Source: a virus
Virus record (IMG/VR): IMGVR_UViG_3300046007_008124
Coordinates: 28,078 to 92,077 of that record
Reading direction: 5' to 3' (one strand)
Length of the DNA stretch: 64,000 bases
Below the pieces are notes generated by a model. The model was given only the letters and a program-made list of their open reading frames with translations. It was not told the DNA's origin and did not search any database. Of this stretch, positions 1 to 64,000 are shown in pieces (the first letter of the stretch is position 1; the number at the start of each line of letters is the position of its first letter). The position numbers and the translations under genes were made by a program.

Positions 1-2
1 TG

Positions 3-2897
3 TCACTAGCCTCTGACGAAAGAGACTATAGTGAAGAAGTTGTATTCTCGCCTTTTATAATTGCTGAAACATACGGTAAAAAACTACCAATAAATATTGA
101 TATTGATAATCCATTAACAGTACAACCGTTAAATCTTAGTTATAAAAATTATAATCAAAATAATATTTTTGTTTCTCAAAATTATTATAACCCAAATGAT
201 GAATTATTAAATTGTTTAACAGCTGATACTGTTTGTGATATTGGTTTAACTGGTATCGATAATGGTTTAGTAAATAAAATGACTGGTGAAACATTAAATT
301 TTACTGAAGGTATTTTTGAAGATTCTGTAAAGTTTAATAGAATGTACTACGATAGAAGAATGAAAATGATACAAGTAACCGGATATACCGGAACTTATAG
401 TCGTTTTTCTGGATTTACAAAACAAACATTATATGAAGTTGTAAGTAAAAATCATCCACAATTTGGAAAATATCATGAACTATATGGTGGGTTTTACCAA
501 GGGTTTTATAAACTATTTGGGTATGACTATGAAATTTTACCAGAAAGAGTTACAAAAGGTTGGTCTGTTGAAATGGTTTTAAAACCAAGGTTATCAAATG
601 AGTTTAGTCCTGGACCAAATGAAACAACTTTAAACTTATTATATCCTCAAAATAAAAATACGTTTTTTTATATGGGGACAAGAGCTGAAAATAAATTTTA
701 TCATCACGCAGATGGTAGTCCAAAATGTTTTACAGGTTACACAAGAGTTACAACACCACTTGCAAATTGTTTACAAACTTGTGCTTGTTGTAATAAAGCT
801 ATAACAAATAGTAGATGTATATTTGTTTACCCACCAAGGTCAAAAAATAATCAACACGACCCACACGCAAATTATGGTTGTGATAAATGTAATGGTGTTA
901 ATAGTGTTAAAATAAGTTGTGGTTGCGGTTGTAATGAATCACCTTGTGATACTTGCGGTTGGGAATGTCAAACACACCAATGTGAAACAATATTCTACCC
1001 AACACCAACACCAACACCAACACCAAGTCCAACACCGACTTGTCAAGATGTAACACCTATTTGTACACCTAGTTGTGCAACTTGTAATGATTGTGTTGAT
1101 TGTGTTGATTGTGGAACAACTGGTTATACATCAATAGAAGATACTTGTGAGAAAGATCCGTTATTTGATTTAATGTCAAATAATATTTCATTTAAATTAT
1201 GTGGTGACCCAAAAAACCCATCAATTGGTGTTAAAGTTTTAAGATTTACCGGTGGATGTGAAACAACAGGAACTTGTGTTACCGGACAAACCTATATGAC
1301 CGGATATACAATTCAAGAATATTGTTCACCACCAATATACCCAAGATGTGAAAAAGAAAATCCTTCTTGGTTAAATTTGGAACATTGGTTTCAAGTCGAT
1401 GTTGTTTGGAGAAGGTATACAAATTATGATTTTTGTGATTTAAAATATTTTGGTGGACTTGCGGATATAACAGAAATTAAATATTTAGATTCTTTAGCAA
1501 ATAATACCGTCAATTTAATTAAGCCACCTTTAACTCATACAAATGAATTTGGAGAAACAATTGAAATTGTTAATTTAAATAAAAAGTGGTTAGATGAGAA
1601 AAAGGATAGACTTGGCAGATTACGAATTTATGTTAATGGAAAACCAATATATACTTTAGAAAATTTTGAAGAGGTTATTCCAAGAGCACTAAATACAGAT
1701 AAAGAAAGACAATTAGCGGTACCATTTAATATTTCTTGGGGTGGAGGAACACAAGGTCTTCACGAAAATTTAACATTTTCATCTTGTACCGGTTTAACCT
1801 CAAATTATATCCAAGACCCTGAATGTTTTCCAACATCAGTTTTAAGTGGGACAACATTATCTGGGTTAACAACAAATATATTATTAGAAAAAGAATTTGG
1901 TGGAACGTTTGAAGGTGGTATTTCACAATTTAGAATGTATGTTGAACCTTTAACTGGTGATGAAATTAAACACAACTTTTTATTGTTAAAAGATAAATTT
2001 GCAATGTTTGACCCAGATTGTCCAGATTGTGGTGATGATTTCTGTGAGGTTGATGATTTTACTTATGTTATTAATGATGTAACAACAACCACAACAACAA
2101 TACCGGTTACAACAACCACAACAACATTTAATCCATATCTTTTAATAACGCAAGATTTTGAACCAATTATAACTCAAGATAACGATAATATTATTTGGTA
2201 TTGGCCAACACCAATGGTTGGTGGATTTAGTCCTGATAGTATTTTATTTGGTAGAACGTATATTCAAGATAACAGAGATCAAAATTATTTAATTCAAAAT
2301 CATTTTAATCAAAAATTAAATTCAAAAACATTAACACAAAGATATTGGGACGACAATGGATGGTGGGGTGACCAAGGATATTTACCACATTGTGTTGGTT
2401 ATGCTTGGGCTCATTGGTTAGAAGATGGTCCAGTTGAACAGTCTGGTATTCCACCAATTATAAAACCAATAGACATTTATAAAAATGCACAAAAACTTGA
2501 CGAATGGTACGGTGAAAATTATGATGGAACTTCTGTAAGGGGTGGTGTTAAATTTTTACAACAACAAAAGAAAGTAAAATCATATTATTGGACATATGAT
2601 TTAAACACACTTATAAATACTGTTTTAAATGTAGGACCAGTTGTTGTTGGTACAAACTGGTATTATGGAATGTTTTATCCGGATAAAAATGGTTTAATTA
2701 AAGTTAGGGGTGCTTTAGCTGGTGGACATGCTTATATAATTAATGGTATTGATACCAAAACAAAACAGTTTAGAATAAAAAATAGTTGGGGTAAAAGTTG
2801 GGGAAAACAAGGTCGCGCATTTATTTCATTTACTGATATGACAAGATTAATTAGAGAACAAGGTGAAATTTGTTTAGCAACAGAAATAAAATCATAA
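3..2897 (+). CDS. Large Cys-rich putative virion protein with C-terminal papain-like (C1) cysteine peptidase; 5'-truncated
   Basis: Frame is open from position 3 to the listed ATG at 279, so the gene starts at or before the window edge. C-terminus has papain motifs DQGYLPHCVGYA (Gln/Cys), GGHAY (His) and IKNSWGKSWG (Asn). It also has PTPTPT and poly-Thr linkers and a possible LamG-like segment (RLRIYVNG...FEGGISQFRMY). Confidence 0.75.
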   Translation, partial: SLASDERDYSEEVVFSPFIIAETYGKKLPINIDIDNPLTVQPLNLSYKNYNQNNIFVSQNYYNPNDELLNCLTADTVCDIGLTGIDNGLVNKMTGETLNFTEGIFEDSVKFNRMYYDRRMKMIQVTGYTGTYSRFSGFTKQTLYEVVSKNHPQFGKYHELYGGFYQGFYKLFGYDYEILPERVTKGWSVEMVLKPRLSNEFSPGPNETTLNLLYPQNKNTFFYMGTRAENKFYHHADGSPKCFTGYTRVTTPLANCLQTCACCNKAITNSRCIFVYPPRSKNNQHDPHANYGCDKCNGVNSVKISCGCGCNESPCDTCGWECQTHQCETIFYPTPTPTPTPSPTPTCQDVTPICTPSCATCNDCVDCVDCGTTGYTSIEDTCEKDPLFDLMSNNISFKLCGDPKNPSIGVKVLRFTGGCETTGTCVTGQTYMTGYTIQEYCSPPIYPRCEKENPSWLNLEHWFQVDVVWRRYTNYDFCDLKYFGGLADITEIKYLDSLANNTVNLIKPPLTHTNEFGETIEIVNLNKKWLDEKKDRLGRLRIYVNGKPIYTLENFEEVIPRALNTDKERQLAVPFNISWGGGTQGLHENLTFSSCTGLTSNYIQDPECFPTSVLSGTTLSGLTTNILLEKEFGGTFEGGISQFRMYVEPLTGDEIKHNFLLLKDKFAMFDPDCPDCGDDFCEVDDFTYVINDVTTTTTTIPVTTTTTTFNPYLLITQDFEPIITQDNDNIIWYWPTPMVGGFSPDSILFGRTYIQDNRDQNYLIQNHFNQKLNSKTLTQRYWDDNGWWGDQGYLPHCVGYAWAHWLEDGPVEQSGIPPIIKPIDIYKNAQKLDEWYGENYDGTSVRGGVKFLQQQKKVKSYYWTYDLNTLINTVLNVGPVVVGTNWYYGMFYPDKNGLIKVRGALAGGHAYIINGIDTKTKQFRIKNSWGKSWGKQGRAFISFTDMTRLIREQGEICLATEIKS

Positions 2898-2928
2898 TAT
2901 AAAACATATTTATTAAATAAAAAAAACT

Positions 2929-5900
2929 ATGGCAGATAAAAGAATAACCGACTTACCTTTAATATTATCTGGTGATATATCAACACAAGATGTATTACCA
3001 ATAGTAGATGTCAATCTAGACATTACAAATAAAATTGAGGTAGATCAATTAAAATCATATATATTAACAGGTGTTAATGATTATTATGTTACTGGTGGTA
3101 CCTATTCTAATGGAACAATAACATTAGGGAGACAAAATGGTTCTTTATCAATTAGCGGTTTATACACTGGATCAACAGATGTTTTTGTAACTGGTGGTAC
3201 CTATGATAACACAACTGGAACATTAACTTTAAAAGATAATAACGGAACGTCATTTGGTGTAACTGGATTTACAACTGGTGGTACTGGGACTTCTTTATAT
3301 GAAGTTGGTTCTGGAACTGACTCAACACAAAGGGTTGGTGTTAATAATGTTGCAATCGGTAATTGTTCTGCTGTTTTAGCTGGATCCGGAAACACTGTAA
3401 TATCAGAATTTTCTTTTATTGGTGGAGGTTATAATAATACTGCTGGTTTTAGTGGTGGTGTTAATTTTGTTTATAATGAAACATTTACAGGTAATATACC
3501 TTCATCAGGATTTTACGGTTCAATTCCACCATCATCAACACTTTCCGGTCTTGGTTCTGGTTCAACTTTTTCATTTTATTTTTCAACTCAAACAACTTTA
3601 AGTAATGTTTATGTTGACAATCAAGGTAGTGGATATGTTAGTGGTGATACATTAACATTTAACGGTTCAAATTTTGGTGGTGTAACACCTGCCGATAATG
3701 TTACAGTTCAAATCAACACATTAGGTGGTTCAAACATCGTTATTGGTGGTGGTCAAGGAAATACTGCAAATAGAGACTCATCAACAATTAGTGGTGGTTA
3801 TATAAATAAAAGTAACGCAAACTGCTCAACAATCGGTGGTGGTTGTCGTAACATTATTTCAAATGATTCTTGTTACTCAACAATTAGTGGTGGTAGAAGA
3901 AATACCGGATACGGTTGTTACGGAGTAATTAGTGGTGGTCGTTGTAATGAAACTGGTGCTTATGGTACAATAACTGGAACATTTAATCAAGTGTATACCG
4001 GTGGTACTTTAAATGGAACTTTTTCTGGTGGTTATAACCCAACATCAACGACATCTGGTTATGGATTTGATGCTTCTTTTGGTTTTGTTTTTAATTTTGG
4101 TACTTTATCTAGTGTTAATATTCTTGGTGGTGGTAATCGATATATTGGAAATGATACTTTATTTTTTAATGGTAATATATTTCCTGGTGGAACAACTGGT
4201 ATTGATGATGTAACATTTCAAGTTAGTACATCAATAAATAACTATGCAACAGTAGCTGGTGGATGTTGTAATACTGCATCTGGTGAATACTCAACAATTA
4301 GTGGTGGGTATGAAAATACAGTATCCGGTGATTATTCAACTATTGGTGGGGGTTCTTGTAACACAATTAATACTAATTCGTGCTATTCAACTATTGGTGG
4401 TGGTGATGATAATACTATCCTTCAAGGTGATGTTGCAACAATCAGTGGTGGTGAAAATAATACGATAAGTGGTGCTTATTCATTTATTGGTGGTGGTTAT
4501 AATAATATAATAACAAGTTCTGATGCAACAATTGGTGGTGGTTGTAATAACACTGCAAGTGGTTACAAATCATTTATTGGTGGTGGAGAAAATAACGTTT
4601 CTGGACGAAATAATTTTGTTAGTGGAATAAATAGTTCTGTATATACTGGTGGTACTTTAAATAATACTTACGGTGGTATCTCACCAACATCAACATCAAG
4701 TGGTACTGGATCTGGGGTATTATTTAGTTTTGATTTTGTTCTTGGTGTATTACAAACCATCCAAATACAAAACGGAGGTTCTGGTTATTCTAATGGTGAA
4801 ACACTATATTTTAACGGTGGATTATTTGGTGGTGGTTCATCTCCTTTAGATGATGTTTGGTTAAACATCCAAACAGAAAATAGCACACATACAACCGTAA
4901 GTGGCGGCTATTGTAACACATCAAGTGGGGATTACTCAACCGTAAGTGGTGGATATAGAAACACATCAAGTTGTTATAGTTCAACAGTAAGTGGAGGTAT
5001 TAATAACAAATCAAGTGGTAATTCTTCAACCGTAGGAGGTGGTCTTGAAAATACATCAAGTTGTTGTTATTCAACAGTAAGTGGGGGACGTAGAAATACA
5101 TCAAGTGGTTATCATTCAACCGTAAGTGGTGGATACCGTAATACATCAAGTGGTCAATATTCAACCGTAAGTGGCGGACAATTTAACACATCAAGTGGTA
5201 ATTATTCATTTGTTGGTGGTGGACAATGTAACGCGTCAAACTCTATTAACTCAACCGTAAGTGGTGGATTTTGTAATACAACAAGTGGAACTTACTCAAC
5301 AATAGGTGGAGGTAATAATAATAAGTCTAGTGGTGGTTATTCAACACTAAGTGGTGGTCAAAATAATGTTGCCGGTGGTACACATTCATTTATTGGTAGT
5401 GGTTTTGGTAACGTTTCAGGTGTTAATGGATTTGTTACTGGTGTTACAGGTTTTGTATATACTGGAGGAACATTTAATAGTACATTCACCGGTGTTAGTC
5501 CAACTTCAACAAGTAGTGGATTAGGATCCAATGCGTTTTTTAACTTTAGTTTCCTTGGTGGTGTATTACAAAGTGTTACAGTACAATCAGCAGGATCTGA
5601 TTATGTAAACGGAGATATACTATATTTTAATGCCGCTTCATTTTTTAGTACATCACCTCTTAATGATGTTTGGATAACAATATCAAGTGCTAGTAATTCA
5701 TTTACAACAGTAGTTGGTGGTAGTCAAAACACATCAAGTGGATATCTATCAATTGTTGGTGCTGGTTATCAAAATACATCAAGTGGTTGTTATTCATTTA
5801 TTGGTGGTGGATGGTGTAACACAACGGTAGGTGATTGCTCAATGATACTTGGTGGTTATGCAAATAAATCTATCGGTACAAGAAGTGCTGTTGTGGGTGG

Positions 5901-6087
5901 TCAGAATATTGTAGCAACAGAAGATGATATGACATATATGCCAAGTGCGAACATCCAATCAACCGGATATATTTATTTTGGAGACGTTAACACAAATGGT
6001 TCTTGGAGAATGAGTATATCTGGCGCAACATTTATAATTGAAAAAAGAGTCGGAGGTGTTTGGGTTGTGTCCGGAACATTCGTATAA
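2929..6087 (+). CDS. Tail fibre/adhesin paralog 1 (15-aa STVSGGxxNTSS beta-roll repeats plus four diverged plug-in domains)
   Basis: N-terminal MADKRITDLP...DVLPIVD motif typical of phage fibre proteins; LYEVGSGTDSTQR motif; dozens of SxISGGxxN repeats. Confidence 0.7.
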   Translation: MADKRITDLPLILSGDISTQDVLPIVDVNLDITNKIEVDQLKSYILTGVNDYYVTGGTYSNGTITLGRQNGSLSISGLYTGSTDVFVTGGTYDNTTGTLTLKDNNGTSFGVTGFTTGGTGTSLYEVGSGTDSTQRVGVNNVAIGNCSAVLAGSGNTVISEFSFIGGGYNNTAGFSGGVNFVYNETFTGNIPSSGFYGSIPPSSTLSGLGSGSTFSFYFSTQTTLSNVYVDNQGSGYVSGDTLTFNGSNFGGVTPADNVTVQINTLGGSNIVIGGGQGNTANRDSSTISGGYINKSNANCSTIGGGCRNIISNDSCYSTISGGRRNTGYGCYGVISGGRCNETGAYGTITGTFNQVYTGGTLNGTFSGGYNPTSTTSGYGFDASFGFVFNFGTLSSVNILGGGNRYIGNDTLFFNGNIFPGGTTGIDDVTFQVSTSINNYATVAGGCCNTASGEYSTISGGYENTVSGDYSTIGGGSCNTINTNSCYSTIGGGDDNTILQGDVATISGGENNTISGAYSFIGGGYNNIITSSDATIGGGCNNTASGYKSFIGGGENNVSGRNNFVSGINSSVYTGGTLNNTYGGISPTSTSSGTGSGVLFSFDFVLGVLQTIQIQNGGSGYSNGETLYFNGGLFGGGSSPLDDVWLNIQTENSTHTTVSGGYCNTSSGDYSTVSGGYRNTSSCYSSTVSGGINNKSSGNSSTVGGGLENTSSCCYSTVSGGRRNTSSGYHSTVSGGYRNTSSGQYSTVSGGQFNTSSGNYSFVGGGQCNASNSINSTVSGGFCNTTSGTYSTIGGGNNNKSSGGYSTLSGGQNNVAGGTHSFIGSGFGNVSGVNGFVTGVTGFVYTGGTFNSTFTGVSPTSTSSGLGSNAFFNFSFLGGVLQSVTVQSAGSDYVNGDILYFNAASFFSTSPLNDVWITISSASNSFTTVVGGSQNTSSGYLSIVGAGYQNTSSGCYSFIGGGWCNTTVGDCSMILGGYANKSIGTRSAVVGGQNIVATEDDMTYMPSANIQSTGYIYFGDVNTNGSWRMSISGATFIIEKRVGGVWVVSGTFV
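4888..5360 (+). repeat. 45-nt coding tandem repeat (consensus TCAACCGTAAGTGGTGG-N7-AACACATCAAGTGG-N7), representative array
   Basis: Visible directly. The same unit recurs at about 7040-9520, 23930-25960 and 26480-28700. Confidence 0.9.
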
Positions 6088-6112
6088 ATAAAATAAAAAA
6101 ATAAAATAAAAA

Positions 6113-9100
6113 ATGGGATTTAATACAGACATATTAAGTGCAACAACAATAAGTGGTGGAACATTCTATGGTGATGGTTCCGGATTAGTTGATAACACAA
6201 TTACCGAAATTATAAATTCACCAACACAGAATCCACTTAATGTTAACACAAGTAATGATTATTTACCAATTACTGGTAATGACCAATATCAAGATGAAGC
6301 AAGTAACTATATTTCTTGGACAAATGGGTCAAATAATGGGACAGGATTTAATCCTTGGACCATAACTACACAACCAAATACTGGTGTGTTTTTAGGTAAT
6401 CCAGCGTCGGATGGTATGGGAACCGCCGGTATTGGAACAAACGCATTTGCTCTTTTTGCAACTGACGGATCAAATTATGTATCAACATCAAGAACATTTA
6501 CATCTGGAATGAATGTTGGTGATGTATTTAGTTTTTATTGGGCGATAAATTTTGACGCAAATGGTGGTAATAAAGGTTTTGATTTAAAAGCTGGTGGTAC
6601 AACAATTTTTAATGCTAATAATAATAATTCTGCAACAATAACATCAAACTTATCTTCACCTAATAACATTATTGATAGTGGTTATGGTACAACACCAATG
6701 TTAGTTACTCTAACTAGAACAAGTGATATTCTTTATAATATAACAATAACATCTAGAAGTGGTGGACCAACTTATTCTGCATCAATAAATTCACCATTGG
6801 TTGTCAATGAAATTAATTTTTATTGTGGTGCTCAAGGTGATGGTTTAGGACAAAGGAATTTATTTTTTAATCAACTTTTAATTACAAAAACAACAGAGTT
6901 ATTAAAAATAACAGTTGATGATTTGGGAAGTTTGTTTGGTGGTGGGTCTTTATATGAAGTTGGTTCCGGTACAGACTCAACACAAAGATGTGGTGTTAAT
7001 AATGTTGCTAGTGGCAATTGTTCTATTGTTGCAGGTGGTGATTATAACACATCATTATCACCTTCTTCAGTTATAAGTGGTGGTAAATGTAATACAGCAG
7101 ACTGTAATTTTTCAACCGTAAGTGGTGGTTATTCTAATAAAACTTATGGTGGTTGTTCATTTGTAGGTGGCGGTGTTCGTAACACAGCAAGTAATAACTT
7201 TTCAATAGTTGGTGGTGGTTGTATCAACACATCAAGTGGTAACTACTCAACAATAAGTGGTGGTCGTCAAAATACATCAAGTGATTATTATTCAACCGTA
7301 AGTGGCGGTCGTCAAAATACATCAAGTAGTTGTTATTCAACTATAAGTGGTGGTCGTCAAAATACATCAAGTAGTTGTTATTCAACTATAAGTGGTGGTT
7401 ATCGTAATGTTTCAGGAATAAACGGAACCGTAAGTGGTGTTTACAATCAAACATATTTAGGTAGCACATTAAATGGAACATTTAATTCAATATCTCCATC
7501 ATCAACATCTTCTGGTTATGGTAATGGTGCAATATTTAATTTTGTTTTTAACACCGGAAGTTTATCTACTGTTACTCTTGTAACAATTGGTTCTGGATAT
7601 GTAAACGGAAATTTATTAACCTTTGACGGAACTTTATTTGGTGGATCAAGTGGAACCGACGATGTTACATTAAATATTAATACACAAAACATAGGAAATA
7701 GTTCAACCGTAAGTGGAGGTCGTGGTAACACATCAATTGGTGGATATTCAACCGTAAGTGGGGGTGTTGGTAACACATCAAGTGCGTGTTATTCAACAAT
7801 AAGTGGTGGAGTAAATAACACATCAAGTTGTAATTATTCATTTGTTGGTGGAGGTCGCCAAAACACATCAAGTGGTGACCTTTCAACGATTGCCGGTGGT
7901 CTTCAAAACGCATCAAGTTGTAAATATTCAACCGTAAGTGGTGGTGCTTTTAATACATCAAGTAGTGATAATTCATTTATTGGTGGTGGACTTAGAAATA
8001 CAACAAGTGGACAATATTCAACTATAAGTGGTGGTTATTGTAATGTTTCAGGAATAAATGGAATCGTAAGTAGTTTTTCTAATCAAACATATTTAGGAAG
8101 TACATTAAATGGAACATTTAATTCAATATCTCCATCATCAACATCTTCTGGTTATGGTAATGGTGCAACATTTAATTTTGTGTTTAACACAGGGAGTTTA
8201 TCTACTGTTACTCTTGTAACAATTGGTTCTGGATATGTAAATGGAGATTTATTAACCTTTGACGGAACTTTATTTGGCGGATCAAGTGGAACCGATGATG
8301 TCACTTTAACTATTAACACATCAACAATAGGAAATTGCTCAACCGTAAGTGGAGGTCGTGGTAACACATCAAGTGGAGATATATCAACCGTTGGTGGTGG
8401 TCGTTTTAACACATCAAGTGGAGATATATCAACCGTAAGTGGTGGTTGGCAAAACACGTCAAGTGGATATAACTCAACAATAAGTGGGGGATATTGTAAT
8501 ACATCAAGTGGATATAACTCAACCGTAAGTGGGGGATGTTGTAATACATCAAATGGTTGTGGATCATTTATTGGTGGTGGACGAAATAACACAATAAATT
8601 GTTTTTTTAATACAATTGGTGGTGGTCAAAATAACACATCAATTGGACAACAGTCTATAATTGGTGGTGGTTCTAGTAATGTGGCATTTGGTAGTGCTTC
8701 ATTTATCGGTGGTGGTAGTCAAAACACATCAAATGGCGGTGGGTCAACTATTAGTGGTGGAGTCGCTAACACATCAAGTGGTGATTCTTCAACCGTAAGT
8801 GGTGGTCGTTTTAACACATCAATTGGCTGTTGCTCAACCGTAAGTGGTGGTTATTGTAATGTTTCAGGAATAAATGGAACCGTAAGTGGATTGTATAATC
8901 AAACATATTTAGGAAGCACATTAAATGGAACATTTAATTCAATATCTCCATCATCAACATCTTCTGGTTATGGTAATGGTGCAACATTTAATTTTTTGTT
9001 TAACACAGGAAGTTTATCTACTGTTACTCTTGTAACAATTGGTTCTGGATATGTAAACGGTGATCAATTATTATTTGATGGTACTTTATTTGGTGGATCA

Positions 9101-9706
9101 AGTGGAACCGATGATGTTACTTTAAATATTAATACACAAACAATAGGAAATTGCTCAACAATAGGTGGAGGTCACCAAAACACATCAAACGGAAATTCTT
9201 CAACAGTAAGTGGTGGTTATAGAAACACATCAAGTGGTAATTACTCAACCGTAAGTGGTGGAGTAAATAACACATCAAGTGGAGATATATCAACCGTAAG
9301 TGGTGGAGTAAATAACACATCAAGTTGTAATTATTCATTTGTTGGTGGAGGTTATAATAACACATCAAGTGGTCAATATTCAACAATAAGTGGTGGAGGT
9401 TGTAACACATCAAGTAGTGATAATTCATTTATTGGTGGTGGACTTAGAAATACAACAAGTGGACAATATTCAACTATAAGTGGTGGATATCGTAACACGT
9501 CAATAAATGTTTATTCGGCAATACTTGGAGGACAAAGTAATACATCCCAACACGATTGTTCATTTATTGTTGGTAGCGGAATTTTTAGTACAGCGGCAAA
9601 CACAACACACGTAAATTGTTTACACTTTAGTAATATACCAACAAGTTCAGCGGGTCTTGCTCCAGGAACAGTATGGAATAATGGTGGTGTATTAAACATA
9701 GCATAA
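6113..9706 (+). CDS. Tail fibre/adhesin paralog 2 with N-terminal lectin-like insert and three near-identical 97-aa domains
   Basis: Same repeat family and LYEVGSGTDSTQR motif. C-terminal NIPTSSAGLAPGTVWNNGGVLNI resembles common phage fibre tips. Confidence 0.7.
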   Translation: MGFNTDILSATTISGGTFYGDGSGLVDNTITEIINSPTQNPLNVNTSNDYLPITGNDQYQDEASNYISWTNGSNNGTGFNPWTITTQPNTGVFLGNPASDGMGTAGIGTNAFALFATDGSNYVSTSRTFTSGMNVGDVFSFYWAINFDANGGNKGFDLKAGGTTIFNANNNNSATITSNLSSPNNIIDSGYGTTPMLVTLTRTSDILYNITITSRSGGPTYSASINSPLVVNEINFYCGAQGDGLGQRNLFFNQLLITKTTELLKITVDDLGSLFGGGSLYEVGSGTDSTQRCGVNNVASGNCSIVAGGDYNTSLSPSSVISGGKCNTADCNFSTVSGGYSNKTYGGCSFVGGGVRNTASNNFSIVGGGCINTSSGNYSTISGGRQNTSSDYYSTVSGGRQNTSSSCYSTISGGRQNTSSSCYSTISGGYRNVSGINGTVSGVYNQTYLGSTLNGTFNSISPSSTSSGYGNGAIFNFVFNTGSLSTVTLVTIGSGYVNGNLLTFDGTLFGGSSGTDDVTLNINTQNIGNSSTVSGGRGNTSIGGYSTVSGGVGNTSSACYSTISGGVNNTSSCNYSFVGGGRQNTSSGDLSTIAGGLQNASSCKYSTVSGGAFNTSSSDNSFIGGGLRNTTSGQYSTISGGYCNVSGINGIVSSFSNQTYLGSTLNGTFNSISPSSTSSGYGNGATFNFVFNTGSLSTVTLVTIGSGYVNGDLLTFDGTLFGGSSGTDDVTLTINTSTIGNCSTVSGGRGNTSSGDISTVGGGRFNTSSGDISTVSGGWQNTSSGYNSTISGGYCNTSSGYNSTVSGGCCNTSNGCGSFIGGGRNNTINCFFNTIGGGQNNTSIGQQSIIGGGSSNVAFGSASFIGGGSQNTSNGGGSTISGGVANTSSGDSSTVSGGRFNTSIGCCSTVSGGYCNVSGINGTVSGLYNQTYLGSTLNGTFNSISPSSTSSGYGNGATFNFLFNTGSLSTVTLVTIGSGYVNGDQLLFDGTLFGGSSGTDDVTLNINTQTIGNCSTIGGGHQNTSNGNSSTVSGGYRNTSSGNYSTVSGGVNNTSSGDISTVSGGVNNTSSCNYSFVGGGYNNTSSGQYSTISGGGCNTSSSDNSFIGGGLRNTTSGQYSTISGGYRNTSINVYSAILGGQSNTSQHDCSFIVGSGIFSTAANTTHVNCLHFSNIPTSSAGLAPGTVWNNGGVLNIA
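7406..7696 (+). repeat. 291-bp dispersed repeat, copy 1 (others at 8042-8332, 8858-9148, 28017-28307)
   Basis: Near-identical blocks starting AATGTTTCAGGAATAAA, encoding NVSGINGTVSG...SISPSSTSSGYGNGA...GGSSGTDDVTLNINTQ. Confidence 0.92.
8042..8332 (+). repeat. 291-bp dispersed repeat, copy 2
   Basis: Aligns by eye, without gaps, to 7406-7696. Confidence 0.9.
8858..9148 (+). repeat. 291-bp dispersed repeat, copy 3
   Basis: Aligns by eye, without gaps, to 7406-7696. Confidence 0.9.
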
Positions 9707-9723
9707 AATTAAATAAATTTAAA

Positions 9724-10245
9724 ATGAAAAAAGTATTTAAAGATTTTTTAAACAAGTATTATAAAGAAAGTTTAGTCAGAAAAAAAGATAAAAATCAAAA
9801 AGATTTTGGGTCAAAAGTTAATGATTGTATAGTACAAGTCTACAATAAAAATTCTGATAAACAAATAACAAGTAAGGACGTTATTTTACCGTCAGGTTGT
9901 TACTCAATGATGTTAGAAACTGAAGATGAAAATGTATTTACAAAATGTTTGTCTATTTTACCAAATATGAACGATATAATTGTGAGTCAAATTAAAACTT
10001 GTATAAAAGGTCAAAACGTTACTTGTGTTAAAGGTGTTGGTTTTACAATAGAAAAAGCTGGTGATATAATATATACGGATTGTTGTGGTCAAACTAATGC
10101 AAATTTTTACAATGAAAATAAATATTTTCTTGATGTTTGTATAAAGAGTGGTTCACTTTTACCTTATGATAAAAAGGGTAAACCGGCTAGCATTATTAAA
10201 ATAGAATATGAAAATCAAAAATGTATTTGTGATAGTAAACAATAA
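9724..10245 (+). CDS. Hypothetical Cys-rich protein
   Basis: 173-aa ORF in line with its neighbours. The YTDCCG motif resembles YIDCNG in the 16654 protein. Confidence 0.6.
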   Translation: MKKVFKDFLNKYYKESLVRKKDKNQKDFGSKVNDCIVQVYNKNSDKQITSKDVILPSGCYSMMLETEDENVFTKCLSILPNMNDIIVSQIKTCIKGQNVTCVKGVGFTIEKAGDIIYTDCCGQTNANFYNENKYFLDVCIKSGSLLPYDKKGKPASIIKIEYENQKCICDSKQ

Positions 10246-10263
10246 ATCAAAAATAAAACAAAA

Positions 10264-10446
10264 ATGGAAATTAAATTATTATTTAAGTATGAAGAACCAA
10301 AACAAATTGGTGAACACAAGGTAATTGCAATTAGACAAGTACCAAGAGGAATTAGATTTAGAACTGAAAATGGACCAATCCTTAAAGAAGTTGCATTTAA
10401 AGAAACTTGGACTGAAGAAGAATTGCACGCATTATTATTAAGTTAA
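10264..10446 (+). CDS. Hypothetical protein (60 aa)
   Basis: A-rich leader, genome-typical codon use, followed by a terminator. Confidence 0.6.
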   Translation: MEIKLLFKYEEPKQIGEHKVIAIRQVPRGIRFRTENGPILKEVAFKETWTEEELHALLLS

Positions 10447-10451
10447 TAAAC

Positions 10452-10481
10452 AAAACCCCACCTTTAAAAGTGGGGTTTTTT
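10452..10481 (+). terminator. Intrinsic terminator
   Basis: AAAACCCCAC-loop-GTGGGGTTTT hairpin running into a T-tract. Confidence 0.85.
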
Positions 10482-10516
10482 ATACACTTTTTTGTTACAA
10501 ATAATATAATTGTATT

Positions 10517-11257
10517 ATGTTTGTAACAGTATGTAATAAAGAATACCTCATAGGATTTGAGGTAATGTTAAAATCTTTAATAGATAATAATCCAAGAGTT
10601 GTTACTGATAATTTACCATTTGTAATTATTACAAACGATTTAAACCCTGAAGATTTAGTCACCTCAAGAACAATTTATAATAATATACATATAAAAAGAT
10701 TTGACGAATCAAAATATTCACAAATAGAGGAATTAAAAAAACAACAAATGGCATTTGGTGATTATACCAAATATGAAATTTTTTCTTTGACCGAATTTAA
10801 AAAAATTATATTTTTAGACTCCGATACAATAATATTAGGAAACATTGATTACCTTATTGATTTTAAAGAACCATTTGGTTGTGTGAGAGAATTATTTATT
10901 GATCAATATAACACCGGTGTTATGGTAATCGAAAATAAATATTTAAATCCAAAAATTACAGAAGATTTAATCAATCTAACAAACATTTATGGTATTACAG
11001 AACATTTAGATCAGGACATAATAAATAATTATTTTATTGATGTTATCACGCCAATTCCATTGGAATACAACTATCTTAAAATATATTCAAAACAAATTTT
11101 TCAAAACACCGGACTTCCGGAGTATATTAAAATAATTCATTATGTTGTTAAAAAACCTTGGCAACAAAAACCATTGGTAATATTAGAAGAAGGAACACTA
11201 TGGACCGAAAGATATTGGTTTGAGTATTATTCAAAAGTACTAAAGTTAAAAATATAA
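10517..11257 (+). CDS. Glycosyltransferase family 8 (glycogenin/LgtC-like)
   Basis: IIFLDSDT (DxD), YNTGVMVI, DQDIIN and IIHYVVKKPW are classic GT8 motifs. Confidence 0.85.
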   Translation: MFVTVCNKEYLIGFEVMLKSLIDNNPRVVTDNLPFVIITNDLNPEDLVTSRTIYNNIHIKRFDESKYSQIEELKKQQMAFGDYTKYEIFSLTEFKKIIFLDSDTIILGNIDYLIDFKEPFGCVRELFIDQYNTGVMVIENKYLNPKITEDLINLTNIYGITEHLDQDIINNYFIDVITPIPLEYNYLKIYSKQIFQNTGLPEYIKIIHYVVKKPWQQKPLVILEEGTLWTERYWFEYYSKVLKLKI

Positions 11258-12165
11258 TGGTTAAAAGACATTACGGACAACACGAGCTATTGGAGTATGT
11301 TGAATTAGATAAAGACGCTCAAACATTAGAAGGAAAAGTAATTTTAATGCACTTTGATTCTTTTTGTCTTGGCGATACAATTTGTTTTTCCTCTTTTATT
11401 GACGCTTTTCTTGATTATCACAAACCAAAAAAAGTAATTATCTCAACATTTTTTATACACTTATTCAAATCAACGGATGAAAGATATGAATTTATTAACG
11501 CAAATCAAAAATTAAAATTAACTGTTGATAAATTAATTGATGTTGGTTACGATAAAAATAGTTTAGAAGATACAAAAGGTGGTATGATGTGGGCAACAAA
11601 AAGAACAATGATGTTACCACAAGAAACAAAACCTAGAAAATGTCCGGTTATTCCATATGAAAGAAAAATAATCCCAAATAAAATAACAATTGCACCAGAG
11701 TCATTAAAAAAAATTGCTCAGTGGAACCATTTTGGAAATTACGGTTGGCAATCATTGGTAAATGAAATTGTAAATTCTGGATTTGTGGTTTCAAATGTTT
11801 CATACGAAAATACAATGAATTTACAAAATGTAACTGGTTTTCACGGTCACGATGATATTAGGGTTGCATTAAATGAAATTTTATCATCACGAGTATTTGT
11901 GGGATTATCTTCTGGACTTGCTTGGCTTGCTTGGGCTTACGGTGTTCCGGTTGTTATGATTTCTGGCTTTACAAAAGAACATAATGAATTTAATTGTTAT
12001 AGAGTTACAAATAAACTTTCTTGTAATGGTTGTTTTAATTTATTTCAAAATATACAATCAACTTGTCCTTTATTTTTGGGTACCGATAGAGAAAATGAGT
12101 GTCATAAATCAATTACACCACAAATGGTTATTGACAAAATAAACGAAGCTCTTAAATTTAATTAA
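11257..12165 (+). CDS. Aah/TibC-like (autotransporter O-heptosyltransferase family) GT-B protein
   Basis: LGDTI catalytic-loop motif; FVGLSSGLAWLAWAYGVPVVMISGFT; C-terminal four-Cys iron-finger pattern CNGCFN...CP...ECHKSITPQMV. Confidence 0.75.
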   Translation: MVKRHYGQHELLEYVELDKDAQTLEGKVILMHFDSFCLGDTICFSSFIDAFLDYHKPKKVIISTFFIHLFKSTDERYEFINANQKLKLTVDKLIDVGYDKNSLEDTKGGMMWATKRTMMLPQETKPRKCPVIPYERKIIPNKITIAPESLKKIAQWNHFGNYGWQSLVNEIVNSGFVVSNVSYENTMNLQNVTGFHGHDDIRVALNEILSSRVFVGLSSGLAWLAWAYGVPVVMISGFTKEHNEFNCYRVTNKLSCNGCFNLFQNIQSTCPLFLGTDRENECHKSITPQMVIDKINEALKFN

Positions 12166-12170
12166 AAATT

Positions 12171-13055
12171 ATGGAAAAAAAATATAGTGTATTTCACATA
12201 GAGGGTGGTCTTGGTAAACATGTTTTAGCAACAGCAGTTGCAAGATGTATTAAAAATAATCATCCGGATAGAGAACTAATTGTTGTTTGTGCTTATCCAG
12301 AAATTTATCTTAATTTAGATTTTGTTAATCGTGTGTATAGATTAGGTAACACACCTTATTTTTATGACGATTATATAAATGAAAAAGATAGTTTAATTTT
12401 CAAACACGAACCGTACTTTACTGAAGATCATATTCATAAAAAATTATCATTAATCCAAAACTGGTGTAAATTATTTAACCTTGAGTATAGTAATGAAAAA
12501 CCAGAACTTGTTTTTAATTTAAGACAACAACAAATTGGTATTAATAAATGGCAAAGACAAAGACCAATTATGGTTATTCAAACAAACGGTGGACCATTAA
12601 ATGACCAACCGTATCCGTATTCTTGGACAAGAGATATACCTATGGACACTGCTCAACAAATTGTAAATTCATTTAAAGACTATTATCATATAATTCAAAT
12701 TTGTAGACACGAATCAAATGCTCTTCAAGGTGTTGAGGTAATTAAAGAACCGATGTCAAATATGGAATTATTTTCACTTCTTTTATTTTCACAAAAAAGA
12801 TTGTTAATTGATTCTTGTTTACAACATGCCGCAGCAGCGCTTGGTTTACAATCAACAGTTCTTTGGGTTGGTACATCACCAAAAGTATTTGGTTATAATT
12901 TACATAATAATATTGTAGCACAACTACCAAACACAGTCAAACTTCCGGATAGTTATTTATTTGACTATAACTTTAATGGAATGGTTCACGAATGTCCGTT
13001 ATTTGACACAAACATCTTTAACATAAACGAAATAATAGAATCACTAAAAAATTAA
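12171..13055 (+). CDS. GT9-like (ADP-heptose transferase superfamily) glycosyltransferase
   Basis: N-terminal IEGGLGK; C-terminal IDSCLQHAAAALGLQSTVLW matches the GT9 DSxxxHxAAALGxP pattern. Confidence 0.65.
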   Translation: MEKKYSVFHIEGGLGKHVLATAVARCIKNNHPDRELIVVCAYPEIYLNLDFVNRVYRLGNTPYFYDDYINEKDSLIFKHEPYFTEDHIHKKLSLIQNWCKLFNLEYSNEKPELVFNLRQQQIGINKWQRQRPIMVIQTNGGPLNDQPYPYSWTRDIPMDTAQQIVNSFKDYYHIIQICRHESNALQGVEVIKEPMSNMELFSLLLFSQKRLLIDSCLQHAAAALGLQSTVLWVGTSPKVFGYNLHNNIVAQLPNTVKLPDSYLFDYNFNGMVHECPLFDTNIFNINEIIESLKN

Positions 13056-13056
13056 A

Positions 13057-13875
13057 ATGGTACAAAAAATTTTCTTTCAAAGCTCACTACCTAGAGCAGG
13101 GTCTACATTACTACAAAATGTAATGGGTCAAAATCCAGATTTTTACGTTACACCAACATCAGGTGTATTAGAACTTGTATATGCCGCAAGAGCAAATTAC
13201 ACTTCATCACCAGAATTTAAAGCACAAGATACTCAACTAATGAGAGAAGGGTTTTTAAATTTTTGTAATCAAGGTGTTCAAGGTTTTTTTAATGCTGTAA
13301 CGGATAAACCCTATGTTTTAGATAAAAGTAGGGGTTGGGGTGTTCATTACGGATTTTTAAATTCATTTTATCCTAACCCAAAAGTAATTTGTATGGTTAG
13401 AGATTTAAGAGGAATTTTTGCATCTATGGAAAAAAACTTTAGAAAAAATCAACATATGGATTCTGGAATTGTAAATCACGCACAAATGCAAGGAACAACA
13501 ACAGAAAAAAGAATTGATATTTGGGCACAGTCACAACCGGTAGGATTAGCAATAGAAAGGTTACATCAAATTTTTAAAGAAGGTAACAATCAAAAAATGT
13601 TATTTGTTAAGTTTGAGGATTTTTCATCAAACCCAAAAAAAGAAATGGAACGTATCTATCAATACTTGGAATTACCTTATTATGAACATGATTTTAATAA
13701 TGTTCAACAAATTACACAAGAAGATGACAGTGTGTATGGAATTTATGGTGACCATAAAATAAAAAGTAAAATAGAACCATTAAAACCAGATTATAAAGAA
13801 GTTTTGGGTGTTAACGCATCTAACTGGGTTAAATCTAATTATCAATGGTTTTATGATCAATTTGGATATTTTTGA
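13057..13875 (+). CDS. PAPS-dependent sulfotransferase
   Basis: 5'-PSB loop SLPRAGSTLL, 3'-PB motif MVRDLRGIFAS, and VKFEDFSSNPKKEMERIYQYL. Confidence 0.85.
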   Translation: MVQKIFFQSSLPRAGSTLLQNVMGQNPDFYVTPTSGVLELVYAARANYTSSPEFKAQDTQLMREGFLNFCNQGVQGFFNAVTDKPYVLDKSRGWGVHYGFLNSFYPNPKVICMVRDLRGIFASMEKNFRKNQHMDSGIVNHAQMQGTTTEKRIDIWAQSQPVGLAIERLHQIFKEGNNQKMLFVKFEDFSSNPKKEMERIYQYLELPYYEHDFNNVQQITQEDDSVYGIYGDHKIKSKIEPLKPDYKEVLGVNASNWVKSNYQWFYDQFGYF

Positions 13876-13878
13876 TTT

Positions 13879-14334
13879 ATGAAAGAGAAAAAAATATATT
13901 GGTTTACCGGACAACCTGGTGCTGGAAAAACGGTGTTATCTTTAAGATTAAAAAAGTATTTAGAACAAGAATATGGACAAGAAGTATTCCATATTGATGG
14001 TGATGAGTTAAGAGTTTTATTTAAAAACATAAACTACGGTAGAGAAGGTCGTGAGGAAAATATAAAAAGAGCTCAAGATATTGCAAAATTTATTCACTCA
14101 CAAGGTTATGATGTAATTGTTAGTTTAGTTGCACCATATAAAGAAATGAGGGAAAGTTTTAAGTATGATTTAAAAAATTTACTAGTTGAGTTTTATGTTC
14201 ACACAACAGACATTAGAGGTAGAGAACATTTTCACACGGATGAATATGAAGGTCCTACAGAAAATTTTGTAGATATTGATACAACAAATGTTGATCCACA
14301 AATATCATTAAACGAAATAATCAAACACATATGA
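13879..14334 (+). CDS. cysC: Adenylyl-sulfate (APS) kinase
   Basis: WFTGQPGAGKT P-loop, IDGDELR, GREENIKR and VSLVAPY. Confidence 0.88.
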   Translation: MKEKKIYWFTGQPGAGKTVLSLRLKKYLEQEYGQEVFHIDGDELRVLFKNINYGREGREENIKRAQDIAKFIHSQGYDVIVSLVAPYKEMRESFKYDLKNLLVEFYVHTTDIRGREHFHTDEYEGPTENFVDIDTTNVDPQISLNEIIKHI

Positions 14335-14783
14335 GTTGGGAAAAGAAAAATTATGGGGGGGATCCAACAACAAATGAAAGTAAAAAATATGCAATTTTTA
14401 TTGGCCGTTATCAACCACCACATTTTGGGCATTTAGAGTTATTTGAACAAAAACTAAAACAAGGAGTTCCAATTTTAATTATGGTTAGGGATATTGAACC
14501 AGATGAAAAAAATCCTTTTACAACAGAGCAAACAGTGTTTTTATTGGAAAAATATTTTTCAAATAAAAAATTAGATGTTAAGGTTATGGTTATTCCTGAT
14601 ATTGAGTCGGTAAATTTTGGTCGTGGTGTTGGTTATGAGGTTAATGAATTTATACCACCAAAAGACATTGGTGGGATTTCAGCAACTGGAATTAGAAATT
14701 CCATTAAAAATAAAGATGATTATTGGAAAAAAATGATAGACGAATCAATCCAAAACGATATTTTTAATTTTTTGACTAATTAA
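14331..14783 (+). CDS. HxGH (cytidylyltransferase-like) nucleotidyltransferase
   Basis: FIGRYQPPHFGH and ISATGIR motifs; start overlaps the cysC stop (ATGA). Confidence 0.8.
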   Translation: MSWEKKNYGGDPTTNESKKYAIFIGRYQPPHFGHLELFEQKLKQGVPILIMVRDIEPDEKNPFTTEQTVFLLEKYFSNKKLDVKVMVIPDIESVNFGRGVGYEVNEFIPPKDIGGISATGIRNSIKNKDDYWKKMIDESIQNDIFNFLTN

Positions 14784-15599
14784 ACTATCAAACTCTGAAA
14801 AATTATTATCTTTTATTACAATATAATTATAAATTTTTTCAGATGTTTCTTTTTTAAGTTCATTAATTCTTTGGTTTTTTTGCCACATATATGATGATTT
14901 TATTTCTATTACAATATTGGTATTTTTAATTTTAAAATCCGAAAAATAATTGTGTGTTAAACCATTATCATCTACGTATTCAATTACCGGACCTCTTTCT
15001 AACATCGTAAACAGTCCAATTTTTTCACAGTATTTAATAAATTCTAACTCATAAGTACTTTGATAATCAATTCCTTTATATTGTTTAATTATGGTTTTTC
15101 CCCATCTGTTTTGTGGTTTTAATATACCAGTTTTATACGCCTTTTTAATTGACTCACTTAATTTTTTTTTAGTTTCTTCTGATCTTTTTGTACCCTTGTT
15201 TTTTTTAGCAATCTTTTTCCAAACTTGTTTATTAATATTATTTTGTTTTGTTGAGTCCCAGGTAAATGGATTACCACGTTCTTCTAACATCTTATTTCGT
15301 GCTTTAATAAAATTTTCATTTGGTTCTACACCATACATACCATTTCTATTACCTTTATTCATACATTTAAAACAATAATCAATATTACCATTTATTCCAC
15401 AAATTCTTTTTTCAAATGTGGCACCACAATCATCACATTTTATTTTTAATTTTATTCTTCTGTATGATGTTGTTTTCAATAACGACCAATTTATAAAAAA
15501 AGGTTTATTTATTTCTGGAGTAAAACCTAGTTTTGTTTCCCAAGTTTTAAGTTTTAATTTAGATTTAATTTTTATTTCTACCATTTCATTTAGTACCAT
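14745..15599 (-). mobile_element. Free-standing putative homing endonuclease (Zn ribbon + NUMOD3-like + PD-(D/E)xK domain)
   Basis: CDDC...CFKC, KRSEETKKKLSESIK, YQSTYE...YFSDF...IEIKS. Lies antisense within a + strand operon. Confidence 0.7.
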
Positions 15600-15719
15600 A
15601 ATCTTTTTTTATTATAAATACTACAAAATACAGATTAATACCAAGACAATTTGGTCACATTTAATTTTCTATTAATTTACATATAAATAATACATAATAT
15701 TTTTATAAAAAAATGACTT

Positions 15720-16160
15720 ATGAAAACGCAGAGCAAAACATATCAAATTAGATATAATACAATTTCAAAAAACGATACCGAAAGGTGGAGATTAATAGAA
15801 AATGGAAATGAAATTTTAGTTTCTGATATTATAATTGATGGTCATACGTACACAACAAAAGACTGGATACCGGAAATAAATGATTATAAGTGGCACATAA
15901 GTTGTGTTGGTTATTGTGTTGTTAAAAACAATATTGCATATATCACAACAATAAAAGAAGAATCTGTTGTTATTAGACATATATTAAAAACACTAACATA
16001 TAGATTTTTTGCAACAATTACAACAATTACAACAGCATTATTATTAGGTGCATCAATTGAGGTTTCGTCATTAATTGGTTTAGGTGAATTACTAATAAAA
16101 CCTATAATTTATTTTTTCCACGAACGAGTTTGGTATAAATTTATAAAAGTTAAAAAATAG
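15720..16160 (+). CDS. DUF2061-containing membrane protein with extra N-terminal domain
   Basis: C-terminal RHILKTLTYRFFAT...KPIIYFFHERVW matches the DUF2061 pattern. Confidence 0.7.
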   Translation: MKTQSKTYQIRYNTISKNDTERWRLIENGNEILVSDIIIDGHTYTTKDWIPEINDYKWHISCVGYCVVKNNIAYITTIKEESVVIRHILKTLTYRFFATITTITTALLLGASIEVSSLIGLGELLIKPIIYFFHERVWYKFIKVKK

Positions 16161-16192
16161 TCTTATTTGTTGTATTTATTGTAAAACAATAG

Positions 16193-16612
16193 ATGAGTCA
16201 AAGTATTACAATAAATAGTGTTTTATATGATGGTGAGTTAGCAAGTATATTATTCAAACCAGACAATTCTGACGATGTAATTAATCTTGGTCTTGTTGAG
16301 TTACCTTTTACATTTTATCCTAATTTATTAAGTCCACCAAGAGAAGTATATGGTAGTTATACAATTTTGGTTCAAGGTTCAAGTTGTTCAAAAACATTAA
16401 ATGTTCCAAGACCAACACCTACACCTACACCAACAGTTACTCCTACAAGGACCCAAACACCAACACCCACACCAACTAATACACCAACACCATCTTTTGA
16501 TCCGTGTAAAGTACCAACACCAACACCAACTAATACACCAACACCAACTAATACACCAACAGTAACACCAACACCAACAGTTTCTTGTACAAATCCATGT
16601 GGTTGTTTTTAA
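16193..16612 (+). CDS. Small Pro/Thr-rich (mucin-like stalk) putative virion protein
   Basis: Long (PT)n tracts; TATTTAT motif upstream. Confidence 0.65.
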
Positions 16613-16653
16613 CAACAACTTTATAATAAAGACAAATGTTTTATAATTAATTA

Positions 16654-19600
16654 ATGCAACAAATAGAAATTACAGGAGTTACCGGAACAGGACCTTATCA
16701 AGTCGAAGTTTGTGATATAACAAACACAACTTGTGTTGTTGTAACTGGATCAACAATTATTCCGCCAACATATACTTTTGATGTTCCACCACCATTTGTT
16801 GGTACAAACTCTTTATTAATCAAAATTACAGATTCATTAGGTTGTGAGGTATTCCAATACTACTCTTGTCCACCAACTCCCACACCAACACCAACTCCGA
16901 CATTAACTCCAACACCTACACCAACATATCTTTGTTATTGTATTACAGCAATTAACACAACAAATAATAATGGATATTTTAATTACATAGATTGTAATGG
17001 AAATTTACAATCATCTGTATTTGTTGCAAGTGGAACAACATATTATACTTGTGGGATTCACCCATCAAGTCAAATTAATGTAAAAACAACTGTTGGTGGG
17101 TTTTGTGATTCAAATCAGTCTTGTCCGACACCATCTTGTACTCCAACACCAACAAATACACCAACACCAACACCAACACAAAAAGGTAGGTTTAAAGCGT
17201 TATATAGAACAACAAATACCTCATCTGGTTCATCTGGAGCAAGTCAATTAAGATTACCATTAGAATCAACTGGTAATTATAACTTTACGGTTTATTGGGG
17301 TGACGCGTCAAGTGATGTAATTACAGTATGGAATGATCCATTAACAACACATACCTATGCAGCGCCTGGTGATTATCTTGTTGAGATTGATGGAACAATA
17401 GAAGGTTTTAGATTTGCAAATACCGGTGATAGGAAAAAGATATTAAGTGTTTCAGATTGGGGTATTTTAAAATTTGGAAACAACGGTGATTACTTTTATG
17501 GTTGCTCAAATTTGACATTAAATTCAGTTAATGATACTCCAGATGTTTCATTAACAACAAATATGTCTCAAGCATTTAGGGAATGTTCATCACTTACATC
17601 ATTTAATAATTTAAATTCTTGGAATATGTCCCAAGTAACTGATACATCATATATGTTTGCAATATGCCCAACATTTAATCAAAACATTGGTTCTTGGGAT
17701 GTATCGTCTGTTACAAATATGCAATCAATGTTTTATAATTGTTCTTTATTTAATCAAGATATTACAAACTGGAATGTATCAAATGTTGATGATATGTCGT
17801 ATATGTTTTGTGAAGCGGCATTATTTGATCAACCAATAACCGGTTGGTCGGTATCTGCTGTAACAAATATGGCTGGAATGTTTTCTGATGCAATATCATT
17901 TGACCAAAACATCGGAACTTGGGATGTTTCAAATGTTAGTTTTATGAACAATATGTTTGAGGGTGTTGTATTATCAACACAAAATTATGATTCAATATTA
18001 TGTGGTTGGTCTAACTTACCAACACTACAATCAAACGTTGTCTTTGATGGTGGTAACTCTCAATATACAACTTCAGCAGTAACTTGCATTGTAACATTGT
18101 CGACATCACCATATGATTGGACAATACTAAATGGTGGTCAATCAAGATTTGAATCAACTTGGGATACAACATTAACCTCATTAGGTTCTTCATTAGGAAA
18201 TCAAGTTATGTTACCTTTAGAATTAACAGGGATATACAACTTTTTTGTTGATTGGGGTGATGGAAATTCGGATAATATTACGGTATGGAACGATCCGGCA
18301 ACAACACATACATATGTGACATCAGGAATTTACACAATAAAAATATATGGGCAAATAGAAGGCTGGAGATTTAATAACACCGGTGATAGATTAAAACTGT
18401 TAAGCATTCAAAGCTGGGGGTCTGATTTCAGATTAGGTAATAATGGTTCATATTTTAATGGTTGTACTAATTTAGACTTAAGTGGTGTTTCAGATATTTT
18501 AGATTTACAAGGAACAACTACTTTATTTAGGACATTTAGAAACTGTGGTTCTTTAACAACTGTTTCTAATATGAATTTATGGGACACATCAAATGTCACA
18601 AATATGTCAGAAATGTTTATTAATTCATCATTTAATCAACCAATTGGAACTTGGGACACATCTTCTGTTACAGATATGAGTAGTACATTTTTTAATGCCG
18701 CATCATTTAACCAACCAATTGGAACTTGGGACACATCTTCTGTTACAACAATGTTTCAAATGTTTGCTTTTGCAACATTATTTAACCAACCAATTGGAAC
18801 TTGGGACACATCTTTTGTTCTAACTATGGGTGGTATGTTTGCCAACGCAACATCGTTTAATCAAAATCTTGGATCTTGGAACATAATATCTGTTACAGAT
18901 ATGAATGGTATGTTGAACAGTTGTGGAATGAGTTCAACAAACTACGATTCAACATTATGTGGTTGGTCATTACTACCAACATTACAAACTGGGGTTTTAT
19001 TAGGCGCTTTAGGTTTATTTTATTCACCAGCCGGTCTTACTTGTAGAAATATATTAACCGGAACATATTCTTGGGTAATAACCGGTGACAACCCTTTAGT
19101 AGTAACACCGTTTGTCTCAAATTGGGACACAACTCAAACAAGTGGTGGTTCATCATTAGCAAACCAAGTACAGTTACCATTAGATTTTAGTGGTACATAT
19201 AACTTTACCGTAGATTGGGGTGATGGGTCACCAATTGATACAATAACGGTATGGAATGATCCATTAACTTTACATACTTATGGTGTGTCTGGAACATATA
19301 CAATAACAATTACAGGACAAATAGAAGGATTTAGATTTAATAATACTGGTGATAGAGATAAATTATTAAATATTACAAGTTGGGGTCCTAATTTTAGATT
19401 AGGTAATAATAATAGTTATTTTTATGGTTGTACAAATTTAGATTTAAGTTTTGTTTCAGATATTTTGGATTTAACAGGTACAATATCAATGACTAATACT
19501 TTTAGAGATTGTACATCATTAACAACAGTAAATAATATGAACTTGTGGGACACATCTTCAATTGTAAGTATGTCTAGTATGTTTCGTAACGCAACATCAT

Positions 19601-20235
19601 TTAATCAACCAATTGGAACCTGGGATACCTCTTCCGTTACAACTATGGGTAGTATGTTTAATAATGCAACATTATTTAACCAACCAATTGGTACTTGGAT
19701 TACATCTTTAGTTACAAATATGACTCTTATGTTTGCTGGCGCAACATCATTTAACCAACCAATTGGAACCTGGGATGTATCTTCGGTTATAACTATAAAT
19801 GCTATGTTTGATACTGCAATATCATTTAACCAACCAATTGGAACCTGGGATGTGTCAAATATTACAGATATGAGCGGTATGTTTCAAAGTGCTACATCAT
19901 TTAACCAACCAATTGGAACTTGGAATACATCGTTAGTTACAAATATGATTAGTATGTTTAATAATGCAACATTATTTAACCAACCAATTGGTACTTGGGA
20001 CGTTTCATTAGTGACAAGTATGAATAATATGTTAGATAATTGTGGGTTAAGTCAAGCAAATTATGATAACTTACTTATAGGTTGGTCAATATTACCATCA
20101 CTACAACTTGGTGTTACACTTGGTGCTTTAAATATACAATATACACAACCACCAAGTGCTGTGGCTTTAGCTAGAAATACAGTTTTAATTGGAACTTATG
20201 GATGGACAATTGTTGGTGATATTCCGGTACCATAA
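16654..20235 (+). CDS. PKD + DUF285 (BspA-like) repeat surface protein, three modules
   Basis: Three (V/Y)xWGDG...HTYxxxGxY PKD units, each followed by about 25-aa [20 protein letters not shown] repeats; PT linkers near the N-terminus. Confidence 0.85.
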
Positions 20236-20284
20236 CCATTTATTTATTTATTTCATTTTTTATTTTTATCTTAAAAAATATTAG

Positions 20285-21529
20285 ATGAATACCATATTTG
20301 TTCAAATCGCATCATTTAGAGATCCCCAACTTAATCCGACAATTAAAGATATGTTGGAAAATGCCAAATACCCAGAGAATTTAAGAATAGGAATTTGTAA
20401 TCAATATAATCCGGAAGACGAATTTAATTTAGATAAATTCAGAGATGATGATAGATTTAGAATTGATGATGTTTTAGATAAAGATTCACAAGGTGTTTGT
20501 TGGGCTCGCCACAAAGTACAACAAATGTATAGTGGAGAAACTTACACATTACAGATTGATTCTCATATGCGTTTTGAAAAAGATTGGGACAAGACTCTAA
20601 TTGAAATGTTAAAGGGGTTACAAGATAAAGGATATAAGAAACCATTACTTACAGGTTATGTATCTTCTTTTGATCCGGAAAATGACCCAAAAGGAAGAGT
20701 AACGGAACCTTGGAGAATGGCTTTTGATAGATTTACACCGGAAGGTTGTGTTTTCTTTTTACCTGAAACAATACCAGGATGGAAAGAATTAAAAGAACCA
20801 ATTACATCAAGATTTTATTCAGCACATTTTTGTTTTACATTAGGTGAATTTTCAGTTGAGGTTCAACACGATCCAAATTATTATTTTCACGGAGAAGAAA
20901 TATCAATTGCTGTTAGGGCATACACTTACGGATATGATTTGTTTCACCCACATAAAGTTGTTATCTGGCACGAATATACAAGAAAGGGAAGAACAAAACA
21001 TTGGGATGTTGATTCGGAGTGGTATAAGAAAAATGACGCATCACATAAAAGAAATAGAGAACTATTGGGAATTGATGGTTTAGTATTTTCTGGTGATAGT
21101 TCATTATATTTTGGTACCGAAAGAACAATTAGAGATTATGAAAAATATTCCGGAATTCTTTTTGAGAAAAGAGCTGTACAACAATATACAATAGATAAAA
21201 AATACTCACCAAATCCATACGAATATAAAACAGAAGAAGAATGGAAGGATAGTTTCCTTTCAATATTTAAACATTGTATTGACCTTTCATTTGATATGGT
21301 TAAAGAAACAGATTATGATTTTTGGGTTGTTGCATTTCATAATGGTAAAGATGAAACATTATATAGAAGAGATGCCGACCAAAATGAGATTGCAATGATG
21401 ATGAAAGATCCAGATAGATATTGTAAAATATGGAGAGAGTTTAATACAACGGAAAGACCAAAGTATTGGGTGGTTTGGCCACATAGTACATCAAAAGGTT
21501 GGTGTGATAGAATAACTGGGAATTTATGA
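20285..21529 (+). CDS. GT60-family polypeptide alpha-GlcNAc transferase-like protein
   Basis: IFVQIASFRDPQL, GVCWAR, LQIDSHMRF (DxH) and FHGEEISIAVRAYTYGYDLFHP. Confidence 0.82.
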   Translation: MNTIFVQIASFRDPQLNPTIKDMLENAKYPENLRIGICNQYNPEDEFNLDKFRDDDRFRIDDVLDKDSQGVCWARHKVQQMYSGETYTLQIDSHMRFEKDWDKTLIEMLKGLQDKGYKKPLLTGYVSSFDPENDPKGRVTEPWRMAFDRFTPEGCVFFLPETIPGWKELKEPITSRFYSAHFCFTLGEFSVEVQHDPNYYFHGEEISIAVRAYTYGYDLFHPHKVVIWHEYTRKGRTKHWDVDSEWYKKNDASHKRNRELLGIDGLVFSGDSSLYFGTERTIRDYEKYSGILFEKRAVQQYTIDKKYSPNPYEYKTEEEWKDSFLSIFKHCIDLSFDMVKETDYDFWVVAFHNGKDETLYRRDADQNEIAMMMKDPDRYCKIWREFNTTERPKYWVVWPHSTSKGWCDRITGNL

Positions 21530-23190
21530 TTACATTAGTAACTGGTCTTTGGGATATTGGTAGAGGTGAATTATCTGATGGGTGGTCAAGATCATTTGAT
21601 CACTATTTAGATAAATTTTCACAACTATTAAAGGTTGATAACAATATGATAATTTTTGGTGATCAGAAATTAAAAGAGTTTGTTTTTAAATATAGAACAG
21701 AGGAAAATACTCAATTTATATTAAAACCAGTTGATTGGTTTAAAAACAACGAGTTTTATGAATTAATCCAAAACATTAGAAAAAATCCATCTTGGTATAA
21801 TCAAGTAGGTTGGTTAAAAGAGTCAACACAAGCAAGACTTGAGATGTATAATCCACTTGTTATGTCAAAGATGTTTTTATTACACGACGCAAAACTTTTA
21901 GATAAGTTTGATTCAAAATTATTATACTGGATTGATGCCGGACTAACAAACACGGTACATCCTGGATATTTTACACACGACAAAGTTTTAGATAAGATAC
22001 CAAAATTATTTAAAAAATTCACATTTGTTTGTTTTCCATATAAAGCAGAAACAGAAGTTCACGGATTTAAATATGATAAGATGTGTGAGTTATCCGGAAA
22101 AAATACAGAAATAGTTGCTCGTGGTGGATTTTTTGGTGGAGATAAAGATTCAATATCACAGATGAATGTTCTTTATTATAACTTGATGATGGAAACATTA
22201 AAGTCTGGTTTAATGGGAACAGAAGAATCTTTATTTACAATTCTTCTATATCAAAATCCATCACTTATTGATTATTGTGAAATAGAATCAAATGGATTAC
22301 TATATAAATTTTTTGAGGATGTTAAAAATGATAAGGTTGTATTAAAAAATAAAGGAAAGAAAATTGTGACAAATTATAATGGTGACGTTGGTTTATATGT
22401 AATTACATTTAACTCACCAAAACAATTTGAAGTTTTAATAAAATCAATGTTGGATTATGATTCAAATTTTATTCATAAGACCAAAAAGTTTTTACTGGAT
22501 AATTCAACCGATCTTTCAACAACTCCGAGGTATAGAGAACTATGTGAAAATTACAATTTTCAACACATTAAAAAGAATAACATTGGTATAACCAGAGGTA
22601 GAGTTTTTGTTGCCGAACATTTTAACGAACAAGAAAATTTATCACATTATTTTTTCTTTGAGGATGATTTTGGTTTCTATTCCGGAAAAGATATTACCTG
22701 TAAAAACGGTTTTATAAGAAAAATTAATAATATATATGAAAAAACTTTAGAAATAATTAAAAAAGAAAATTTTGACTATTTAAAATTGAATTTTACCGAA
22801 TTTTATGGTTCTCACAATAAACAATGGAGTTGGTATAATGTAAGTCAACAATATAGAGAAAGTCACTGGCCAAACAACCCAAAGTTACCAAAACAAGGAC
22901 TTGACCCAAATTCACCAAATCTTGAATTTAAACATATACAATCACATAAAGGATTGGCCTATGTTTCTGGTGAAATTTATTTATCCAACTGGCCAATATT
23001 AATGACAAAGGAAGGAAATTATAATTGTTATATTAAAACAAAATTCCAACATCCATACGAACAGACTTTAATGTCAAATTGTTATCAAGAAATAATTAAA
23101 GGAAATATTAATCCAGGATTACTTCTTGCAACACCAACAGAACACAATCGTTTTGATTTTTATGAATCTTCATTAAGAAAAGAGTGTTAA
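21526..23190 (+). CDS. HtrL/YibB-like glycosyltransferase domain fused to a GT-A-like domain
   Basis: N-half: TLVTGLWDIGR, WIDAG, GGFFGG, GTEESL. C-half: LLDNST...GITRGR...FFEDD. Confidence 0.65.
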   Translation: MITLVTGLWDIGRGELSDGWSRSFDHYLDKFSQLLKVDNNMIIFGDQKLKEFVFKYRTEENTQFILKPVDWFKNNEFYELIQNIRKNPSWYNQVGWLKESTQARLEMYNPLVMSKMFLLHDAKLLDKFDSKLLYWIDAGLTNTVHPGYFTHDKVLDKIPKLFKKFTFVCFPYKAETEVHGFKYDKMCELSGKNTEIVARGGFFGGDKDSISQMNVLYYNLMMETLKSGLMGTEESLFTILLYQNPSLIDYCEIESNGLLYKFFEDVKNDKVVLKNKGKKIVTNYNGDVGLYVITFNSPKQFEVLIKSMLDYDSNFIHKTKKFLLDNSTDLSTTPRYRELCENYNFQHIKKNNIGITRGRVFVAEHFNEQENLSHYFFFEDDFGFYSGKDITCKNGFIRKINNIYEKTLEIIKKENFDYLKLNFTEFYGSHNKQWSWYNVSQQYRESHWPNNPKLPKQGLDPNSPNLEFKHIQSHKGLAYVSGEIYLSNWPILMTKEGNYNCYIKTKFQHPYEQTLMSNCYQEIIKGNINPGLLLATPTEHNRFDFYESSLRKEC

Positions 23191-23216
23191 CGATATATTT
23201 ATTGTAAAAACAATAA

Positions 23217-23681
23217 ATGGAGTTCTTTATAAAGAAAAATGCGACACTTCCGGTTTTAAAAATTACAGTCGTAAAAGACGGACGAAGTGATTATAATAAT
23301 TTTATGGATTTTATTGAGGAATCTTCCATTTTTTTCTCAATGATTGATACCGAAACCGGTATTCCGAAAATACTAACAAGACCAGCAGGATTTGTAAAAA
23401 AAGAATTTATGGACCTAAACACTCCGGTTGAGTACTATGTCTATTATCAATTTACATCAAAAGATACAAGAAAAGTTGGAAGATTTGAGGGTCAATTTTT
23501 ATTTAGAAATGATGATGGAGTTTTAATCCTTCCAATAAGAGATAAACTATTTATAAACATACAAGAAAGTTTCATCGCAGATGATCTTCCTTATGAGAGT
23601 TGTTATGTTTCAGAATTTCCTTGTTGTGTAAAAACACCAGTAATTCCAGTTACAACAACCACAACAACATTACTATTTTAA
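23217..23681 (+). CDS. Hypothetical phage structural protein (possibly BppU-like fibre anchor)
   Basis: FFIKKNATLPVL N-terminus, YQFTSKDT..GRFEGQF, Thr-rich tail; directly precedes fibre genes. Confidence 0.45.
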   Translation: MEFFIKKNATLPVLKITVVKDGRSDYNNFMDFIEESSIFFSMIDTETGIPKILTRPAGFVKKEFMDLNTPVEYYVYYQFTSKDTRKVGRFEGQFLFRNDDGVLILPIRDKLFINIQESFIADDLPYESCYVSEFPCCVKTPVIPVTTTTTTLLF

Positions 23682-23696
23682 AAAAAATAATTAACT

Positions 23697-26123
23697 ATGG
23701 CAAATTTACCAATATCAGTATTACCTAATGTAAATGCAAGTGGTGTTACACAAAATGACTTACTTGTTATTGTAAACTATGATGTATTAACTGGGAACAC
23801 AAAAAACATAACAGCATTAGATTTTAAAACTTATATAAATTCCGGATCAACACAATTATATGAAGTTGGTTCTGGTACAGACTCAACACAAAGAATTGGT
23901 GTTAACGCAAATGCTATTGGTGATTACTCTGTTGTTAGTGGTGGACAAAACAATTTTGCAAATAGTGGTTACACTTTTGTTGGTGGTGGTTTAAATAATA
24001 CAGCATCTGGCGAATATTCAACAATTGGTGGTGGAGCTTTTAACACATCAGATGGTGTTTATTCAACAGTAGGTGGTGGAACAAATAACATATCAATTGG
24101 GCCTACATCATTTATTGGTGGCGGACAACAAAATACATCAAGTGGGGATAATTCAACAGTAAGCGGTGGGTACAAAAACACATCAAGTTGTAATGGTTCA
24201 ACCGTAAGTGGGGGTATTCAAAATACATCAAGTGGACAATACTCAACAGTAAGTGGTGGTCGTGGTAATACACCAAATGGATTTGCATCAACCATTAGTG
24301 GAGGTTTTAGTAATACATCAAGTGCGTACTATTCTTTTGTTGGTGGTGGGTGTGCAAATACTATTGACAGCATCATCGCTTCAAGTAGTTATTCTGTCTT
24401 TGGTTCAACAATCGGTGGAGGTTCTTATAACACAATATCATCTTATAGTAGTTGCTACGATTCATATGGTAATACAATTGCTGGAGGAACTTGTAACACA
24501 ACAGTTTCATCATATTATAATGGACAAACAATTGGTGGGGGTGTATGTAATGTAACCTCCAATGATTTTTCAACAGTAAGTGGGGGTTATCTTAACACAT
24601 CAAGTGGTTCTGTTTCAACCGTAAGTGGTGGACTTAGAAACACATCAAACGGAAATTCTTCAACTATAAGTGGTGGTCAGTGTAACACATCAAGTGATTG
24701 TAACTCAACCGTAAGTGGCGGTTTTGCCAACACGGCTTCAAATAGTTATTCAACAGTAGGTGGTGGTGGTCAAAATAGGTCAATCGGATGTTCATCAACA
24801 GTAAGTGGTGGACTACAAAATACTGCAAGTTGTAGTTCTTCAACCGTAAGTGGTGGTCGTTTAAACACATCAAGTGGTCAATATTCATTTATTGGTGGTG
24901 GATCTGGTAATACAGCATTTAATCTTTATTCAACAGTTGTTGGTGGTAGAGAAAATACATCAAGTGATGATTACTCATTTATTGGTGGTGGTTGTGGTAA
25001 TAAATCAATTGGTTGTTATTCAACCGTAAGTGGTGGTTTGCTTAACACATCAAGTAGTTCTTGTTCATTTGTTGGTGGTGGTCAGACAAACACAACAATT
25101 GGTGGTGTATCGTTTATTGGTAGTGGAAGTCAAAATACTTCATCTGGATGTAATTCAGTTGTCACTGGTGGGTTCTGTAATAGAACAATAGGTGTATGTA
25201 ACTTCATTGGTGGTGGACAATCAAATATAACATCAGGTAGTACATCAACAGTAGTCGGCGGCCTTGAAAATAATTCAATAAACAATATGACATTTGTTGG
25301 TGGAGGTTTTCAAAATACATCAAGTGGAGTTTATTCAACAATTGGTGGTGGTCGTCAAAATACATCAAGTGGTTGTTATTCAACAATTGGTGGTGGTTAT
25401 AAAAACACAACAAATAATAATTCAGTAACTGTAAGTGGTGGAGTACGTAACACATCAAGTGGTTATAGCTCAACAATTAGTGGGGGGCAACGTAATACTA
25501 GTTCAGCCTATGGTTCATTTGTTGGTGGAGGTAGACTTAACGTTAGTGCAAACTCATCTTCAGTTGTTACTGGAGGTGATTCAAATACCGCTTTAGATTT
25601 TTACTCATCAATTAATGGTGGAAATCAAAACACAACAAATGGTTTTGCCTCAACTATTGGTGGTGGTTGGAAAAATACGTCTAACGGTATTTGTTCTGTT
25701 ATTGGTGGTGGTTCATTTAATATTTCTAGTACAGATTTTTCAGCAATACTTGGTGGATCTGGAAACACAGCAAATGGTGCTTGTAGTTTTATTGGTGGAG
25801 GTCTTAATAATGTAACAAACGATAAAGCAATTGTTATTGGTGGTGGTAGAGCTAATCAAGTTACTGCACCATGTTCTGTAATTTTAGGTGGGCAAAATAA
25901 TTCAATTTGTACAATTTATTCTGGTATATTGGGTGGGTGCGGAAACTCTGTTGGTCACAACTGTTCATTTATTGTTGGTCATGGTATATCAACATCATGC
26001 CCAAATACAACATATGTCAATTGTTTAAATATTGTAAGTTTACCAACAGAAGCAAGTTTACCTCTCCCAACAGGAACATTATATAGATGTACATCGGATA
26101 ATTCAATTTATTCGGTACCATAA
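23697..26123 (+). CDS. Tail fibre/adhesin paralog 3
   Basis: MANLPISVLP N-terminus, LYEVGSGTDSTQR, long uninterrupted run of 15-aa repeats. Confidence 0.7.
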   Translation: MANLPISVLPNVNASGVTQNDLLVIVNYDVLTGNTKNITALDFKTYINSGSTQLYEVGSGTDSTQRIGVNANAIGDYSVVSGGQNNFANSGYTFVGGGLNNTASGEYSTIGGGAFNTSDGVYSTVGGGTNNISIGPTSFIGGGQQNTSSGDNSTVSGGYKNTSSCNGSTVSGGIQNTSSGQYSTVSGGRGNTPNGFASTISGGFSNTSSAYYSFVGGGCANTIDSIIASSSYSVFGSTIGGGSYNTISSYSSCYDSYGNTIAGGTCNTTVSSYYNGQTIGGGVCNVTSNDFSTVSGGYLNTSSGSVSTVSGGLRNTSNGNSSTISGGQCNTSSDCNSTVSGGFANTASNSYSTVGGGGQNRSIGCSSTVSGGLQNTASCSSSTVSGGRLNTSSGQYSFIGGGSGNTAFNLYSTVVGGRENTSSDDYSFIGGGCGNKSIGCYSTVSGGLLNTSSSSCSFVGGGQTNTTIGGVSFIGSGSQNTSSGCNSVVTGGFCNRTIGVCNFIGGGQSNITSGSTSTVVGGLENNSINNMTFVGGGFQNTSSGVYSTIGGGRQNTSSGCYSTIGGGYKNTTNNNSVTVSGGVRNTSSGYSSTISGGQRNTSSAYGSFVGGGRLNVSANSSSVVTGGDSNTALDFYSSINGGNQNTTNGFASTIGGGWKNTSNGICSVIGGGSFNISSTDFSAILGGSGNTANGACSFIGGGLNNVTNDKAIVIGGGRANQVTAPCSVILGGQNNSICTIYSGILGGCGNSVGHNCSFIVGHGISTSCPNTTYVNCLNIVSLPTEASLPLPTGTLYRCTSDNSIYSVP

Positions 26124-26159
26124 TTAAAACTAAAACATATTTATAAATAAAAATAAAAA

Positions 26160-29100
26160 ATGGCAAATAAAAGAATATCACAATTACCTTATGTAGGAAA
26201 CACTGGTTATACATCAAATGATATAATGCCAATTGTAAATTATGATGTATCAAGTGGTACAACAAAAAATACACCTCTTGTTGATTTAAAAGCTTATATT
26301 TTAAGTGGTTCAACAGATTATTATGTAACAGGTGGAACTTATTCTGGTGGAACATTAGTTTTGGATAGACAAAATGGTTCAGTAACAATAAATGGTTTTA
26401 CAACTGGAACAACATTATATGAAGTTGGTTCTGGAGTTGACTCAACACAAAGAATAGGTGTTAATAATGATGCAAGTGGGGATTACTCAACCGTAAGTGG
26501 TGGTCGTCAAAACACATCAAGTGGTTATTATTCTTTTATTGGTGGTGGACAACAAAATCTAATAACAGGATATACAGCAACAATAAGTGGTGGGTATTTA
26601 AACACATCAAGTGGTTGTTATTCATTTATTGGTGGAGGAGTTGCTAATAATGTAACAAATATTAAATCGACCGTAGGTGGTGGTGGTTGTAATACCTCAA
26701 GTGGTTATTATTCAACCATAAGTGGTGGAAGATTAAATAAATCAAGTAATTGTGGATCAACAGTAAGCGGTGGAGGACGTAACACATCAAGTAATTATAA
26801 TTCAACCGTAAGTGGTGGTTATTGTAACACATCAAGTGGGGATAATTCAACCGTAAGTGGTGGACGTAGTAACACAGCAAGTAATTATAATTCAACTGTA
26901 AGTGGTGGTTATAGTAACACATCAAGTGGTTACGCCTCATTTGTTGGTGGTGGAGTAAATAACACATCAAGTGGTGATTGCTCAACCGTAGGTGGAGGTC
27001 GTAATAACACGTCAAATGGACCTGGAAACTTTATTGGTGGTGGACTTGCTAACTTTACCGACAATAAATTTTCAACTGTAAGTAGTGGATATCGTAACAC
27101 ATCAAGTGGTGGATATGCAACAGTAGGTGGGGGTTTTTGTAACACATCAAATGGTGATTTTTCTGTAATTGGTGGTGGTCGTGAAAACACATCACAAAAT
27201 GATTTTGCGTCAGTTTTTGCTGGATCTGGTAATACAGCATCAGGGTACTATAGTATTATTGGTAGTGGTATCAAAAATACAAATAATAGTGATCTTGGTT
27301 TTCTTGGTGGTGGTTTTTGTAATACATCAAGTGGTTACGATGGAGTACTTGGTGGTGGTGGATGTAATACATTAAATAATTTACTTGGTGGTGTAATTGC
27401 CGGTGGTAGATTAAATACTGTTGTTGGTATCGCCCCAAATACAATTGGGGGTGGTTTTGGAAATAATATATTTGCTTTTGGTCCATCAACAATTAGTGGT
27501 GGATACTTAAACACAACAAGAAGTGACTACTCTACAGTAGGTGGTGGTTCATTAAATACAATAGATTCAATAACAACACAATCTGGTTATTATGTCTTTG
27601 GTTCATCAATAGGTGGGGGTTCTTGTAATACAATATCATCTTATAGTGCATCTTATGATTCTTTTGGTAATACAATTGCCGGAGGAACTTGTAATGTAAC
27701 TGTATCATCATATAGCAATGGTCAAACAATTGGTGGAGGATATCGTAATACAACATTGTGTGATTACGCAACCGTAAGTGGTGGTTATCGTAACACATCA
27801 AGCGGTAATATCTCAACCGTAAGTGGAGGTATTAATAACGCATCAAGCGGTAATATCTCAACCGTAAGTGGCGGTCGTTGTAACACATCAAGTGGTAATT
27901 CTTCAACCGTAAGTGGTGGTCGTAATAACACATCAAGTGGGGATTACTCAACCGTAAGTGGTGGTTATCGTAACACATCAAGCGGAAGTGGTTCATTTAT
28001 TGGTGGGGGAGAAAATAATGTTTCAGGAATAAATGGAACCGTAAGTGGTGTTTATAATCAAACATACACTGGTGGAACTTTAAATGGAACATTTAATTCA
28101 ATATCTCCATCATCAACATCTTCTGGTTATGGTAATGGTGCAACATTTAATTTTGTTTTTAACACAGGAATTTTAACTACTGTTAATCTTGTAACAATTG
28201 GTTCTGGATATGTAAACGGAGATTTGTTAACATTTGATGGAACTTTATTTGGTGGATCAAGTGGAACCGATGATGTTACTTTAAATATTAATACACAAAC
28301 AATTGGACCATTCTCAACTGTAAGTGGTGGTGTTAATAACACATCAAGTGGTAAATATTCAACCGTAAGTGGTGGAGTAAATAACACATCAAGTGGTGAT
28401 AATTCATTTATTGGCGGTGGTGTATGTAATACATCAATTGGTGCCGCTTCATTTATTGGTGGTGGCGTTCGAAACACATCAAGTGGTCAATATTCATTTA
28501 TTGGTGGTGGACTTAGAAACACATCAAACGGAAATTCTTCAACAATAAGTGGTGGATATCGTAACACATCAAGTGGTATATATTCATTTATTGGTACCGG
28601 AGAATGTAACACTATTGATTCTGCTTATTCAGTTGTAAACGGCGGAGTAAATAATACTTCACTTAATATATATAATAGTATATTAGGTGGTTCCGGAAAT
28701 ACAATAAATCACGACTTCTCAAGTGCCGTTGGTAAAGATGTCACGTCAGTTTCAGCTTGTACATTCCACGTAAATTATTTGGCGTTACAAAATACGCCAG
28801 AAACAGATAGTACTAATAACAATTTCTTGGTTAGAGACACATCAACAGGTATTTTAAAAACAAGAGATATTTCTCAATCAGCAAACTACTCAACAAGTGC
28901 TATAACATCCTCACAAACCTTAACTTGGGATAAAGTATATTGGGGTGTTAGTGGATCATCAAATGTTGATTTAACATTACCAACAACAACGTCAAAAGAT
29001 GGTTACTTTTTAATAATTAAAGACGAATCCGGAACCTCCGGATCTTTTAGAATAAGATTAACACCGGCATCGGGTTTGATTGATGGGAATTCATACGTTG

Positions 29101-29165
29101 ATATGAATATAAACTATATGTCTCTTACCATTATGGTGAGAAACGGAAATTGGTATTTAATTTAA
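26160..29165 (+). CDS. Tail fibre/adhesin paralog 4
   Basis: MANKRISQLP N-terminus, 15-aa repeats, one 97-aa plug-in domain, C-terminal LTLP...IIKDE...GNWYLI domain. Confidence 0.7.
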   Translation: MANKRISQLPYVGNTGYTSNDIMPIVNYDVSSGTTKNTPLVDLKAYILSGSTDYYVTGGTYSGGTLVLDRQNGSVTINGFTTGTTLYEVGSGVDSTQRIGVNNDASGDYSTVSGGRQNTSSGYYSFIGGGQQNLITGYTATISGGYLNTSSGCYSFIGGGVANNVTNIKSTVGGGGCNTSSGYYSTISGGRLNKSSNCGSTVSGGGRNTSSNYNSTVSGGYCNTSSGDNSTVSGGRSNTASNYNSTVSGGYSNTSSGYASFVGGGVNNTSSGDCSTVGGGRNNTSNGPGNFIGGGLANFTDNKFSTVSSGYRNTSSGGYATVGGGFCNTSNGDFSVIGGGRENTSQNDFASVFAGSGNTASGYYSIIGSGIKNTNNSDLGFLGGGFCNTSSGYDGVLGGGGCNTLNNLLGGVIAGGRLNTVVGIAPNTIGGGFGNNIFAFGPSTISGGYLNTTRSDYSTVGGGSLNTIDSITTQSGYYVFGSSIGGGSCNTISSYSASYDSFGNTIAGGTCNVTVSSYSNGQTIGGGYRNTTLCDYATVSGGYRNTSSGNISTVSGGINNASSGNISTVSGGRCNTSSGNSSTVSGGRNNTSSGDYSTVSGGYRNTSSGSGSFIGGGENNVSGINGTVSGVYNQTYTGGTLNGTFNSISPSSTSSGYGNGATFNFVFNTGILTTVNLVTIGSGYVNGDLLTFDGTLFGGSSGTDDVTLNINTQTIGPFSTVSGGVNNTSSGKYSTVSGGVNNTSSGDNSFIGGGVCNTSIGAASFIGGGVRNTSSGQYSFIGGGLRNTSNGNSSTISGGYRNTSSGIYSFIGTGECNTIDSAYSVVNGGVNNTSLNIYNSILGGSGNTINHDFSSAVGKDVTSVSACTFHVNYLALQNTPETDSTNNNFLVRDTSTGILKTRDISQSANYSTSAITSSQTLTWDKVYWGVSGSSNVDLTLPTTTSKDGYFLIIKDESGTSGSFRIRLTPASGLIDGNSYVDMNINYMSLTIMVRNGNWYLI
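28017..28307 (+). repeat. 291-bp dispersed repeat, copy 4
   Basis: Near-identical to the copies about 20 kb upstream in the 6113 gene. Confidence 0.9.
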
Positions 29166-29169
29166 TATT

Positions 29170-30390
29170 ATGTCATTTATTTTTAACAACTCAATAAAGT
29201 ACGCGGACGGTCCAAATATGGACGCATTTGGAAGATTAAGAACCGCTGCTGTCACAAATCTTTTGGATATAAAACACGTTTACGATAAAAATCCATTACA
29301 AATTAGTGAAGTAACTGCAGGTACTGCAACATCAATATTCAATCAACAATATGCGAGAGTTAGAATGTCAACATCAGCAAATAATGATTTGGTTATTAGA
29401 CAAACTAAAACACACCCAATTTATCAACCAGGTAAAAGTCAACTATTTGAAGGCAGTTTTTCAAACTTCCAAATAGAAACAAATATAATTAAACGAATTG
29501 GATGTTTCACATCAACAACGGCATCCACGTACAATTCGGTATTTGATGGGTTCTTTTTAGAAAGTAATGGTGTAACAAGTGCGATAACATTTAACATTTA
29601 TTTAAGTGGTTCTTGTACTTATAGTGCCGATACAACAACTTGGAATAATACAGACTTTGATGTAAACAATTTTGATTGGAGTAACACAAATCTAATGACA
29701 GTAGATTATCAATGGTTAGGTGTTGGTAGGATGAGGTTTGGAATGGTATTATCGGGCCAAACATTTTATTTTTTAGACTATACTGCGGCAAATAATATAC
29801 CTACCGTTTACATGTCATCACCAAATCAACCAATTAGGTATGAAATAAGACAAGTAGGTGTTGGTTCAGGATACTTTGATATGTTATGTAGTCAAGTATC
29901 GACCGAAGGTGCGTTAAACGGACTTTACTCAACCGTTGGTGTTATAAACTCAACAACCGCAAATTTAGGAACTTCAGGTACAAAATATCCGTATATTGGT
30001 TATAGGCTTAAAGAAAGTTATAAATCAGTGACATCACAATATAGTAGTTTATCCATTTTAAACACCTCAAATGATAATTACTTAGTAACCATTGAATATA
30101 ACCCTACATTATCCGCAACCCCAAGTTGGACTGACATACCAAATTCACCATTTCAATACTCGGAATATAATGGGACCGTCACAACAACAATAACATCACC
30201 AGGACACATTATGTCATCACTTATTGGTGAATCAGGAACATCAGCAATTACAACACTTAAGGTGGATGATAATCAAATTAGAGTTGGATCTAATGTTAAC
30301 GGAACACTTGACGAAATGTGGATATGTATAACACCACTAAGCAACTCAGCAACATTTTTAGGTACTGTGGAGGTATTATATTATTTATAA
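29170..30390 (+). CDS. Hypothetical beta-rich phage structural protein (DAFGRLR type)
   Basis: DAFGRLR, YQPGKSQ and DYQWLGVGRMRFG motifs; closes the fibre operon. Confidence 0.5.
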   Translation: MSFIFNNSIKYADGPNMDAFGRLRTAAVTNLLDIKHVYDKNPLQISEVTAGTATSIFNQQYARVRMSTSANNDLVIRQTKTHPIYQPGKSQLFEGSFSNFQIETNIIKRIGCFTSTTASTYNSVFDGFFLESNGVTSAITFNIYLSGSCTYSADTTTWNNTDFDVNNFDWSNTNLMTVDYQWLGVGRMRFGMVLSGQTFYFLDYTAANNIPTVYMSSPNQPIRYEIRQVGVGSGYFDMLCSQVSTEGALNGLYSTVGVINSTTANLGTSGTKYPYIGYRLKESYKSVTSQYSSLSILNTSNDNYLVTIEYNPTLSATPSWTDIPNSPFQYSEYNGTVTTTITSPGHIMSSLIGESGTSAITTLKVDDNQIRVGSNVNGTLDEMWICITPLSNSATFLGTVEVLYYL

Positions 30391-30405
30391 TTACAAAATT
30401 TTCAT

Positions 30406-30437
30406 TTGACAATTTTTAGAGTATTAAATATATTTAT
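30406..30437 (+). promoter_or_regulatory. Host-RNAP-type promoter TTGACA-N17-TATATT overlapping a TATTTAT motif
   Basis: TTGACA at 30406-30411 and TATATT at 30429-30434, upstream of the DNA polymerase. Confidence 0.6.
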
Positions 30438-30496
30438 TGAGGTAAGGTAAATTTCGTAAACTACGAAAGCTAATACACCACTCAAAAAATATATTT

Positions 30497-33313
30497 ATGA
30501 TTACAGCAGAAGAAATTAAATCGTTTCTAGAAGGAAACGACCCTGAAGAACACATTGTGGCAATTGAATTTGATTATCAAAAAGACCACATCTATAAAAT
30601 AAAAGAAGTTCCAGGAAAAGGAAAATCAATCGTAAGAGACAATCTAATTGCATTTGCTTGGGTTGGTGACCTAAGAGGTCTTAATTTCTATCAAGGATCA
30701 AAGGCGTTACAAAAAGAAGCAATGTCAAAATATGGTATTGTTATTGAGAAATTAAGAACTGATGGAAATGAACAGTTAGAAAATGGTTTAACATTCCTAG
30801 TTAAATCACTAAAAGGGTATAGAGCTCTTTCACAATTTTTCCGTGACGGTGGGATAGATCCTTGGGGTGAAAAAGTAAAAGACAAATTCTTAATGCTTAC
30901 ACCGGTAGAACAATTCCTAATCTCAAAAGAGAAAAGACTATTTAAGGGTTTTGAAGATTACAATGATATTACAAGGCTTGTATTTGACCTTGAGACGACC
31001 TCTTTAGAACCTAAAGATGGTCGTATATTTATGATTGGAATTAAAACAAATAAAGGTTATAGAAAAGTAATTGAGTGTACAAACGATGATGAGGAAAGAA
31101 GAGGCATTGTTGAATTCTTTAAAATTATAGACGAAATAAAACCTTCAATAGTATCTGGTTATAACTCGGCAAACTTTGACTGGTACTGGATTTATGAAAG
31201 ATGTAAAATCTTAAATCTAGATATTAAAAAAGTTGCAAAGTCACTTCACGGTGAAAGATCAATAACACAAAAAGAATCAATATTAAAATTAGGAAACGAA
31301 GTTGAAAGTTTTACCCAAACTCAAATGTGGGGTTATAACATTATTGATATTATCCATTCAGTTCGTAGAGCCCAAGCAATTAACTCATCAATAAAAGAAG
31401 CGGGTCTTAAATACATTACAAAATTTATTGATGCTGAAGCCAGTGACCGAGTATATATCGATCACGACAAAATTGGATCAATGTATAGAGAAAAGAATTT
31501 GTACTGGTTAAACATTGAGAATGGTAAGTATAAAAAAGTTGGTGTTGACGAAAAAATAGATGAGGTATGTTCAAGAAGAACTGATATCTATATTCAAACA
31601 ACCGGTGATGATATTGTTGAGCGTTATCTTGACGATGACTTAGAAGAAACCCTACTTGTTGACGAAGAGTTTAACCAAGGGTCGTTTCTTCTTGCATCAC
31701 TTCTTCCAACGACATATGAAAGAGTTTCAACAATGGGAACAGCAACAATCTGGAAACTTGTAATGCTTGCTTGGTCCTATAAGAATGGTCTTGCAATTCC
31801 AGCAAAAAAAGAAAAAAGAAACTTTGTTGGTGGATTATCAAGATTACTTAAAACCGGTTATTCAAAAGATGTATTAAAACTTGACTACTCATCACTATAC
31901 CCATCAATTCAATTAACACACGATGTTTTTCCGGATTCAGATATTACTGGAGTAATGAAAGGTTTATTATCTTATTTTAGGGATACTCGTATTTTGTATA
32001 AGAATTTATCGGCCGAATGGAAAACAAAAGATAAGAAAATTTCACAAAAATATGATAATTTCCAATTACCGGTAAAAATCTTTATCAACTCACTTTTTGG
32101 TGCTTTATCCGCTCCACAAGTTTTTCCTTGGGGGGATATGGACAGAGGTGAAATGATAACCTGTACTGGGAGACAATACCTTCGTATTATGATTGATTTT
32201 TTCACTAAAAGAGGGTATTCAAGTTTGGTTTGTGATACAGATGGTGTCAATTTCTCATTACCAGAAGGTGGTGTTGATGATAGAAAATACGTTGGTAAGG
32301 GATTAAATTGGTTGGTTAAAGAAGGAAAAGAATATATTGGGTATGACGCAGATGTTGCCGAATTTAATGACCTATATATGCGTGGTGTCGCAGGGCTTGA
32401 TTGCGATGGGACGTGGAAATCTTGTATAAATCTAGCTCGTAAAAACTATGCAACATTAGAACATAATGGTAAAGTTAAATTAACAGGTAACTCAATTAAA
32501 TCTAAAAAAATGCCAAAATATATTGAGGTATTTTTAGATAAAGCAATTAAATTACTTCTTAATGGTGATGGACAAGGTTTTGTTGAGTGGTATTATGAAT
32601 ACCTACAAAGAATATTCGACCAAAAAATCCCCCTTATTGATATAGCAAACAAAGCAAAGGTTAAGCAAACAGTTGATGATTATATTAAACGAAGTAAGAC
32701 AACAACTAAAGCTGGGTCTTTAATGTCAAGACAGGCACATATGGAACTTGTAATTAAAGAAAATTTAAATGTTAGTCTTGGTGATATAATCTATTATGTT
32801 AATAATGGCGTGAAAGCATCACACGGTGATGTACAAAAAGTTAATAAACCAAAAAAAGGGTGGAATGAAGAACAATTAAACACCTTCTTTTCAAATACAA
32901 AAATAAATCCAGATACTATAGAATCAGTAATTCAACTTAATTGTTATAGAATTAACCCACAAGAATTAGAGAGTAACCCAGGATTAACCGGCGAATATAA
33001 TATTCAAAGAGCAATTGCAACTTTTAATAAGAGAGTGGAACCACTACTTGTTTGTTTTAAAGAAGAAGTTAGAGACGGATTATTAGTTAAAAACCCAGAA
33101 GAACGACCTTTCTTCACTAAAGATCAGTGTGAACTAATAAATGGTGTTCCGTTTGAGGAGGAGGATCAAGATAAGTTAGAAGATGTTATGGCAATATCGG
33201 ATGAGGAAGTTGTGTTTTGGGAAAAGGTTAATATTTCTCCTTATCATATGTATAAAAATATTGATGAAAATACTGAAAAATTTTATGATAAAAGTAGAAC
33301 TTTTACTATTTAA
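30497..33313 (+). CDS. polB: Family B DNA polymerase with 3'-5' exonuclease
   Basis: Exo I FDLETT, Exo II YNSANFD, motif A LDYSSLYPS, motif B KIFINSLFG, motif C CDTDG, KNYA. Confidence 0.95.
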   Translation: MITAEEIKSFLEGNDPEEHIVAIEFDYQKDHIYKIKEVPGKGKSIVRDNLIAFAWVGDLRGLNFYQGSKALQKEAMSKYGIVIEKLRTDGNEQLENGLTFLVKSLKGYRALSQFFRDGGIDPWGEKVKDKFLMLTPVEQFLISKEKRLFKGFEDYNDITRLVFDLETTSLEPKDGRIFMIGIKTNKGYRKVIECTNDDEERRGIVEFFKIIDEIKPSIVSGYNSANFDWYWIYERCKILNLDIKKVAKSLHGERSITQKESILKLGNEVESFTQTQMWGYNIIDIIHSVRRAQAINSSIKEAGLKYITKFIDAEASDRVYIDHDKIGSMYREKNLYWLNIENGKYKKVGVDEKIDEVCSRRTDIYIQTTGDDIVERYLDDDLEETLLVDEEFNQGSFLLASLLPTTYERVSTMGTATIWKLVMLAWSYKNGLAIPAKKEKRNFVGGLSRLLKTGYSKDVLKLDYSSLYPSIQLTHDVFPDSDITGVMKGLLSYFRDTRILYKNLSAEWKTKDKKISQKYDNFQLPVKIFINSLFGALSAPQVFPWGDMDRGEMITCTGRQYLRIMIDFFTKRGYSSLVCDTDGVNFSLPEGGVDDRKYVGKGLNWLVKEGKEYIGYDADVAEFNDLYMRGVAGLDCDGTWKSCINLARKNYATLEHNGKVKLTGNSIKSKKMPKYIEVFLDKAIKLLLNGDGQGFVEWYYEYLQRIFDQKIPLIDIANKAKVKQTVDDYIKRSKTTTKAGSLMSRQAHMELVIKENLNVSLGDIIYYVNNGVKASHGDVQKVNKPKKGWNEEQLNTFFSNTKINPDTIESVIQLNCYRINPQELESNPGLTGEYNIQRAIATFNKRVEPLLVCFKEEVRDGLLVKNPEERPFFTKDQCELINGVPFEEEDQDKLEDVMAISDEEVVFWEKVNISPYHMYKNIDENTEKFYDKSRTFTI

Positions 33314-33328
33314 TAGATATTTATAGAT

Positions 33329-33484
33329 ATGGGAAGACCAAAAAAAGAAGACCAAGATAAGAAAATTAAAATTGGTATTAGTTTGGATAGAAAACTTTTT
33401 AATCATATGATGAAAGATGGTGGTAAAGCTTCCCGTATAATAGAGAATATTATTAGGGAGTATTATGGAAACAAAAATTTGTAG
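33329..33484 (+). CDS. Small ribbon-helix-helix-like protein (51 aa, not in ORF track)
   Basis: Translated by hand: MGRPKKEDQDKKIKIGISLDRKLFNHMMKDGGKASRIIENIIREYYGNKNL. TATTTAT lies 4 nt upstream; the ORF overlaps the start of the HNH gene. Confidence 0.65.
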   Translation: MGRPKKEDQDKKIKIGISLDRKLFNHMMKDGGKASRIIENIIREYYGNKNL

Positions 33485-34115
33485 TAAATGTAAAGAAGAA
33501 AAAGAACTATGTTTATTTGGTATTTCTAAAGATGGTAAATATGGTCGTAAATCAATTTGTAATGCGTGTAGAAAAATAGAAAGTAAACAATATAGAGAGA
33601 ATAATAAGGAGAAAAGAAAAGAAACAATAAAAAAATATTATGAGAATAATAAAGAAAAGATTAAAGAAAAAACTATAATTAGGTTTTTAGAAAACCCAGA
33701 AAAAGTTAGGGGTGTTAAATTAAAATCGTATCATAAAAATAAAAACAAAGACGAAAAAATTGAGAGGAAAAGAGAATATCGTAGATATAGACGAAAAAAT
33801 GATGAGACATTTAAGATGTCGGAATATATTAGAAATAGAGTAAGACACTATATACGAATAAACAACATAACAAAAAAGAATAAAACTTTTGATATTGTCG
33901 GTTGTACTCCAGAATTTTTAAAAGAATACATAGAAAAACAATTTAAAGAAGGGATGTCTTGGGATAATTATGGTTTTTATGGGTGGCACATTGATCATAA
34001 AATACCATTATCTTCAGCTAAAACCGATGAAGAATTATATAAGTTGTGCCACTATTCAAACCTACAACCATTGTGGGCTAATGAAAATTTAAGTAAAGGT
34101 TCTAAAATCTTATGA
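33465..34115 (+). mobile_element. HNH homing endonuclease
   Basis: N-terminal CSKC...CNAC zinc finger; WHIDHKIPLS...HYSNLQPLWANENLSKG. Confidence 0.82.
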
Positions 34116-34481
34116 CATTTTAAGACCGTCACTAGAAATTATATACCAATTACCCTCAACAAATTGAAATTGAACACAGGCTCCTTTTTCTAAAAGAAGT
34201 TCATCCCATTCTTCATCAATTGAGCCGGTGTCTGATTTAATTAAAGTTTGTGTAAGAGATTTTACTGTAATCTTTTTTACAGTAGTAGAATTTAGTGTTA
34301 CTTCGGAATAGTCAATACCTCTAACAATTAAAATTGTTTCGTCATTTGTTTTATAATTAGATTCCGAAATTATTTTATGAATCTCAACCGGCTTTTCAAT
34401 AACGACTTTTGGTTCAACCACGGTTTGTGTCTGATACCTAACCACATTTTTTCTTTCTGTTGTGTTAACTCTATTAATCAT
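34110..34481 (-). CDS. Hypothetical structural protein
   Basis: Start overlaps the neck gene stop. Ends in a GNWYII domain like the C-terminus of the 26160 fibre. Confidence 0.55.
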   Translation of the reverse strand: MINRVNTTERKNVVRYQTQTVVEPKVVIEKPVEIHKIISESNYKTNDETILIVRGIDYSEVTLNSTTVKKITVKSLTQTLIKSDTGSIDEEWDELLLEKGACVQFQFVEGNWYIISSDGLKMS

Positions 34482-35602
34482 ATTACATATATTTGTCTTG
34501 GCATTGCTCGGAACTTTAAACCTTTATTTAAATTTTCAGCAATTTGAGCTTCCCTCTCCATAACTTTTTCTGGTTTCAATCTAGTAAGTCTTCCTTCAGC
34601 ACCAATAAGTTCTTCAATTAGTTTTGTCTTTTCATCTTTACCTTCTGTTGCTAAAGATTGCCATTCCATAGTAAGATCACCATCTGGTGTCTTTAAATTA
34701 CCACTAAACTTACCTCTAACTTTTGAGAGTACTTCTTTACAGTAAGCAATAAACCATCTTCTAACCCAGATTTGTGCTGGGTTATTTAAATCTTGCCAAC
34801 TAATTTTATCAAAAGGAACATCAGAAGGTAATTTGATAATATCTGGATTATCTTTTAAACATTTATCTCTATCTTCTGGTCCAACATCATAATACCAATA
34901 CCAAACTCTTCCTTTTGTTAAAGCGGTATTACCAAAGTCAAATTTACCACCTGGTGTATTCATTAAGTGAATTGCTTTTTTTCCGTCTGGTAATGCTGTA
35001 ATTCTGTATGTTAAATCACCTAGTATAATTCTTTTTTGTATGTTTATTTCTTGCATTCTCAATAAAGTATCAAAAGCTGGTGTTAAAAAATAACTACCTG
35101 CCATGTTACCCATTTGAGCGTATCCACCAACACCACCAAGACCACCACCACCAATACCACCAAACGACCAAGGATCAAATAAAAGATTATTCATTGTTGG
35201 TGGTGTAAACCACAACAATTCATTTATTTCTCTGTTTGCTGGAATTTCATAGATCTGTTGTCCTTTTTGTAATTGAATATAATCTTTTTTTAGAACGTAA
35301 TCACCACCAGCCTGTAAACCGACAATCTTTGAATAAGCATAAGTATATCTTGTTTCATAATCCAAACTTCTAGTTGTAAAAGCTTTAGATAAAGATTGTG
35401 TATCTAAATTCAAGTTATATAGATTAGTCCATTGAGACTCAATTAACCAATCCTGAACATACTGAGAATACTCATCAATAGAAAACTCTAAAAGAGTGTC
35501 CATTTGTTCATCCTCAAGTTCAACAGATCTTAATGGTGCACCAAGTAGATGTCTTATTTTTTTATAAAGATTACTTCTTTCTGGTTCATTAATTATTGAC
35601 AT
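34478..35602 (-). CDS. Neck protein (T4 gp13-like)
   Basis: LLGAPLRSVELEDEQMD resembles the gp13 N-terminal LGAP..VEL motif; WVRRW...LSKVRGKFSG...PDG near the C-terminus. Confidence 0.7.
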   Translation of the reverse strand: MSIINEPERSNLYKKIRHLLGAPLRSVELEDEQMDTLLEFSIDEYSQYVQDWLIESQWTNLYNLNLDTQSLSKAFTTRSLDYETRYTYAYSKIVGLQAGGDYVLKKDYIQLQKGQQIYEIPANREINELLWFTPPTMNNLLFDPWSFGGIGGGGLGGVGGYAQMGNMAGSYFLTPAFDTLLRMQEINIQKRIILGDLTYRITALPDGKKAIHLMNTPGGKFDFGNTALTKGRVWYWYYDVGPEDRDKCLKDNPDIIKLPSDVPFDKISWQDLNNPAQIWVRRWFIAYCKEVLSKVRGKFSGNLKTPDGDLTMEWQSLATEGKDEKTKLIEELIGAEGRLTRLKPEKVMEREAQIAENLNKGLKFRAMPRQIYVI

Positions 35603-35624
35603 AATGATTGTTTCTATATAAATA

Positions 35625-37724
35625 TCACAATCGTCGATTTAAAATTCTTCCAATATCTAATTTAAAACTATTATTTTTTGATAAATTTTTAATAACGTCT
35701 TGTGGGATATTATCACCAAATTTACTAACACCATATTTTTCACCAAATAAATTCAATAAATTTAGAGTTTGTTTCGTTGTTTCATCACCAATTAAAAATT
35801 CTTCATATTCTTCTGGTTTTATTATTGGAAATTGTATTTTTCCTTTTAAAATTGGTACATCTGGATTATTTAATTTTAAAATTTTTGTTGAAAATCTTAT
35901 TTGTTGTGACCCTTTTATTTTTGGTTGAACTGTCATACCTGGGACCTTTAAAAGGTTTTTTAAAGAATTTTTATCATAATAAAATAATAAAAGTTCAAAG
36001 TTATTATTTGGTACTCCAAGTAACATCCCATCAATATCTTCCAATAAATGATCAATTAAATCTTCAGCAATATTTTTAATGTCTTGGTTTGGGTTGTTAA
36101 TTAAATTTTTTATTAAATTTGATTCATTTGATAATGTAATTAATGTATTTTTATTTTCCTCACTACCATTATATTTTTCTATATAGTTATAAACAGAACC
36201 TTTTATATTTTTTAAAACCGGAGATTCATTAAGATTTCTAACTATTTTACAAGAAATTTTTAAACCGTCTGATGATATAATATCATAAGGAGTACTAAGA
36301 CCTGTTGATAACGAACCATTAAGTAAACCAGAAATTAAAGCTTCAAAATCTAAACCCCTTGATTTACTTTTAATAAATCTATCATAATAATTATTAAATC
36401 TAAATCTTGATCTTTCGGATGTTTTTGATAAATCTAAAGTCATAAGACCACTAATTTTTCTATTAAAATTTAAACCTCTATCAATTTCAGCCGTTATAAT
36501 ATTATTTATTGCTTTATCTGCGGCTTCAGCATCTAATGGAATCAATCTAATTTTTTGTAATTCTCTGGACATCACTTTTTTCATATCCATATCAATAACT
36601 TCTGTCATTTCTCTTAATAAATTTTCTTCTTTGTTTTTTATTTTTGACAGATATAATTTGTTTACAAATTCCCAATTAACACAATCCCAAAAGTTTTTAA
36701 TGTACTCATCTCTTTTATTTTTGTATCTTAAATAATATGCGTGTTCCCAAACATCAAGACCAAGTAATGGATAACCACCATCTTTTATTATATTCATTAA
36801 TGGATTATCTTGATTTGGTGTTGACATAATTTTTAAACGATTTGATTTTGTTAAAACTAACCAAGCCCAACCAGAACCAAATCTATCTTTAGCAACCTCA
36901 TTAAATTCATCTTTTAATTTTTTTATATTACCATATTGTTTTATAATTTTTTGATAAATTTCTCCAGACGGTTTTTGTTTTTTCGGTGAAAGCATCTTCC
37001 AGAATAATGCGTGATTAAATGCACCACCAGCATTGTTTCTAATTTTTTCATCGTATCTACTAATAGATTTTATAATATCTTCTAATTCAACATCACCGTA
37101 TTTTTTCTTTGATAATGCGTCGTTTAATTTTTTAACATATCCTTTGTAATGTTTATTATAATGAACATCCATTGTTTCTGGATCGACAAATTGTTTTATT
37201 GCAGAATAAGCATACGGCAATTTTTCAATACCGATTTTTTTCATTTCATTAATAAATTCTTCTCTTAATACTTTTTTTTCCTCAATTAAAATTTGTTCAT
37301 TAAGTAGTTTTATATTATTTACTAATTTTTCTGTCGATTCAAATACCAATTTATTATAATTTGGGTAATCATTTTCAAACATTTTTACTAACCTACCAGC
37401 AAAAGCGTTTGCCTCATCTTCATTTTGACCACCAATATCAGGACCTCTCTCTCTACCCAAAACGAATCTTTGGTGTGCGTGAACCCACTCATGGGCTAAG
37501 GTTCTCATTATATCCCTATTTAAACGATTTTTTGATAATACTTTAATTTCACCATTTAAATTTTGACTACCGGTTGACATTACTCCATTTTTTTTACCAA
37601 GAAAATAAATTTTTAATTCATTTGGTACTGGATAATGCTGGTTTATAAATCTGATAAAATCATTATACATTTTTTTATCTTCTGACGTAAGACCAGAATC
37701 AATATGTTTTACTGTTACTTTCAT
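35625..37724 (-). CDS. sodA: Fusion: HExxH metallopeptidase-like + Fe/Mn superoxide dismutase + PD-(D/E)xK-like domain
   Basis: TLAHEWVH...EDEANAFAG; SOD motifs HYNKHYKGYV, NNAGGAFNHALFW, FGSGWAWL, NQD, LDVWEHAYYL; C-terminal GLDFEAL...YDII...ISCK. Confidence 0.8.
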   Translation of the reverse strand: MKVTVKHIDSGLTSEDKKMYNDFIRFINQHYPVPNELKIYFLGKKNGVMSTGSQNLNGEIKVLSKNRLNRDIMRTLAHEWVHAHQRFVLGRERGPDIGGQNEDEANAFAGRLVKMFENDYPNYNKLVFESTEKLVNNIKLLNEQILIEEKKVLREEFINEMKKIGIEKLPYAYSAIKQFVDPETMDVHYNKHYKGYVKKLNDALSKKKYGDVELEDIIKSISRYDEKIRNNAGGAFNHALFWKMLSPKKQKPSGEIYQKIIKQYGNIKKLKDEFNEVAKDRFGSGWAWLVLTKSNRLKIMSTPNQDNPLMNIIKDGGYPLLGLDVWEHAYYLRYKNKRDEYIKNFWDCVNWEFVNKLYLSKIKNKEENLLREMTEVIDMDMKKVMSRELQKIRLIPLDAEAADKAINNIITAEIDRGLNFNRKISGLMTLDLSKTSERSRFRFNNYYDRFIKSKSRGLDFEALISGLLNGSLSTGLSTPYDIISSDGLKISCKIVRNLNESPVLKNIKGSVYNYIEKYNGSEENKNTLITLSNESNLIKNLINNPNQDIKNIAEDLIDHLLEDIDGMLLGVPNNNFELLLFYYDKNSLKNLLKVPGMTVQPKIKGSQQIRFSTKILKLNNPDVPILKGKIQFPIIKPEEYEEFLIGDETTKQTLNLLNLFGEKYGVSKFGDNIPQDVIKNLSKNNSFKLDIGRILNRRL

Positions 37725-37753
37725 TAATAATAAATATTAAATAGTCCTAAAAA

Positions 37754-39541
37754 CTATTTTCTTTTATTAATTAGATTAAGGATTTCTTCCACAACATCAA
37801 CTGATTCGGAAACCTCATCACCCATAACGGTACCAATGATTTTCTTTTTGGTATTTAATATATCATAAATAACACCCTCAATTGTGTTTTCAAAGATTGG
37901 GTAATATACAAGAACGTTATTTTTTTGTCCATATCTGTAAGCTCTATCTTCTGCTTGTGCGTGTTCTGCTGGAACAAAAGATAAATCATTCATAATTACA
38001 ACTTCAGCTGAAGTTAATGTAAGACCAACACCGGCGGCTTTTAAGTTCCCAACAAATACTTTTATTTTTTCATTATCTTGAAATTGGTCAACAGCATATT
38101 GTCTTTGGACTTTATTACAACTACCGTCCAAATAAACAGATTGTTTCCCAAAGTGATTGTGAATAAGTTGTAGTGTATCTGTAAAATTTGTAAAAATAAT
38201 AACTTTCTTTCCTTGTTCGATAATATTTTCGGCAAACTCAATTGTTTGTTTTACTTTTTCATTTGCAATTACTTTTCTTACCTTCATTAATTTTGAAAAC
38301 TGAACGGTAAGTGATGATGATTCTTCTTTTTTATTTTCTAACCACTCGTAGTATTCACCCATCAAATCCTTATATTCTTTTGATGAGGTTCTTAAATAAA
38401 CTGGTGTAATAATTTTATCTGGTAAATCTAAAACATCTTCTTTTAATCTACGAAGAATTTGACCTGATGTTCGGTCCCTTAATTCTTCTAGGTTTGAAGC
38501 TCCAGTTACATTCCACACTTTTCTATTTCCAGCTCTAAATTGATAACCTTGACAATAGCGAATTGCATAAGCCATCCAGTTTTGAGCAACAGGACTTTCA
38601 ATTATGTTTAAAAGATTATAATAATTCATTGGACGAGATGTCATTGGTGTTCCGGTTAACAACCAAACTCTTTTAATATCTTTAACAAAATTATTTATGA
38701 TTTTTGTTCTTTGAGCTTGAGCGTTTGAAATCATATGGGCCTCATCTAATATTACTAACTCAAATCCGGATTTTACAAGTAATGAATTTTCTTTATCCTT
38801 TTGGTCGTGAAAGTTTTTTAATATATCATAATTTACAATAACAAAATCGTGTTCAGTTGAAAATTTTTTACCTTCTGCAATATATACGGTTCTATCTGAA
38901 TAATTTGCAATTTCTCTTTCCCAATTTATTTTAAGTGATGCCGGACAAATAATTAAAATCTTTTTTGCTCCGGTCTCAAGTGCTGCAATAATTGTTGATG
39001 TCGTTTTACCAAGACCCATATCATCAGCTAATATAAATCTTTTTGAACCGACAAGTTTTTCAACAGCTTCTTTTTGATGTGTTAGTGGTGGGCGGTGATT
39101 GTATTTAGAATAATCAATCTCAACCTTCTCAACCGAATGTGTTTTAATTAAAGATGACTTTGGGACCCAAAATTCTGATAAATTATCTTTCTCAAAAAAT
39201 TTTCCCCAGATATGATACGACTTATCTTTCTCAACTAATAATTTTTCAATATATACTTTTTGTGGAATCTCAAGTAGATAACGTTCAGTTGCAAACTTTT
39301 TTGCAAAGTAAGTATCAAGAAAAACCCACTTACGTGCAACTTTTGGTTTTGTATCAAAATAGTTAACAATGTAGTCAGCTTGAGTTCTAGTAGGATAAAA
39401 CTTTTTGTTATTTTCCTTTTTGGATTTCATATATAGAATATAGTTGTTAGCCCCACTATATGAGTCTAACAATTCTAATGCCTTTTGTTCTATTATTTGT
39501 TTTTGAAGTTCCAAAATTATAGTTATATATAAAAATAACAA
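37754..39541 (-). CDS. SNF2-family helicase/ATPase (start codon uncertain, possibly a TTG about 27 nt downstream)
   Basis: LADDMGLGKT, LDEAH, LTGTP, GVGLTLTSA, QAEDRAYRYGQ. Confidence 0.9.
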   Translation of the reverse strand: MLFLYITIILELQKQIIEQKALELLDSYSGANNYILYMKSKKENNKKFYPTRTQADYIVNYFDTKPKVARKWVFLDTYFAKKFATERYLLEIPQKVYIEKLLVEKDKSYHIWGKFFEKDNLSEFWVPKSSLIKTHSVEKVEIDYSKYNHRPPLTHQKEAVEKLVGSKRFILADDMGLGKTTSTIIAALETGAKKILIICPASLKINWEREIANYSDRTVYIAEGKKFSTEHDFVIVNYDILKNFHDQKDKENSLLVKSGFELVILDEAHMISNAQAQRTKIINNFVKDIKRVWLLTGTPMTSRPMNYYNLLNIIESPVAQNWMAYAIRYCQGYQFRAGNRKVWNVTGASNLEELRDRTSGQILRRLKEDVLDLPDKIITPVYLRTSSKEYKDLMGEYYEWLENKKEESSSLTVQFSKLMKVRKVIANEKVKQTIEFAENIIEQGKKVIIFTNFTDTLQLIHNHFGKQSVYLDGSCNKVQRQYAVDQFQDNEKIKVFVGNLKAAGVGLTLTSAEVVIMNDLSFVPAEHAQAEDRAYRYGQKNNVLVYYPIFENTIEGVIYDILNTKKKIIGTVMGDEVSESVDVVEEILNLINKRK

Positions 39542-39632
39542 TAAAAAGAATATTTATCAATAAAAGTGATTTTTAAATAAAAAAGTTGTTTTTTTTTTAT
39601 ATTAATATATTTATTAATAAAATATAAAAATT

Positions 39633-39905
39633 ATGAAAAGAATAGTTAGATTAACAGAATCAGATCTTGCAAGAATTGTGAGAAGAGTAATTAATGAACA
39701 AGCATCAGGTTTTGCAGCTACGACACCTGGAGTAGAAATTGCTTTTCAACTACCAGGTATGAATAATTTATATTATGATTGTAAATCTGGAAAAGTATTT
39801 GACGCATCTAGTAATGACGTTTCAGATAGAGCAACATTATCATCAGGTGATAGAGCAACGCTAACCAAATGGTGTACACATAAAGGAACCGGACCTGTAA
39901 AATAA
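39633..39905 (+). CDS. Small protein with RLTESDLxRIVxRVINE N-terminal motif (putative internal head protein)
   Basis: Motif recognised from large myovirus proteins; has its own TATTTAT (39608-39614) and terminator. Confidence 0.6.
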   Translation: MKRIVRLTESDLARIVRRVINEQASGFAATTPGVEIAFQLPGMNNLYYDCKSGKVFDASSNDVSDRATLSSGDRATLTKWCTHKGTGPVK

Positions 39906-39941
39906 TAAAAAATTATTAAAAGAATATAATTTACCAAAATC

Positions 39942-39968
39942 ACCCCAATCTAAAGTTGGGGTTTTTTT
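39942..39968 (+). terminator. Intrinsic terminator
   Basis: ACCCCAA-TCTAAAG-TTGGGGT plus T-tract. Confidence 0.8.
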
Positions 39969-40005
39969 ATAAAATAATCATCTGAATATTTATCAATAAA
40001 AGAAT

Positions 40006-40518
40006 ATGCAAAACAGAGTTCCAATAACACGACTTGGTAAATTTTTTGGTGATAGTGACTTTAAACTTGAGATTGAGATGGGTCAAGAGTGGTTAATTGG
40101 TGATATGAACTACACTTGTGTTTTATATCGTGTTGATAGATATAAAACCAAAACAGATGATGTTTATGGTGAAGCGGTATCAGATGGTATTAAGTTTTTA
40201 CCACCAGTTGAGTTTAACGCTTATGTTGCAATTGCGGCACCAGAAAATAAATTTCTTGGGTCGACAAAAATGGATCAAGCAGAACCTGGAAATATCACAA
40301 TGTCAGTTTATTTAAAAACACTAGAAGATTTAAAAATTGATATAGAATTTGGTGATTATGTTGGTTATTATGATACGGAATCTTTTGTTAGATATTATAC
40401 AGTTGTAAATGACGGACGTGTAACTTCAGATATAAAACATACATACAAAGGTTTCAAACCATTTTATAGAACAATAATTGCTGCTCCTGTTGGACCTAAC
40501 GAATTTAAAGGATTATAA
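40006..40518 (+). CDS. Neck/head-closure protein (T4 gp14-like)
   Basis: DDVYGEA...KF motif and position upstream of the tail genes. Confidence 0.55.
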   Translation: MQNRVPITRLGKFFGDSDFKLEIEMGQEWLIGDMNYTCVLYRVDRYKTKTDDVYGEAVSDGIKFLPPVEFNAYVAIAAPENKFLGSTKMDQAEPGNITMSVYLKTLEDLKIDIEFGDYVGYYDTESFVRYYTVVNDGRVTSDIKHTYKGFKPFYRTIIAAPVGPNEFKGL

Positions 40519-40520
40519 AA

Positions 40521-41561
40521 ATGCCATTACCTAAAAAAATAAAAAAGGATATTAACCTAATTGAAAAGAAAACTCTTTTACCTAGGAGACATGAAATTGC
40601 TAATATGATTTCACAAGACGGTACGTATTTACCAAAATCATTATTACATCCGGATTTAGATAGAGGGTTTTTAGATTTTGTTCGTGATGAATTAAAGTGT
40701 GTTGTTGAAGGTAATACAATACCTATGGTTGACATTTTAATAACAACACAAAATTGGTCGCAATTTACTGAAACTTGGGATTTTCAAAATATAGATAAGA
40801 ATGTTGAACCACCATTCATTGGTGTTATAAGAACTCCTGAAGTAACATTTGGTGCCGCACCTTTTATCGCTGCAGGTAATATACCAAATAGAAGACAATA
40901 TTTTTATGCAAAGGTACCAACTTGGGACGGACAAAGGCATGGGTTTGATATCTACAAAATACCACAACCAATTTCTATTGATATAAAATATACAGTAGTA
41001 ATTGTTTGTAATAGAATGAGAGAGTTAAATAAATTTAATCAAACTGTTTTAACAAAATTTGCATCAAAACAAGCCTACCAAGTAATTAAAGGACACTACA
41101 TACCAATTATTATGGGTGATGTACAAGATGAATCAATTTTAGATCTTGAGAAGAGAAAAGTATATCTACAAAAATATACATTTACATTACAAGGATTTTT
41201 ATTGGACGAGGATGAGTTTGAAGTATCACCAGCTGTAACAAGAACTTTCCAAATTTTTGAAACTGAAAGTACTATTAAAAAAAGAAAACAAAAAAAACCG
41301 CAACCACAAATACCACCAACTTATATCCCAACATATGGAGTTGGCAATTTAGTTAACGTTCAAAAATTTGATTACACAGTAAATTTAAAATTATCAAGTA
41401 ATGAAAATGTTGACAGTTTCCAGGTTTTTATAAATGATGATTTTTATGGTACAAGTGTTACTGAAATACAAATTAATACCGGAGACGAATTAAGGATTGT
41501 AATTACAAAAGACGATAACACAAAAGAATCAAATATAATATTCAATCAAGAGTTAATTTAA
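40521..41561 (+). CDS. Putative tail terminator/completion protein (gp15-like)
   Basis: Sits between the gp14-like gene and the sheath; PISIDIKYTVVI..NRMRELN pattern. Confidence 0.45.
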   Translation: MPLPKKIKKDINLIEKKTLLPRRHEIANMISQDGTYLPKSLLHPDLDRGFLDFVRDELKCVVEGNTIPMVDILITTQNWSQFTETWDFQNIDKNVEPPFIGVIRTPEVTFGAAPFIAAGNIPNRRQYFYAKVPTWDGQRHGFDIYKIPQPISIDIKYTVVIVCNRMRELNKFNQTVLTKFASKQAYQVIKGHYIPIIMGDVQDESILDLEKRKVYLQKYTFTLQGFLLDEDEFEVSPAVTRTFQIFETESTIKKRKQKKPQPQIPPTYIPTYGVGNLVNVQKFDYTVNLKLSSNENVDSFQVFINDDFYGTSVTEIQINTGDELRIVITKDDNTKESNIIFNQELI

Positions 41562-41722
41562 TTCTCACCATATATATCTTTTTTTTCTTTACATTTTTCA
41601 ATAATTAAGTTTTCTAAAAACTTATACATTTTAATTCCTCTCTTATCACAATACTTTTTTAATATCTCGTGACTTTCTATTGAGATTTTTAAATTTTTAA
41701 TTTTTTTTGGTTCTTTATCCAT
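41558..41722 (-). CDS. Small ribbon-helix-helix-like protein (54 aa, not in ORF track)
   Basis: Translated by hand: MDKEPKKIKNLKISIESHEILKKYCDKRGIKMYKFLENLIIEKCKEKKDIYGEN. Minus-strand TATTTAT at 41759-41765. Confidence 0.65.
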   Translation of the reverse strand: MDKEPKKIKNLKISIESHEILKKYCDKRGIKMYKFLENLIIEKCKEKKDIYGEN

Positions 41723-41801
41723 AGGTAGAAAAAAGGTAGAAAAAAATCATACCAATATATAAATAGTTTTATTTAAGTAAAGTTTTTGGGTAAAATGTCA
41801 A

Positions 41802-41808
41802 TATTTAT
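41802..41808 (+). promoter_or_regulatory. TATTTAT putative late promoter (representative copy)
   Basis: Same 7-mer in sense orientation at 2907, 16173, 23196, 26138, 30431, 33318, 39608, 39987, 45273, 46192, 47740, 49758, 62113 (+) and 15614, 35618, 37730, 41759 (-). Confidence 0.7.
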
Positions 41809-41844
41809 ATATAAAAATAAAATATTAAATAAAATTTAAAACCT

Positions 41845-44800
41845 ATGGCAACTAACAGTAAAGTATTTGTATCACCAGGTGTTTATACTTCTGAAGTAGA
41901 TTTAAGTTTTGTAGCACAAAGTGTTGGTGTTACAACTTTAGGTATTGCTGGTGAGACATTAAAAGGTCCGGCATTTGAACCTATATTCGTTAGAAATTAT
42001 GACGAATACACTACTTACTTCGGTGGAACCACACCTGAAAAATTCGTAAACACACAAATTCCAAAGTATGAGGCATCATACATAGCAAAAGCATATTTGC
42101 AACAATCTAACCAATTATTTGTTACAAGAATATTAGGTCTTTCTGGTTATGATGCTGGACCTTCTTGGTCTATTGTAACTAAAGCTAATGTTGACCCAAC
42201 AACAGTTAAATTTAATTGTGTTAGCGGTGCTGTTGATCCGTCAACTTGTGAATTTGTTTGTTACACAGCTAAAACATTATCATTTGTTGTAAACTTTACA
42301 GGGTGTACAAATGGTATAAGTACTATTAGCTTTGAGACATCATTTCCAAATGAAATAGAATCTATATTAACTGAAGATTATGAAGGTTTTGATGGTTCAA
42401 TTTCTACAATTGATAATGATATTAAAAATTTAATTAACAATGTTATAAACGATGTTAACCCATTAACAGCACAAACAAATAATATAAGTTATTTTGGTGC
42501 TATTGATGGTGATGACTATGATACGTTAGCAACAATATTTTCAGCAGAAACAAATGTATATGATGTACCATCAGTTTCTGGTTTTAAAAATGATGGGACA
42601 TCGGTTAACGATTACACATCTCCATTTAATGATGCGTGGTATTATTCATTATTTGATAATGTAGGTGGAGGATCTTATTCAGGATTTTCGTTCTTTACAT
42701 ATGTTGATGATTTATTTGAGATTATCCCAATTACAACTACTTCAACAACAATGACACCTTCACCAACACCATCAGCATCACCGGTTAATCCTTGTGTTAG
42801 TCCAACGCCATTAACTTCACCAACACCAACACCAACTCCGGTTAATATTGATTGTTGGTCAGGTAGTGTTGTTGGTAAAATCTATTACTATGAAGGTGTG
42901 TCTTATACTGATTATGATGATTTAGTAATTGGAACTTTAAGATCAAGAGGTATTGCAACATATTCAGATGCTAACAATCCTGTTTATGAAGTATCTAATA
43001 TTAATAATGTTAATTTAGATATGACAGGACAATATGTTGGTGTACTTAAAAACCCATATTTACCATTTGCAATTAATGTGACAAATGATAGTGGAACAAA
43101 CTTTACTTTTGAAACTTCATTTAGTCAATCAGATTCACAATACATTGCAAAAGTATTTGGTGGTACTAACTTTGGTAAACCAAGACAATCTACACCATTA
43201 TTCTTAGAGGAAAGATTCCAATCTCTTTTAAATTACGGTTGGAGAAAAGGATTTATTAGAGGATTGAGTTCTGAAATTGTTGCATTAGATTCGGCACAAA
43301 GTGAAAGTCCACAGTCTATTGGTTGGTATTTAGATAGATATCAATCACCATCTTCACCTTGGGTTGTATCAGAATTAAGAGGTAATAAAACTTTTAACTT
43401 ATTTAAGTTTTACACAATTTCTGATGGTAATAGTGCAAACTCCGAAGTTAAAATTTCATTCATTAATATGTCATTTGCCAATAGAACATTTGATGTTTTA
43501 GTTAGAGATTATTATGACGTAGATTCAAATCCAGTTGTGATTGAAAAATTCACAAACTGTTCTATGGACCCATCTCAAAATAATTTTATTGCTAAAAAAA
43601 TTGGAACGCTAGATGGTGAATACGAATTAAATTCAAAATATATAATGGTTGAGATGAATGAGGACGCACCAATAGATGCACTACCTTGTGGTTTTGACGG
43701 TTATACATTTAGAGAATATGCTGGTGTTAAATCTCCATTCCCAGTTTATAAAACTAAATATGATTTTCCTGGTGAAGTAATTTATAATCCACCATTTGGT
43801 TTATCATCTGGAGCTGACGATTCAATTAGAAGTTCTGGTGATAATATCAGAAGAACTTACCTTGGTTTCTCAAATAATATTGGTTTTGATACAAGTTTCT
43901 TTGAATATAAAGGAAAAAGAAGTCCATTAACAACTTGTGAATTAGAAGGTGGCGAATGGGCTTACAGAACAAGAGGATTCCATATGGACCAATTTGCTAG
44001 TGGTATTACAATTTCTAGTGGATTTGCAACAAGTGGAACACCAAAATATTATGTAGGCGCGGCATCTTTCTCTTCTGAACCAACAGATATTAATAGTCCA
44101 TATTATAGATTATTCTCAAGAAAATTCACAATGTTAGTTTATGGTGGATTTGATGGTTGGGATATCTATAGAGAATATAGAACTAATGGTGATAGATTTG
44201 TTTTAGGTCGTCAAGGATTCCTTAATGGTGCTTGTGTGTCAGACAGATACCCAACAGCAACAGGGTGGGGTGCGTTTAAACAAATCTCAATTGGTGATGG
44301 TACAACTGACTATGCAAATACAGATTATTACGCTTACTTATTAGGTATTAAAACTTTTGCTAACCCAGAAGCTGTTAATATTAACGTATTCGTATCACCT
44401 GGTATTGATTATGTAAATAATAGTGATTTAGTTGAGGCGACAATTGATATGATTGAAAACGAAAGAGCTGATTCACTTTATATTGCAACAACACCGGATT
44501 ACAATATGTTTGTTCCTACAACAACTGAAGGTGATAATTTAATTTACCCACAAGAAGCTGTTGATAACTTGGAAACAACTGGAATTGATTCTAACTATAC
44601 GGCAACATATTATCCTTGGGTATTAACAAGAGATAGTGTAAACAATACACAAATCTATATTCCAGCAACGGCTGAAGTTACAAGAAACTTGGCACTTACT
44701 GATAATATAGCATTCCCTTGGTTTGCAGCGGCTGGTTATACTCGTGGTATTGTAAATTCAATTAAAGCTCGTAAGAAATTAACACAAGAAGACAGAGATG

Positions 44801-45210
44801 TCCTTTATGTTGGAAGACTAAACCCAATCGCAACATTTGCCGATGTAGGTACCGTAATTTGGGGTAACAAAACTCTACAAGTAAGAGAGTCAGCACTTGA
44901 CAGAATCAACGTAAGAAGATTATTGTTACAAGCAAGAAAATTAATTTCAGCTGTATCTGTAAGACTATTGTTTGATCAAAATGATGAACAAGTAAGACAA
45001 GACTTCTTGAATGCGGTTAATCCAATATTAGATGCGATTAGAAGAGATAGAGGTTTATATGACTTTAGAGTTACTGTATCAAGTGATACTGAAGATTTAG
45101 ATAGAAACCAAATGACTGGTAAAATTTATATCAAACCAACAAGGTCTCTTGAATTTATTGACATCACATTCTACATTACACCGACTGGTGCGTCTTTTGA
45201 TGATGTATAA
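41845..45210 (+). CDS. Contractile tail sheath protein (gp18-like)
   Basis: VSPGVYTSEVDLS, YYPWV, PWFAAAGYTRG, WGNKTLQ, LDRINVRRLL, IYIKPTRSLEFI. Confidence 0.95.
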   Translation: MATNSKVFVSPGVYTSEVDLSFVAQSVGVTTLGIAGETLKGPAFEPIFVRNYDEYTTYFGGTTPEKFVNTQIPKYEASYIAKAYLQQSNQLFVTRILGLSGYDAGPSWSIVTKANVDPTTVKFNCVSGAVDPSTCEFVCYTAKTLSFVVNFTGCTNGISTISFETSFPNEIESILTEDYEGFDGSISTIDNDIKNLINNVINDVNPLTAQTNNISYFGAIDGDDYDTLATIFSAETNVYDVPSVSGFKNDGTSVNDYTSPFNDAWYYSLFDNVGGGSYSGFSFFTYVDDLFEIIPITTTSTTMTPSPTPSASPVNPCVSPTPLTSPTPTPTPVNIDCWSGSVVGKIYYYEGVSYTDYDDLVIGTLRSRGIATYSDANNPVYEVSNINNVNLDMTGQYVGVLKNPYLPFAINVTNDSGTNFTFETSFSQSDSQYIAKVFGGTNFGKPRQSTPLFLEERFQSLLNYGWRKGFIRGLSSEIVALDSAQSESPQSIGWYLDRYQSPSSPWVVSELRGNKTFNLFKFYTISDGNSANSEVKISFINMSFANRTFDVLVRDYYDVDSNPVVIEKFTNCSMDPSQNNFIAKKIGTLDGEYELNSKYIMVEMNEDAPIDALPCGFDGYTFREYAGVKSPFPVYKTKYDFPGEVIYNPPFGLSSGADDSIRSSGDNIRRTYLGFSNNIGFDTSFFEYKGKRSPLTTCELEGGEWAYRTRGFHMDQFASGITISSGFATSGTPKYYVGAASFSSEPTDINSPYYRLFSRKFTMLVYGGFDGWDIYREYRTNGDRFVLGRQGFLNGACVSDRYPTATGWGAFKQISIGDGTTDYANTDYYAYLLGIKTFANPEAVNINVFVSPGIDYVNNSDLVEATIDMIENERADSLYIATTPDYNMFVPTTTEGDNLIYPQEAVDNLETTGIDSNYTATYYPWVLTRDSVNNTQIYIPATAEVTRNLALTDNIAFPWFAAAGYTRGIVNSIKARKKLTQEDRDVLYVGRLNPIATFADVGTVIWGNKTLQVRESALDRINVRRLLLQARKLISAVSVRLLFDQNDEQVRQDFLNAVNPILDAIRRDRGLYDFRVTVSSDTEDLDRNQMTGKIYIKPTRSLEFIDITFYITPTGASFDDV

Positions 45211-45229
45211 ATAAAAAGTTGATAATTTT

Positions 45230-45261
45230 AAAATGGTGATTAGAAATAGTCACCATTTTTT
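45230..45261 (+). terminator. Intrinsic terminator (GAAA tetraloop)
   Basis: AAAATGGTGATTA-GAAA-TAGTCACCATTTT followed by Ts. Confidence 0.82.
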
Positions 45262-45283
45262 ATTTTATGTAATATTTATTAAT

Positions 45284-46117
45284 ATGAATTATAAAAAAAT
45301 AGTTAGAAGACTACTCAATGAAATAATTGACGAAAAGGAAAATCCGGTAATGAAATATTACGCTTTTGACTGGGATGATAACTTAATGTTTATGCCAACT
45401 AAAATTTATTTAAAAGATAATAATGGTAAAAGTGTTGGTATGTCAACAGAAGATTTTGCTGAATACAGAACTGATATTGGAAAAAAAGATTTTAAATACG
45501 AGGGTCATACTATTGTAGATTTTGATGATAATCCATTTAGAGATTTTAGGGTTACTGGTGATAAAAAATTTTTAGTAGATGCAATGAAAGCACCAATCGG
45601 TCCGGCGTGGTCTGATTTTGTGGAAGCAATTAACAACGGTTCCGTATTTGCAATTATAACCGCAAGAGGTCACACACCATCAGTGTTAAAAGAAGCCGTA
45701 TATAGACTTATTGTTAGTAATAAACACGGACTTGATATGACTAAACTTGTAAAAAATTTAAAAAAATATAGAGAGTTAGCTGACGAAGATGATATGTCTG
45801 ATGATGAGTTAGTAAGAGCTTATTTAGATATGTGTAAATTCCACCCAGTTTCATATGGTGAAGGTTCGGCTACAAATCCAGAACAAGGAAAAATTGATGC
45901 AATGGAGAAATTTGTAAGTTATGTTAAAAGATTATCGCATCAATTACAGAAAAAAGCATTTATGAAAAATAAAATAGGGAATTATTTTACACCATTTATT
46001 GGTTTTTCAGATGATGATGTAAGAAATATAGAAACAATGAAAAAACATTTTGAGAAAAAAGACGATAATATTTTAAAGACTTATTTAACAGCAGGAGGTA
46101 AAAAAAGATTATATTAA
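45284..46117 (+). CDS. HAD-superfamily phosphatase-like protein
   Basis: FDWDDNL (DxD), ITARGH, GFSDDD. Start moved to 45284 because the listed ATG at 45233 lies inside the terminator, upstream of TATTTAT. Confidence 0.65.
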   Translation: MNYKKIVRRLLNEIIDEKENPVMKYYAFDWDDNLMFMPTKIYLKDNNGKSVGMSTEDFAEYRTDIGKKDFKYEGHTIVDFDDNPFRDFRVTGDKKFLVDAMKAPIGPAWSDFVEAINNGSVFAIITARGHTPSVLKEAVYRLIVSNKHGLDMTKLVKNLKKYRELADEDDMSDDELVRAYLDMCKFHPVSYGEGSATNPEQGKIDAMEKFVSYVKRLSHQLQKKAFMKNKIGNYFTPFIGFSDDDVRNIETMKKHFEKKDDNILKTYLTAGGKKRLY

Positions 46118-46239
46118 TTATTATATAGTTCTTATTATATATAATTAGATAAAAAAAACCAAAGTAAATAGAAAAATTTTTCAATAGCAAATATTTATTG
46201 AAATAAAACAATAAAATAAAAAATTAAAAAATAGAAATT

Positions 46240-46728
46240 ATGGCTGATTTATTAATGAAAATGCCTATTCCTTACGAACCGAAACGTAACAATAGATGGA
46301 TTTTAAGATTCCCTTCATCATTAGGAATTAATGAATGGTACGTTGAAAGTACGTCAAGACCTAAATTAAGTATTAACTCCGTTAAGATACCATTCTTAAA
46401 CACTGAAACGTATGTTGCTGGTAACTTTACATGGGGTGAACTAGCTGTAACATTTAGAGACCCAATTGGTCCTTCAGCAACACAAGCCGTTATGGAATGG
46501 ATTAGAACTTGTGCTGAGTCTGTTACCGGTCGTATGGGTTATGCTGCTGGTTATAAGAAAAATGTTGACCTTGAAATGTTGGACCCAACTGGAGTTGTTG
46601 TTGAGAAATGGATTTTAGAAGGTGCCTGGTTAAAAGGGTATGATGGTGGATCACTTAAATATGGTGGTGATGAGATTGCAACAATTTCTTCAACCATTGT
46701 AATGGACAGATGTATCTTGGTTTACTGA
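46240..46728 (+). CDS. Tail tube protein (gp19-like)
   Basis: EPKRNNRW, SRPK, YVAGNFTW, GYAAGYKK, LDPTGVVVEKWILEGAW; located after the sheath. Confidence 0.85.
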   Translation: MADLLMKMPIPYEPKRNNRWILRFPSSLGINEWYVESTSRPKLSINSVKIPFLNTETYVAGNFTWGELAVTFRDPIGPSATQAVMEWIRTCAESVTGRMGYAAGYKKNVDLEMLDPTGVVVEKWILEGAWLKGYDGGSLKYGGDEIATISSTIVMDRCILVY

Positions 46729-46758
46729 TTTTTTTAGAAAAAATTTACTTTTAATATT

Positions 46759-46792
46759 AACCGCATATCTTTAATTAGTATGCGGTTTTTTT
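46759..46792 (+). terminator. Intrinsic terminator
   Basis: AACCGCATA...TATGCGGTT plus T-tract after the tube gene. Confidence 0.75.
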
Positions 46793-46822
46793 ATGCTATA
46801 AAATAATAATAAAAATAAAATT

Positions 46823-47587
46823 ATGGAACAAGATTTAGTAAATTATGGACAACAAAATTTTAACTTACCACACGATATTATTCAGTTACCGTCTGGTGGT
46901 ATTTTTTATAAGTCAAAAAAGAAATCAATTAAAGTTGGTTATTTAACTGCCACTGATGAAAATATATTAGCAAATATTGATGGTAAAAAATCAATTAGAG
47001 AAGCTATTGTTGTACCATTATTAAGAAATAAAATTTATGAACCAGAAATTAGACCGGAAGAATTGTTAGAGGGTGATGTTGAAGCCGTTTTACTATTTTT
47101 AAGAAATACATCTTTTGGTCCGGAATATAAGTTAAATTTAACTGATCCTAAAACAAATCAACCATTTGAAGCATCAATTATGTTAGATGAGTTAAATATC
47201 AAACAACCAAAAATTCAACCAAATGAAGATGGTTTATTTGAAACAAAATTACCAATGTCAGGTTCAGTCGTTAAATTAAAACTATTAAGTCTAATGGATA
47301 CAATAGCCATTGATAATATTGTTGATATGTACCCAAAAGGTTATATCGCACCAACTGTTACAACAAGATTAAATAGAATGGTTGTAGAAATTGATGGAAA
47401 TACAAATAAAGAAGACATAGCAAAATTTTGTCAAAATATGTTGATTGGCGATTCAAAACACATTAGAAAGTTTATGAACGAAAATGAACCAAAATTAGAC
47501 CTAAACAGAAAAGTTATAGCCCCGTCTGGAGAAGAGGTAGATGTTCAAATCGCCTTTGGGGTTGAATTTTTTCGGCCTTTCTTCTAA
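46823..47587 (+). CDS. Tail/baseplate-hub assembly chaperone (gp26-like)
   Basis: LPSGGIFY, LTATDENIL, LFLRNTSFGPEY, C-terminal GVEFFRP; lies between tube and tape measure genes. Confidence 0.65.
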   Translation: MEQDLVNYGQQNFNLPHDIIQLPSGGIFYKSKKKSIKVGYLTATDENILANIDGKKSIREAIVVPLLRNKIYEPEIRPEELLEGDVEAVLLFLRNTSFGPEYKLNLTDPKTNQPFEASIMLDELNIKQPKIQPNEDGLFETKLPMSGSVVKLKLLSLMDTIAIDNIVDMYPKGYIAPTVTTRLNRMVVEIDGNTNKEDIAKFCQNMLIGDSKHIRKFMNENEPKLDLNRKVIAPSGEEVDVQIAFGVEFFRPFF

Positions 47588-47732
47588 CTACATTAAATTT
47601 TTAAACGAAGAATTCTACTATCTTTCCAAGTTTTTAAGAACACAATACTCTGAGTTCTTAACAATACCAACGTATATTAGAAAATTTTTATTAAATAAAA
47701 TTATAGAGGATCTTAAAATAGAAAAACCTTAA
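47541..47732 (+). CDS. Chaperone extension ORF (GT/gp51-like), probably reached by +1 frameshift
   Basis: In the +1 frame relative to the 46823 ORF and overlaps it at TTT TTT CGG (47567-47575); EFLTIPTYIRKFLL pattern. Confidence 0.55.
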   Translation: MFKSPLGLNFFGLSSNYIKFLNEEFYYLSKFLRTQYSEFLTIPTYIRKFLLNKIIEDLKIEKP

Positions 47733-47763
47733 GATTTGGTATTTATATTAAAATAACATTATT

Positions 47764-49740
47764 ATGTTTGCTGGAGGAAAAAAAGGTAAAGAATATCAAA
47801 AAAAGGAAGATTTAGAAAAAGCTTATGATGAGTTAACAAAACAAAAAGAAGCTCTAGAAGAAAAAATTTCTGATTCAAAAGAAAAAGAGGAAACAGTAGT
47901 TGCTAGTAATGCCTATGAGGTTGGTAACTTTGCTATAGGTATTACTGACGCGGCAAATGTAGGTAAAATATTAGAATCAGCATTTAAAGGTGTTGCTAAA
48001 AATTTTAATCCTGCAAATTTACAAAAAGATATTGAAGCCTTAACAAAACAAGCTCAAGACTTAGGTAATAATATGGGTATTGGTTCAGCTAGAGCCGGTG
48101 AGTTTAGGTCTATGATTGCCAATGCCGTTCCGGATATGGTTAGGCTTGGAATGACAGAACAGGAAGCTTTAAAAGTTTTTGAAAATGTACCAAAAAGTTT
48201 AGGTGTTAACACAACACTAGCAAAGGAAACAGTTGTTGAACTTGGGGCCGCATCAAAAATATCTGGTACTGATGCTGGAGAACTTGCAAACAAATTTAAA
48301 AATGTTGGTTTTAATTTGGATCAAGTTGGTAATAAGATGGCTGATGTTGCAAATTACGCAAAAGGTGTTGGTGTAAATGTTAATGCAGTAACAAAAGGTG
48401 TTGTTGATAATATTGGAAAGTTAAACACAATGAATTTTGAGGGAGGTCTTAAAGGTCTTACCAAAATGGTAGCACAATCAGAGATGTTGGGTATTAATAT
48501 GTCAAATGTTTTAAACAAAGCGGACGAATTAATGAATCCAGAAAGTGCTATTGAATTTTCATCAGCATTACAAAGACTTGGTGTTCAATCAAGTGCATTA
48601 CTAGATCCTTTATCAGCTATGGATATGGCATTAAATGACCCTGCTGCACTCCAAAATGAGATGGTTAAAATCTCACAACAGTTTACAAGGTTAAAAGCAG
48701 ACGGTTCAGGTTTTGAAATACTACCAGGTGCTAAATTACAACTTAAAGAAGTTGCGAAACAACTAGGTATGAATGCCGATGAATTGGCTAACATGGCAAT
48801 TAAGAGTTCGGATCTTGATATGAAAATGAGTAAAATCAGATTCCCTGGTTTTGCCGCATCAGAAGAAGATAGAACGTTAATTGCTAATATGTCACAAATG
48901 AAAGATGGTAAAGCCGTCGTTCAAATTAAAGACGAAGCTGGTCAAATGAAGGAAGTTGATGTTGAAAACTTAACCGCTGAACAATTAGAAGCACTTAAAA
49001 AAGACCAAGCAGATCAAAATAAATCAGCAGAAGAAATTGCAAGAGACCAATTATCCGTATTAGAAAAAATAAATGCAAATATTTCTGGAGCCCAAGGTGC
49101 AATGAGAATGGGTATAGCTAGTTCAGGTCCATTACAAAGAATGACAGATGCTTCTTATAAAATACAAGAAGCAACAACAAGAGGTTTTGGTGAACAAGTA
49201 ACAACAGAAGGTGTTAGAAATTTTGCCGCTGGAACTATGGGTGATGTTGAAAAAGGTATTGTAAATTTAGCAACAGGTGAAATTAATTTAGAAAATTTAA
49301 AATCAGCCTTAGGTGAGTTTGCAAATATACCAAGTAAAATTTTAGATGGTATAGAAAAAGCCGCAGGAGGGATTAAAGCAGGTGCTGTTAAAGCATATGT
49401 TGAAGGTTCATACGGAGTTCAAGAAACGTATAGTGAAGTAAGTGGAAAAAAACCAGAAAAACCAACAGTAGAAAATAGTACTGTTATACAAGGTGTTGAA
49501 GATTTAACTAATAAAATTAAAGAAGGTTATAGTAATGTAAAACAATTTTTAGGTATTGAAACAAAGACTGATGTTAATGTTAATGTTAAAACAGATCAAA
49601 ATGTTGGAAATATGACAGACCAACAGAAATCTACTATTACTGACGAGATTGTAAAATGGTTTTCTGACAATAACAATATAACATCTGTTTATAATAAAAT
49701 GTTAGAAGTTAATAAAGGTGATATGCCAAGTAAGCCTTAA
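47764..49740 (+). CDS. Tape measure protein
   Basis: 658-aa Ala/Gln/Lys-rich helical protein directly after the tube and chaperone genes. Confidence 0.7.
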   Translation: MFAGGKKGKEYQKKEDLEKAYDELTKQKEALEEKISDSKEKEETVVASNAYEVGNFAIGITDAANVGKILESAFKGVAKNFNPANLQKDIEALTKQAQDLGNNMGIGSARAGEFRSMIANAVPDMVRLGMTEQEALKVFENVPKSLGVNTTLAKETVVELGAASKISGTDAGELANKFKNVGFNLDQVGNKMADVANYAKGVGVNVNAVTKGVVDNIGKLNTMNFEGGLKGLTKMVAQSEMLGINMSNVLNKADELMNPESAIEFSSALQRLGVQSSALLDPLSAMDMALNDPAALQNEMVKISQQFTRLKADGSGFEILPGAKLQLKEVAKQLGMNADELANMAIKSSDLDMKMSKIRFPGFAASEEDRTLIANMSQMKDGKAVVQIKDEAGQMKEVDVENLTAEQLEALKKDQADQNKSAEEIARDQLSVLEKINANISGAQGAMRMGIASSGPLQRMTDASYKIQEATTRGFGEQVTTEGVRNFAAGTMGDVEKGIVNLATGEINLENLKSALGEFANIPSKILDGIEKAAGGIKAGAVKAYVEGSYGVQETYSEVSGKKPEKPTVENSTVIQGVEDLTNKIKEGYSNVKQFLGIETKTDVNVNVKTDQNVGNMTDQQKSTITDEIVKWFSDNNNITSVYNKMLEVNKGDMPSKP

Positions 49741-49772
49741 TAAAAATATTTTTTTTGTATTTATAAAATAAA

Positions 49773-52700
49773 ATGTCAGAGAGTACTTTATCATTTGCAT
49801 CATCCTCAAGTTTCAGAAACCAACTAATGGTTAGAAACTTGAAACCTTATACTGTACCTGGTGTTTTTTCACCACCAAGTAGTAATGTAAATTATGAAAC
49901 AAATTTGACAGTATCTAGTGTTATTGACTCACCAGATACTTTAATTTCATCAAACAATTTTGCAAATACATTATATCCATTAAATGAGTATGGACCTGAT
50001 GGTGGATTTGAAGGTAAATATTCATTACCTGCTGCACCATATCCGGTTGAATCTAATTCAGGTCCGTATAGTCCAAATGACACACAACTTGATATTATTA
50101 ATGAATTTTTTATTGATGCAGCTTATGTACAGAATATTTATGGTCCGGAAGGCGGATATAATGATTTAGTTGTTATTACCGATGTTGTTGGTAATCCTAA
50201 ACTATACCAACCATATTGGGACCCATCATCATTTGTCGCATCATCATATTCAACTTATGATTTAATATTTAGTCAAAACCCAACCGGTTCAAACGGACCC
50301 TTATCGCAGGATACTTATCTTGCTAGACTTGGAGCTAGTACTTTAAAAAGTTTGTTTGAAGAAAGAATTGCAGCAGAAATTACACAGAATACAATTGGTA
50401 GAGTAAATTTAGATTCGTTACAAGATCCGTTTACTGCAACACTAGTTGCTAGTGGTAAAGAACCTTTTGTTGAAAAAAATTGGAAAATTACAGAACCAGA
50501 AAATCCATTAGGCGCTGCAGTATCATTAGGAAATAGATTGAGTGGTACGTATTTCCCAGTTTCGTTAATTCCAGGTGACTATTTCAATGGAACGGAAATA
50601 CAAGCACCTAGACTTGAGAAAGCACTTGAAGTTATTAATCCGTTAACTGGCGGACTATTAGGACCAGTTTTAGATGTTTTTAGAAATCCGTCTGAAACAT
50701 TTGTTGCTAATACCGGTAACGGACAAAGATCAATATTATTTTCTACATTAGATTATAACAAATATAGACCAAAATACACAAGAGGACCAATACAATCAAT
50801 AACAACTGGTCTTGATAGAATTTTAGATCCGGATAAACCAAATACAGGTGGTTATTATGTTGGTAGCCCACAAGCGGAACCATCAAGAATTGATTCACCG
50901 GCAAATCAAGTTCCAGTTGGTCCTGGTGGTAAACAACTTACAACAATTGTTTATGGACCACAAGAATTGGGTATATTATATGAAGGTAACCAAAATAAAA
51001 TACAAAATGGATTGGCCGGAAAATCTTTAACCGATGGCGGTGGTATTGCCGGACAGTTTGTTTGGACATCACCAAAATATAAACCAAATGCTGGTTTTAA
51101 AGTAGGTGTTGGAGGAAAAGTAACCGAACAAGATAAAGAATATGAAGTTGTTAAAACAGATTATGAAAAATATCAATCAACAGATATTAATTTTAAGGAA
51201 GGTTCAATATTAGATCAAACACAAAGATTAATAAATTCTGCTGATAACGTACAAGGTGGTACAAGATTAAAACACGTTGGTAATGCAATTAACCAGGTAT
51301 CAAAAGTATTTAATGATGGTTATAAAGAAATAACAAAAGGCTCAAAAGTACTATCATATAAAAATGATTCTGATGGTACTGAAGCTGGAATTGAATATTG
51401 TAGAATTTTTACAAAAGATACGCCGTATTTCACATATGCTGATTTACAAAAAAGTGATGGTATTACAAAATCAGGTAGAAAATTCTCATATTCAGTATTT
51501 GATAATACATATAATTTAAATATTGCACCATTAAAAAATCCAGGTTCAACAAATATAGTTGACAATAAAGTTAAAAAATATATGTTCTCAATTGAGAACT
51601 TAGCTTGGAGGACATCAGATAGACCTGGTTATACTTATGATGATTTACCGGTTTGTGAAAGAGGACCAAATGGTGGTAGAATAATGTGGTTCCCCCCATA
51701 TAGCTTAACTTTTAGTGATGATAGTTCACCACAATTTAATCCAACAACATTTTTAGGAAGACCAGAACCAATTTATACTTATAAAAATACAACAAGAAAA
51801 GGTAGTATAAGTTGGAAAATGATTGTTGACCACCCTGCGGTAATGAATACAATTGTACAGAAACAATTAAAAAACATACCAAAAGAAAGAGTTGATTCTA
51901 TGTTAGATTCATTTTTTGCTGGATGTTTAAAATATGATTTATATGAATTAGGTATTAAATTTAATACAATACCAACAAGAGATTTATTTACTTACCAACA
52001 AGTATTAAACAACCCAAGATTGACAGCTGAAGAACTTGGACAAGTTGCTTTTGAAATACCACAAACACCTGAAAGCTCAACAGTAACACAAGGTAGCGGT
52101 ACAAACTCCGATAATAGTAATAATGCAAATTCAACAACAAGCACCGTTCAAAATCAAACCTCAACAGAATTAGTCGCAACACAAGACTTAGATAAGTTTG
52201 TAGGATATGGTTGGTATTTTGATAATAATTCACCAAATTCAAGAACAGGAGCCAACACATATGGACCAACAGCAACAAACGATTTTGATTTTTGGTATGA
52301 AGGATATATGGGTAGAAAAAATGTAGAATATGTAAATAATGCACCAGAAAAAGCTTATTTAACAAATGATATAACAGAAGGACCAAGAGGTGGTGTAATA
52401 ACATATAATGGTGCTGTTAAAGAATATACAAGATCTGCAATTCCAGATTTTTTTACTCAAGTTGTTGAAGGTAACTTTTCCGTATTAAAAGGTGGGTTTC
52501 TTGAAAAAGTTAGAGAAATATTAACCCAAGGTGGTAAAATAGAAATTGATTTAGTTGGTTCAGCTTCAGCAACAGCTAGTGTTCAGTATAATGTTGACAT
52601 ATCAAAAAGAAGAAATGATTCTGTATTAAAATGGTTAGGAAAACAAGAAGTATCTGGAAAAACAATACAAAATTATATTGACGATAAAAGCCTTATTTTA

Positions 52701-54998
52701 AAATTTACACCAAGAGGTGAAGAAATTGTTATACCTAAAACAAATTCAGAAGCACAACAATCTTCTGACACTAATGATATTGCATTAGTTAATAGTAGTG
52801 GTAAGGATAGTTTTTTAACTGATAGTGTTGATTGTAGAGTGAATGTTAGGGAAAAAGTTGGAACAAACCAATATAAAAGGACAAGTTTTGCTGAGTGGTA
52901 TTCTATACCACCTATGGCCTGTAGAAGGGTGGCGATTCAATCGATTAGAGCTAAAGTCCCACCAAAGCCACCAGTAAAAGAAGAAGTTACCGTTAATGAA
53001 GGTGGTGGTGGTGAGAATGTAATAGTTGTTGAAGATCCACAAACAAAACCATCTAACGCAATTAAACCATCACCAAATATTACTGTAGAACAAAAAATAA
53101 AAGACGGTATTTCTAAAAAAATACTAAGATTTTTATTTTCAGAGTGTGACTATTTTGAAGTATTAAAGGAAAATGACCCAATGATATTCCAATCAATAAA
53201 AGATAAAATTAAATATTTTAATCCGGCATTCCACTCAACAACACCTGAAGGTCTAAATGCTAGACTTACATTTTTAAATCAATGTGTTAGACCAGGACAA
53301 ACAATACCTATAATTGGTGCTGATGGTAGACCAAAATACAATGACGCTTTAAACACATCATTTGGGGCACCACCAATATTAGTATTGAGAGTTGGTGATT
53401 TTTATCATAGTAAAATTGTACCTAATAATTTATCATTTAAATATGATGATGCTAAATATGATTTAAACCCAGAAGGTATAGGTATACAACCAATGATTGT
53501 TGATGTTAGTTTAAGTTTTGATTTTATTGGTGGTCACGGATTAAGAGGTCCTGTTGAGGAATTACAAAACGCTTTATCTTTTAATTTTTATGCAAATACC
53601 GAAATTTACGATGAAAGAGCAACAGCAACCGAAGATGTTAGTGAAAGAGATAAGTATGTTGTTGAGAAAATATTAGCAAATCAACCACCGGTTAAAACAA
53701 ATCAAGTAGAAAACCCAATACCTAAAAAAGGTGGTTCGACTATTGGTAATATATTAAATGACACTGAAATTGATTATACAAAAAATCTTAATTCTTTTTG
53801 GACCAAAACCGTTGAATATTTTGATGCCGTAATAAACACAAATAATACATTAGTTAAAACAAATAATATCGGAATTATAAATTTATTATTTTTAGAAAAA
53901 GATTATTTAAAAGGTAGTTTTGATGAGTACGGAACAAAAGAACAAGTTTCAATATACGGTAAACCAAAGAATGTTGAAGAAAAATTAAATAAACTTTTTG
54001 ATAGAGTATTAGATGATGTATCAAAAAGGGAAGATCCTTTTATGCAACAAATAATTAAAAATGATGATTTAAGATTAAAAGATAAGAGAGAAATTGAAAA
54101 TAGACTTAAAGATTATATTACAAAAACTAAAGATGATTTTATATTAAATGTTACAAATAATTTAACAAGTCTTGTTACTTTACAACAAGAGTATATACAA
54201 TATTTTAGACAATTTAATTTAATATTAACAAAAACAGATGGCTCATTAAATAGTAATAACCTAACAAATATATATAACTTGTCCGGTGTAACCTTTAGCC
54301 CAACTGTAGGCGGAGATACTCCTCCACCACCACCTAGTGCCGCACCAGCACCAGCAGATACTTTTGAATTAATTAAACAAACTTATGGTAAAATAAAAGA
54401 TAAACATAAAGAATTTTTTGATGAAAAAAATGGTATTGTTAAAGCATGGTTGTTTTTAGGTTTAGATTTAGCTGATGACATATATAATAAAGGTAATTCA
54501 ACTTTTAATGATAAAGGGGTTGAAAATAACCCAAATAACAAAAATGAAGAATTAGGTAAAATTAGTTTTACTTATAATACATCAATAAAATATAATAAAG
54601 AAACTAACCGATTTTACCAAGTAATGGCACAAGTAATTTTTGATGAAAATAAAAGAAATGATTTTAAAAATTATTTATTAGATAGTACACTATATGGTGA
54701 TAATAAAACAAATGTTGAGAAAAGTATTAATGATGCAACTCAAGGATTAGTAAATCAATGGGATAAGTATACAAAATATAATTCAGAACAAAGATTTACT
54801 GAAAAAAATATAAAAGAAAGTGAAACATATAAAAAATTAACAACATCACCAATAGATCCGGCAGTTACTTATAAACTAAATTATGTGTTTACAACAAACG
54901 CAACAAATGACCAGAAAAAAAGAATATTAGACTTATATTCAACAAATAACATTAATACAAAAGTAGAAACTTTTGATGGTAAAATTAAATTTAATTAA
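49773..54998 (+). CDS. Large baseplate/tube-initiator protein with internal OmpA-like domain
   Basis: FPPYSLTFSDDS...FLGRPEPIYTYKNTTR and PPILVLRVGDFY...QPMIVDVSLSFDFIG tube-fold motifs; IDLVGSAS...YNVDISKRRNDSV...RRVAI is OmpA-like. Confidence 0.6.
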   Translation: MSESTLSFASSSSFRNQLMVRNLKPYTVPGVFSPPSSNVNYETNLTVSSVIDSPDTLISSNNFANTLYPLNEYGPDGGFEGKYSLPAAPYPVESNSGPYSPNDTQLDIINEFFIDAAYVQNIYGPEGGYNDLVVITDVVGNPKLYQPYWDPSSFVASSYSTYDLIFSQNPTGSNGPLSQDTYLARLGASTLKSLFEERIAAEITQNTIGRVNLDSLQDPFTATLVASGKEPFVEKNWKITEPENPLGAAVSLGNRLSGTYFPVSLIPGDYFNGTEIQAPRLEKALEVINPLTGGLLGPVLDVFRNPSETFVANTGNGQRSILFSTLDYNKYRPKYTRGPIQSITTGLDRILDPDKPNTGGYYVGSPQAEPSRIDSPANQVPVGPGGKQLTTIVYGPQELGILYEGNQNKIQNGLAGKSLTDGGGIAGQFVWTSPKYKPNAGFKVGVGGKVTEQDKEYEVVKTDYEKYQSTDINFKEGSILDQTQRLINSADNVQGGTRLKHVGNAINQVSKVFNDGYKEITKGSKVLSYKNDSDGTEAGIEYCRIFTKDTPYFTYADLQKSDGITKSGRKFSYSVFDNTYNLNIAPLKNPGSTNIVDNKVKKYMFSIENLAWRTSDRPGYTYDDLPVCERGPNGGRIMWFPPYSLTFSDDSSPQFNPTTFLGRPEPIYTYKNTTRKGSISWKMIVDHPAVMNTIVQKQLKNIPKERVDSMLDSFFAGCLKYDLYELGIKFNTIPTRDLFTYQQVLNNPRLTAEELGQVAFEIPQTPESSTVTQGSGTNSDNSNNANSTTSTVQNQTSTELVATQDLDKFVGYGWYFDNNSPNSRTGANTYGPTATNDFDFWYEGYMGRKNVEYVNNAPEKAYLTNDITEGPRGGVITYNGAVKEYTRSAIPDFFTQVVEGNFSVLKGGFLEKVREILTQGGKIEIDLVGSASATASVQYNVDISKRRNDSVLKWLGKQEVSGKTIQNYIDDKSLILKFTPRGEEIVIPKTNSEAQQSSDTNDIALVNSSGKDSFLTDSVDCRVNVREKVGTNQYKRTSFAEWYSIPPMACRRVAIQSIRAKVPPKPPVKEEVTVNEGGGGENVIVVEDPQTKPSNAIKPSPNITVEQKIKDGISKKILRFLFSECDYFEVLKENDPMIFQSIKDKIKYFNPAFHSTTPEGLNARLTFLNQCVRPGQTIPIIGADGRPKYNDALNTSFGAPPILVLRVGDFYHSKIVPNNLSFKYDDAKYDLNPEGIGIQPMIVDVSLSFDFIGGHGLRGPVEELQNALSFNFYANTEIYDERATATEDVSERDKYVVEKILANQPPVKTNQVENPIPKKGGSTIGNILNDTEIDYTKNLNSFWTKTVEYFDAVINTNNTLVKTNNIGIINLLFLEKDYLKGSFDEYGTKEQVSIYGKPKNVEEKLNKLFDRVLDDVSKREDPFMQQIIKNDDLRLKDKREIENRLKDYITKTKDDFILNVTNNLTSLVTLQQEYIQYFRQFNLILTKTDGSLNSNNLTNIYNLSGVTFSPTVGGDTPPPPPSAAPAPADTFELIKQTYGKIKDKHKEFFDEKNGIVKAWLFLGLDLADDIYNKGNSTFNDKGVENNPNNKNEELGKISFTYNTSIKYNKETNRFYQVMAQVIFDENKRNDFKNYLLDSTLYGDNKTNVEKSINDATQGLVNQWDKYTKYNSEQRFTEKNIKESETYKKLTTSPIDPAVTYKLNYVFTTNATNDQKKRILDLYSTNNINTKVETFDGKIKFN

Positions 54999-55000
54999 AT

Positions 55001-55324
55001 ATGAATTTACAATATTACAATAGATATAGTCAATTTTTAGTTAATGGACAACAAGAAGTTGTTCCCTATATAATATTACCATCTAAAGCAACCGATAAAA
55101 ATTACATTTATAGGATTGGTCAATCAAGGTTAGATAAAATATCTACACAGTACTATAATTCACCATTTTTTGGTTGGTTAATATTACAAGCAAACCCACA
55201 GTATAGTGGTTCTGAATGGAGTATACCGGATGGTGCTATATTGACAATTCCATTTCCTTTACTAACATCATTACAGGATTATAACAATGAATTAAATAAT
55301 TACTTTTTTTATTATGGTAGATAA
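55001..55324 (+). CDS. Baseplate wedge LysM-like protein (gp53-like)
   Basis: RLDKISTQYYNSPFFGWLILQANP...IPDGAILTIP. Confidence 0.7.
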   Translation: MNLQYYNRYSQFLVNGQQEVVPYIILPSKATDKNYIYRIGQSRLDKISTQYYNSPFFGWLILQANPQYSGSEWSIPDGAILTIPFPLLTSLQDYNNELNNYFFYYGR

Positions 55325-58300
55325 CGGAGAAAATATATTAGTTGAATTTGATTATGACAACATAACTCTCGTTGACCCAAATAAAGTAATAGATGAAGAA
55401 GGAAAGGTTAGAGAAAGATATGTTAAACAAGAAAATTTAATGATGTATGCTAACTTGGAATGTAGTGTTGTTCCAAGAACAAAATTAGCAATTGGTGCAC
55501 CACTAAATGATAATGTAAGGACAATTTCTGTTGGTAAAATTAATTTCCTAAATCCAGGTTTTAAAAAATTTATGAGCACATCTTGGTCCGATGAGTTAAC
55601 CGGAAAAGATACAGTAAAAGGTGAAGGGGTAAATCAACCAAAATTAAATGCCGTACAAAATCCAAAAAAATCTGACGACTATTATATAACACAAAGTCAA
55701 TACTCAAATGGTACACCGGGATCTGTTGATACTGGTTTATTAGGTATTAAATCAATTAATATTGATATTAACACAGCATTTTATCCAACTGTTAGTATAA
55801 CATTAGAGGATGTTAAAGGTAGAGCATTATTTGAAGCTGGTAATAATTCACCATATGCTGCATTCTTCCAATTACCATATCCAATTTTTTATTTAACTAT
55901 TAAAGGATTTTATGGTAAAGCAGTAAGATATCCATTAATGTTACAGACGTTTTCATCAACTTTTGATGGTTCTTCTGGAAATTTTAAAATTAGTTTAAAA
56001 TTACACGGATATAAATATGGTATAATGTCTTATGTAAATTGGGGTCAAATGTTAGCGGTACCTCATATGTATAATACATTTGTTAATAAAAATTTACCAA
56101 CAAATAATTCTGGGACACAAACAAGTGTTTCTGTTGATAATGGTGAAGTTACAATTACTGCAACAAGAAATCGTAATAGAAAACCAGAACTAGTTAGTAG
56201 AGGTTATCAAAAAATGAAAGAAGTTTATTCTGAGTACAAAACAAAAGGTTTAATTGATGATGATTTTCCTGAATACACAGTAACAAAACTTAAAAGTAAA
56301 TTAGATAATTTTATAAAAGAAATTTTAGAAAAATTCTCAAAAGAAAATCTAGGTACATTAACAGAGTTAGATAATTTTCAAACACTACTAACCGAGTTCC
56401 AAAAGAAAGTATTCTTTAATACAAATTCTTGGTATAGAACTTATCTAGATGAAAAAACACCATTTGTTTTAACAAATGAAAGTAAAGTTTATACATATAA
56501 AAAAGATTATAATACACCAGAAAAAAGAACTGCAGCAGAAACAGAACTAGATGGTATTTTAAAAGATTTTGTACAAAAACTATCGGCTAATAGTGTTGCC
56601 GGTACAAATGGTAGTTATACTGTATCAGGAAAAGTAACTAAAAGTCAAGTACCAATAGATGTTGATTTGAAAAAAATAAAAATTGATGTAACAGATAAGG
56701 ACGTTAATTTTTCTGAATCATACAAAGAAATATTTGGTAAAAACGCATCTAAAAGTGCAACAACAGCAACAACTGTTGTTGATGAATTTAAACAAAATTA
56801 TACATCAATAATTAATAATTCCTTATTCTATTCTTTTGATGGTAAAGGTAGATTTAATGAAATTATTGAAATAGCATCAAAAAATGTTACAACATTAAGA
56901 TCTGAAATTGAAAAAAAAATAACAGAAAGTTTAGCCGAACAATTATCAAGAAAAGATAGTGGTATTGGTTTTAAACCAACAATAAGAAATATTTTAGCAC
57001 CATTTTTTGCACAAGGTGAAGCATTCATTAGATTAATGGATGATGTACACACAAAAGCTTGGGAAGTAAGAGAAAATCCATATAGAAAAGCGGCGGTGAT
57101 TGGTGGTTCATCAACAGCACAAAGTGTTGATGTTAAAGTACCTGGACAGACAACTGAACCAATTTATCCTTGGCCACAAGTATTAAGAGAATACACTGCC
57201 GAAGATGGTAACGAAAAATTTGAACAAAAATATCCTGGTGATCCGTCAATATCTTCATTAACAAAAGCATATATTCCGGAACTATGGCCAGAAATTGAAT
57301 TTGTTGAAGAATATATTAAAGGTTTTATTGAAAGAGAACAACCAGAACCAGATATTGGTGATACAAATAACGGTGAACTTAAACCTAATAGATTAAGTTT
57401 AAATTCTGTTGATTTCCCTATAACAAATGAAGTCTTTCAAAATAAAGAGGAGTCTAAATTTTATTATGAAATTTACGAAAGAGTAATGGTAAATGCTTTT
57501 TATTCTAAATTAAGTAGACAATCTGGTTATCAATCAAGTGTTTATTTGGTTGAATCTGAAAATGAAAAATTAAATGTTTTAAAAAGTTTAGGTTCCGAAT
57601 CACCATTTTTACAAAAGAAATTAAAACAATACTTAATTGATGGTGGTAATTTTACAACATTTTTAAGACACATATCAAATCAAGGTGAGGGTGAAAGCTG
57701 GCAAAAATTTATTAGAGGTGAAATAGTTACACCGTATCTAAAAAATAAAGTAGACAACCCAGCCCAAATATTTAATAGAGGTTTATTAAGTAGTGAAAAA
57801 TCACAACCTAGTTTATCTTTAACTCAAGCAAATAAAATTACAGACTATATTCAAAACTTAACGTCAAGTAATGAATTTGATTTTACAGATATGTACCCAA
57901 TCACAAATTTAGATTGGTCAAAAAAATATTTAGCAAATGGAAAATCAGTAAATGGAGATAAAGAAATCTTTAATACTAATAAAGTGTTAAAATATAACAC
58001 TGTCCATAAAACTATAACAAATTTTTCAATTGACGATACAACAACAACTAAAAGACCAGTAACAAATTATAACTATACAACAAATATTTTTAATCAAACA
58101 ATTAATACAAATTTAAAACAGTTTTATAATAATAGAAAAATCGAAGAACAGTTTATAACTGAAGGTAATGTAAATTATTCAAACTACGAAGCTTATTTGA
58201 CGGATACTCAAACAACATCAATATTAAATACACCATTTTTTATAAACTCAATACAAAATGGATTATTTAACTTTAGATATAAATCAAATGATTTATCACC

Positions 58301-61300
58301 TTATAAATCCGCAGCTTACTATTTTATTAATAGTTTACCACTCGCAACTTTAAGAGAAAAATATAAAGATTTAGAAAGTAATACCGAACTTGATTATATA
58401 ATATCAACTTTAAAAAAGTTTGGTGGTGTACATAGAATGCCATATGCTTGGATTTTAAAGTACGGTTCGATATGGCACAGATATAAAACTTGGAATAGAA
58501 AAGGTACTGACGTTTTAGATGAATCTTGGAATAACTTTAATTATTTAGCAAATTATGATCCATCAAATTCAGCGTCAACTAAAACCTTTACATTAAATAT
58601 AAATAATCAACCAAAAAATATTGTATTAACTGATAATATAACAAATGGTTCAAATACGGTAACAACAATGAATGTTGGATTTTATCCAAAATTAATTGAT
58701 GATATGAATGTTTTTCTACAAGGTTTAAAATTATTTTCTGGAACAACACAATTAAATGGTACCGCAACAGCATATAATGATATTTTAGTTGTTGAAACAA
58801 TTAATGATAACAACTTATTACCTGGACAAATATTGGCTGGACCAGGTGTTGAATTAAACACAACAATAGTTTCACAATTAAGTGGTACAACTGGAGGTAT
58901 TGGAATTTATAAAGTAAACCTAGCTCAAAACCCAACAGTTTTAAATGGTGTTTGCTCTATAACTGGAACAACAATGGATGTATTAAGTATCACTGGTGGT
59001 ACACTTTCAGTTAACCAAAAAATTGTAGGACAAAGTCTTGAAATAAATACAAAAATATTATCACAAGTTAGTGGTACAACTGGTGGTGTTGGTAGATACA
59101 CAATTGACATACCACAGAATGTAACATCATCTAATTTCTTTTTGTCAAATCCACAAATTTTTTATGTGACAAACGCATCAACAGCTGGTTATTCACAAGG
59201 TGAAGTACAAACTTTATTGGACGATGGTAAATTGATATTATCAACAACAATTGAAAGTAAAATTGTCAAACCAACTGGATTTGATAATTCAGATAATGGT
59301 AGGTCATTAAATCTTTCTACTTGGTCAGTTTTAACAAAAAATAATACCGATGATAAATATTTTATTATACCATCATTTGGTAATACAATAAATCAGATAA
59401 ATGATGAATGTTTTAAAAACAATAATTTAAAAATTGAAATTACAAATAATCCGGCATTATTTAATGGTTCAGTTAGAATGTTTTGGGGTGCACCTAATTA
59501 CGGTTATTTTGATTTAACAAAAATAACTAAACCAGACCCAAGTTCTTATATGAAAGAAATATTCCCAGATAAGGCAATACAACAAAATTTTTCATTGAAT
59601 GGTGATAATAAAAAATATAATAAAATATCTGAAATATTTACAACATTTGAAACCGAAGTTTTAGACTATTTTGAAGAAGAATTTTTAAATTTTAGTAGAT
59701 CGATATATGATTATAATACTTTAATTGCTGGAGAACCAGGTGAGGAAACCGAACTTGAGATTGCATTTAAAAATTTTCAATATCTAATGAGACAACTTAT
59801 GGTTATTGAAAAACCAACAAATTTACAGAATGAGACTTTAGTTGATGAGGTCATTAAAAAACAAAATGAAAACTTCCAAAAAGTTTTAAATAAGTTTATG
59901 GAATATGACGTTGTACTTAAAATGGGTAATCCAACAATGTACGATAAAAGATTATTTTATACTTTCTCAACTAAATTTATTGAAGACCCAATTTCATATC
60001 AAGGTTATAATCAAGGTGCACCAGGTTCTTTACCGACAAATGGTGGTTCAATAACTTTAGCACAGTCAAAAAGTGCAAACCCACAGACTTGGAAAGACCT
60101 TGAGTATTATGTTGGTTTTTCTGAAATACCAGAATTAGTTTATTCTGATAATGGTTCATATATTACAGATTTTTTTGTTGATATGAATGTACAATTTAAT
60201 GAAAAAAATGTAAAAGATTTTGCACCAATTATTAAATTATATGCAACACAAAAATTAATTAATAAAAATATTAATGTTTCTGAGTTTTTTACATTAATGA
60301 ATACATATTTGGATACAACAGAGTTATATCTTAACAATGTTCTAAATGATTTAATGACAGGTATTAGAAATGAATTACCAGAAATTGTTGTAACAAATGA
60401 AGGTCTTGACAATAAAGCACCACTACAAGGTGATCAATCAAGAGACGAACTTTGGGATATGTTTAAAGCTTTAAATGATACTTGGATAGCTGGAGCTGAC
60501 CTTAAAACAAAAACAATATTTGAAGATTTATTATTATTTGATAGAGCAAGTAGAGATATTGGACAAAAAGTTTTAGTGGACATCTTTAAGGTTAAAGATA
60601 TGATTGAAACCGGTTTAGTAAAAAATACTTGGTATAATATAATATCAACAATATTACAAGAAAATAATTTTACAATATTCCCAATCCCAGCCTTTTCAAA
60701 TTTTTATAATGTACAAGACGCTGTAAAAAATCCGGTACCTAAAGCTGAAGGTAGTTTAGAATTTGCAAATTCATTTTGGGGTACATTTTTAAATGTTGAT
60801 TACCGAAACACAACACCAAAAATATTATGTTATTATAATAGTAAACCAAGTAATCACTTGGCTATGAATGATAATGCAGATTATAGATATAGAGATGATG
60901 CTTTTGATTTAAGAAGAGCTAGTGACAATCCACTACTTGAAAACCAATTAAATAAAAATAATTGGGATAAATCAAATAAAGTTGTTGGTTTTAATGTCGA
61001 TGTTAGTTCACAAAATCAACAAATATTTGAAAGTTTTACATTAGGTCAGGATGCCGGACAACCAACAGCGGAATCACTTGAAATGATAAATCAAATGGCC
61101 AATCAAAGTAGAAATAGAGGTACAGCAACACAAAGTGTTTCATTGTATAATTTGTATAAAAATAGAAGTTATACTTGTTCTGTTGATATGATGGGTAATG
61201 CACTCATACAACCTATGATGTATTTTAATTTAAGAAACGTACCAATGTTTAGTGGACCATATATGATTACTAAAGTTTCACATCAAATTGGTGAAGGATC

Positions 61301-62093
61301 ATTTAGTACATCGTTTACTGGTACAAGACAACCGTTTTATAGTTTACCAAAAATAGATAATTTTATTCAATCATTAAGTGTAAACTTAATTAGTAGAATT
61401 AAAGAACAATTACAAGTACAAGAAAATGAAAGAAAAAGTTTTAGCGGAAACGTAATAACTGAAACAACTAATGTTGTTGCAAATGTATTAGGAACAGAAA
61501 AATTAACATCAAATCAAAATTGTGCTGATAAATTAAATAGTAATTATGTTGGATTTACAACCGTTGACGCACCAAAAATTGTAACTAAAACCGCGAAAGA
61601 AATGGATACAATATTGAAAAATAGATTAATAAATATTGGTTTAAAAACTGGTGAAGAAAGAGAGTTTGATTTAAGACAACTTTTATTTATTTTCTTCTAT
61701 CTAGATACCGGTGGTCAGACAGGATTTAGTGCTTATGAAAATAATTTTGGTTCTGTTAGTTTAACCGAAACGTATGGACCAACATTTATTAATTTTATTG
61801 ATAAAAAATATTTTTGTGTTAGTAAGTCTAATAATACAAATGTACCAACAGTTTCATTCCCAAGTGTTGAAAATTTTGTTGATTTTGCAATATCAAAAAT
61901 AAACCCATCAATCGGATCTTACTCAACAAATAGAACATTACAAAATGCTGTTAAACAATATGTTAATTTATGGGCAGCCGTTAGAAATCCTGATGTTTAC
62001 AACAAATTAACAGAACAAGACAAAACTAACATAGAAAATAAAGCAAGACAAGGTTTACAAGTTTTCGATTCAATAAATCCAACTTCCAATTAG
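55314..62093 (+). CDS. Giant baseplate hub protein (gp27/VgrG-like termini with large inserts)
   Basis: N-terminal LGIKSINI...ITLEDVKGRALFE...PYPIFYLTIKGFYG; C-terminal SYTCSVDMMGNALIQPMMYF...GPYMITKVSH. Confidence 0.55.
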   Translation: MVDNGENILVEFDYDNITLVDPNKVIDEEGKVRERYVKQENLMMYANLECSVVPRTKLAIGAPLNDNVRTISVGKINFLNPGFKKFMSTSWSDELTGKDTVKGEGVNQPKLNAVQNPKKSDDYYITQSQYSNGTPGSVDTGLLGIKSINIDINTAFYPTVSITLEDVKGRALFEAGNNSPYAAFFQLPYPIFYLTIKGFYGKAVRYPLMLQTFSSTFDGSSGNFKISLKLHGYKYGIMSYVNWGQMLAVPHMYNTFVNKNLPTNNSGTQTSVSVDNGEVTITATRNRNRKPELVSRGYQKMKEVYSEYKTKGLIDDDFPEYTVTKLKSKLDNFIKEILEKFSKENLGTLTELDNFQTLLTEFQKKVFFNTNSWYRTYLDEKTPFVLTNESKVYTYKKDYNTPEKRTAAETELDGILKDFVQKLSANSVAGTNGSYTVSGKVTKSQVPIDVDLKKIKIDVTDKDVNFSESYKEIFGKNASKSATTATTVVDEFKQNYTSIINNSLFYSFDGKGRFNEIIEIASKNVTTLRSEIEKKITESLAEQLSRKDSGIGFKPTIRNILAPFFAQGEAFIRLMDDVHTKAWEVRENPYRKAAVIGGSSTAQSVDVKVPGQTTEPIYPWPQVLREYTAEDGNEKFEQKYPGDPSISSLTKAYIPELWPEIEFVEEYIKGFIEREQPEPDIGDTNNGELKPNRLSLNSVDFPITNEVFQNKEESKFYYEIYERVMVNAFYSKLSRQSGYQSSVYLVESENEKLNVLKSLGSESPFLQKKLKQYLIDGGNFTTFLRHISNQGEGESWQKFIRGEIVTPYLKNKVDNPAQIFNRGLLSSEKSQPSLSLTQANKITDYIQNLTSSNEFDFTDMYPITNLDWSKKYLANGKSVNGDKEIFNTNKVLKYNTVHKTITNFSIDDTTTTKRPVTNYNYTTNIFNQTINTNLKQFYNNRKIEEQFITEGNVNYSNYEAYLTDTQTTSILNTPFFINSIQNGLFNFRYKSNDLSPYKSAAYYFINSLPLATLREKYKDLESNTELDYIISTLKKFGGVHRMPYAWILKYGSIWHRYKTWNRKGTDVLDESWNNFNYLANYDPSNSASTKTFTLNINNQPKNIVLTDNITNGSNTVTTMNVGFYPKLIDDMNVFLQGLKLFSGTTQLNGTATAYNDILVVETINDNNLLPGQILAGPGVELNTTIVSQLSGTTGGIGIYKVNLAQNPTVLNGVCSITGTTMDVLSITGGTLSVNQKIVGQSLEINTKILSQVSGTTGGVGRYTIDIPQNVTSSNFFLSNPQIFYVTNASTAGYSQGEVQTLLDDGKLILSTTIESKIVKPTGFDNSDNGRSLNLSTWSVLTKNNTDDKYFIIPSFGNTINQINDECFKNNNLKIEITNNPALFNGSVRMFWGAPNYGYFDLTKITKPDPSSYMKEIFPDKAIQQNFSLNGDNKKYNKISEIFTTFETEVLDYFEEEFLNFSRSIYDYNTLIAGEPGEETELEIAFKNFQYLMRQLMVIEKPTNLQNETLVDEVIKKQNENFQKVLNKFMEYDVVLKMGNPTMYDKRLFYTFSTKFIEDPISYQGYNQGAPGSLPTNGGSITLAQSKSANPQTWKDLEYYVGFSEIPELVYSDNGSYITDFFVDMNVQFNEKNVKDFAPIIKLYATQKLINKNINVSEFFTLMNTYLDTTELYLNNVLNDLMTGIRNELPEIVVTNEGLDNKAPLQGDQSRDELWDMFKALNDTWIAGADLKTKTIFEDLLLFDRASRDIGQKVLVDIFKVKDMIETGLVKNTWYNIISTILQENNFTIFPIPAFSNFYNVQDAVKNPVPKAEGSLEFANSFWGTFLNVDYRNTTPKILCYYNSKPSNHLAMNDNADYRYRDDAFDLRRASDNPLLENQLNKNNWDKSNKVVGFNVDVSSQNQQIFESFTLGQDAGQPTAESLEMINQMANQSRNRGTATQSVSLYNLYKNRSYTCSVDMMGNALIQPMMYFNLRNVPMFSGPYMITKVSHQIGEGSFSTSFTGTRQPFYSLPKIDNFIQSLSVNLISRIKEQLQVQENERKSFSGNVITETTNVVANVLGTEKLTSNQNCADKLNSNYVGFTTVDAPKIVTKTAKEMDTILKNRLINIGLKTGEEREFDLRQLLFIFFYLDTGGQTGFSAYENNFGSVSLTETYGPTFINFIDKKYFCVSKSNNTNVPTVSFPSVENFVDFAISKINPSIGSYSTNRTLQNAVKQYVNLWAAVRNPDVYNKLTEQDKTNIENKARQGLQVFDSINPTSN

Positions 62094-62136
62094 ATTTTAT
62101 TGAATATTAAGATATTTATTAAATAAAAATATAATT

Positions 62137-62361
62137 ATGAATACAAAATTAATTTTAGACAATTATTTAGGTAAAAATACAAGATTGTCAGAAAAAGACG
62201 CTGGTAATGGTTACAAAGAAGTTTGTGATTTAGATACTGGGGATTGTTATACAATTAGAGAAAAAGATGGTCTTATTGAAAGAGTTGATAACACAATGAA
62301 AACAAATAAAAGAATCCAGGTTGAAACTAAAACAGGGATAAAACAATTATTAAATGGTTAA
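62137..62361 (+). CDS. Hypothetical protein
   Basis: TATTTAT upstream; EVCDLDTGDCYTI motif. Confidence 0.6.
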   Translation: MNTKLILDNYLGKNTRLSEKDAGNGYKEVCDLDTGDCYTIREKDGLIERVDNTMKTNKRIQVETKTGIKQLLNG

Positions 62362-63058
62362 TATGAGTATAGATAAAAAAATACTAGAAGAAATAAAAAG
62401 ATTTAAAAATATAAATAATTATATTTTTGAACAAGATGCACCACCATTAGACCCAGCGGCAGGAGCACCACCATTAGACCCAGCGGCAGGAGCACCACCA
62501 TTAGACCCAGCTGCAGCAGGAGGAGCACCACCAGCACCAGGAGCACCACCAGCACCAGGAGCACCACCAGCACCAGGAGCACCAACAGGGGCAACACCAG
62601 TTGATTTAGCAACAGATAAAGATGTTAAAGAATTAAGTCCTGAAGGTGAAGATGAAGAAGGTGAAAAATTAGATATTACTGATTTAGTAGATTCACAAAA
62701 AAATATCGAACAAAAACAAGAGGAATATTTTAATAACCTATTTAATCAATTATCAACGTTAGAAAAAAAATTAGCAGATATGGATCAATTAGTTTCTAAA
62801 ATTGATGGTTTAGAAAGTAAGATTGAAAAAATGAGACCAAAAACACCAGAAGAAAAGTTAGAGTTAAGGAGTCTTGATTCAGGACCTTTTAATCAAAAAC
62901 TAACCGATTTTTTTGATGATAAACAAGATGAAATGGAAAAATCTGGTAAAAATGAGTATGTTTTAACTTCAGATGATGTTGAATCATTTTCCAAAGACCA
63001 AATAGAAGATTCTTTTTATGATTATGAAGATAATGAAAAAGATACTGATGTAATGTAA
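62354..63058 (+). CDS. Acidic Pro/Ala-repeat coiled-coil protein (scaffold/internal-protein-like; true start may be 62363)
   Basis: ILEEIKRFKNINNYIFEQ leader, (APPLDPAAG)3 and (APPAPG)3 repeats, coiled-coil C-half. Confidence 0.55.
   Translation: MVNMSIDKKILEEIKRFKNINNYIFEQDAPPLDPAAGAPPLDPAAGAPPLDPAAAGGAPPAPGAPPAPGAPPAPGAPTGATPVDLATDKDVKELSPEGEDEEGEKLDITDLVDSQKNIEQKQEEYFNNLFNQLSTLEKKLADMDQLVSKIDGLESKIEKMRPKTPEEKLELRSLDSGPFNQKLTDFFDDKQDEMEKSGKNEYVLTSDDVESFSKDQIEDSFYDYEDNEKDTDVM
62438..62585 (+). repeat. GC-rich coding tandem repeats (27-nt x3, then 18-nt x3)
   Basis: GCACCACCATTAGACCCAGCGGCAGGA and GCACCACCAGCACCAGGA units. Confidence 0.85.
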
Positions 63059-63060
63059 TG

Positions 63061-63087
63061 TTTAAGGTCGTATTTTGCGACCTTAAA
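63061..63087. terminator. Perfect 10-bp hairpin, possible terminator or processing site
   Basis: TTTAAGGTCG-TATTTTG-CGACCTTAAA. Confidence 0.6.
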
Positions 63088-63104
63088 TAATTTTTAATAC
63101 TTTA

Positions 63105-63133
63105 TTGACTGCGACAACAATTTAACTTATATT
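63105..63133 (+). promoter_or_regulatory. Host-RNAP-type promoter TTGACT-N17-TATATT
   Basis: Same architecture as the promoter upstream of polB. Confidence 0.55.
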
Positions 63134-63163
63134 TTCTATTGTAAACTTTTAAATTATATATAT

Positions 63164-64000
63164 ATGGCGACAAACAATGTTTTAGATGCGGTTTTGGCTC
63201 AGTATGAAAGCTCAAAACAAAGTGGTTCTTCTTCCACTGCAAAGATGTCACAAGAAGAAAGAATGAAAAAGTATTTTGCTGCAATACTTAAAGACAACGA
63301 AAAGCAAGCACAAAAGAAAATCCGTATTTTACCTACTCCAGACGGATCTTCACCTTTTAAAGAGGTATGGTTCCACGAAATTCTTGTGGACGGAAAATGG
63401 CAGAAATTTTATGATCCAGGAAAAAATGACAATGAACGTTCACCGTTAAGTGAAGTTTATGATGTTCTTATGTCAACTGGTAAAGAATCTGACAAAGAAT
63501 TAGCAAAACAATACAAACCTCGTAAGTTTTACATTGTTAAGGTAATTGACCGTGAGAATGAACAAGACGGACCTAAATTCTGGAGGTTCAAACACAATTA
63601 CAAACAAGAAGGAATTTTTGATAAAATCATTCCAATCTATAAGGCAAAAGGTGATGTTGCAGATGGTGAAAAAGGGAGAGACCTTATTTTAGAATTGACA
63701 AAAGCAAAAACACCAAAAGGTGCCTTCTATACGGTAATTCAAACAGTTATGTATGATGATCCATCTCCAGTTCACGAAGACGAAGAAACAATGACATCTT
63801 GGTTGGAAGACGAACTTACTTGGGAAGATGTATATTCTAAAAAACCAGCTGAATATCTTGAAGCAATTGCTCGCGGTGAAACACCAAGATGGGATTCTGA
63901 TGCTGGAAAATACATATACAGCAATACTTCTGAGGAAGAAATTTCAATGGGTGGAGGAAAATCAAAACCAGAAACAAAAGTTGAAGACCCACAAGCCGAT
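63164..64000 (+). CDS. Single-stranded DNA-binding protein (T4 gp32-like), 3'-truncated; not in ORF track
   Basis: Open frame MATNNVLDAVLAQYE...KIRILPTPDGSSPFKEVWFH...YKPRKFYIVKVIDRENEQDGPKFWRF...GRDL that runs off the window end. Confidence 0.75.
   Translation, partial: MATNNVLDAVLAQYESSKQSGSSSTAKMSQEERMKKYFAAILKDNEKQAQKKIRILPTPDGSSPFKEVWFHEILVDGKWQKFYDPGKNDNERSPLSEVYDVLMSTGKESDKELAKQYKPRKFYIVKVIDRENEQDGPKFWRFKHNYKQEGIFDKIIPIYKAKGDVADGEKGRDLILELTKAKTPKGAFYTVIQTVMYDDPSPVHEDEETMTSWLEDELTWEDVYSKKPAEYLEAIARGETPRWDSDAGKYIYSNTSEEEISMGGGKSKPETKVEDPQAD

Follow-up and report, generated by a model that had tools for sequence, protein, structure and literature searches.

A candidate island for glycosylation and sulfation of virion appendage proteins in an uncultured T4-like myophage

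The window analysed here, 64,000 nucleotides corresponding to positions 28,078 to 92,077 of the virus record IMGVR_UViG_3300046007_008124, carries genes for a tail sheath, a gp19 tube, a T4 baseplate protein, gp32 and PolB, which confirms its phage identity; it belongs to a 92-kb contig of a large, uncultured T4-like myophage from water. A first-pass annotation had placed five glycosyltransferase-like genes and a sulfotransferase/APS-kinase module amid fibre and Pro/Thr genes at 2929-29165, and all of the genes described were located there on the + strand, the five transferases being a GT8, a TibC/Aah-like, a GT9-fold, a GT60 and an HtrL-type protein. The HMM and structure searches that it had suggested have now provided family assignments (Pfam, NCBIfam, PDB, AlphaFold/Foldseek). 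On the 5' side of the island, a papain-like (C1) peptidase protein (279..2897, +; PF00112, E 1.5e-5; phrog_16701, E 2.4e-55), whose open frame begins about 70 nt upstream of the window, combines PTPTPTPSPTP and poly-Thr tracts with a C-terminal peptidase domain and keeps its position just 5' of the fibres in relatives. Directly 3' of the fibres, a virion structural protein (29170..30390, +; phrog_1645, E 6.7e-49) ties the island to the structural module. The island is larger than first described, since a second glycan-gene cluster, including PglD/DegT-type amino-sugar genes, is found upstream on the same contig.

The four fibre-like proteins are 800-1200 aa long, each with 19% Gly and 15-18% Ser, and share a 15-residue repeat, xYST[VI][SG]GGxxNTSSG, with 134 anchors in total, 103 of them in exact register. 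In fibre A (1052 aa; 2929..6087, +), matching the LbR_Ice_bind beta-roll at E 1.1e-9, the G/S/T/N beta-roll repeats are broken by modules of about 107 aa, while in fibre B (1197 aa; 6113..9706, +) 33 of 37 repeat anchors follow at 15-residue spacing. Fibre C (808 aa; 23697..26123, +) bears the same 15-residue repeats as the other three, and fibre D (1001 aa; 26160..29165, +) has UspA1-head-like repeats plus a globular C-terminal domain, its residues 88-323 matching the UspA1 adhesin head (PDB 3pr7, E 1.7e-23). The sequence TATAAATA is present at 6083, shortly before the fibre B gene, and at 26142, shortly before that of fibre D. A signal peptide was found on none of the putative substrates, neither fibre-like nor Pro/Thr proteins, hence enzymes and acceptors would reside in one cytoplasm. 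A strong intrinsic-terminator hairpin with T-run (10452..10487, +), followed by a TATAAT-like promoter and the GT8 gene, sets the enzyme operon apart from the unit of fibres A and B; co-expression of these two fibres with the enzymes is, therefore, only presumed.

The first enzyme of the operon is a glycogenin-like GT8 glycosyltransferase (10517..11257, +; PF01501, E 5e-22). Its best solved relatives are glycogenin-2 (2.4e-11), the Skp1-glycan enzyme Glat1 (2.9e-11) and GlyE (8.5e-7), which act on proteins or protein-linked glycans, and it is probably a glycan extender. It is followed by a short GT-B enzyme with iron finger (11257..12165, +), for which TibC (PDB 4rap) is the sole PDB sequence match (E 1.1e-16). 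Its model (pLDDT 88) retrieves TibC in Foldseek at E 1.3e-18 and TM 0.78, compared to about 1e-7 for WaaC/WaaF, so that sequence and predicted structure indicate a BAHT-like rather than an LPS-GT9-like protein. As in the TibC-TibA and Aah-AIDA-I systems of E. coli (BAHT, TIGR04414, PDB 4rap/4rb4), the gene of a soluble cytoplasmic enzyme with homologous GT-B catalytic domain neighbours that of a long, repeat-rich surface protein of beta-solenoid type with many Ser in G-G turns. Fold, catalytic Asp (LGD), the four iron-finger Cys and the W305 equivalent are kept in the phage family, with D40, W223 and C256/C259/C270/C282 invariant in 16 diverse sequences. In contrast to TibC and Aah, the phage enzyme is about 100 residues shorter, scores below the TIGR04414 equivalog cut-off (E 8.6e-36, 123.7 bits versus 200), and lacks the N-terminal beta-barrel, the deletion of which abolishes TibC activity, as well as equivalents of T226, K230 and R286, i.e., three of the four donor-binding residues (residue roles from PMC4358343). 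Consequently, of the first-pass claim that two enzymes resemble protein-acting families, the TibC/Aah part stands at the level of homology rather than membership; both enzymes do fall into lineages with characterised members acting on polypeptides. Heptose is not safe as predicted sugar either: the missing barrel and donor-binding residues suggest that a donor other than ADP-heptose may be used, genes of the heptose pathway did not turn up, and this part of the earlier proposal found no support.

Directly downstream, a second GT9-fold protein (12171..13055, +) gave zero Pfam or NCBIfam matches. Its AlphaFold model (pLDDT 69) hits WaaF/GT9/TibC in Foldseek at E ~1e-8 (1.5e-8), and hhalign connects it with the BAHT profile at E 1.2e-4. 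At the position of LGD in GT9 and TibC it shows GGLGKH, a Lys replacing the catalytic Asp, and may hence be non-catalytic or use another mechanism. In close relatives, its gene always lies directly after the BAHT-like gene. The missing barrel and the deviating residues in both proteins could mean that the TibC-like protein binds fibres without catalysing a transfer, acting as an assembly chaperone or targeting adaptor, possibly joined in this by its GT9-fold neighbour, and that the remaining transferases and sulfation genes serve an unrelated purpose. A precedent is the BAHT homologue BimC, which reportedly binds its partner BimA and lacks transferase activity (PMC6439308), and a chaperone gene would adjoin fibres just as well. 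We consider this quite improbable, as the LGD Asp and the W305 equivalent are invariant, a conserved Lys is kept three residues before the K230 position, and the gene shares its operon with GT8 and sulfotransferase genes. Moreover, distant phage forms retain the full STxQAKxWN donor motif and carry fused GT4, GT32 and FkbM domains that look active, fitting an enzyme line. We propose the 11257..12165 product as a putative initiating protein O-glycosyltransferase for the fibres.

The operon continues with a PAPS-dependent sulfotransferase (Sulfotransfer_3; 13057..13875, +; PF13469, E 1.5e-21), which matches NoeE at E 6e-7 and has the protein-tyrosine sulfotransferase TPST1 as closest, albeit weak, solved relative (E 2.8e-5); the acceptor may be either a glycan, as the first-pass annotation had it, or tyrosine. 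A CysC-like APS kinase converting APS to PAPS is encoded next (13879..14334, +; PF01583, E 2.5e-20; NCBIfam adenylyl-sulfate kinase models at 1.6e-20, under their cut-offs). The 150-aa HxGH nucleotidyltransferase thereafter (14331..14783, +) is closest to archaeal-type NMN adenylyltransferase, and a role as ATP sulfurylase or ADP-heptose synthase found no support. In most relatives it is followed by the small membrane-type DUF2061 protein (15720..16160, +; PF09834, E 3.3e-14). A Zn-finger ORF in between on the opposite strand (14745..15599, -; weak DUF7487 match) is missing from the corresponding position in relatives and is probably a mobile endonuclease-like insertion outside the system.

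A second set of candidate acceptors surrounds the GT60 gene. Upstream are encoded a 139-aa Pro/Thr protein (16193..16612, +), whose small N-terminal domain gives way to (PT)n tracts over about 60 residues, and, adjoining GT60, a 1193-aa DUF285 (BspA-like) protein (16654..20235, +; PF03382, E 3e-160), in which two PT tracts and six DUF285 repeats accompany an N-terminal domain; both are candidate GT60 acceptors. Further downstream, a 154-aa protein with poly-Thr tail (23217..23681, +) has longer homologues with several PT tracts in relatives. The Thr/Pro/Ser-rich loop ITTTSTTMTPSPTPSASPVNPCVSPTPLTSPTPTPTPV (42727..42845, +) lies within the tail sheath gene (41845-45210), so that one PT tract belongs to a protein that is certainly part of the virion. 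PT tracts also serve as ordinary linkers, a counterpoint to their reading as acceptors. The GT-A enzyme itself (20285..21529, +) matches PF11397 at E 2.6e-67 with 228 bits versus a cut-off of 21, and its D92-S93-H94, invariant among 55 homologues, corresponds to the DxH signature of GT27/GT60 (PMC7185993, PMC9472816). By sequence it is, hence, a confident GT60 member, and for this enzyme the likeness to a protein-acting family noted earlier extends to membership. Homologues at 43-47% identity are present in Xanthomonas and Stenotrophomonas jumbo phages. Of 60 non-redundant loci, 44 have a PT tract in the ORF immediately 5' of GT60, while among other ORFs the figure is 84 of 662 (odds ratio 19), and this pairing spans at least nine non-homologous upstream proteins. 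We propose the enzyme as a putative polypeptide Thr O-HexNAc transferase. The following HtrL/YibB-like protein (21526..23190, +; HtrL_YibB, E 1e-21, residues 2-249) shows a weak lead to GT2 in its otherwise unassigned C-terminal domain, and in relatives zero to nine variable glycan genes are inserted between the GT60 and HtrL genes.

A comparable association is seen for the TibC-like gene, with a Gly/Ser/Thr-rich fibre gene at most 10 kb away in 21/21 loci with enough flank; these counts, like those for GT60, are not independent, as the loci compared are related to each other. The 21 comprise 14 IMG/VR loci (14/14 within 10 kb), among them 28-37%-identical GT4-BAHT fusions flanked on one side by a (GTS)n giant protein and on the other by the tail sheath, three genomes of 215-322 kb (G001, G002, G004) with the fibre gene at most 5 kb away, and four others (G006-G008, G010) at 4-7 kb. 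In a genome lacking the TibC-like enzyme (91% complete, CheckV), both fibre types are absent too, and in the cultured Microcystis phage Mel-JY01 a BAHT-like fusion directly follows a Ser-rich 'structural protein'. A counterexample is the complete relative G005, in which none of the genes next to GT60 carries a PT tract and a collagen-like fibre occurs without BAHT. Overall, gene order in related phage contigs, both where it is conserved and where it has been re-assorted, supports the pairing of writers and substrates.

With genes, families and conserved neighbourhood directly established, the best reading of this pairing, to which we give a slightly better than even chance, is that the phage decorates its own appendage proteins via a cytoplasmic system before or during assembly, as the initial proposal of writers and substrates in one island implied. 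The TibC-like enzyme, possibly partnered by the GT9-fold protein lacking the catalytic Asp, would start O-glycosylation on Ser/Thr of the fibre beta-roll repeats, or, in related phages, of proline-free (Gly-Thr-Ser)n collagen-like fibres, and GT8 would lengthen this glycan. On the Pro/Thr tracts, present in the two proteins encoded upstream of it, the 154-aa protein downstream, the peptidase protein and the sheath loop, GT60 would attach the first sugar of an O-HexNAc-type glycan to Thr. HtrL would lengthen this second glycan and, in relatives, so would the variable cassette of further transferases and methyltransferases. Finally, the sulfotransferase might draw on PAPS from the phage APS kinase to sulfate one of the glycans or fibre tyrosines directly. 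If so, the benefit could speculatively be that the surface becomes variable, hydrophilic and resistant to proteases and recognition, or that adsorption is altered; the mimicry of glycans taken up by a polysaccharide-foraging host, suggested in the first-pass annotation, would be equally conjectural. A similar outcome is known from mycobacteriophages, whose glycosyltransferases O-glycosylate their own virion proteins (Freeman et al., 2023, cited in PMC12619734, PMC11256854). According to these citing accounts, the targets there are capsid and tail-tube subunit C-termini, other enzyme families are employed and sulfation is not reported, whereas the system proposed here would target fibres and PT linkers by BAHT-like, GT60 and PAPS-module enzymes.

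The main rival is host-surface remodelling, in which the enzymes would act during infection on the host's LPS, its capsule or its surface glycoproteins, e.g., for blocking superinfection or keeping progeny off debris, and adjacency to fibres would only reflect a shared hypervariable host-interaction cluster. GT8, GT2, GT25, GT10 and HtrL are families typical for LPS/O-antigen, the variable GT60-HtrL cassette resembles an O-antigen-type diversity locus, and both the amino-sugar genes of the upstream cluster and the enzyme operon being its own transcription unit would suit this function. Likewise, in T4-like pelagimyophages and cyanomyophages, the glycan genes, rich in GT8 and scattered among those for tail fibres, have been read as serving host O-chain modification (PMC7029224). 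We nevertheless regard it as rather unlikely. A transmembrane segment is found in none of the island enzymes, and flippase, polymerase, ligase (Wzx/Wzy/WaaL-like multi-TM proteins), initiating phosphoglycosyltransferase and lipid-carrier export genes are absent from the 92 kb, Pfam scans included, though export genes could lie elsewhere in the genome since the contig is a fragment. In addition, the relatives of the best-resolved enzymes (BAHT-like, GT60, glycogenin-like GT8) are protein-directed, not LPS ones, and the BAHT-like gene follows fibre genes even where loci have been rearranged or domains fused; one lineage has it between a fibre gene and the sheath gene. Unlike in the published 'LPS' clusters, protein-directed families and this tracking of repeat genes point to the virion.

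That the transferases make sugar-hypermodified bases for evading restriction has very little probability. Phage GT-B and GT-A enzymes often glycosylate DNA, according to work cited in PMC12619734, a dUTPase/dCTP-deaminase-like gene is present on the contig, and T4 alpha-glucosyltransferase appears low in the fold list of the TibC-like protein (E 3e-3). The latter match is, however, 15 orders of magnitude weaker than that to TibC, Pfam scans did not find a base hydroxymethylase or similar gene, and the BAHT, GT60, GT8 and sulfotransferase families have no known DNA-modifying members.

For virion self-glycosylation, the GT60 branch resembles that of protists, where alpha-GlcNAc transferases act on mucin Thr (T. 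cruzi TcOGNT1) or in the Skp1 Hyp-GlcNAc pathway with the GT8 Glat1 as last step: the phage PF11397 member with DxH lies beside Pro/Thr mucin-like tracts, and the same island encodes a glycogenin-like GT8 whose nearest relatives are Glat1 and glycogenin. In contrast to the protist enzymes, the phage system would operate in a bacterial cytoplasm and lacks a prolyl hydroxylase. The fibre branch differs from TibC/Aah in its partner, a trimeric-adhesin-type 15-residue-repeat fibre (collagen-like in relatives) instead of a monomeric autotransporter, and in the addition of extending transferases and a sulfotransferase. In Gram-positive cocci, serine-rich-repeat adhesins are sequentially O-glycosylated in the cytoplasm by GtfA/GtfB, a GT4 initiator consisting of a GT-B enzyme and a non-catalytic GT-B-fold partner, then by GlyE-type GT8s, followed by accessory Sec export. 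The phage island shares the logic of this system only, its initiator being GT9/BAHT and not GT4; PDB 5e9t and 5gvv appear in the structure matches for island enzymes.

The window, the final 64 kb of a viral record of 92 kb, has a G+C content of about 30%. Its genes for tail sheath, gp19-type tube, T4 baseplate protein, gp32 and family-B polymerase (PolB) identify the phage as a T4-like or jumbo-type myophage. A close cultured phage was not found, with PolB sharing at most 28% identity with any cultured phage and the best match of the sheath being Microcystis phage Mel-JY01 (31% identity). All genes which the first-pass annotation had assigned to a glycosylation and sulfation island were found in the window. 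The best-supported reading, to which we would give slightly better than even chances, is that the phage decorates its own fibres and Pro/Thr (PT)-linker proteins.

Four fibre-like proteins are encoded on the plus strand, A (2929-6087) and B (6113-9706) ahead of the enzyme genes and C (23697-26123) and D (26160-29165) behind them, each consisting of 19% glycine and 15-18% serine. Of 134 repeat anchors in the four proteins, 103 keep an exact 15-residue register, with the consensus xYST[VI][SG]GGxxNTSSG. This period, together with a match to the head of the trimeric adhesin UspA1 (PDB 3pr7, E 1.7e-23 across 236 residues), is characteristic of the left-handed beta-roll head repeats of YadA/UspA1-type adhesins. 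However, only the repeat fold is shared with these trimeric autotransporter adhesins, while their signal peptide and C-terminal anchor barrel are absent; neither a Pfam membrane-anchor domain nor a hydrophobic N-terminus or a TM-like segment was detected in fibres A-D. Each fibre bears 15-27 cysteines, which are concentrated at positions 1, 2, 10 and 15 of the repeat, all of them variable. Outside the repeats, modules of about 107 aa and nearly identical sequence occur several times inside single fibres as well as across fibres (2929-9706, 23697-29165), which suggests recombination among the paralogs. A PHROG search with the four fibres gave no match and their N-terminal domain has none among cultured phages, so that their place in the virion is deduced solely from context, the gene directly 3' of fibre D encoding a virion structural protein (phrog_1645).

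Fibres A and B are followed by genes for a GT8 glycosyltransferase (PF01501, 10517-11257), a TibC-like protein (11257-12165), a GT9-fold protein (12171-13055), a sulfotransferase (13057-13875), an APS kinase (13879-14334) and a small HxGH nucleotidyltransferase (14331-14783). The previously noted resemblance of the second product to the bacterial autotransporter heptosyltransferases (BAHT) Aah and TibC holds as homology, but not as strict family membership. Enzymes of the BAHT family transfer heptose onto Ser of a beta-helical partner protein and assemble into dodecamers. A sequence search of solved structures retrieved TibC alone (E 1.1e-16), and the NCBIfam Aah/TibC model TIGR04414 is matched at 123.7 bits (E 8.6e-36), covering only profile positions 77-373 and staying below the equivalog cut-off of 200 bits. 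With the structure model (pLDDT 88, pTM 0.88), Foldseek retrieves TibC at E 1.3e-18 (TM 0.78) and WaaC/WaaF/GT9 at about 1e-7; as modeled, the GT-B catalytic domain is nearer to TibC than to the LPS heptosyltransferases. In TibC, Asp-110 is the catalytic base, T226, K230, R286 and W305 bind ADP-heptose, and deletion of the N-terminal beta-barrel (residues 1-97) abolishes activity (PMC4358343). In the phage protein, D40 aligns to D110 as part of an L38-G39-D40 (LGD) motif invariant across 16 diverse homologs, in which C256, C259, C270 and C282, the putative counterparts of the TibC iron-finger residues C339, C342, C358 and C370, are invariant as well. W223, corresponding to W305 and likewise invariant in the 16 homologs, is the only one of the four donor-binding residues retained, T226 and K230 being replaced by leucine and alanine, respectively, and the R286 position not being conserved; a conserved lysine lies three residues before the K230 position. 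The N-terminal barrel is absent, the first residue of the protein corresponding to TibC position 70-94. A barrel-like segment was seen only in distant phage fusions of about 700 aa, and distant phages possess the full donor motif plus barrel fused behind GT4 or behind an FkbM methyltransferase, GT32 and GT4. Considering the score below cut-off, the missing barrel and the loss of T226, K230 and R286, the product of 11257-12165 is best addressed as a BAHT-like enzyme outside the strict family, for which heptose as donor should not be assumed. This short form represents a large metagenomic family (859 proteins at E <= 1e-3), many members of which were auto-labeled by JGI as strand-loop-strand O-heptosyltransferase. 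A non-catalytic chaperone function of the TibC-like protein, for which the BAHT homolog BimC provides a precedent in being able to act as a non-enzymatic partner-binding protein (PMC6439308), is considered quite improbable. The neighboring GT9-fold protein is without family hit and gives a weak hhalign match to the BAHT profile (55% probability); its fold assignment comes from the structure model.

All 14 IMG/VR loci with a TibC-like protein have a G/S/T/N-rich fibre gene within 10 kb, the gene order in the most distant lineage being a (Gly-Thr-Ser)n giant protein, a GT1-type protein, a GT4-BAHT fusion and the tail sheath. Five large records were additionally searched for both enzyme and fibres. 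The three with the enzyme (genomes of 215-322 kb) encode a collagen-like or beta-roll fibre at a distance of 0.4-5 kb; one of the two enzyme-free records has neither fibre type and the other only a compositionally different collagen-like protein. In four further fragments, a collagen-plus-beta-roll chimeric fibre or a collagen-like fibre is located 4-7 kb from the enzyme, and a fifth ends at the enzyme gene. Hence, a fibre is found near the TibC-like gene in 21 of 21 informative loci, a count that overstates independence as the genomes are related. Single ORFs of 1700-2845 aa occur in three of these phage relatives (G006:C1:1000-8240, G007:C1:37160-44920 and G008:C1:15-4690), each joining a proline-free (Gly-Thr-Ser)n collagen-like region with UspA1-like beta-roll repeats.

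For the GT8 enzyme, the best solved relatives are glycogenin, the Skp1-glycan galactosyltransferase and the SRRP enzyme GlyE, which may point to protein targets. Sulfotransferase and APS kinase match PF13469 with 78.1 bits (cut-off 27) and PF01583 with 73.5 bits (cut-off 21.1), respectively. The best solved relative of the former is protein-tyrosine sulfotransferase 1 (weak, E 2.8e-5), whereas its best NCBIfam match is the carbohydrate sulfotransferase NoeE, so that the sulfate may go to tyrosine or to a glycan. As an ATP sulfurylase was not found, APS would have to be supplied by the host. Assigning the HxGH nucleotidyltransferase as ATP sulfurylase or ADP-heptose synthase was not supported, only weak matches to NMN-adenylyltransferase being obtained; one relative retains this gene without the sulfation genes. 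It is separated from a DUF2061 gene (15720-16160) by a Zn-finger ORF on the minus strand (14745-15599, weak DUF7487 match) that looks like a mobile endonuclease-type insertion, the two flanking genes being adjacent in the related phage loci L003, L004, L007, L010 and L011.

Following the DUF2061 gene, a 139-aa (PT)n protein (16193-16612), a DUF285 protein with PT tracts (16654-20235), GT60 (20285-21529), an HtrL-like two-domain protein (21526-23190) and a 154-aa protein with a poly-Thr tail are encoded ahead of fibres C and D. The resemblance to GT60 enzymes (polypeptide alpha-GlcNAc transferases with Thr or Hyp as acceptor) proposed in the first-pass annotation is clearly corroborated by a PF11397 match of 228.2 bits (gathering score 21, E 2.6e-67) and by the retained DxH motif (D92-S93-H94), which is invariant in 55 unique homologs including that of Xanthomonas phage XacN1. 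Replacement of the DxD metal motif by DxH is common to GT27 and GT60 (PMC7185993), and characterized GT60 enzymes transfer GlcNAc onto Thr of mucin-like proteins (PMC9472816). PDB sequence searches with GT60 and with HtrL gave no match, and for the C-terminal domain of the latter only a weak GT2 lead was obtained. GT60 was found in 183 IMG/VR stretches. The layout in 80 analyzed loci is a PT-rich protein, GT60, 0-9 variable genes, HtrL, a PT-tailed protein and PolB, the variable genes being glycan genes (GT10, GT25 and GT34-like transferases, FkbM methyltransferases and a HAD-nucleotidyltransferase fusion). Of 60 non-redundant loci, 44 have a stringent PT tract in the ORF directly preceding GT60, whereas such a tract is present in 84 of the 662 remaining ORFs (odds ratio 19), and this association spans at least nine upstream proteins mutually without detectable homology. 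On the contig itself, the stringent census gives 5 of 78 ORFs with PT tracts, among them the tail sheath. The anticipated co-occurrence of enzymes and repeat proteins is seen for both pairings, although one complete relative (G005) violates both of them. In XacN1 (AP018399.1, locus L097, 8995-19350), the GT60 homolog adjoins a carbamoyltransferase, a GT9-annotated gene and a hypothetical gene approximately 9.9 kb long; this cultured jumbo phage may possess a comparable arrangement of enzymes and giant protein.

A second glycan-gene cluster lies upstream of the window on the minus strand (contig bases about 12800-25200; contig pieces L001:12814-19724 and L002:410-7102), encoding four GT2, two GT1/GT4-like enzymes, a CmcI-type O-methyltransferase, a PglD-like acetyltransferase and a DegT-like aminotransferase, which seems split or truncated, with PhoH and dUTPase genes interspersed. 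Together with the window enzymes, this amounts to about 11 putative glycosyltransferases on the 92-kb contig. Comparable clusters have been interpreted as editing host O-chains (PMC7029224), and the enzymes might accordingly remodel the host surface. However, flippase, polymerase, ligase and initiating phosphoglycosyltransferase are all without Pfam match on the contig, itself a fragment, which also does not encode a multi-TM protein larger than 160 aa, and the island enzymes have no membrane segment; host-surface remodeling is regarded as rather unlikely. DNA modification, for which supporting genes are missing, was rejected as an unlikely reading. A point against self-decoration is the strong terminator, followed by a promoter-like site, that lies between the fibre A/B genes and the enzyme operon. 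Between a 173-aa ORF and this terminator, a 60-codon ORF (10264-10446, plus strand) is located. The T4 late-promoter-like TATAAATA is not enriched in the window (19 copies versus 15.9 expected); plus-strand copies at 6083, 15682, 26142, 41758 and 45206 lie 18-90 nt upstream of fibre B, the DUF2061 gene, fibre D, the sheath gene and the 45233 ORF, respectively.

Extending self-decoration to a widespread, uncultured aquatic clade of jumbo/T4-like phages, a sulfated glycoprotein coat on fibres and linkers is conceivable but doubtful. In such a coat, the barrel-less TibC-like enzyme would initiate on beta-roll and proline-free collagen-like fibres and GT60 on Pro/Thr tracts, with glycan extension by a hypervariable cassette and with PAPS made by the virus. 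It would be the first virion sulfated by virus-encoded enzymes and would take BAHT-type and GT60-type protein glycosylation beyond bacterial adhesins and protists for the first time, and many 'LPS genes' of aquatic phages would have been misread so far. To our knowledge, phage-encoded virion glycosylation has been shown for mycobacteriophages only. Their case is cited in PMC12619734. From this precedent, the island would differ by enzyme families new to such systems and by its genes for sulfation. If self-decoration holds true, virion self-glycosylation would reach abundant environmental myophages, other enzyme families and sulfate-donor supply, and glycosyltransferase 'auxiliary metabolic genes' beside tail fibres, of which there are many, would be read as serving self-decoration instead of host LPS editing. 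Glycan diversity would then add a layer to the evolution of host range and anti-recognition, and compact soluble enzymes glycosylating repeat proteins in the bacterial cytoplasm would be useful for glycoengineering.

Neither for Mel-JY01 nor for sulfation of phage virions did a literature search retrieve a publication. In the cultured cyanophage Mel-JY01 (PP395634.1, locus L102, 3065-8430), a 1226-aa FkbM-to-BAHT-like fusion annotated as 'methyltransferase FkbM', with a TibC-like C-terminus sharing 31% identity with the window protein, is encoded directly 3' of a 508-aa 'structural protein' with 18% serine and FGDTxDDTHxFTGS fibre repeats, making the hypothesis testable at the bench. Two extremely Pro/Val/Glu-rich ORFs are located just upstream on the opposite strand. 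Outside the island, the minus strand of the window (35625-37724) encodes a 699-aa protein with a complete Fe/Mn superoxide dismutase domain at residues 167-356, flanked by N- and C-terminal regions without assignment, an unusual fusion for a phage superoxide dismutase.

Follow-up and report, generated by a model that had tools for sequence, protein, structure and literature searches.

The stretch of DNA analysed here (the window, 64,000 nucleotides, positions 28,078 to 92,077 of IMG/VR record IMGVR_UViG_3300046007_008124) derives from a large uncultured lake phage, a jumbo myovirus of ~300 kb. A giant eukaryotic virus was ruled out as the source by the presence of tail sheath and baseplate hub genes. 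No tRNAs were found in the window, and a nucleotide-level search of deposited phages returned no relatives. The features of relevance are listed below.

2929..6087, + strand: fibre with 15-residue beta-roll repeats, 12 [VI]SGG and inserted domains of ~107 aa
6113..9706, + strand: fibre with 15-residue beta-roll repeats, 24 [VI]SGG
10452..10510, + strand: GC-rich hairpin and T run (terminator-like), then TATACA-N18-TATAAT just before the GT8 start; consensus matches only
10517..11257, + strand: GT8 (GT-A, DxD) glycosyltransferase (PF01501, E 5e-22), the stop of which overlaps the TibC-like start
11257..12165, + strand: P0001, short TibC/BAHT-like GT-B glycosyltransferase, 302 aa, with Cys4 and without N-terminal barrel or thumb
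12171..13055, + strand: P0003, GT9-fold glycosyltransferase, 294 aa, with no Cys4 finger and LGK for LGD
13057..13875, + strand: sulfotransferase (PF13469, E 1.5e-21; PF00685, E 1.7e-13)
13879..14334, + strand: short APS kinase (PF01583, E 2.5e-20; NCBIfam apsK)
14331..14783, + strand: NMNAT-like nucleotidyltransferase, 150 aa, not the HldE/RfaE domain II equivalog
23697..26123, + strand: fibre with 15-residue beta-roll repeats, 14 [VI]SGG, UspA1-head homologue
26160..29165, + strand: fibre with 15-residue beta-roll repeats, 16 [VI]SGG

The terminator-like hairpin and the promoter-like sequence at 10452..10510 suggest that the glycosylation cassette forms a transcription unit of its own, directly after the fibre genes. 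The product of ORF 11257-12165, P0001, was singled out in an earlier note, made from the letters alone, on the basis of several motifs, all of which are present: LGDT at residues 38-41, GLSSGLAWLAW at 216-226, VPVVMISGF at 230-238, and four Cys at 256, 259, 270 and 282. Assignment of the protein to the TibC/Aah family, as proposed in the same note, is borne out by database matches and by fold. A phmmer search against the PDB returned TibC (4rap) as the best match by far (E 1.1e-16), and the homology between the two proteins, judged by sequence comparison, is far beyond chance. The match to TIGR04414 (E 8.6e-36) begins at profile position 77 of 374 and scores 123.7 bits, which is under the curated equivalog cut-off of 200. 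Structure prediction and superposition on TibC, the check suggested at the outset, yielded an AF2 model with a pLDDT of 94.6 that aligns with TibC over 286 residues with a Z score of 27.6, an rmsd of 2.6 A and 24% identity (VIA), the next GT9 match having a Z score of 20.2 (VIA). Foldseek comparison of the model with TibC gave an E value of 1.7e-19 and a TMq of 0.75-0.80. P0001 is a true TibC/Aah homologue, but a non-canonical member of the family.

One departure from the canonical form lies at the N-terminus, which had been remarked upon as shorter than that of the bacterial enzymes. Since the reading frame cannot be extended beyond 11 codons upstream, and the GT8 stop and the P0001 start share bases as TAATG, the short N-terminus is real, with the barrel appearing as a deletion in the Aah-type alignment. 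Only 23 residues lie ahead of the catalytic domain, and the beta-barrel formed by residues 1-97 of TibC is missing except for one vestigial strand. The thumb region is 8 residues shorter in the alignment, the AF2 model has no hairpin in residues 181-192, and the loop between the second and third Cys is 5 residues shorter than that of TibC. Removal of the N-terminal 80 or 95 residues of TibC abolishes activity, as do mutation of the thumb and the K230A substitution; the P0001 clade is naturally without the barrel, the thumb and K230, all of which TibC needs, the barrel and thumb for assembly of its ring as well. Given the absence of barrel and thumb, the dodecameric ring of TibC is not expected for P0001, which probably works as a monomer or dimer.

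Residue conservation was assessed across 120 members of the P0001 clade, extending down to 56% identity, and 135 other representatives of the family. D40 of P0001 aligns with the catalytic D110 of TibC in the LGD motif, a position occupied by Asp in 118/120 clade members (with 2 gaps) and 133/135 representatives. The earlier note had let its reading hang on whether the Cys residues align with the TibC iron finger, and all four do so exactly: C256, C259, C270 and C282 correspond to C339, C342, C358 and C370, and are conserved in 120/120 clade members. W232 and W305 (TibC numbering, the latter being W223 of P0001) are invariant across the clade, and K151, W156 and W223 are invariant residues of P0001. 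Within the clade T226 is replaced by L/I and K230 by A/S, with an invariant Lys at 227 instead, although the other representatives retain T226 in 113/135 cases and K230 in 128/135. R286, which contacts adenine, is A/S in the clade, but is Arg in only 39/135 representatives and is therefore not defining for the wider family. The position of TibC P300 is Ser in the phage clade, as in Aah. The invariance of D110, W232, W305, the four Cys and Lys 227 in such a diverged clade argues for an active site that is maintained. Lys 227 precedes position 230 by three residues, approximately one turn were this part of the chain a helix, and may be within reach of the beta-phosphate. Since the clade does not keep T226, K230 and R286 at their positions, ADP-heptose is uncertain as the donor.

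The fibres next to the enzyme had been described as full of TVSGG and TISGG units. The four fibre proteins do contain 66 [VI]SGG units, 63 of them T[VI]SGG, with zero in the other 29 ORFs checked, but only about half of the 142 repeats carry Ser before GG (S in 67, G in 63, A in 7 and V in 5). The repeat, Y-S-T-[VI]-[SG]-G-G-x-x-N-T-S-S-G-x, recurs every 15 residues in 106 pairs of consecutive units, and matches the UspA1 head (3pr7) with an E value of 1.3e-18; the beta-roll also matches PF21300 (E 1.1e-9). A Pfam search of the four fibre proteins revealed no autotransporter anchor or translocator domain. The UspA1 head has Gly before GG, which indicates that Ser at this position is optional for the fold. 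AIDA-I has 32 SGG, in the motif [VI]-x-S-G-G, relative to which the phage [VI]-S-G-G is shifted by one residue. AIDA-like beta-helix fibres were ruled out, UspA1 being the best solved relative, the period 15 rather than 19, and the register of SGG different. Of the phage enzyme-adhesin pair envisaged initially, a TibC/Aah enzyme beside fibres with SGG turns is retained, but those fibres are UspA1-type beta-rolls as opposed to the beta-helices of AIDA-I and TibA.

Of the neighbouring products, P0003 was modelled with a pLDDT of 86.9 (AF2), its top Foldseek matches being the GT9 protein 3tov, WaaC, WaaF and TibC (E 2.5e-10 to 1e-7), and hhalign related it to the P0001 family with a probability of 90% and an E value of 1.4e-6. 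An HldE/RfaE-type role in ADP-heptose synthesis for the 150-aa nucleotidyltransferase is unsupported, its best matches being NMN adenylyltransferases, with no match to rfaE_dom_II. The gene gmhA was not found in five partial genomes, and one weak rfaE-II-like match was located elsewhere in the genome G004; the search for a phage-encoded heptose pathway is uninformative given that each of these genomes is at most 51% complete.

The order GT8, TibC-like, GT9-like and sulfotransferase, with APS kinase and the NMNAT-like gene, is preserved as a syntenic block in 11 or more contigs of related jumbo phages, the first four genes lying directly downstream of fibre genes in loci L002-L011, G017 and L050, and GT8 being syntenic in all short-form loci. 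Beta-roll fibres are present in all short-form contigs examined for fibres, and among 18 genomes of the lineage the TibC-like gene occurs in 4/4 that have this beta-roll fibre. Four genomes of the lineage estimated by CheckV as 89-100% complete have neither the beta-roll fibre nor the TibC-like gene, and five others have a long-form enzyme and no beta-roll fibres. The long form, a GT4+barrel+TibC-like fusion, adjoins collagen-repeat fibres in relatives and in other phage lineages, so that the TibC-like module tracks fibrous proteins in several independent arrangements. The cultured Microcystis phage Mel-JY01, a relative, has a long-form domain within a protein of 1226 aa encoded beside a structural gene. 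In L004, L005 and L011 the fibre next to the cassette has different repeats and no VSGG, and the beta-roll fibres lie ~70 kb away. In a comparison that ignores kinship, Ser precedes GG in 18-56% of repeats in 11 short-form contigs versus 0-13% in G021, G024, G005 and G010. This link with the short form is not exclusive, since L108 has a long-form enzyme and 31% Ser before GG. Indeed, a strict one-to-one link between enzyme and VSGG fibre is ruled out by L004, L005, L011, L108 and the five long-form genomes. Contexts of two distant short forms, P0130 and P0131, were looked up in IMG/VR, where the former led to one informative locus (L107) and the latter to none. The phage clade is widespread, with 858 close proteins in metagenomes; deposited phage records that encode a relative number only four, and a search of the papers available found none on a phage BAHT.

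Because a TibC/Aah relative is found within a conserved sugar-and-sulfate cassette beside adhesin-like fibre genes, the phage probably decorates its own fibres with sugars. The specific reading to which we incline, if only slightly, is that P0001 is an active, minimal glycosyltransferase of the BAHT branch that starts O-glycosylation of the phage's own beta-roll fibres, the glycan being subsequently extended and sulfated. We infer the catalytic activity, acceptor, donor, order of steps and oligomeric state of such a system as follows. The enzyme would act in the host cytoplasm late in infection, on Ser residues in the turns of the fibre beta-roll, with the Ser within ST(V/I)-S-GG as a candidate site and the NTSSG turn as a possible second one. 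TibC itself heptosylates TibA on Ser of NSGG and NTSAA (PMC4358343). The donor would probably be host ADP-heptose. Extension of the sugar would next fall to the GT9-like P0003 and to GT8, and sulfation of the glycan to the sulfotransferase, which the phage APS kinase would supply.

Fibre O-glycosylation with a nucleotide sugar other than ADP-heptose is possible, albeit doubtful. It is proposed in view of the changes to phosphate- and adenine-contacting residues (T226 to L/I, K230 to A/S and R286 to A/S in the clade), and heptose pathway genes were not found in the partial genomes. Against this, W305, which contacts O4 of the heptose, is invariant, the P300 position carries the Ser also seen in Aah, the closest proteins by structure all use ADP-heptose, and the relocated Lys 227 might itself contact the beta-phosphate. 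A purely non-catalytic role appears improbable. P0001 would in that case be a fibre-binding chaperone, or an assembly or targeting factor, that grips the beta-roll via its Cys4 finger in the manner of BimC, which is reported to bind iron and BimA and to be without the transferase activity predicted for it (PMC6439308). The absence of K230, T226, barrel and thumb, each needed for TibC activity, would accord with such a role, but the LGD Asp, the donor-contacting W305, W232 and the relocated Lys are invariant across 120 diverged members, and the gene invariably has genes for other glycosyltransferases and a sulfotransferase around it rather than assembly genes.

It is also conceivable, though unlikely, that P0001 is an active transferase with an acceptor other than the SGG fibre, such as another virion protein (Pro-Thr-rich, or another fibre), a host surface protein, or an envelope glycan, for example the LPS core, in which case it might serve to exclude superinfecting phages or to mask receptors. 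The combination of GT9 and GT8 enzymes is classic for the LPS core, and the GT9+GT9+GT8 set encoded here would then resemble that of core-oligosaccharide synthesis, with P0003 closest to LPS-type GT9 enzymes. The cassette, moreover, is intact in L004, L005 and L011 beside a fibre without VSGG, seems to have its own promoter past the terminator-like hairpin, and lies in a fibre island, a type of hot spot favoured by accessory genes. However, every characterised BAHT with a Cys4 finger modifies or binds a repetitive beta-solenoid protein, as opposed to a lipid-linked glycan, TibC-like modules adjoin fibrous proteins in several independent gene orders, and the beta-roll fibres occur in every short-form contig examined for them. 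Pro-Thr proteins in particular are found in many genomes without any TibC-like gene, which counts against them as the acceptor.

Returning to fibre glycosylation by P0001, we tentatively suggest a wider scheme in which two enzyme forms are matched to fibre type, the ring-less short form with relocated Lys serving trimeric beta-rolls and the GT4-barrel-TibC fusion serving collagen-like fibres. Both might attach the first sugar of a heptose-based O-glycan, to which GT9 and GT8 enzymes would add before it is sulfated from phage-made PAPS, leaving the virion fibres with a coat of sulfated glycan. That a given enzyme form recurs with a given fibre type leads to testable predictions on acceptor recognition. 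To our knowledge, the only proteins known to be O-heptosylated by BAHT enzymes are virulence autotransporters of Proteobacteria, where the reaction relies on a 12-mer ring. The phage clade has kept the residues of the active site and of the metal finger without barrel or thumb, and if active would indicate that the chemistry can proceed without the ring, besides offering a pared-down enzyme both to study and to apply in the glyco-engineering of beta-solenoid proteins. Virion glycosylation, described so far for mycobacteriophage capsid and tail-tube proteins, would then reach the receptor-binding fibres of environmental jumbo phages, with a bearing on host recognition, protease resistance and the surface charge of the particle, especially if the glycan is sulfated.

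Among known systems, TibC/Aah (TIGR04414; 4rap, 4rb4) share with P0001 the GT-B catalytic fold, the LGD Asp, W232, W305 and the four Cys in register, and in the window, as in those systems, the genes nearby code for surface proteins that form repetitive solenoids, rich in Ser and Gly, with turns of S-G-G. P0001 differs in being phage-encoded, in having a fibre rather than a secreted autotransporter as partner, and in being embedded with GT8, GT9-like and sulfotransferase genes. Mycobacteriophage glycosyltransferases decorate the phages' own virion proteins (Freeman et al. 2023, as cited in PMC12619734), but these are of other families, act on the C-termini of capsid and tail-tube subunits rather than fibre repeats, and involve neither a BAHT-type enzyme nor sulfation. 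The GT9 enzymes WaaC and WaaF of LPS synthesis have the GT-B fold (Z 18-20) and catalytic Asp in common with P0001, but have no Cys4 finger, use a lipid-linked acceptor and are only 12-15% identical to it. On the fibre side, the YadA-like head of UspA1, a trimeric autotransporter adhesin of Moraxella catarrhalis (3pr7), shares YSTIGGG..N.A.G and a beta-roll period of 14-15, whereas the phage proteins have phage-fibre N-termini and inserted domains of ~107 aa, and replace the first Gly by Ser in roughly half of the units and N-x-A-x-G by NTSSG. The Burkholderia protein BimA is a trimeric autotransporter, and would show the BAHT family pairing with that class. Its partner BimC is a BAHT homologue encoded beside BimA, reported to bind iron and BimA and to have no transferase activity (PMC6439308); in the phage clade, by comparison, the catalytic Asp and donor-site Trp are kept invariant.

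The open reading frame at 11257-12165 encodes the 302-residue protein P0001, in which the motifs LGDT, GLSSGLAWLAW and VPVVMISGF and the four C-terminal Cys residues reported in the earlier note were all present. Its proposed relationship to TibC was borne out by sequence and by structure prediction. TibC was the sole match among PDB sequences searched with phmmer (E 1.1e-16; query 24-297 against TibC 94-385), and the NCBIfam profile TIGR04414 (autotransporter strand-loop-strand O-heptosyltransferase, the BAHT family) matched with E 8.6e-36, over profile positions 77-373 only and at 123.7 bits, below the 200-bit cut-off. With an AlphaFold2 model (mean pLDDT 94.6; 56 homologues as input) as query, Foldseek returned the TibC chains first (E ~1e-19, TMq 0.75-0.80) and GT9 LPS heptosyltransferases after them; superposition on TibC with VIA-align gave Z 27.6 and an rmsd of 2.6 Å over 286 residues, the best GT9 enzyme reaching Z 20.

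In TibC, D110 is the catalytic base, T226 and K230 lie on the beta-phosphate, R286 on the adenine and W305 on heptose O4, P300 (Ser in Aah) determines stereoselectivity, and C339/342/358/370 form the iron finger; residues 1-97 form a beta-barrel, F265 and V266 belong to a thumb, and activity is abolished by N-terminal deletion of 80 or 95 residues in the barrel region, by thumb mutation or by K230A (PMC4358343). Each of these key residues was mapped onto P0001, and 120 close members of its clade and 135 more distant representatives were compared. D40 and W223 of P0001 correspond to D110 and W305, and C256/259/270/282 correspond to the four iron-finger residues, the alignment on which the earlier note had staked its proposal; none of the six varies among the 120 clade members, whose identity goes down to 56%, and hardly any variation is seen in the 135 distant representatives. 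The P300 position is Ser, as in Aah. T226 and K230 are retained in 113 and 128, respectively, of the 135 other representatives, whereas the P0001 clade has L/I and A/S there, with a Lys at position 227 that is invariant (120/120). The R286 position, variable across the wider family, is A/S. The catalytic domain starts after only 23 residues, hence the barrel is absent, in keeping with the shortened N-terminus noted previously. The thumb region is shorter by 8 residues, with no hairpin there in the model, and the Cys2-Cys3 loop is shorter by 5. Since features essential to TibC activity (barrel, thumb, K230) are missing or changed, the P0001 group is a structurally distinct subfamily rather than a TibC orthologue, and P0001 represents a new, phage-borne structural variant of the BAHT family; no paper on BAHT enzymes of phages turned up in the literature collection searched. 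We infer, rather than observe, its activity, acceptor, donor and oligomeric state, and a dodecameric ring seems unlikely.

P0001, paired with fibres resembling trimeric-autotransporter heads, comes second in a compact six-gene glycosylation-sulfation cassette:

gene 1, GT8, its stop overlapping the P0001 start as TAATG
gene 2, P0001, 11257-12165
gene 3, P0003, 12171-13055, GT9-fold by structure model and profile comparison
gene 4, sulfotransferase
gene 5, short APS kinase
gene 6, NMNAT-like nucleotidyltransferase

Between this block and the fibre genes upstream of it stand a GC-rich hairpin with a T run and, after that, a promoter-like site. A Cys-rich 173-aa protein without a family match (9724-10245) also lies between the last of these genes and the cassette, and may be a fibre assembly factor; locus L010 has a similar-sized ORF at the corresponding position. 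P0003 has no Pfam match, yet its model (pLDDT 86.9) resembles GT9 enzymes and TibC, and hhalign aligns the profiles of the P0003 and P0001 families with 90% probability; P0003 carries LGK where GT9 enzymes and TibC have the catalytic LGD, and lacks a Cys finger. With 3790 proteins (E<=1e-3) the P0003 family exceeds the P0001 family in size, and it accompanies the sulfotransferase even without a short TibC-like gene (L058, L102, L108).

The IMG/VR source record (92 kb, of which the window is bases 28078-92077) has a CheckV completeness estimate of 31%. A 1121-aa tail sheath, a baseplate hub, a family-B DNA polymerase and an SNF2 helicase identify the window as a piece of a jumbo myovirus of ~300 kb and ~30% G+C; related contigs reach 290-322 kb, with completeness estimates of 97-100%. 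No tRNAs were found in the 64-kb window. A 699-aa protein (35625-37724, minus strand) contains a complete Fe/Mn superoxide dismutase at residues 167-356, flanked by sequence without a family match. A hypervariable island is headed by a conserved protein whose C-terminal domain is a papain-like peptidase (3-2897; loci L050-L099). Genomes of 260-320 kb that are otherwise alike have, 3' of this gene, reshuffled assortments of fibre types (beta-roll, collagen-like, NIALG-type, SHSEG-type), Pro-Thr-rich proteins, DUF285 proteins and glycosyltransferase sets. A second putative glycosylation unit (16193-23190), comprising small Pro-Thr-rich proteins with TPTPT tracts, a DUF285 protein, a PF11397 GlcNAc-transferase-like enzyme and an HtrL/YibB-like protein, is present too in lineage genomes without any TibC-like gene.

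The short form of the enzyme (~300 aa) is represented by 858 metagenomic proteins (E<=1e-5), JGI naming following TIGR04414. Within the wider family (986 representatives at 50% clustering, E<=1e-3) most matches lie inside multidomain proteins of 600-2000 aa. Among deposited phages, a relative occurs in only four records. One is the cultured cyanophage Microcystis phage Mel-JY01 (L049, 4750-8430), where the TibC-like domain forms the C-terminus of a 1226-aa protein annotated solely as FkbM methyltransferase, beside a gene annotated as a structural protein; this phage offers a tractable system for tests of virion glycosylation. The order GT8, TibC-like, GT9-like, sulfotransferase (with APS kinase and nucleotidyltransferase) is kept in ten IMG/VR loci, with enzymes 61-89% identical, directly downstream of variable fibre genes, and recurs downstream of fibre genes in a 304-kb genome (G017). 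The exceptions are L004, L005 and L011, in which the adjacent fibre has NIALG-type repeats, followed by a giant SHSEG-repeat protein, and the beta-roll fibres of the genome lie ~70 kb away.

The lineage was sampled via the papain-domain protein (50 loci), and 18 whole records were searched. Beta-roll fibres were present in four, all with a TibC-like gene; five had the gene without such fibres, and nine, four of them 89-100% complete, had neither. The enzyme of the five beta-roll-less records is a long form, in which a GT4 domain, a barrel and the TibC-like domain are joined, sometimes with an FkbM methyltransferase. Long forms occur in related and unrelated phages:

L100:12542-15460, minus strand, GT4, TibC-type beta-barrel and TibC-like domain, plus FkbM methyltransferase
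L101:8066-10276, plus strand, long form
L102:7154-9277, plus strand, long form
L012:8615-10834, long form
L014:8768-10864, long form

In the two loci inspected (G015, G018) the long form lies directly beside Pfam Collagen-repeat proteins of GTS/GTN triplets, and the fusion adjoins collagen-like proteins in two further phage lineages (L012-L015). At the loci listed above the immediate neighbours are likewise collagen-repeat proteins of GTS/GTN triplets, up to 3313 aa long (Pfam Collagen E=0). In the mixed cases G021 and L108 the surroundings of the long form include both a beta-roll fibre and a module of GT9-like, sulfotransferase and APS kinase genes. Thus, in several gene arrangements that are independent of one another, TibC-like modules stand alongside fibrous proteins; of the indirect evidence for fibre modification this is the strongest.

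P0001 might instead act on another acceptor, for example a different virion protein or the host envelope. A non-catalytic binding role like that of BimC has a precedent (PMC6439308) and fits poorly, being at odds with the invariant catalytic residues of P0001 and its glycosyltransferase-rich context. ADP-heptose is favoured as the donor by W305, which is invariant, by the Aah-like Ser, and by the fact that every structural neighbour uses it. The changed T226, K230 and R286 count against assuming it, and caution is also advised because gmhA was not found in five partial genomes and the cassette nucleotidyltransferase is NMNAT-like, not HldE-like.

The abundant (V/I)SGG units described earlier were recovered: four large proteins contain 12, 24, 14 and 16, and 29 other ORFs none. 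The units recur every 15 residues (consensus Y-S-T-[VI]-[SG]-G-G-x-x-N-T-S-S-G-x), and of 142 units 67 have Ser and 63 have Gly immediately ahead of GG. The Ser fraction at this position is 0.18-0.56 in 11 short-form contigs, 0.13 in G024, 0.11 in G010, 0.05 in G021 (100% complete, long form only) and 0.00 in G005 (72% complete, TibC-like gene not found); judged by the island-head protein, G021 and G024 are no more distant from the window phage than the short-form genomes. The link between Ser and the short form is suggestive only, given the long-form counter-case L108 (0.31), the non-independence of the genomes and the incompleteness of several contigs. The beta-roll fibres (2929-9706, 26160-29165) are broken up by a recurring insert of ~107 aa (GINGTVSG...NSISPSSTSSGYGNG...TLFGGSSGTDDVTL), with three copies in protein 6113-9706 and others in proteins 2929-6087 and 26160-29165.

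UspA1, a trimeric autotransporter adhesin, has a head (3pr7) to which the protein at 23697-26123 aligns with E 1.3e-18, and Pfam detects the beta-roll family PF21300 in the fibres but no autotransporter anchor. The fibres are thus homologous to the trimeric-autotransporter head beta-roll and not to the beta-helix of AIDA-I/TibA. The proposed phage version of an enzyme-adhesin pair is partly supported: what stands is a TibC-family enzyme paired with SGG-repeat fibres that resemble the UspA1 head rather than AIDA-I/TibA. The UspA1 head has YSTIGGG where the phage fibre has YST[VI][SG]GG, and an AIDA-I encoded beside a bona fide BAHT has 32 SGG in the pattern [VI]-x-S-G-G. The mapped heptosylation sites of TibA, the Ser of QNSGGAV and that of TNTSAAV (PMC4358343), both resemble the VSGG and NTSSG turns of the phage fibres.

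Follow-up and report, generated by a model that had tools for sequence, protein, structure and literature searches.

A putative phage sulfation gene cluster encoding a candidate minimal ATP sulfurylase of the HxGH nucleotidyltransferase superfamily

Gene organization of the locus

The window analysed here, a stretch of 64,000 nucleotides corresponding to positions 28,078 to 92,077 of the IMG/VR virus record IMGVR_UViG_3300046007_008124, carries on its plus strand four genes encoding a sulfotransferase (ST), a short APS kinase (CysC), a small HxGH nucleotidyltransferase (NT) and a DUF2061 protein (Table 1). These are the four open reading frames described in an initial annotation of this DNA, and each of the family assignments made there was matched by Pfam. 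ST starts 1 nt past the stop codon of the preceding gene and cysC starts 3 nt past the stop of ST, while the previously noted overlap between the NT start codon and the cysC stop is borne out as an ATGA at positions 14331-14334. The order in which the DUF2061 gene follows NT also stands, but the two are not directly adjacent: a 933-bp insertion with an endonuclease gene on the reverse strand, overlooked earlier, lies between them. In a blastn comparison with the close relative L001, the flanks of this insertion are 84-85% identical to, and abut each other in, the relative. The endonuclease-like frame, which overlaps the 3' end of NT by 39 nt, matches the PHROG endonuclease family phrog_15137 (E 1.2e-8) and, weakly, Pfam DUF7487; it is outside the sulfate-activation pathway.

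Table 1. Features of the cluster and its immediate surroundings, in window coordinates
Feature	Position	Strand	Family match or remark
294-aa ORF, unknown family	12171..13055	+	no Pfam match; homologues near ST or DUF2061
ST, PAPS-dependent sulfotransferase, Sulfotransfer_3 family	13057..13875	+	PF13469, PF00685
Short APS kinase (CysC), 151 aa, truncated lid	13879..14334	+	Pfam APS_kinase
NT, 150-aa HxGH nucleotidyltransferase, candidate minimal ATP sulfurylase	14331..14783	+	PF01467
933-bp insertion, mobile-element-like	14785..15717	none	missing from close relative L001 (blastn)
Endonuclease-like ORF, 284 aa, carried by insertion	14745..15599	-	phrog_15137
146-aa protein, C-terminal DUF2061	15720..16160	+	PF09834

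Glycosyltransferase genes recognized by Pfam surround the module. PHROG matches to a tail sheath, a virion structural protein and a head-tail adaptor indicate that the virus is a tailed phage; a giant virus of eukaryotes had first been suspected and was dropped on these matches. The phage is a large one, and the carriers of its sequence are lake-water DNA metagenomes, with no RNA dataset among those listed. The earlier remark that the window holds neither cysD nor sat extends to the whole 92-kb record, estimated by CheckV to be 31% complete, in which no match to PF01747 (Sat) or PF01507 (CysD/CysH) was detected. To our knowledge, these two types, Sat and CysDN, are the only ATP sulfurylases known.

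Sulfotransferase and short APS kinase

ST is matched by the Pfam families Sulfotransfer_3 (PF13469; E 1.5e-21, 78.1 bits, cut-off 27) and Sulfotransfer_1 (PF00685; E 1.7e-13, 51 bits, cut-off 22), and residues 12-17 form the 5'-phosphosulfate-binding loop PRAGST. Its nearest solved sequence is the tyrosylprotein sulfotransferase TPST1, a weak match (E 3e-5) confined to the N-terminal 120 aa, which offers the only, and faint, hint as to the acceptor. ST has homologues in 25 of the 65 related loci, the set of IMG/VR viral loci that encode an NT homologue at 41-86% identity. The 294-aa frame upstream of ST has no Pfam match at E<=0.01 and no relative in the PDB; its homologues adjoin ST or the DUF2061 gene in many of the related loci (e.g. 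L018, L027, L029, L045, L049 and L051), and it is possibly an acceptor-building enzyme or other accessory protein of the sulfation module.

The CysC-like protein scores 73.5 bits against Pfam APS_kinase (PF01583; cut-off 21.1) and falls under the NCBIfam equivalog cut-offs (TIGR00455, 70.1 versus 138.7). In an alignment that includes a canonical CysC (alignment A4), the residues G11, G16, K17, D40, G41, D42, R45, R58, N61, P86 and Y87, among them those of the P-loop and the DGD motif, are invariant, and about 15 residues of the lid are missing relative to the canonical CysC of the related locus L070. A predicted complex of the short CysC with NT scored 0.00, which bears neither way.

Sequence and fold of the small nucleotidyltransferase

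With 29.4 bits against Pfam CTP_transf_like (PF01467; cut-off 21), NT is assigned to the HxGH (cytidylyltransferase-like) nucleotidyltransferase superfamily. It carries the motifs GRYQPPHFGH, in which H31-F-G-H34 forms the HxGH signature, and ISATGIR (I116-S-A-T-G-I-R122), and H31, H34, S117 and R122 are conserved to at least 90% in 69 sequences. An AF2 model (pLDDT 93) has the Rossmann-like adenylyltransferase fold and superimposes best on the NMN adenylyltransferase MjNMNAT (1f9a; Z 13.8, rmsd 2.5 over 130 residues), closely followed by PPAT (4nah; Z 13.1). The best NCBIfam match is an archaeal NMNAT subfamily, NF002243 (46.3 bits), and TIGR01527, also an NMNAT family, is matched with 35.1 bits. 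The nearest characterized enzymes by both sequence and fold are thus NMNAT and PPAT rather than Sat, which counts against a sulfurylase.

One competing explanation is that NT is an NMN/NaMN adenylyltransferase, serving NAD+ salvage or the reconstitution of NAD+ against an NAD-depleting defence, and that its position beside cysC is coincidental or regulatory. Besides the fold match, it has in its favour that the best NCBIfam and PDB sequence matches of NT are archaeal and NadM-type NMNATs and that phages are annotated as carrying NMNATs. However, the NCBIfam scores lie far under the respective cut-offs of 127 and 181.2, and the family departs from true NMNATs at several characteristic positions. 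Where the NMNATs of our alignment have GSAQ, NT has the family signature IRD (R53, D54); NPF or NPY is kept and the arginine of NPFTAGER is lost; and a GRxVGY motif at residues 97-102 is missing from the true NMNATs aligned.

Resemblance to Sat is more distant. The Sat catalytic domain (1v47) was aligned over 130 residues with Z 10.2 in a wide structure search, and there was no Sat among the Foldseek PDB matches listed. NT did not match PF01747 at E<=0.01, with sub-threshold C-terminal matches in two relatives, and a profile comparison by hhalign gave a probability of 38% over the N-terminal 60 columns only, placing the HxGH of NT on the HRAH of Sat. NT lacks the Sat motifs QTRNPxHRAH and GRDHAG as well as the N-terminal PUA-like domain, and has GRGVGY. 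An equivalence of GRxVGY with GRDHAG was considered and dropped, since the hhalign alignment covered those N-terminal 60 columns only. On these comparisons we place NT in a family separate from Sat PF01747. Nor is it a CysD: NT is an HxGH protein, not a PP-loop protein of the TIGR02039/PAPS_reduct type.

Gene linkage and domain fusions

The cysC-like gene adjoins NT, always on its upstream side, in 64 of the 65 related viral loci, an arrangement that is far above chance and that is kept even where the cysC product is of a different type and only about 25% identical to that of the window. DUF2061 adjoins NT in 49 of these loci. A survey of fusion and co-occurrence, which the initial annotation had proposed, also revealed that the two activities are joined in single polypeptides. 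Among 119 NT-matching proteins of 265-378 aa, all except P0203 contain PF01583, and the fusions occur in both domain orders (alignment A1); an APS kinase domain was recognized in all five NT-first representatives (143-179 bits). In Xylella phage Salvo, gp32 consists of the kinase followed by NT; the fused gene is likewise carried by the Xylella/Xanthomonas phages Sano and Bacata and by Stenotrophomonas phage DLP_6, whereas Haloarcula amylovorans LR21 (L115) has a cysC-NT gene pair. One protein, P0274, joins NT to DUF2061. In many carriers NT is partnered by a canonical CysC that scores 230-240 bits and belongs to the type encoded in cysDN operons.

These partnerships bear on the NMNAT alternative in both directions. 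The Salvo fusion gene adjoins a gene for a NADAR domain, a context related to NAD and ADP-ribose; yet NT is constantly paired with APS kinase rather than with Nampt, a Nudix domain or ribosylnicotinamide kinase. A NadR-like pair of NMNAT and ribosylnicotinamide kinase was ruled out on the same ground, the kinase being an APS kinase with scores of up to 240 bits.

They also bear on a second alternative, in which NT would adenylylate, or otherwise nucleotidylate, a different phospho-compound whose adduct or precursor the APS-kinase-like protein would phosphorylate, yielding a different activated donor, much as PPAT is paired with dephospho-CoA kinase or a sugar kinase with a nucleotidyltransferase. 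Phosphate esters serve as nucleophiles for the HxGH enzymes listed among the structures nearest to NT, Sat-type sulfurylases being the exception, and PPAT is as close to NT in fold as NMNAT is; moreover, the kinase of the window is a divergent short form under the equivalog cut-offs, and the genes around the module encode glycosyltransferases. Against this stand the canonical CysC partners of many carriers and the recurrence, as third gene, of a sulfotransferase, an enzyme that requires PAPS. Together with the distribution described below, which is specific to sulfate activation, they make this second alternative unlikely in our view.

Distribution relative to Sat and CysD

NT was examined in 37 genomes of bacteria and archaea belonging to several phyla; APS kinase was present in all 37, Sat in one and CysD above cut-off in none. 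Sixteen of them, mostly complete Dadabacteria-type chromosomes, also encode a CysH-like protein of the PAPS_reduct family (about 242 aa), and sulfite reductase was found in all five of the NT-bearing genomes checked; such genomes therefore lack only a recognized sulfurylase for a full assimilatory pathway. NadD was detected above cut-off in five of five NT-bearing bacteria tested, so that NT is not needed there as an enzyme of NAD synthesis.

Two independent bacterial samples were used to compare the occurrence of NT with that of the known sulfurylases, and in both NT and Sat/CysD are strictly mutually exclusive. Of 151 Flavobacteriales genomes, 72 were CysC-positive, 67 with CysD and no NT, five with NT and no CysD, and none with both (Fisher 7e-8), and in 81 genomes of a second phylum NT alone was found in 60, Sat alone in nine, CysD alone in nine, none of the three in three and two together in none (Fisher 3e-15), these values overstating the independence of the observations because MAGs or SAGs make up much of the genome set and the NT-positives of each sample may belong to one or a few clades. 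In the Flavobacteriales, cysC lies beside cysD in the genomes with CysD and beside NT in those with NT.

The initial annotation had named a canonical sulfurylase elsewhere in the genome as evidence that would speak against its proposal. Neither Sat nor PAPS_reduct, the family that includes CysD, was found in five module-carrying related phages that are 95-100% complete, a result that sets this objection aside to the extent that relatives of the virus can.

An NMNAT would leave unexplained why NT and Sat or CysD exclude each other, and would duplicate the NadD already encoded by NT-bearing bacteria, and we regard this reading as very improbable. The same complementarity, observed in genomes that encode CysH and sulfite reductase, is specific to sulfate activation and tells against a donor other than PAPS, and with the identity of the APS kinase it ruled out HldE-like and CoaD/CoaE-like pairs.

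A third alternative would make NT an auxiliary of APS kinase, scavenging or remodelling APS, PAPS or PAP or acting as a regulatory or scaffolding subunit, with APS coming from the host or from an unrecognized route. The host may indeed supply APS. The equilibrium of the ATP sulfurylase reaction is, moreover, very unfavourable, and CysD has a GTPase partner, CysN, whereas NT is a protein of 150 aa with no such partner. Sat-type enzymes nevertheless also work without a GTPase, the conserved HxGH and ISxTxxR motifs argue for an active adenylyltransferase, and the complete chromosomes of NT-bearing bacteria offer no other candidate for the step. An auxiliary role is accordingly one to which we give very little weight.

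The DUF2061 protein

The fourth protein of the cluster matches PF09834 with 53.5 bits (cut-off 23.1) over residues 88-138 of 146 only, and its N-terminal domain matches no Pfam family. Pfam describes DUF2061 as a predicted membrane protein. In the Flavobacteriales, DUF2061 has cysC or cysD as a neighbour in about 32 of 42 genomes; the domain is thus tied to canonical cysC and cysDN operons, and the phage order cysC-NT-DUF2061 mirrors the bacterial order DUF2061-cysC-cysDN. Judged by these neighbourhoods, the protein belongs to sulfate-activation gene clusters as a conserved accessory.

A putative pathway of sulfate activation and transfer

We propose that NT, derived from an NMNAT-like ancestor, would transfer AMP from ATP onto sulfate, giving APS and pyrophosphate (EC 2.7.7.4), a role for which we infer both its substrate and its catalytic competence. 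The translationally coupled short CysC would then phosphorylate the 3'-OH of APS to PAPS, pulling the unfavourable first step, and ST would use PAPS on an acceptor, possibly glycans or virion proteins produced through the neighbouring glycosyltransferase and fibre genes; the initial annotation had suggested glycans or the Tyr residues of the fibre repeats. The DUF2061 protein may serve as a membrane-associated accessory of sulfate activation.

Gene linkage, fusions in both orders, exclusivity with Sat and CysD, and complete or nearly complete relatives in which no canonical sulfurylase was found support, as a strong prediction, the initial proposal that APS is the product of the small HxGH protein. 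The likeliest role of NT is that of a novel and minimal ATP sulfurylase, and quite probably the four genes constitute a self-contained sulfation cassette in which it is predicted to catalyse that step. It also seems probable that the NT family, with members of 130-160 residues, represents a third class of ATP sulfurylase that arose from an NMNAT-like ancestor and replaces Sat or CysDN in whole lineages, which on this reading would comprise Dadabacteria-type bacteria, streamlined Flavobacteriales, Marinimicrobia, some Patescibacteria and archaea, and that large phages spread a compact PAPS synthase made up of NT, CysC and DUF2061. In a search of the open-access literature we found no paper describing the NT family as a sulfurylase.

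All assimilation of sulfate, and all sulfation, begins with its activation. If the proposed activity is correct, it would amend pathway reconstructions in which many abundant aquatic bacteria, as well as phages, are scored as incapable of sulfate activation, explain orphan phage cysC genes that have been counted as auxiliary metabolic genes, and place DUF2061 in a functional context. It would also make phage sulfation independent of host sulfur metabolism and offer a 150-residue enzyme for the regeneration of PAPS in vitro.

Comparison with known systems

Large freshwater phages are known to carry cysC, which is transcribed in lakes; Chen and Banfield (Nat Microbiol 2024, PMC10914622) treat this gene as a single step in the assimilation of sulfate by the host. 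The part of that article dealing with phage cysC and cysH makes no mention of an adjacent nucleotidyltransferase, DUF2061 protein or sulfotransferase.

The archaeal, NadM- and NadR-type NMNATs (1f9a, 2qjo; TIGR01527, NF002243) are the proteins closest to NT, with 25% identity and the best structural superposition, and share with it GRxQPxHxGH, NPFT and SxTxIR. They differ from NT in the stretch that HMMER aligns to their FNSIW segment, which is replaced by GRxVGY, and in some 20-30 residues that NT lacks between this stretch and SxTxIR, as well as in their partner, which is a Nudix domain or ribosylnicotinamide kinase instead of APS kinase.

The homo-oligomeric Sat-type ATP sulfurylase (PF01747) catalyses the reaction proposed for NT, the conversion of ATP and sulfate to APS and PPi, and both proteins belong to the nucleotidylyltransferase superfamily with His-x-x-His and S-x-T-x-x-R motifs. 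Sat is found fused to APS kinase, in bacterial Sat-CysC proteins (Aquifex, 2gks) and in metazoan PAPS synthase (1x6v), as NT is in both orders; in Sat, however, the catalytic domain measures about 210 aa and is accompanied by a PUA-like domain, compared with the 150 aa of NT. The CysD/CysN heterodimer combines a PP-loop ATPase with a GTPase, whereas NT is a single small polypeptide of the unrelated HxGH fold with no GTPase partner; what NT shares with this heterodimer is its operon position next to cysC, its phyletic slot and its association with DUF2061.

Gene content of the phage module

The window comprises positions 28078-92077 of an IMG/VR virus record of 92 kb (completeness 31%, CheckV). 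Its PHROG matches to tail sheath, virion structural protein, head-tail adaptor, DNA polymerase and helicase genes show that it comes from a large tailed phage, and near-identical DNA is contained in many lake-water metagenomes. The module genes all lie on the plus strand and are tightly packed, the stop of cysC and the start of the nucleotidyltransferase gene (NT) overlapping in an ATGA. The initial annotation had described an order of sulfotransferase (ST), cysC, NT and DUF2061; all four genes and the cysC/NT overlap were confirmed, but NT and DUF2061 are parted by an insertion that is missing from a close relative (L001, 84% identical) and whose endonuclease-like gene overlaps the 3' end of NT by 39 nt. 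P0203, a distant NT relative, carries a Cys-rich N-terminal extension ahead of NT; together with the insertion, this suggests that mobile endonucleases may use the borders of the NT gene as a landing site. Neighbours of the ST module include glycosyltransferases and repeat-rich fibre proteins. The 294-aa ORF adjoins ST or DUF2061 in many related phages and may belong to the same pathway as the sulfation module.

Features of the module and of other genes in the window
Feature	Position	Strand	Match or remark
GT8 glycosyltransferase	10517-11257	+	
ORF	11257-12165	+	No Pfam match
294-aa ORF	12171-13055	+	No Pfam match, no PDB relative
ST, sulfotransferase	13057-13875	+	Sulfotransfer_3, E 1.5e-21
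cysC, APS-kinase-like, 151 aa	13879-14334	+	PF01583, 73.5 bits
NT, HxGH nucleotidyltransferase, 150 aa	14331-14783	+	PF01467, 29.4 bits
Endonuclease-like ORF on insertion	14745-15599	-	phrog_15137
Insertion, 933 bp	14785-15717		Between NT and DUF2061; absent from L001
DUF2061 protein, 146 aa	15720-16160	+	After gap; DUF2061 is the C-terminal third
139-aa Pro/Thr-repeat protein and 1193-aa protein	16193-20235		Directly after module; 1193-aa protein has three long internal repeats with PTPT linkers
Tail sheath, 1121 aa	41845-45210		Sheath-family match limited to residues ~820-1118; N-terminal 800 residues outside it

Association of NT with APS kinase in viral genomes

Surveys of cysC-NT co-occurrence and fusion, both named in the initial annotation, revealed each kind of association. 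Among 65 viral loci encoding an NT homologue (41-86% identity), a cysC-like gene adjoins NT on its upstream side in 64, NT lying at the contig edge in the 65th; DUF2061 is present in 49 and a sulfotransferase resembling that of the window in 25. Since the pairing is kept even with a different type of cysC, ~25% identical to the window's, it is the function of cysC, rather than a single gene lineage, to which NT is linked. The longer NT relatives comprise 119 proteins of 265-378 aa, all of which, except P0203, contain PF01583. Kinase-NT is their commonest domain order, NT-kinase being found in others (alignment A1); the APS kinase domain scored 143-179 bits in all five NT-first representatives scanned, and that of several fusions is a full-length canonical CysC. 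A metagenomic protein of 214 aa, P0274, consists of NT fused to a DUF2061 domain (predicted membrane protein in Pfam) and directly links the candidate sulfurylase to the DUF2061 family.

NT homologues are also encoded by the cultured phages Salvo, Sano, Bacata and Stenotrophomonas phage DLP_6. In the Xylella phage Salvo, gp32 (L066, 4977-5723) is a kinase-NT fusion annotated just as "kinase"; the Bacata gene is annotated as 'adenylylsulfate kinase'. In the same phage, gp29 matches Sulfotransfer_4 below threshold (20.1 bits, cut-off 22.8) and gp30 contains a NADAR domain.

Complementary distribution of NT, Sat and CysD

Cellular homologues with 34-68% identity were found in marine Flavobacteriales and other Bacteroidota, on complete chromosomes of Dadabacteria/Thermodesulfobacteriota, in Marinimicrobia, Chitinophagaceae and Patescibacteria and, among archaea, in a Methanosarcinales MAG and haloarchaea; cysC adjoins NT in most carriers. 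All 37 NT-bearing cellular genomes searched for the missing enzyme encode an APS kinase, one encodes Sat, and none encodes a CysD above cut-off. A CysH-like gene of ~242 aa is present in 16 of them, mostly complete chromosomes, and sulfite reductase in each of five checked; NT carriers hold the whole assimilatory route save a known sulfurylase. NadD was likewise found in five of five genomes checked (two complete chromosomes, two Flavobacteriales and one Marinimicrobia SAG), and NAD synthesis in the carriers does not depend on NT.

CysC is present in 72 of 151 Flavobacteriales genomes, 67 of which have CysD without NT and five NT without CysD, with no overlap. In a second sample, 81 genomes from the phylum of the cellular genome G015, 60 have only NT, nine only Sat, nine only CysD and three none, no genome combining two of the three. 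The Fisher values, 7e-8 and 3e-15 respectively, are inflated by kinship among genomes. This is the classic pattern of non-orthologous displacement, and the exclusivity with Sat and CysD is explained by none of the three less likely alternatives considered: that NT is an NMNAT, that it makes another adenylylated product, or that its role is auxiliary. Linkage, fusions and this exclusivity lend comparative-genomic support to the proposal, made in the initial annotation, that NT produces APS, and we predict that this protein probably represents a novel ATP sulfurylase type of minimal size. NT would form APS, the short CysC would convert APS to PAPS, and ST would consume the PAPS. As to a canonical sulfurylase elsewhere in the phage genome, the refuting case named in the initial annotation, five relatives of the phage whose genomes are 95-100% complete and include the module encode neither Sat nor any PAPS_reduct gene, which answers the question as far as relatives allow.

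Phages are known to carry cysC as an auxiliary metabolic gene (PMC10914622); the adjacent NT is described as a sulfurylase neither in the consulted passages of that article nor in the open-access literature searched.

Companion proteins

The short CysC is likely to be active, since it keeps every residue that is invariant in alignment with canonical CysC, although ~15 lid residues are missing. Short-lid APS kinases of ~150 aa form a clade (the window's cysC; L103, L106, L108) that unites these phages with Marinimicrobia single-cell genomes and one Flavobacteriales MAG and always adjoins NT.

DUF2061 genes occur in 42 of the 151 Flavobacteriales genomes; by coordinate comparison, ~32 of the 42 lie at most 3 kb from cysC or cysD, the usual place being directly upstream of cysC-cysD (e.g. 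genome G092). This proximity and the NT-DUF2061 fusion mark DUF2061 as a putative conserved accessory of sulfate activation; one might speculate that it serves as an anchor in the membrane, close to the site of sulfate uptake or to the acceptor. Tandem double DUF2061 domains are frequent in Flavobacteriales (G042-G186). Two Flavobacteriales cysD genes are riddled with stops (G161:C3:5775-7654, 12 stops; G155:C1:260105-260962, nine stops), one of these genomes being only 0.6 Mb; the neighbouring cysC and DUF2061 genes of G161 also carry stops, and both loci look like decaying sulfate-activation operons.

As to a possible acceptor, the N-terminus of ST bears a weak likeness to tyrosylprotein sulfotransferase 1 (E 3e-5), and glycosyltransferases and repeat-rich fibre proteins are encoded nearby.

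Comparison of NT with known nucleotidyltransferases

The AlphaFold2 model of NT is confident (pLDDT 93). It matches M. jannaschii NMNAT (Z 13.8), PPAT (Z 13.1) and NadM (Z 12) best; next, with Z 10.2 over 130 residues, is the ATP sulfurylase catalytic domain of Thermus. The NT profile aligns with that of Sat over the HxGH half only (38% probability), and NT scores far under the NMNAT family cut-offs. From the structural matches and the partial Sat alignment, NT is a member of the superfamily that falls outside both the Sat and the NMNAT families. Where NMNATs have GSAQ, the NT family has IRD (R53, D54); it lacks the arginine of the NMNAT motif NPFTAGER and has an invariant GRxVGY (positions 97-102) not seen in true NMNATs. 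HMMER aligns GRxVGY opposite the NMNAT segment FNSIW, which forms the nicotinamide pocket of the archaeal enzyme. In its acceptor region NT carries two novel invariant arginines, which would favour an anion, sulfate for instance.
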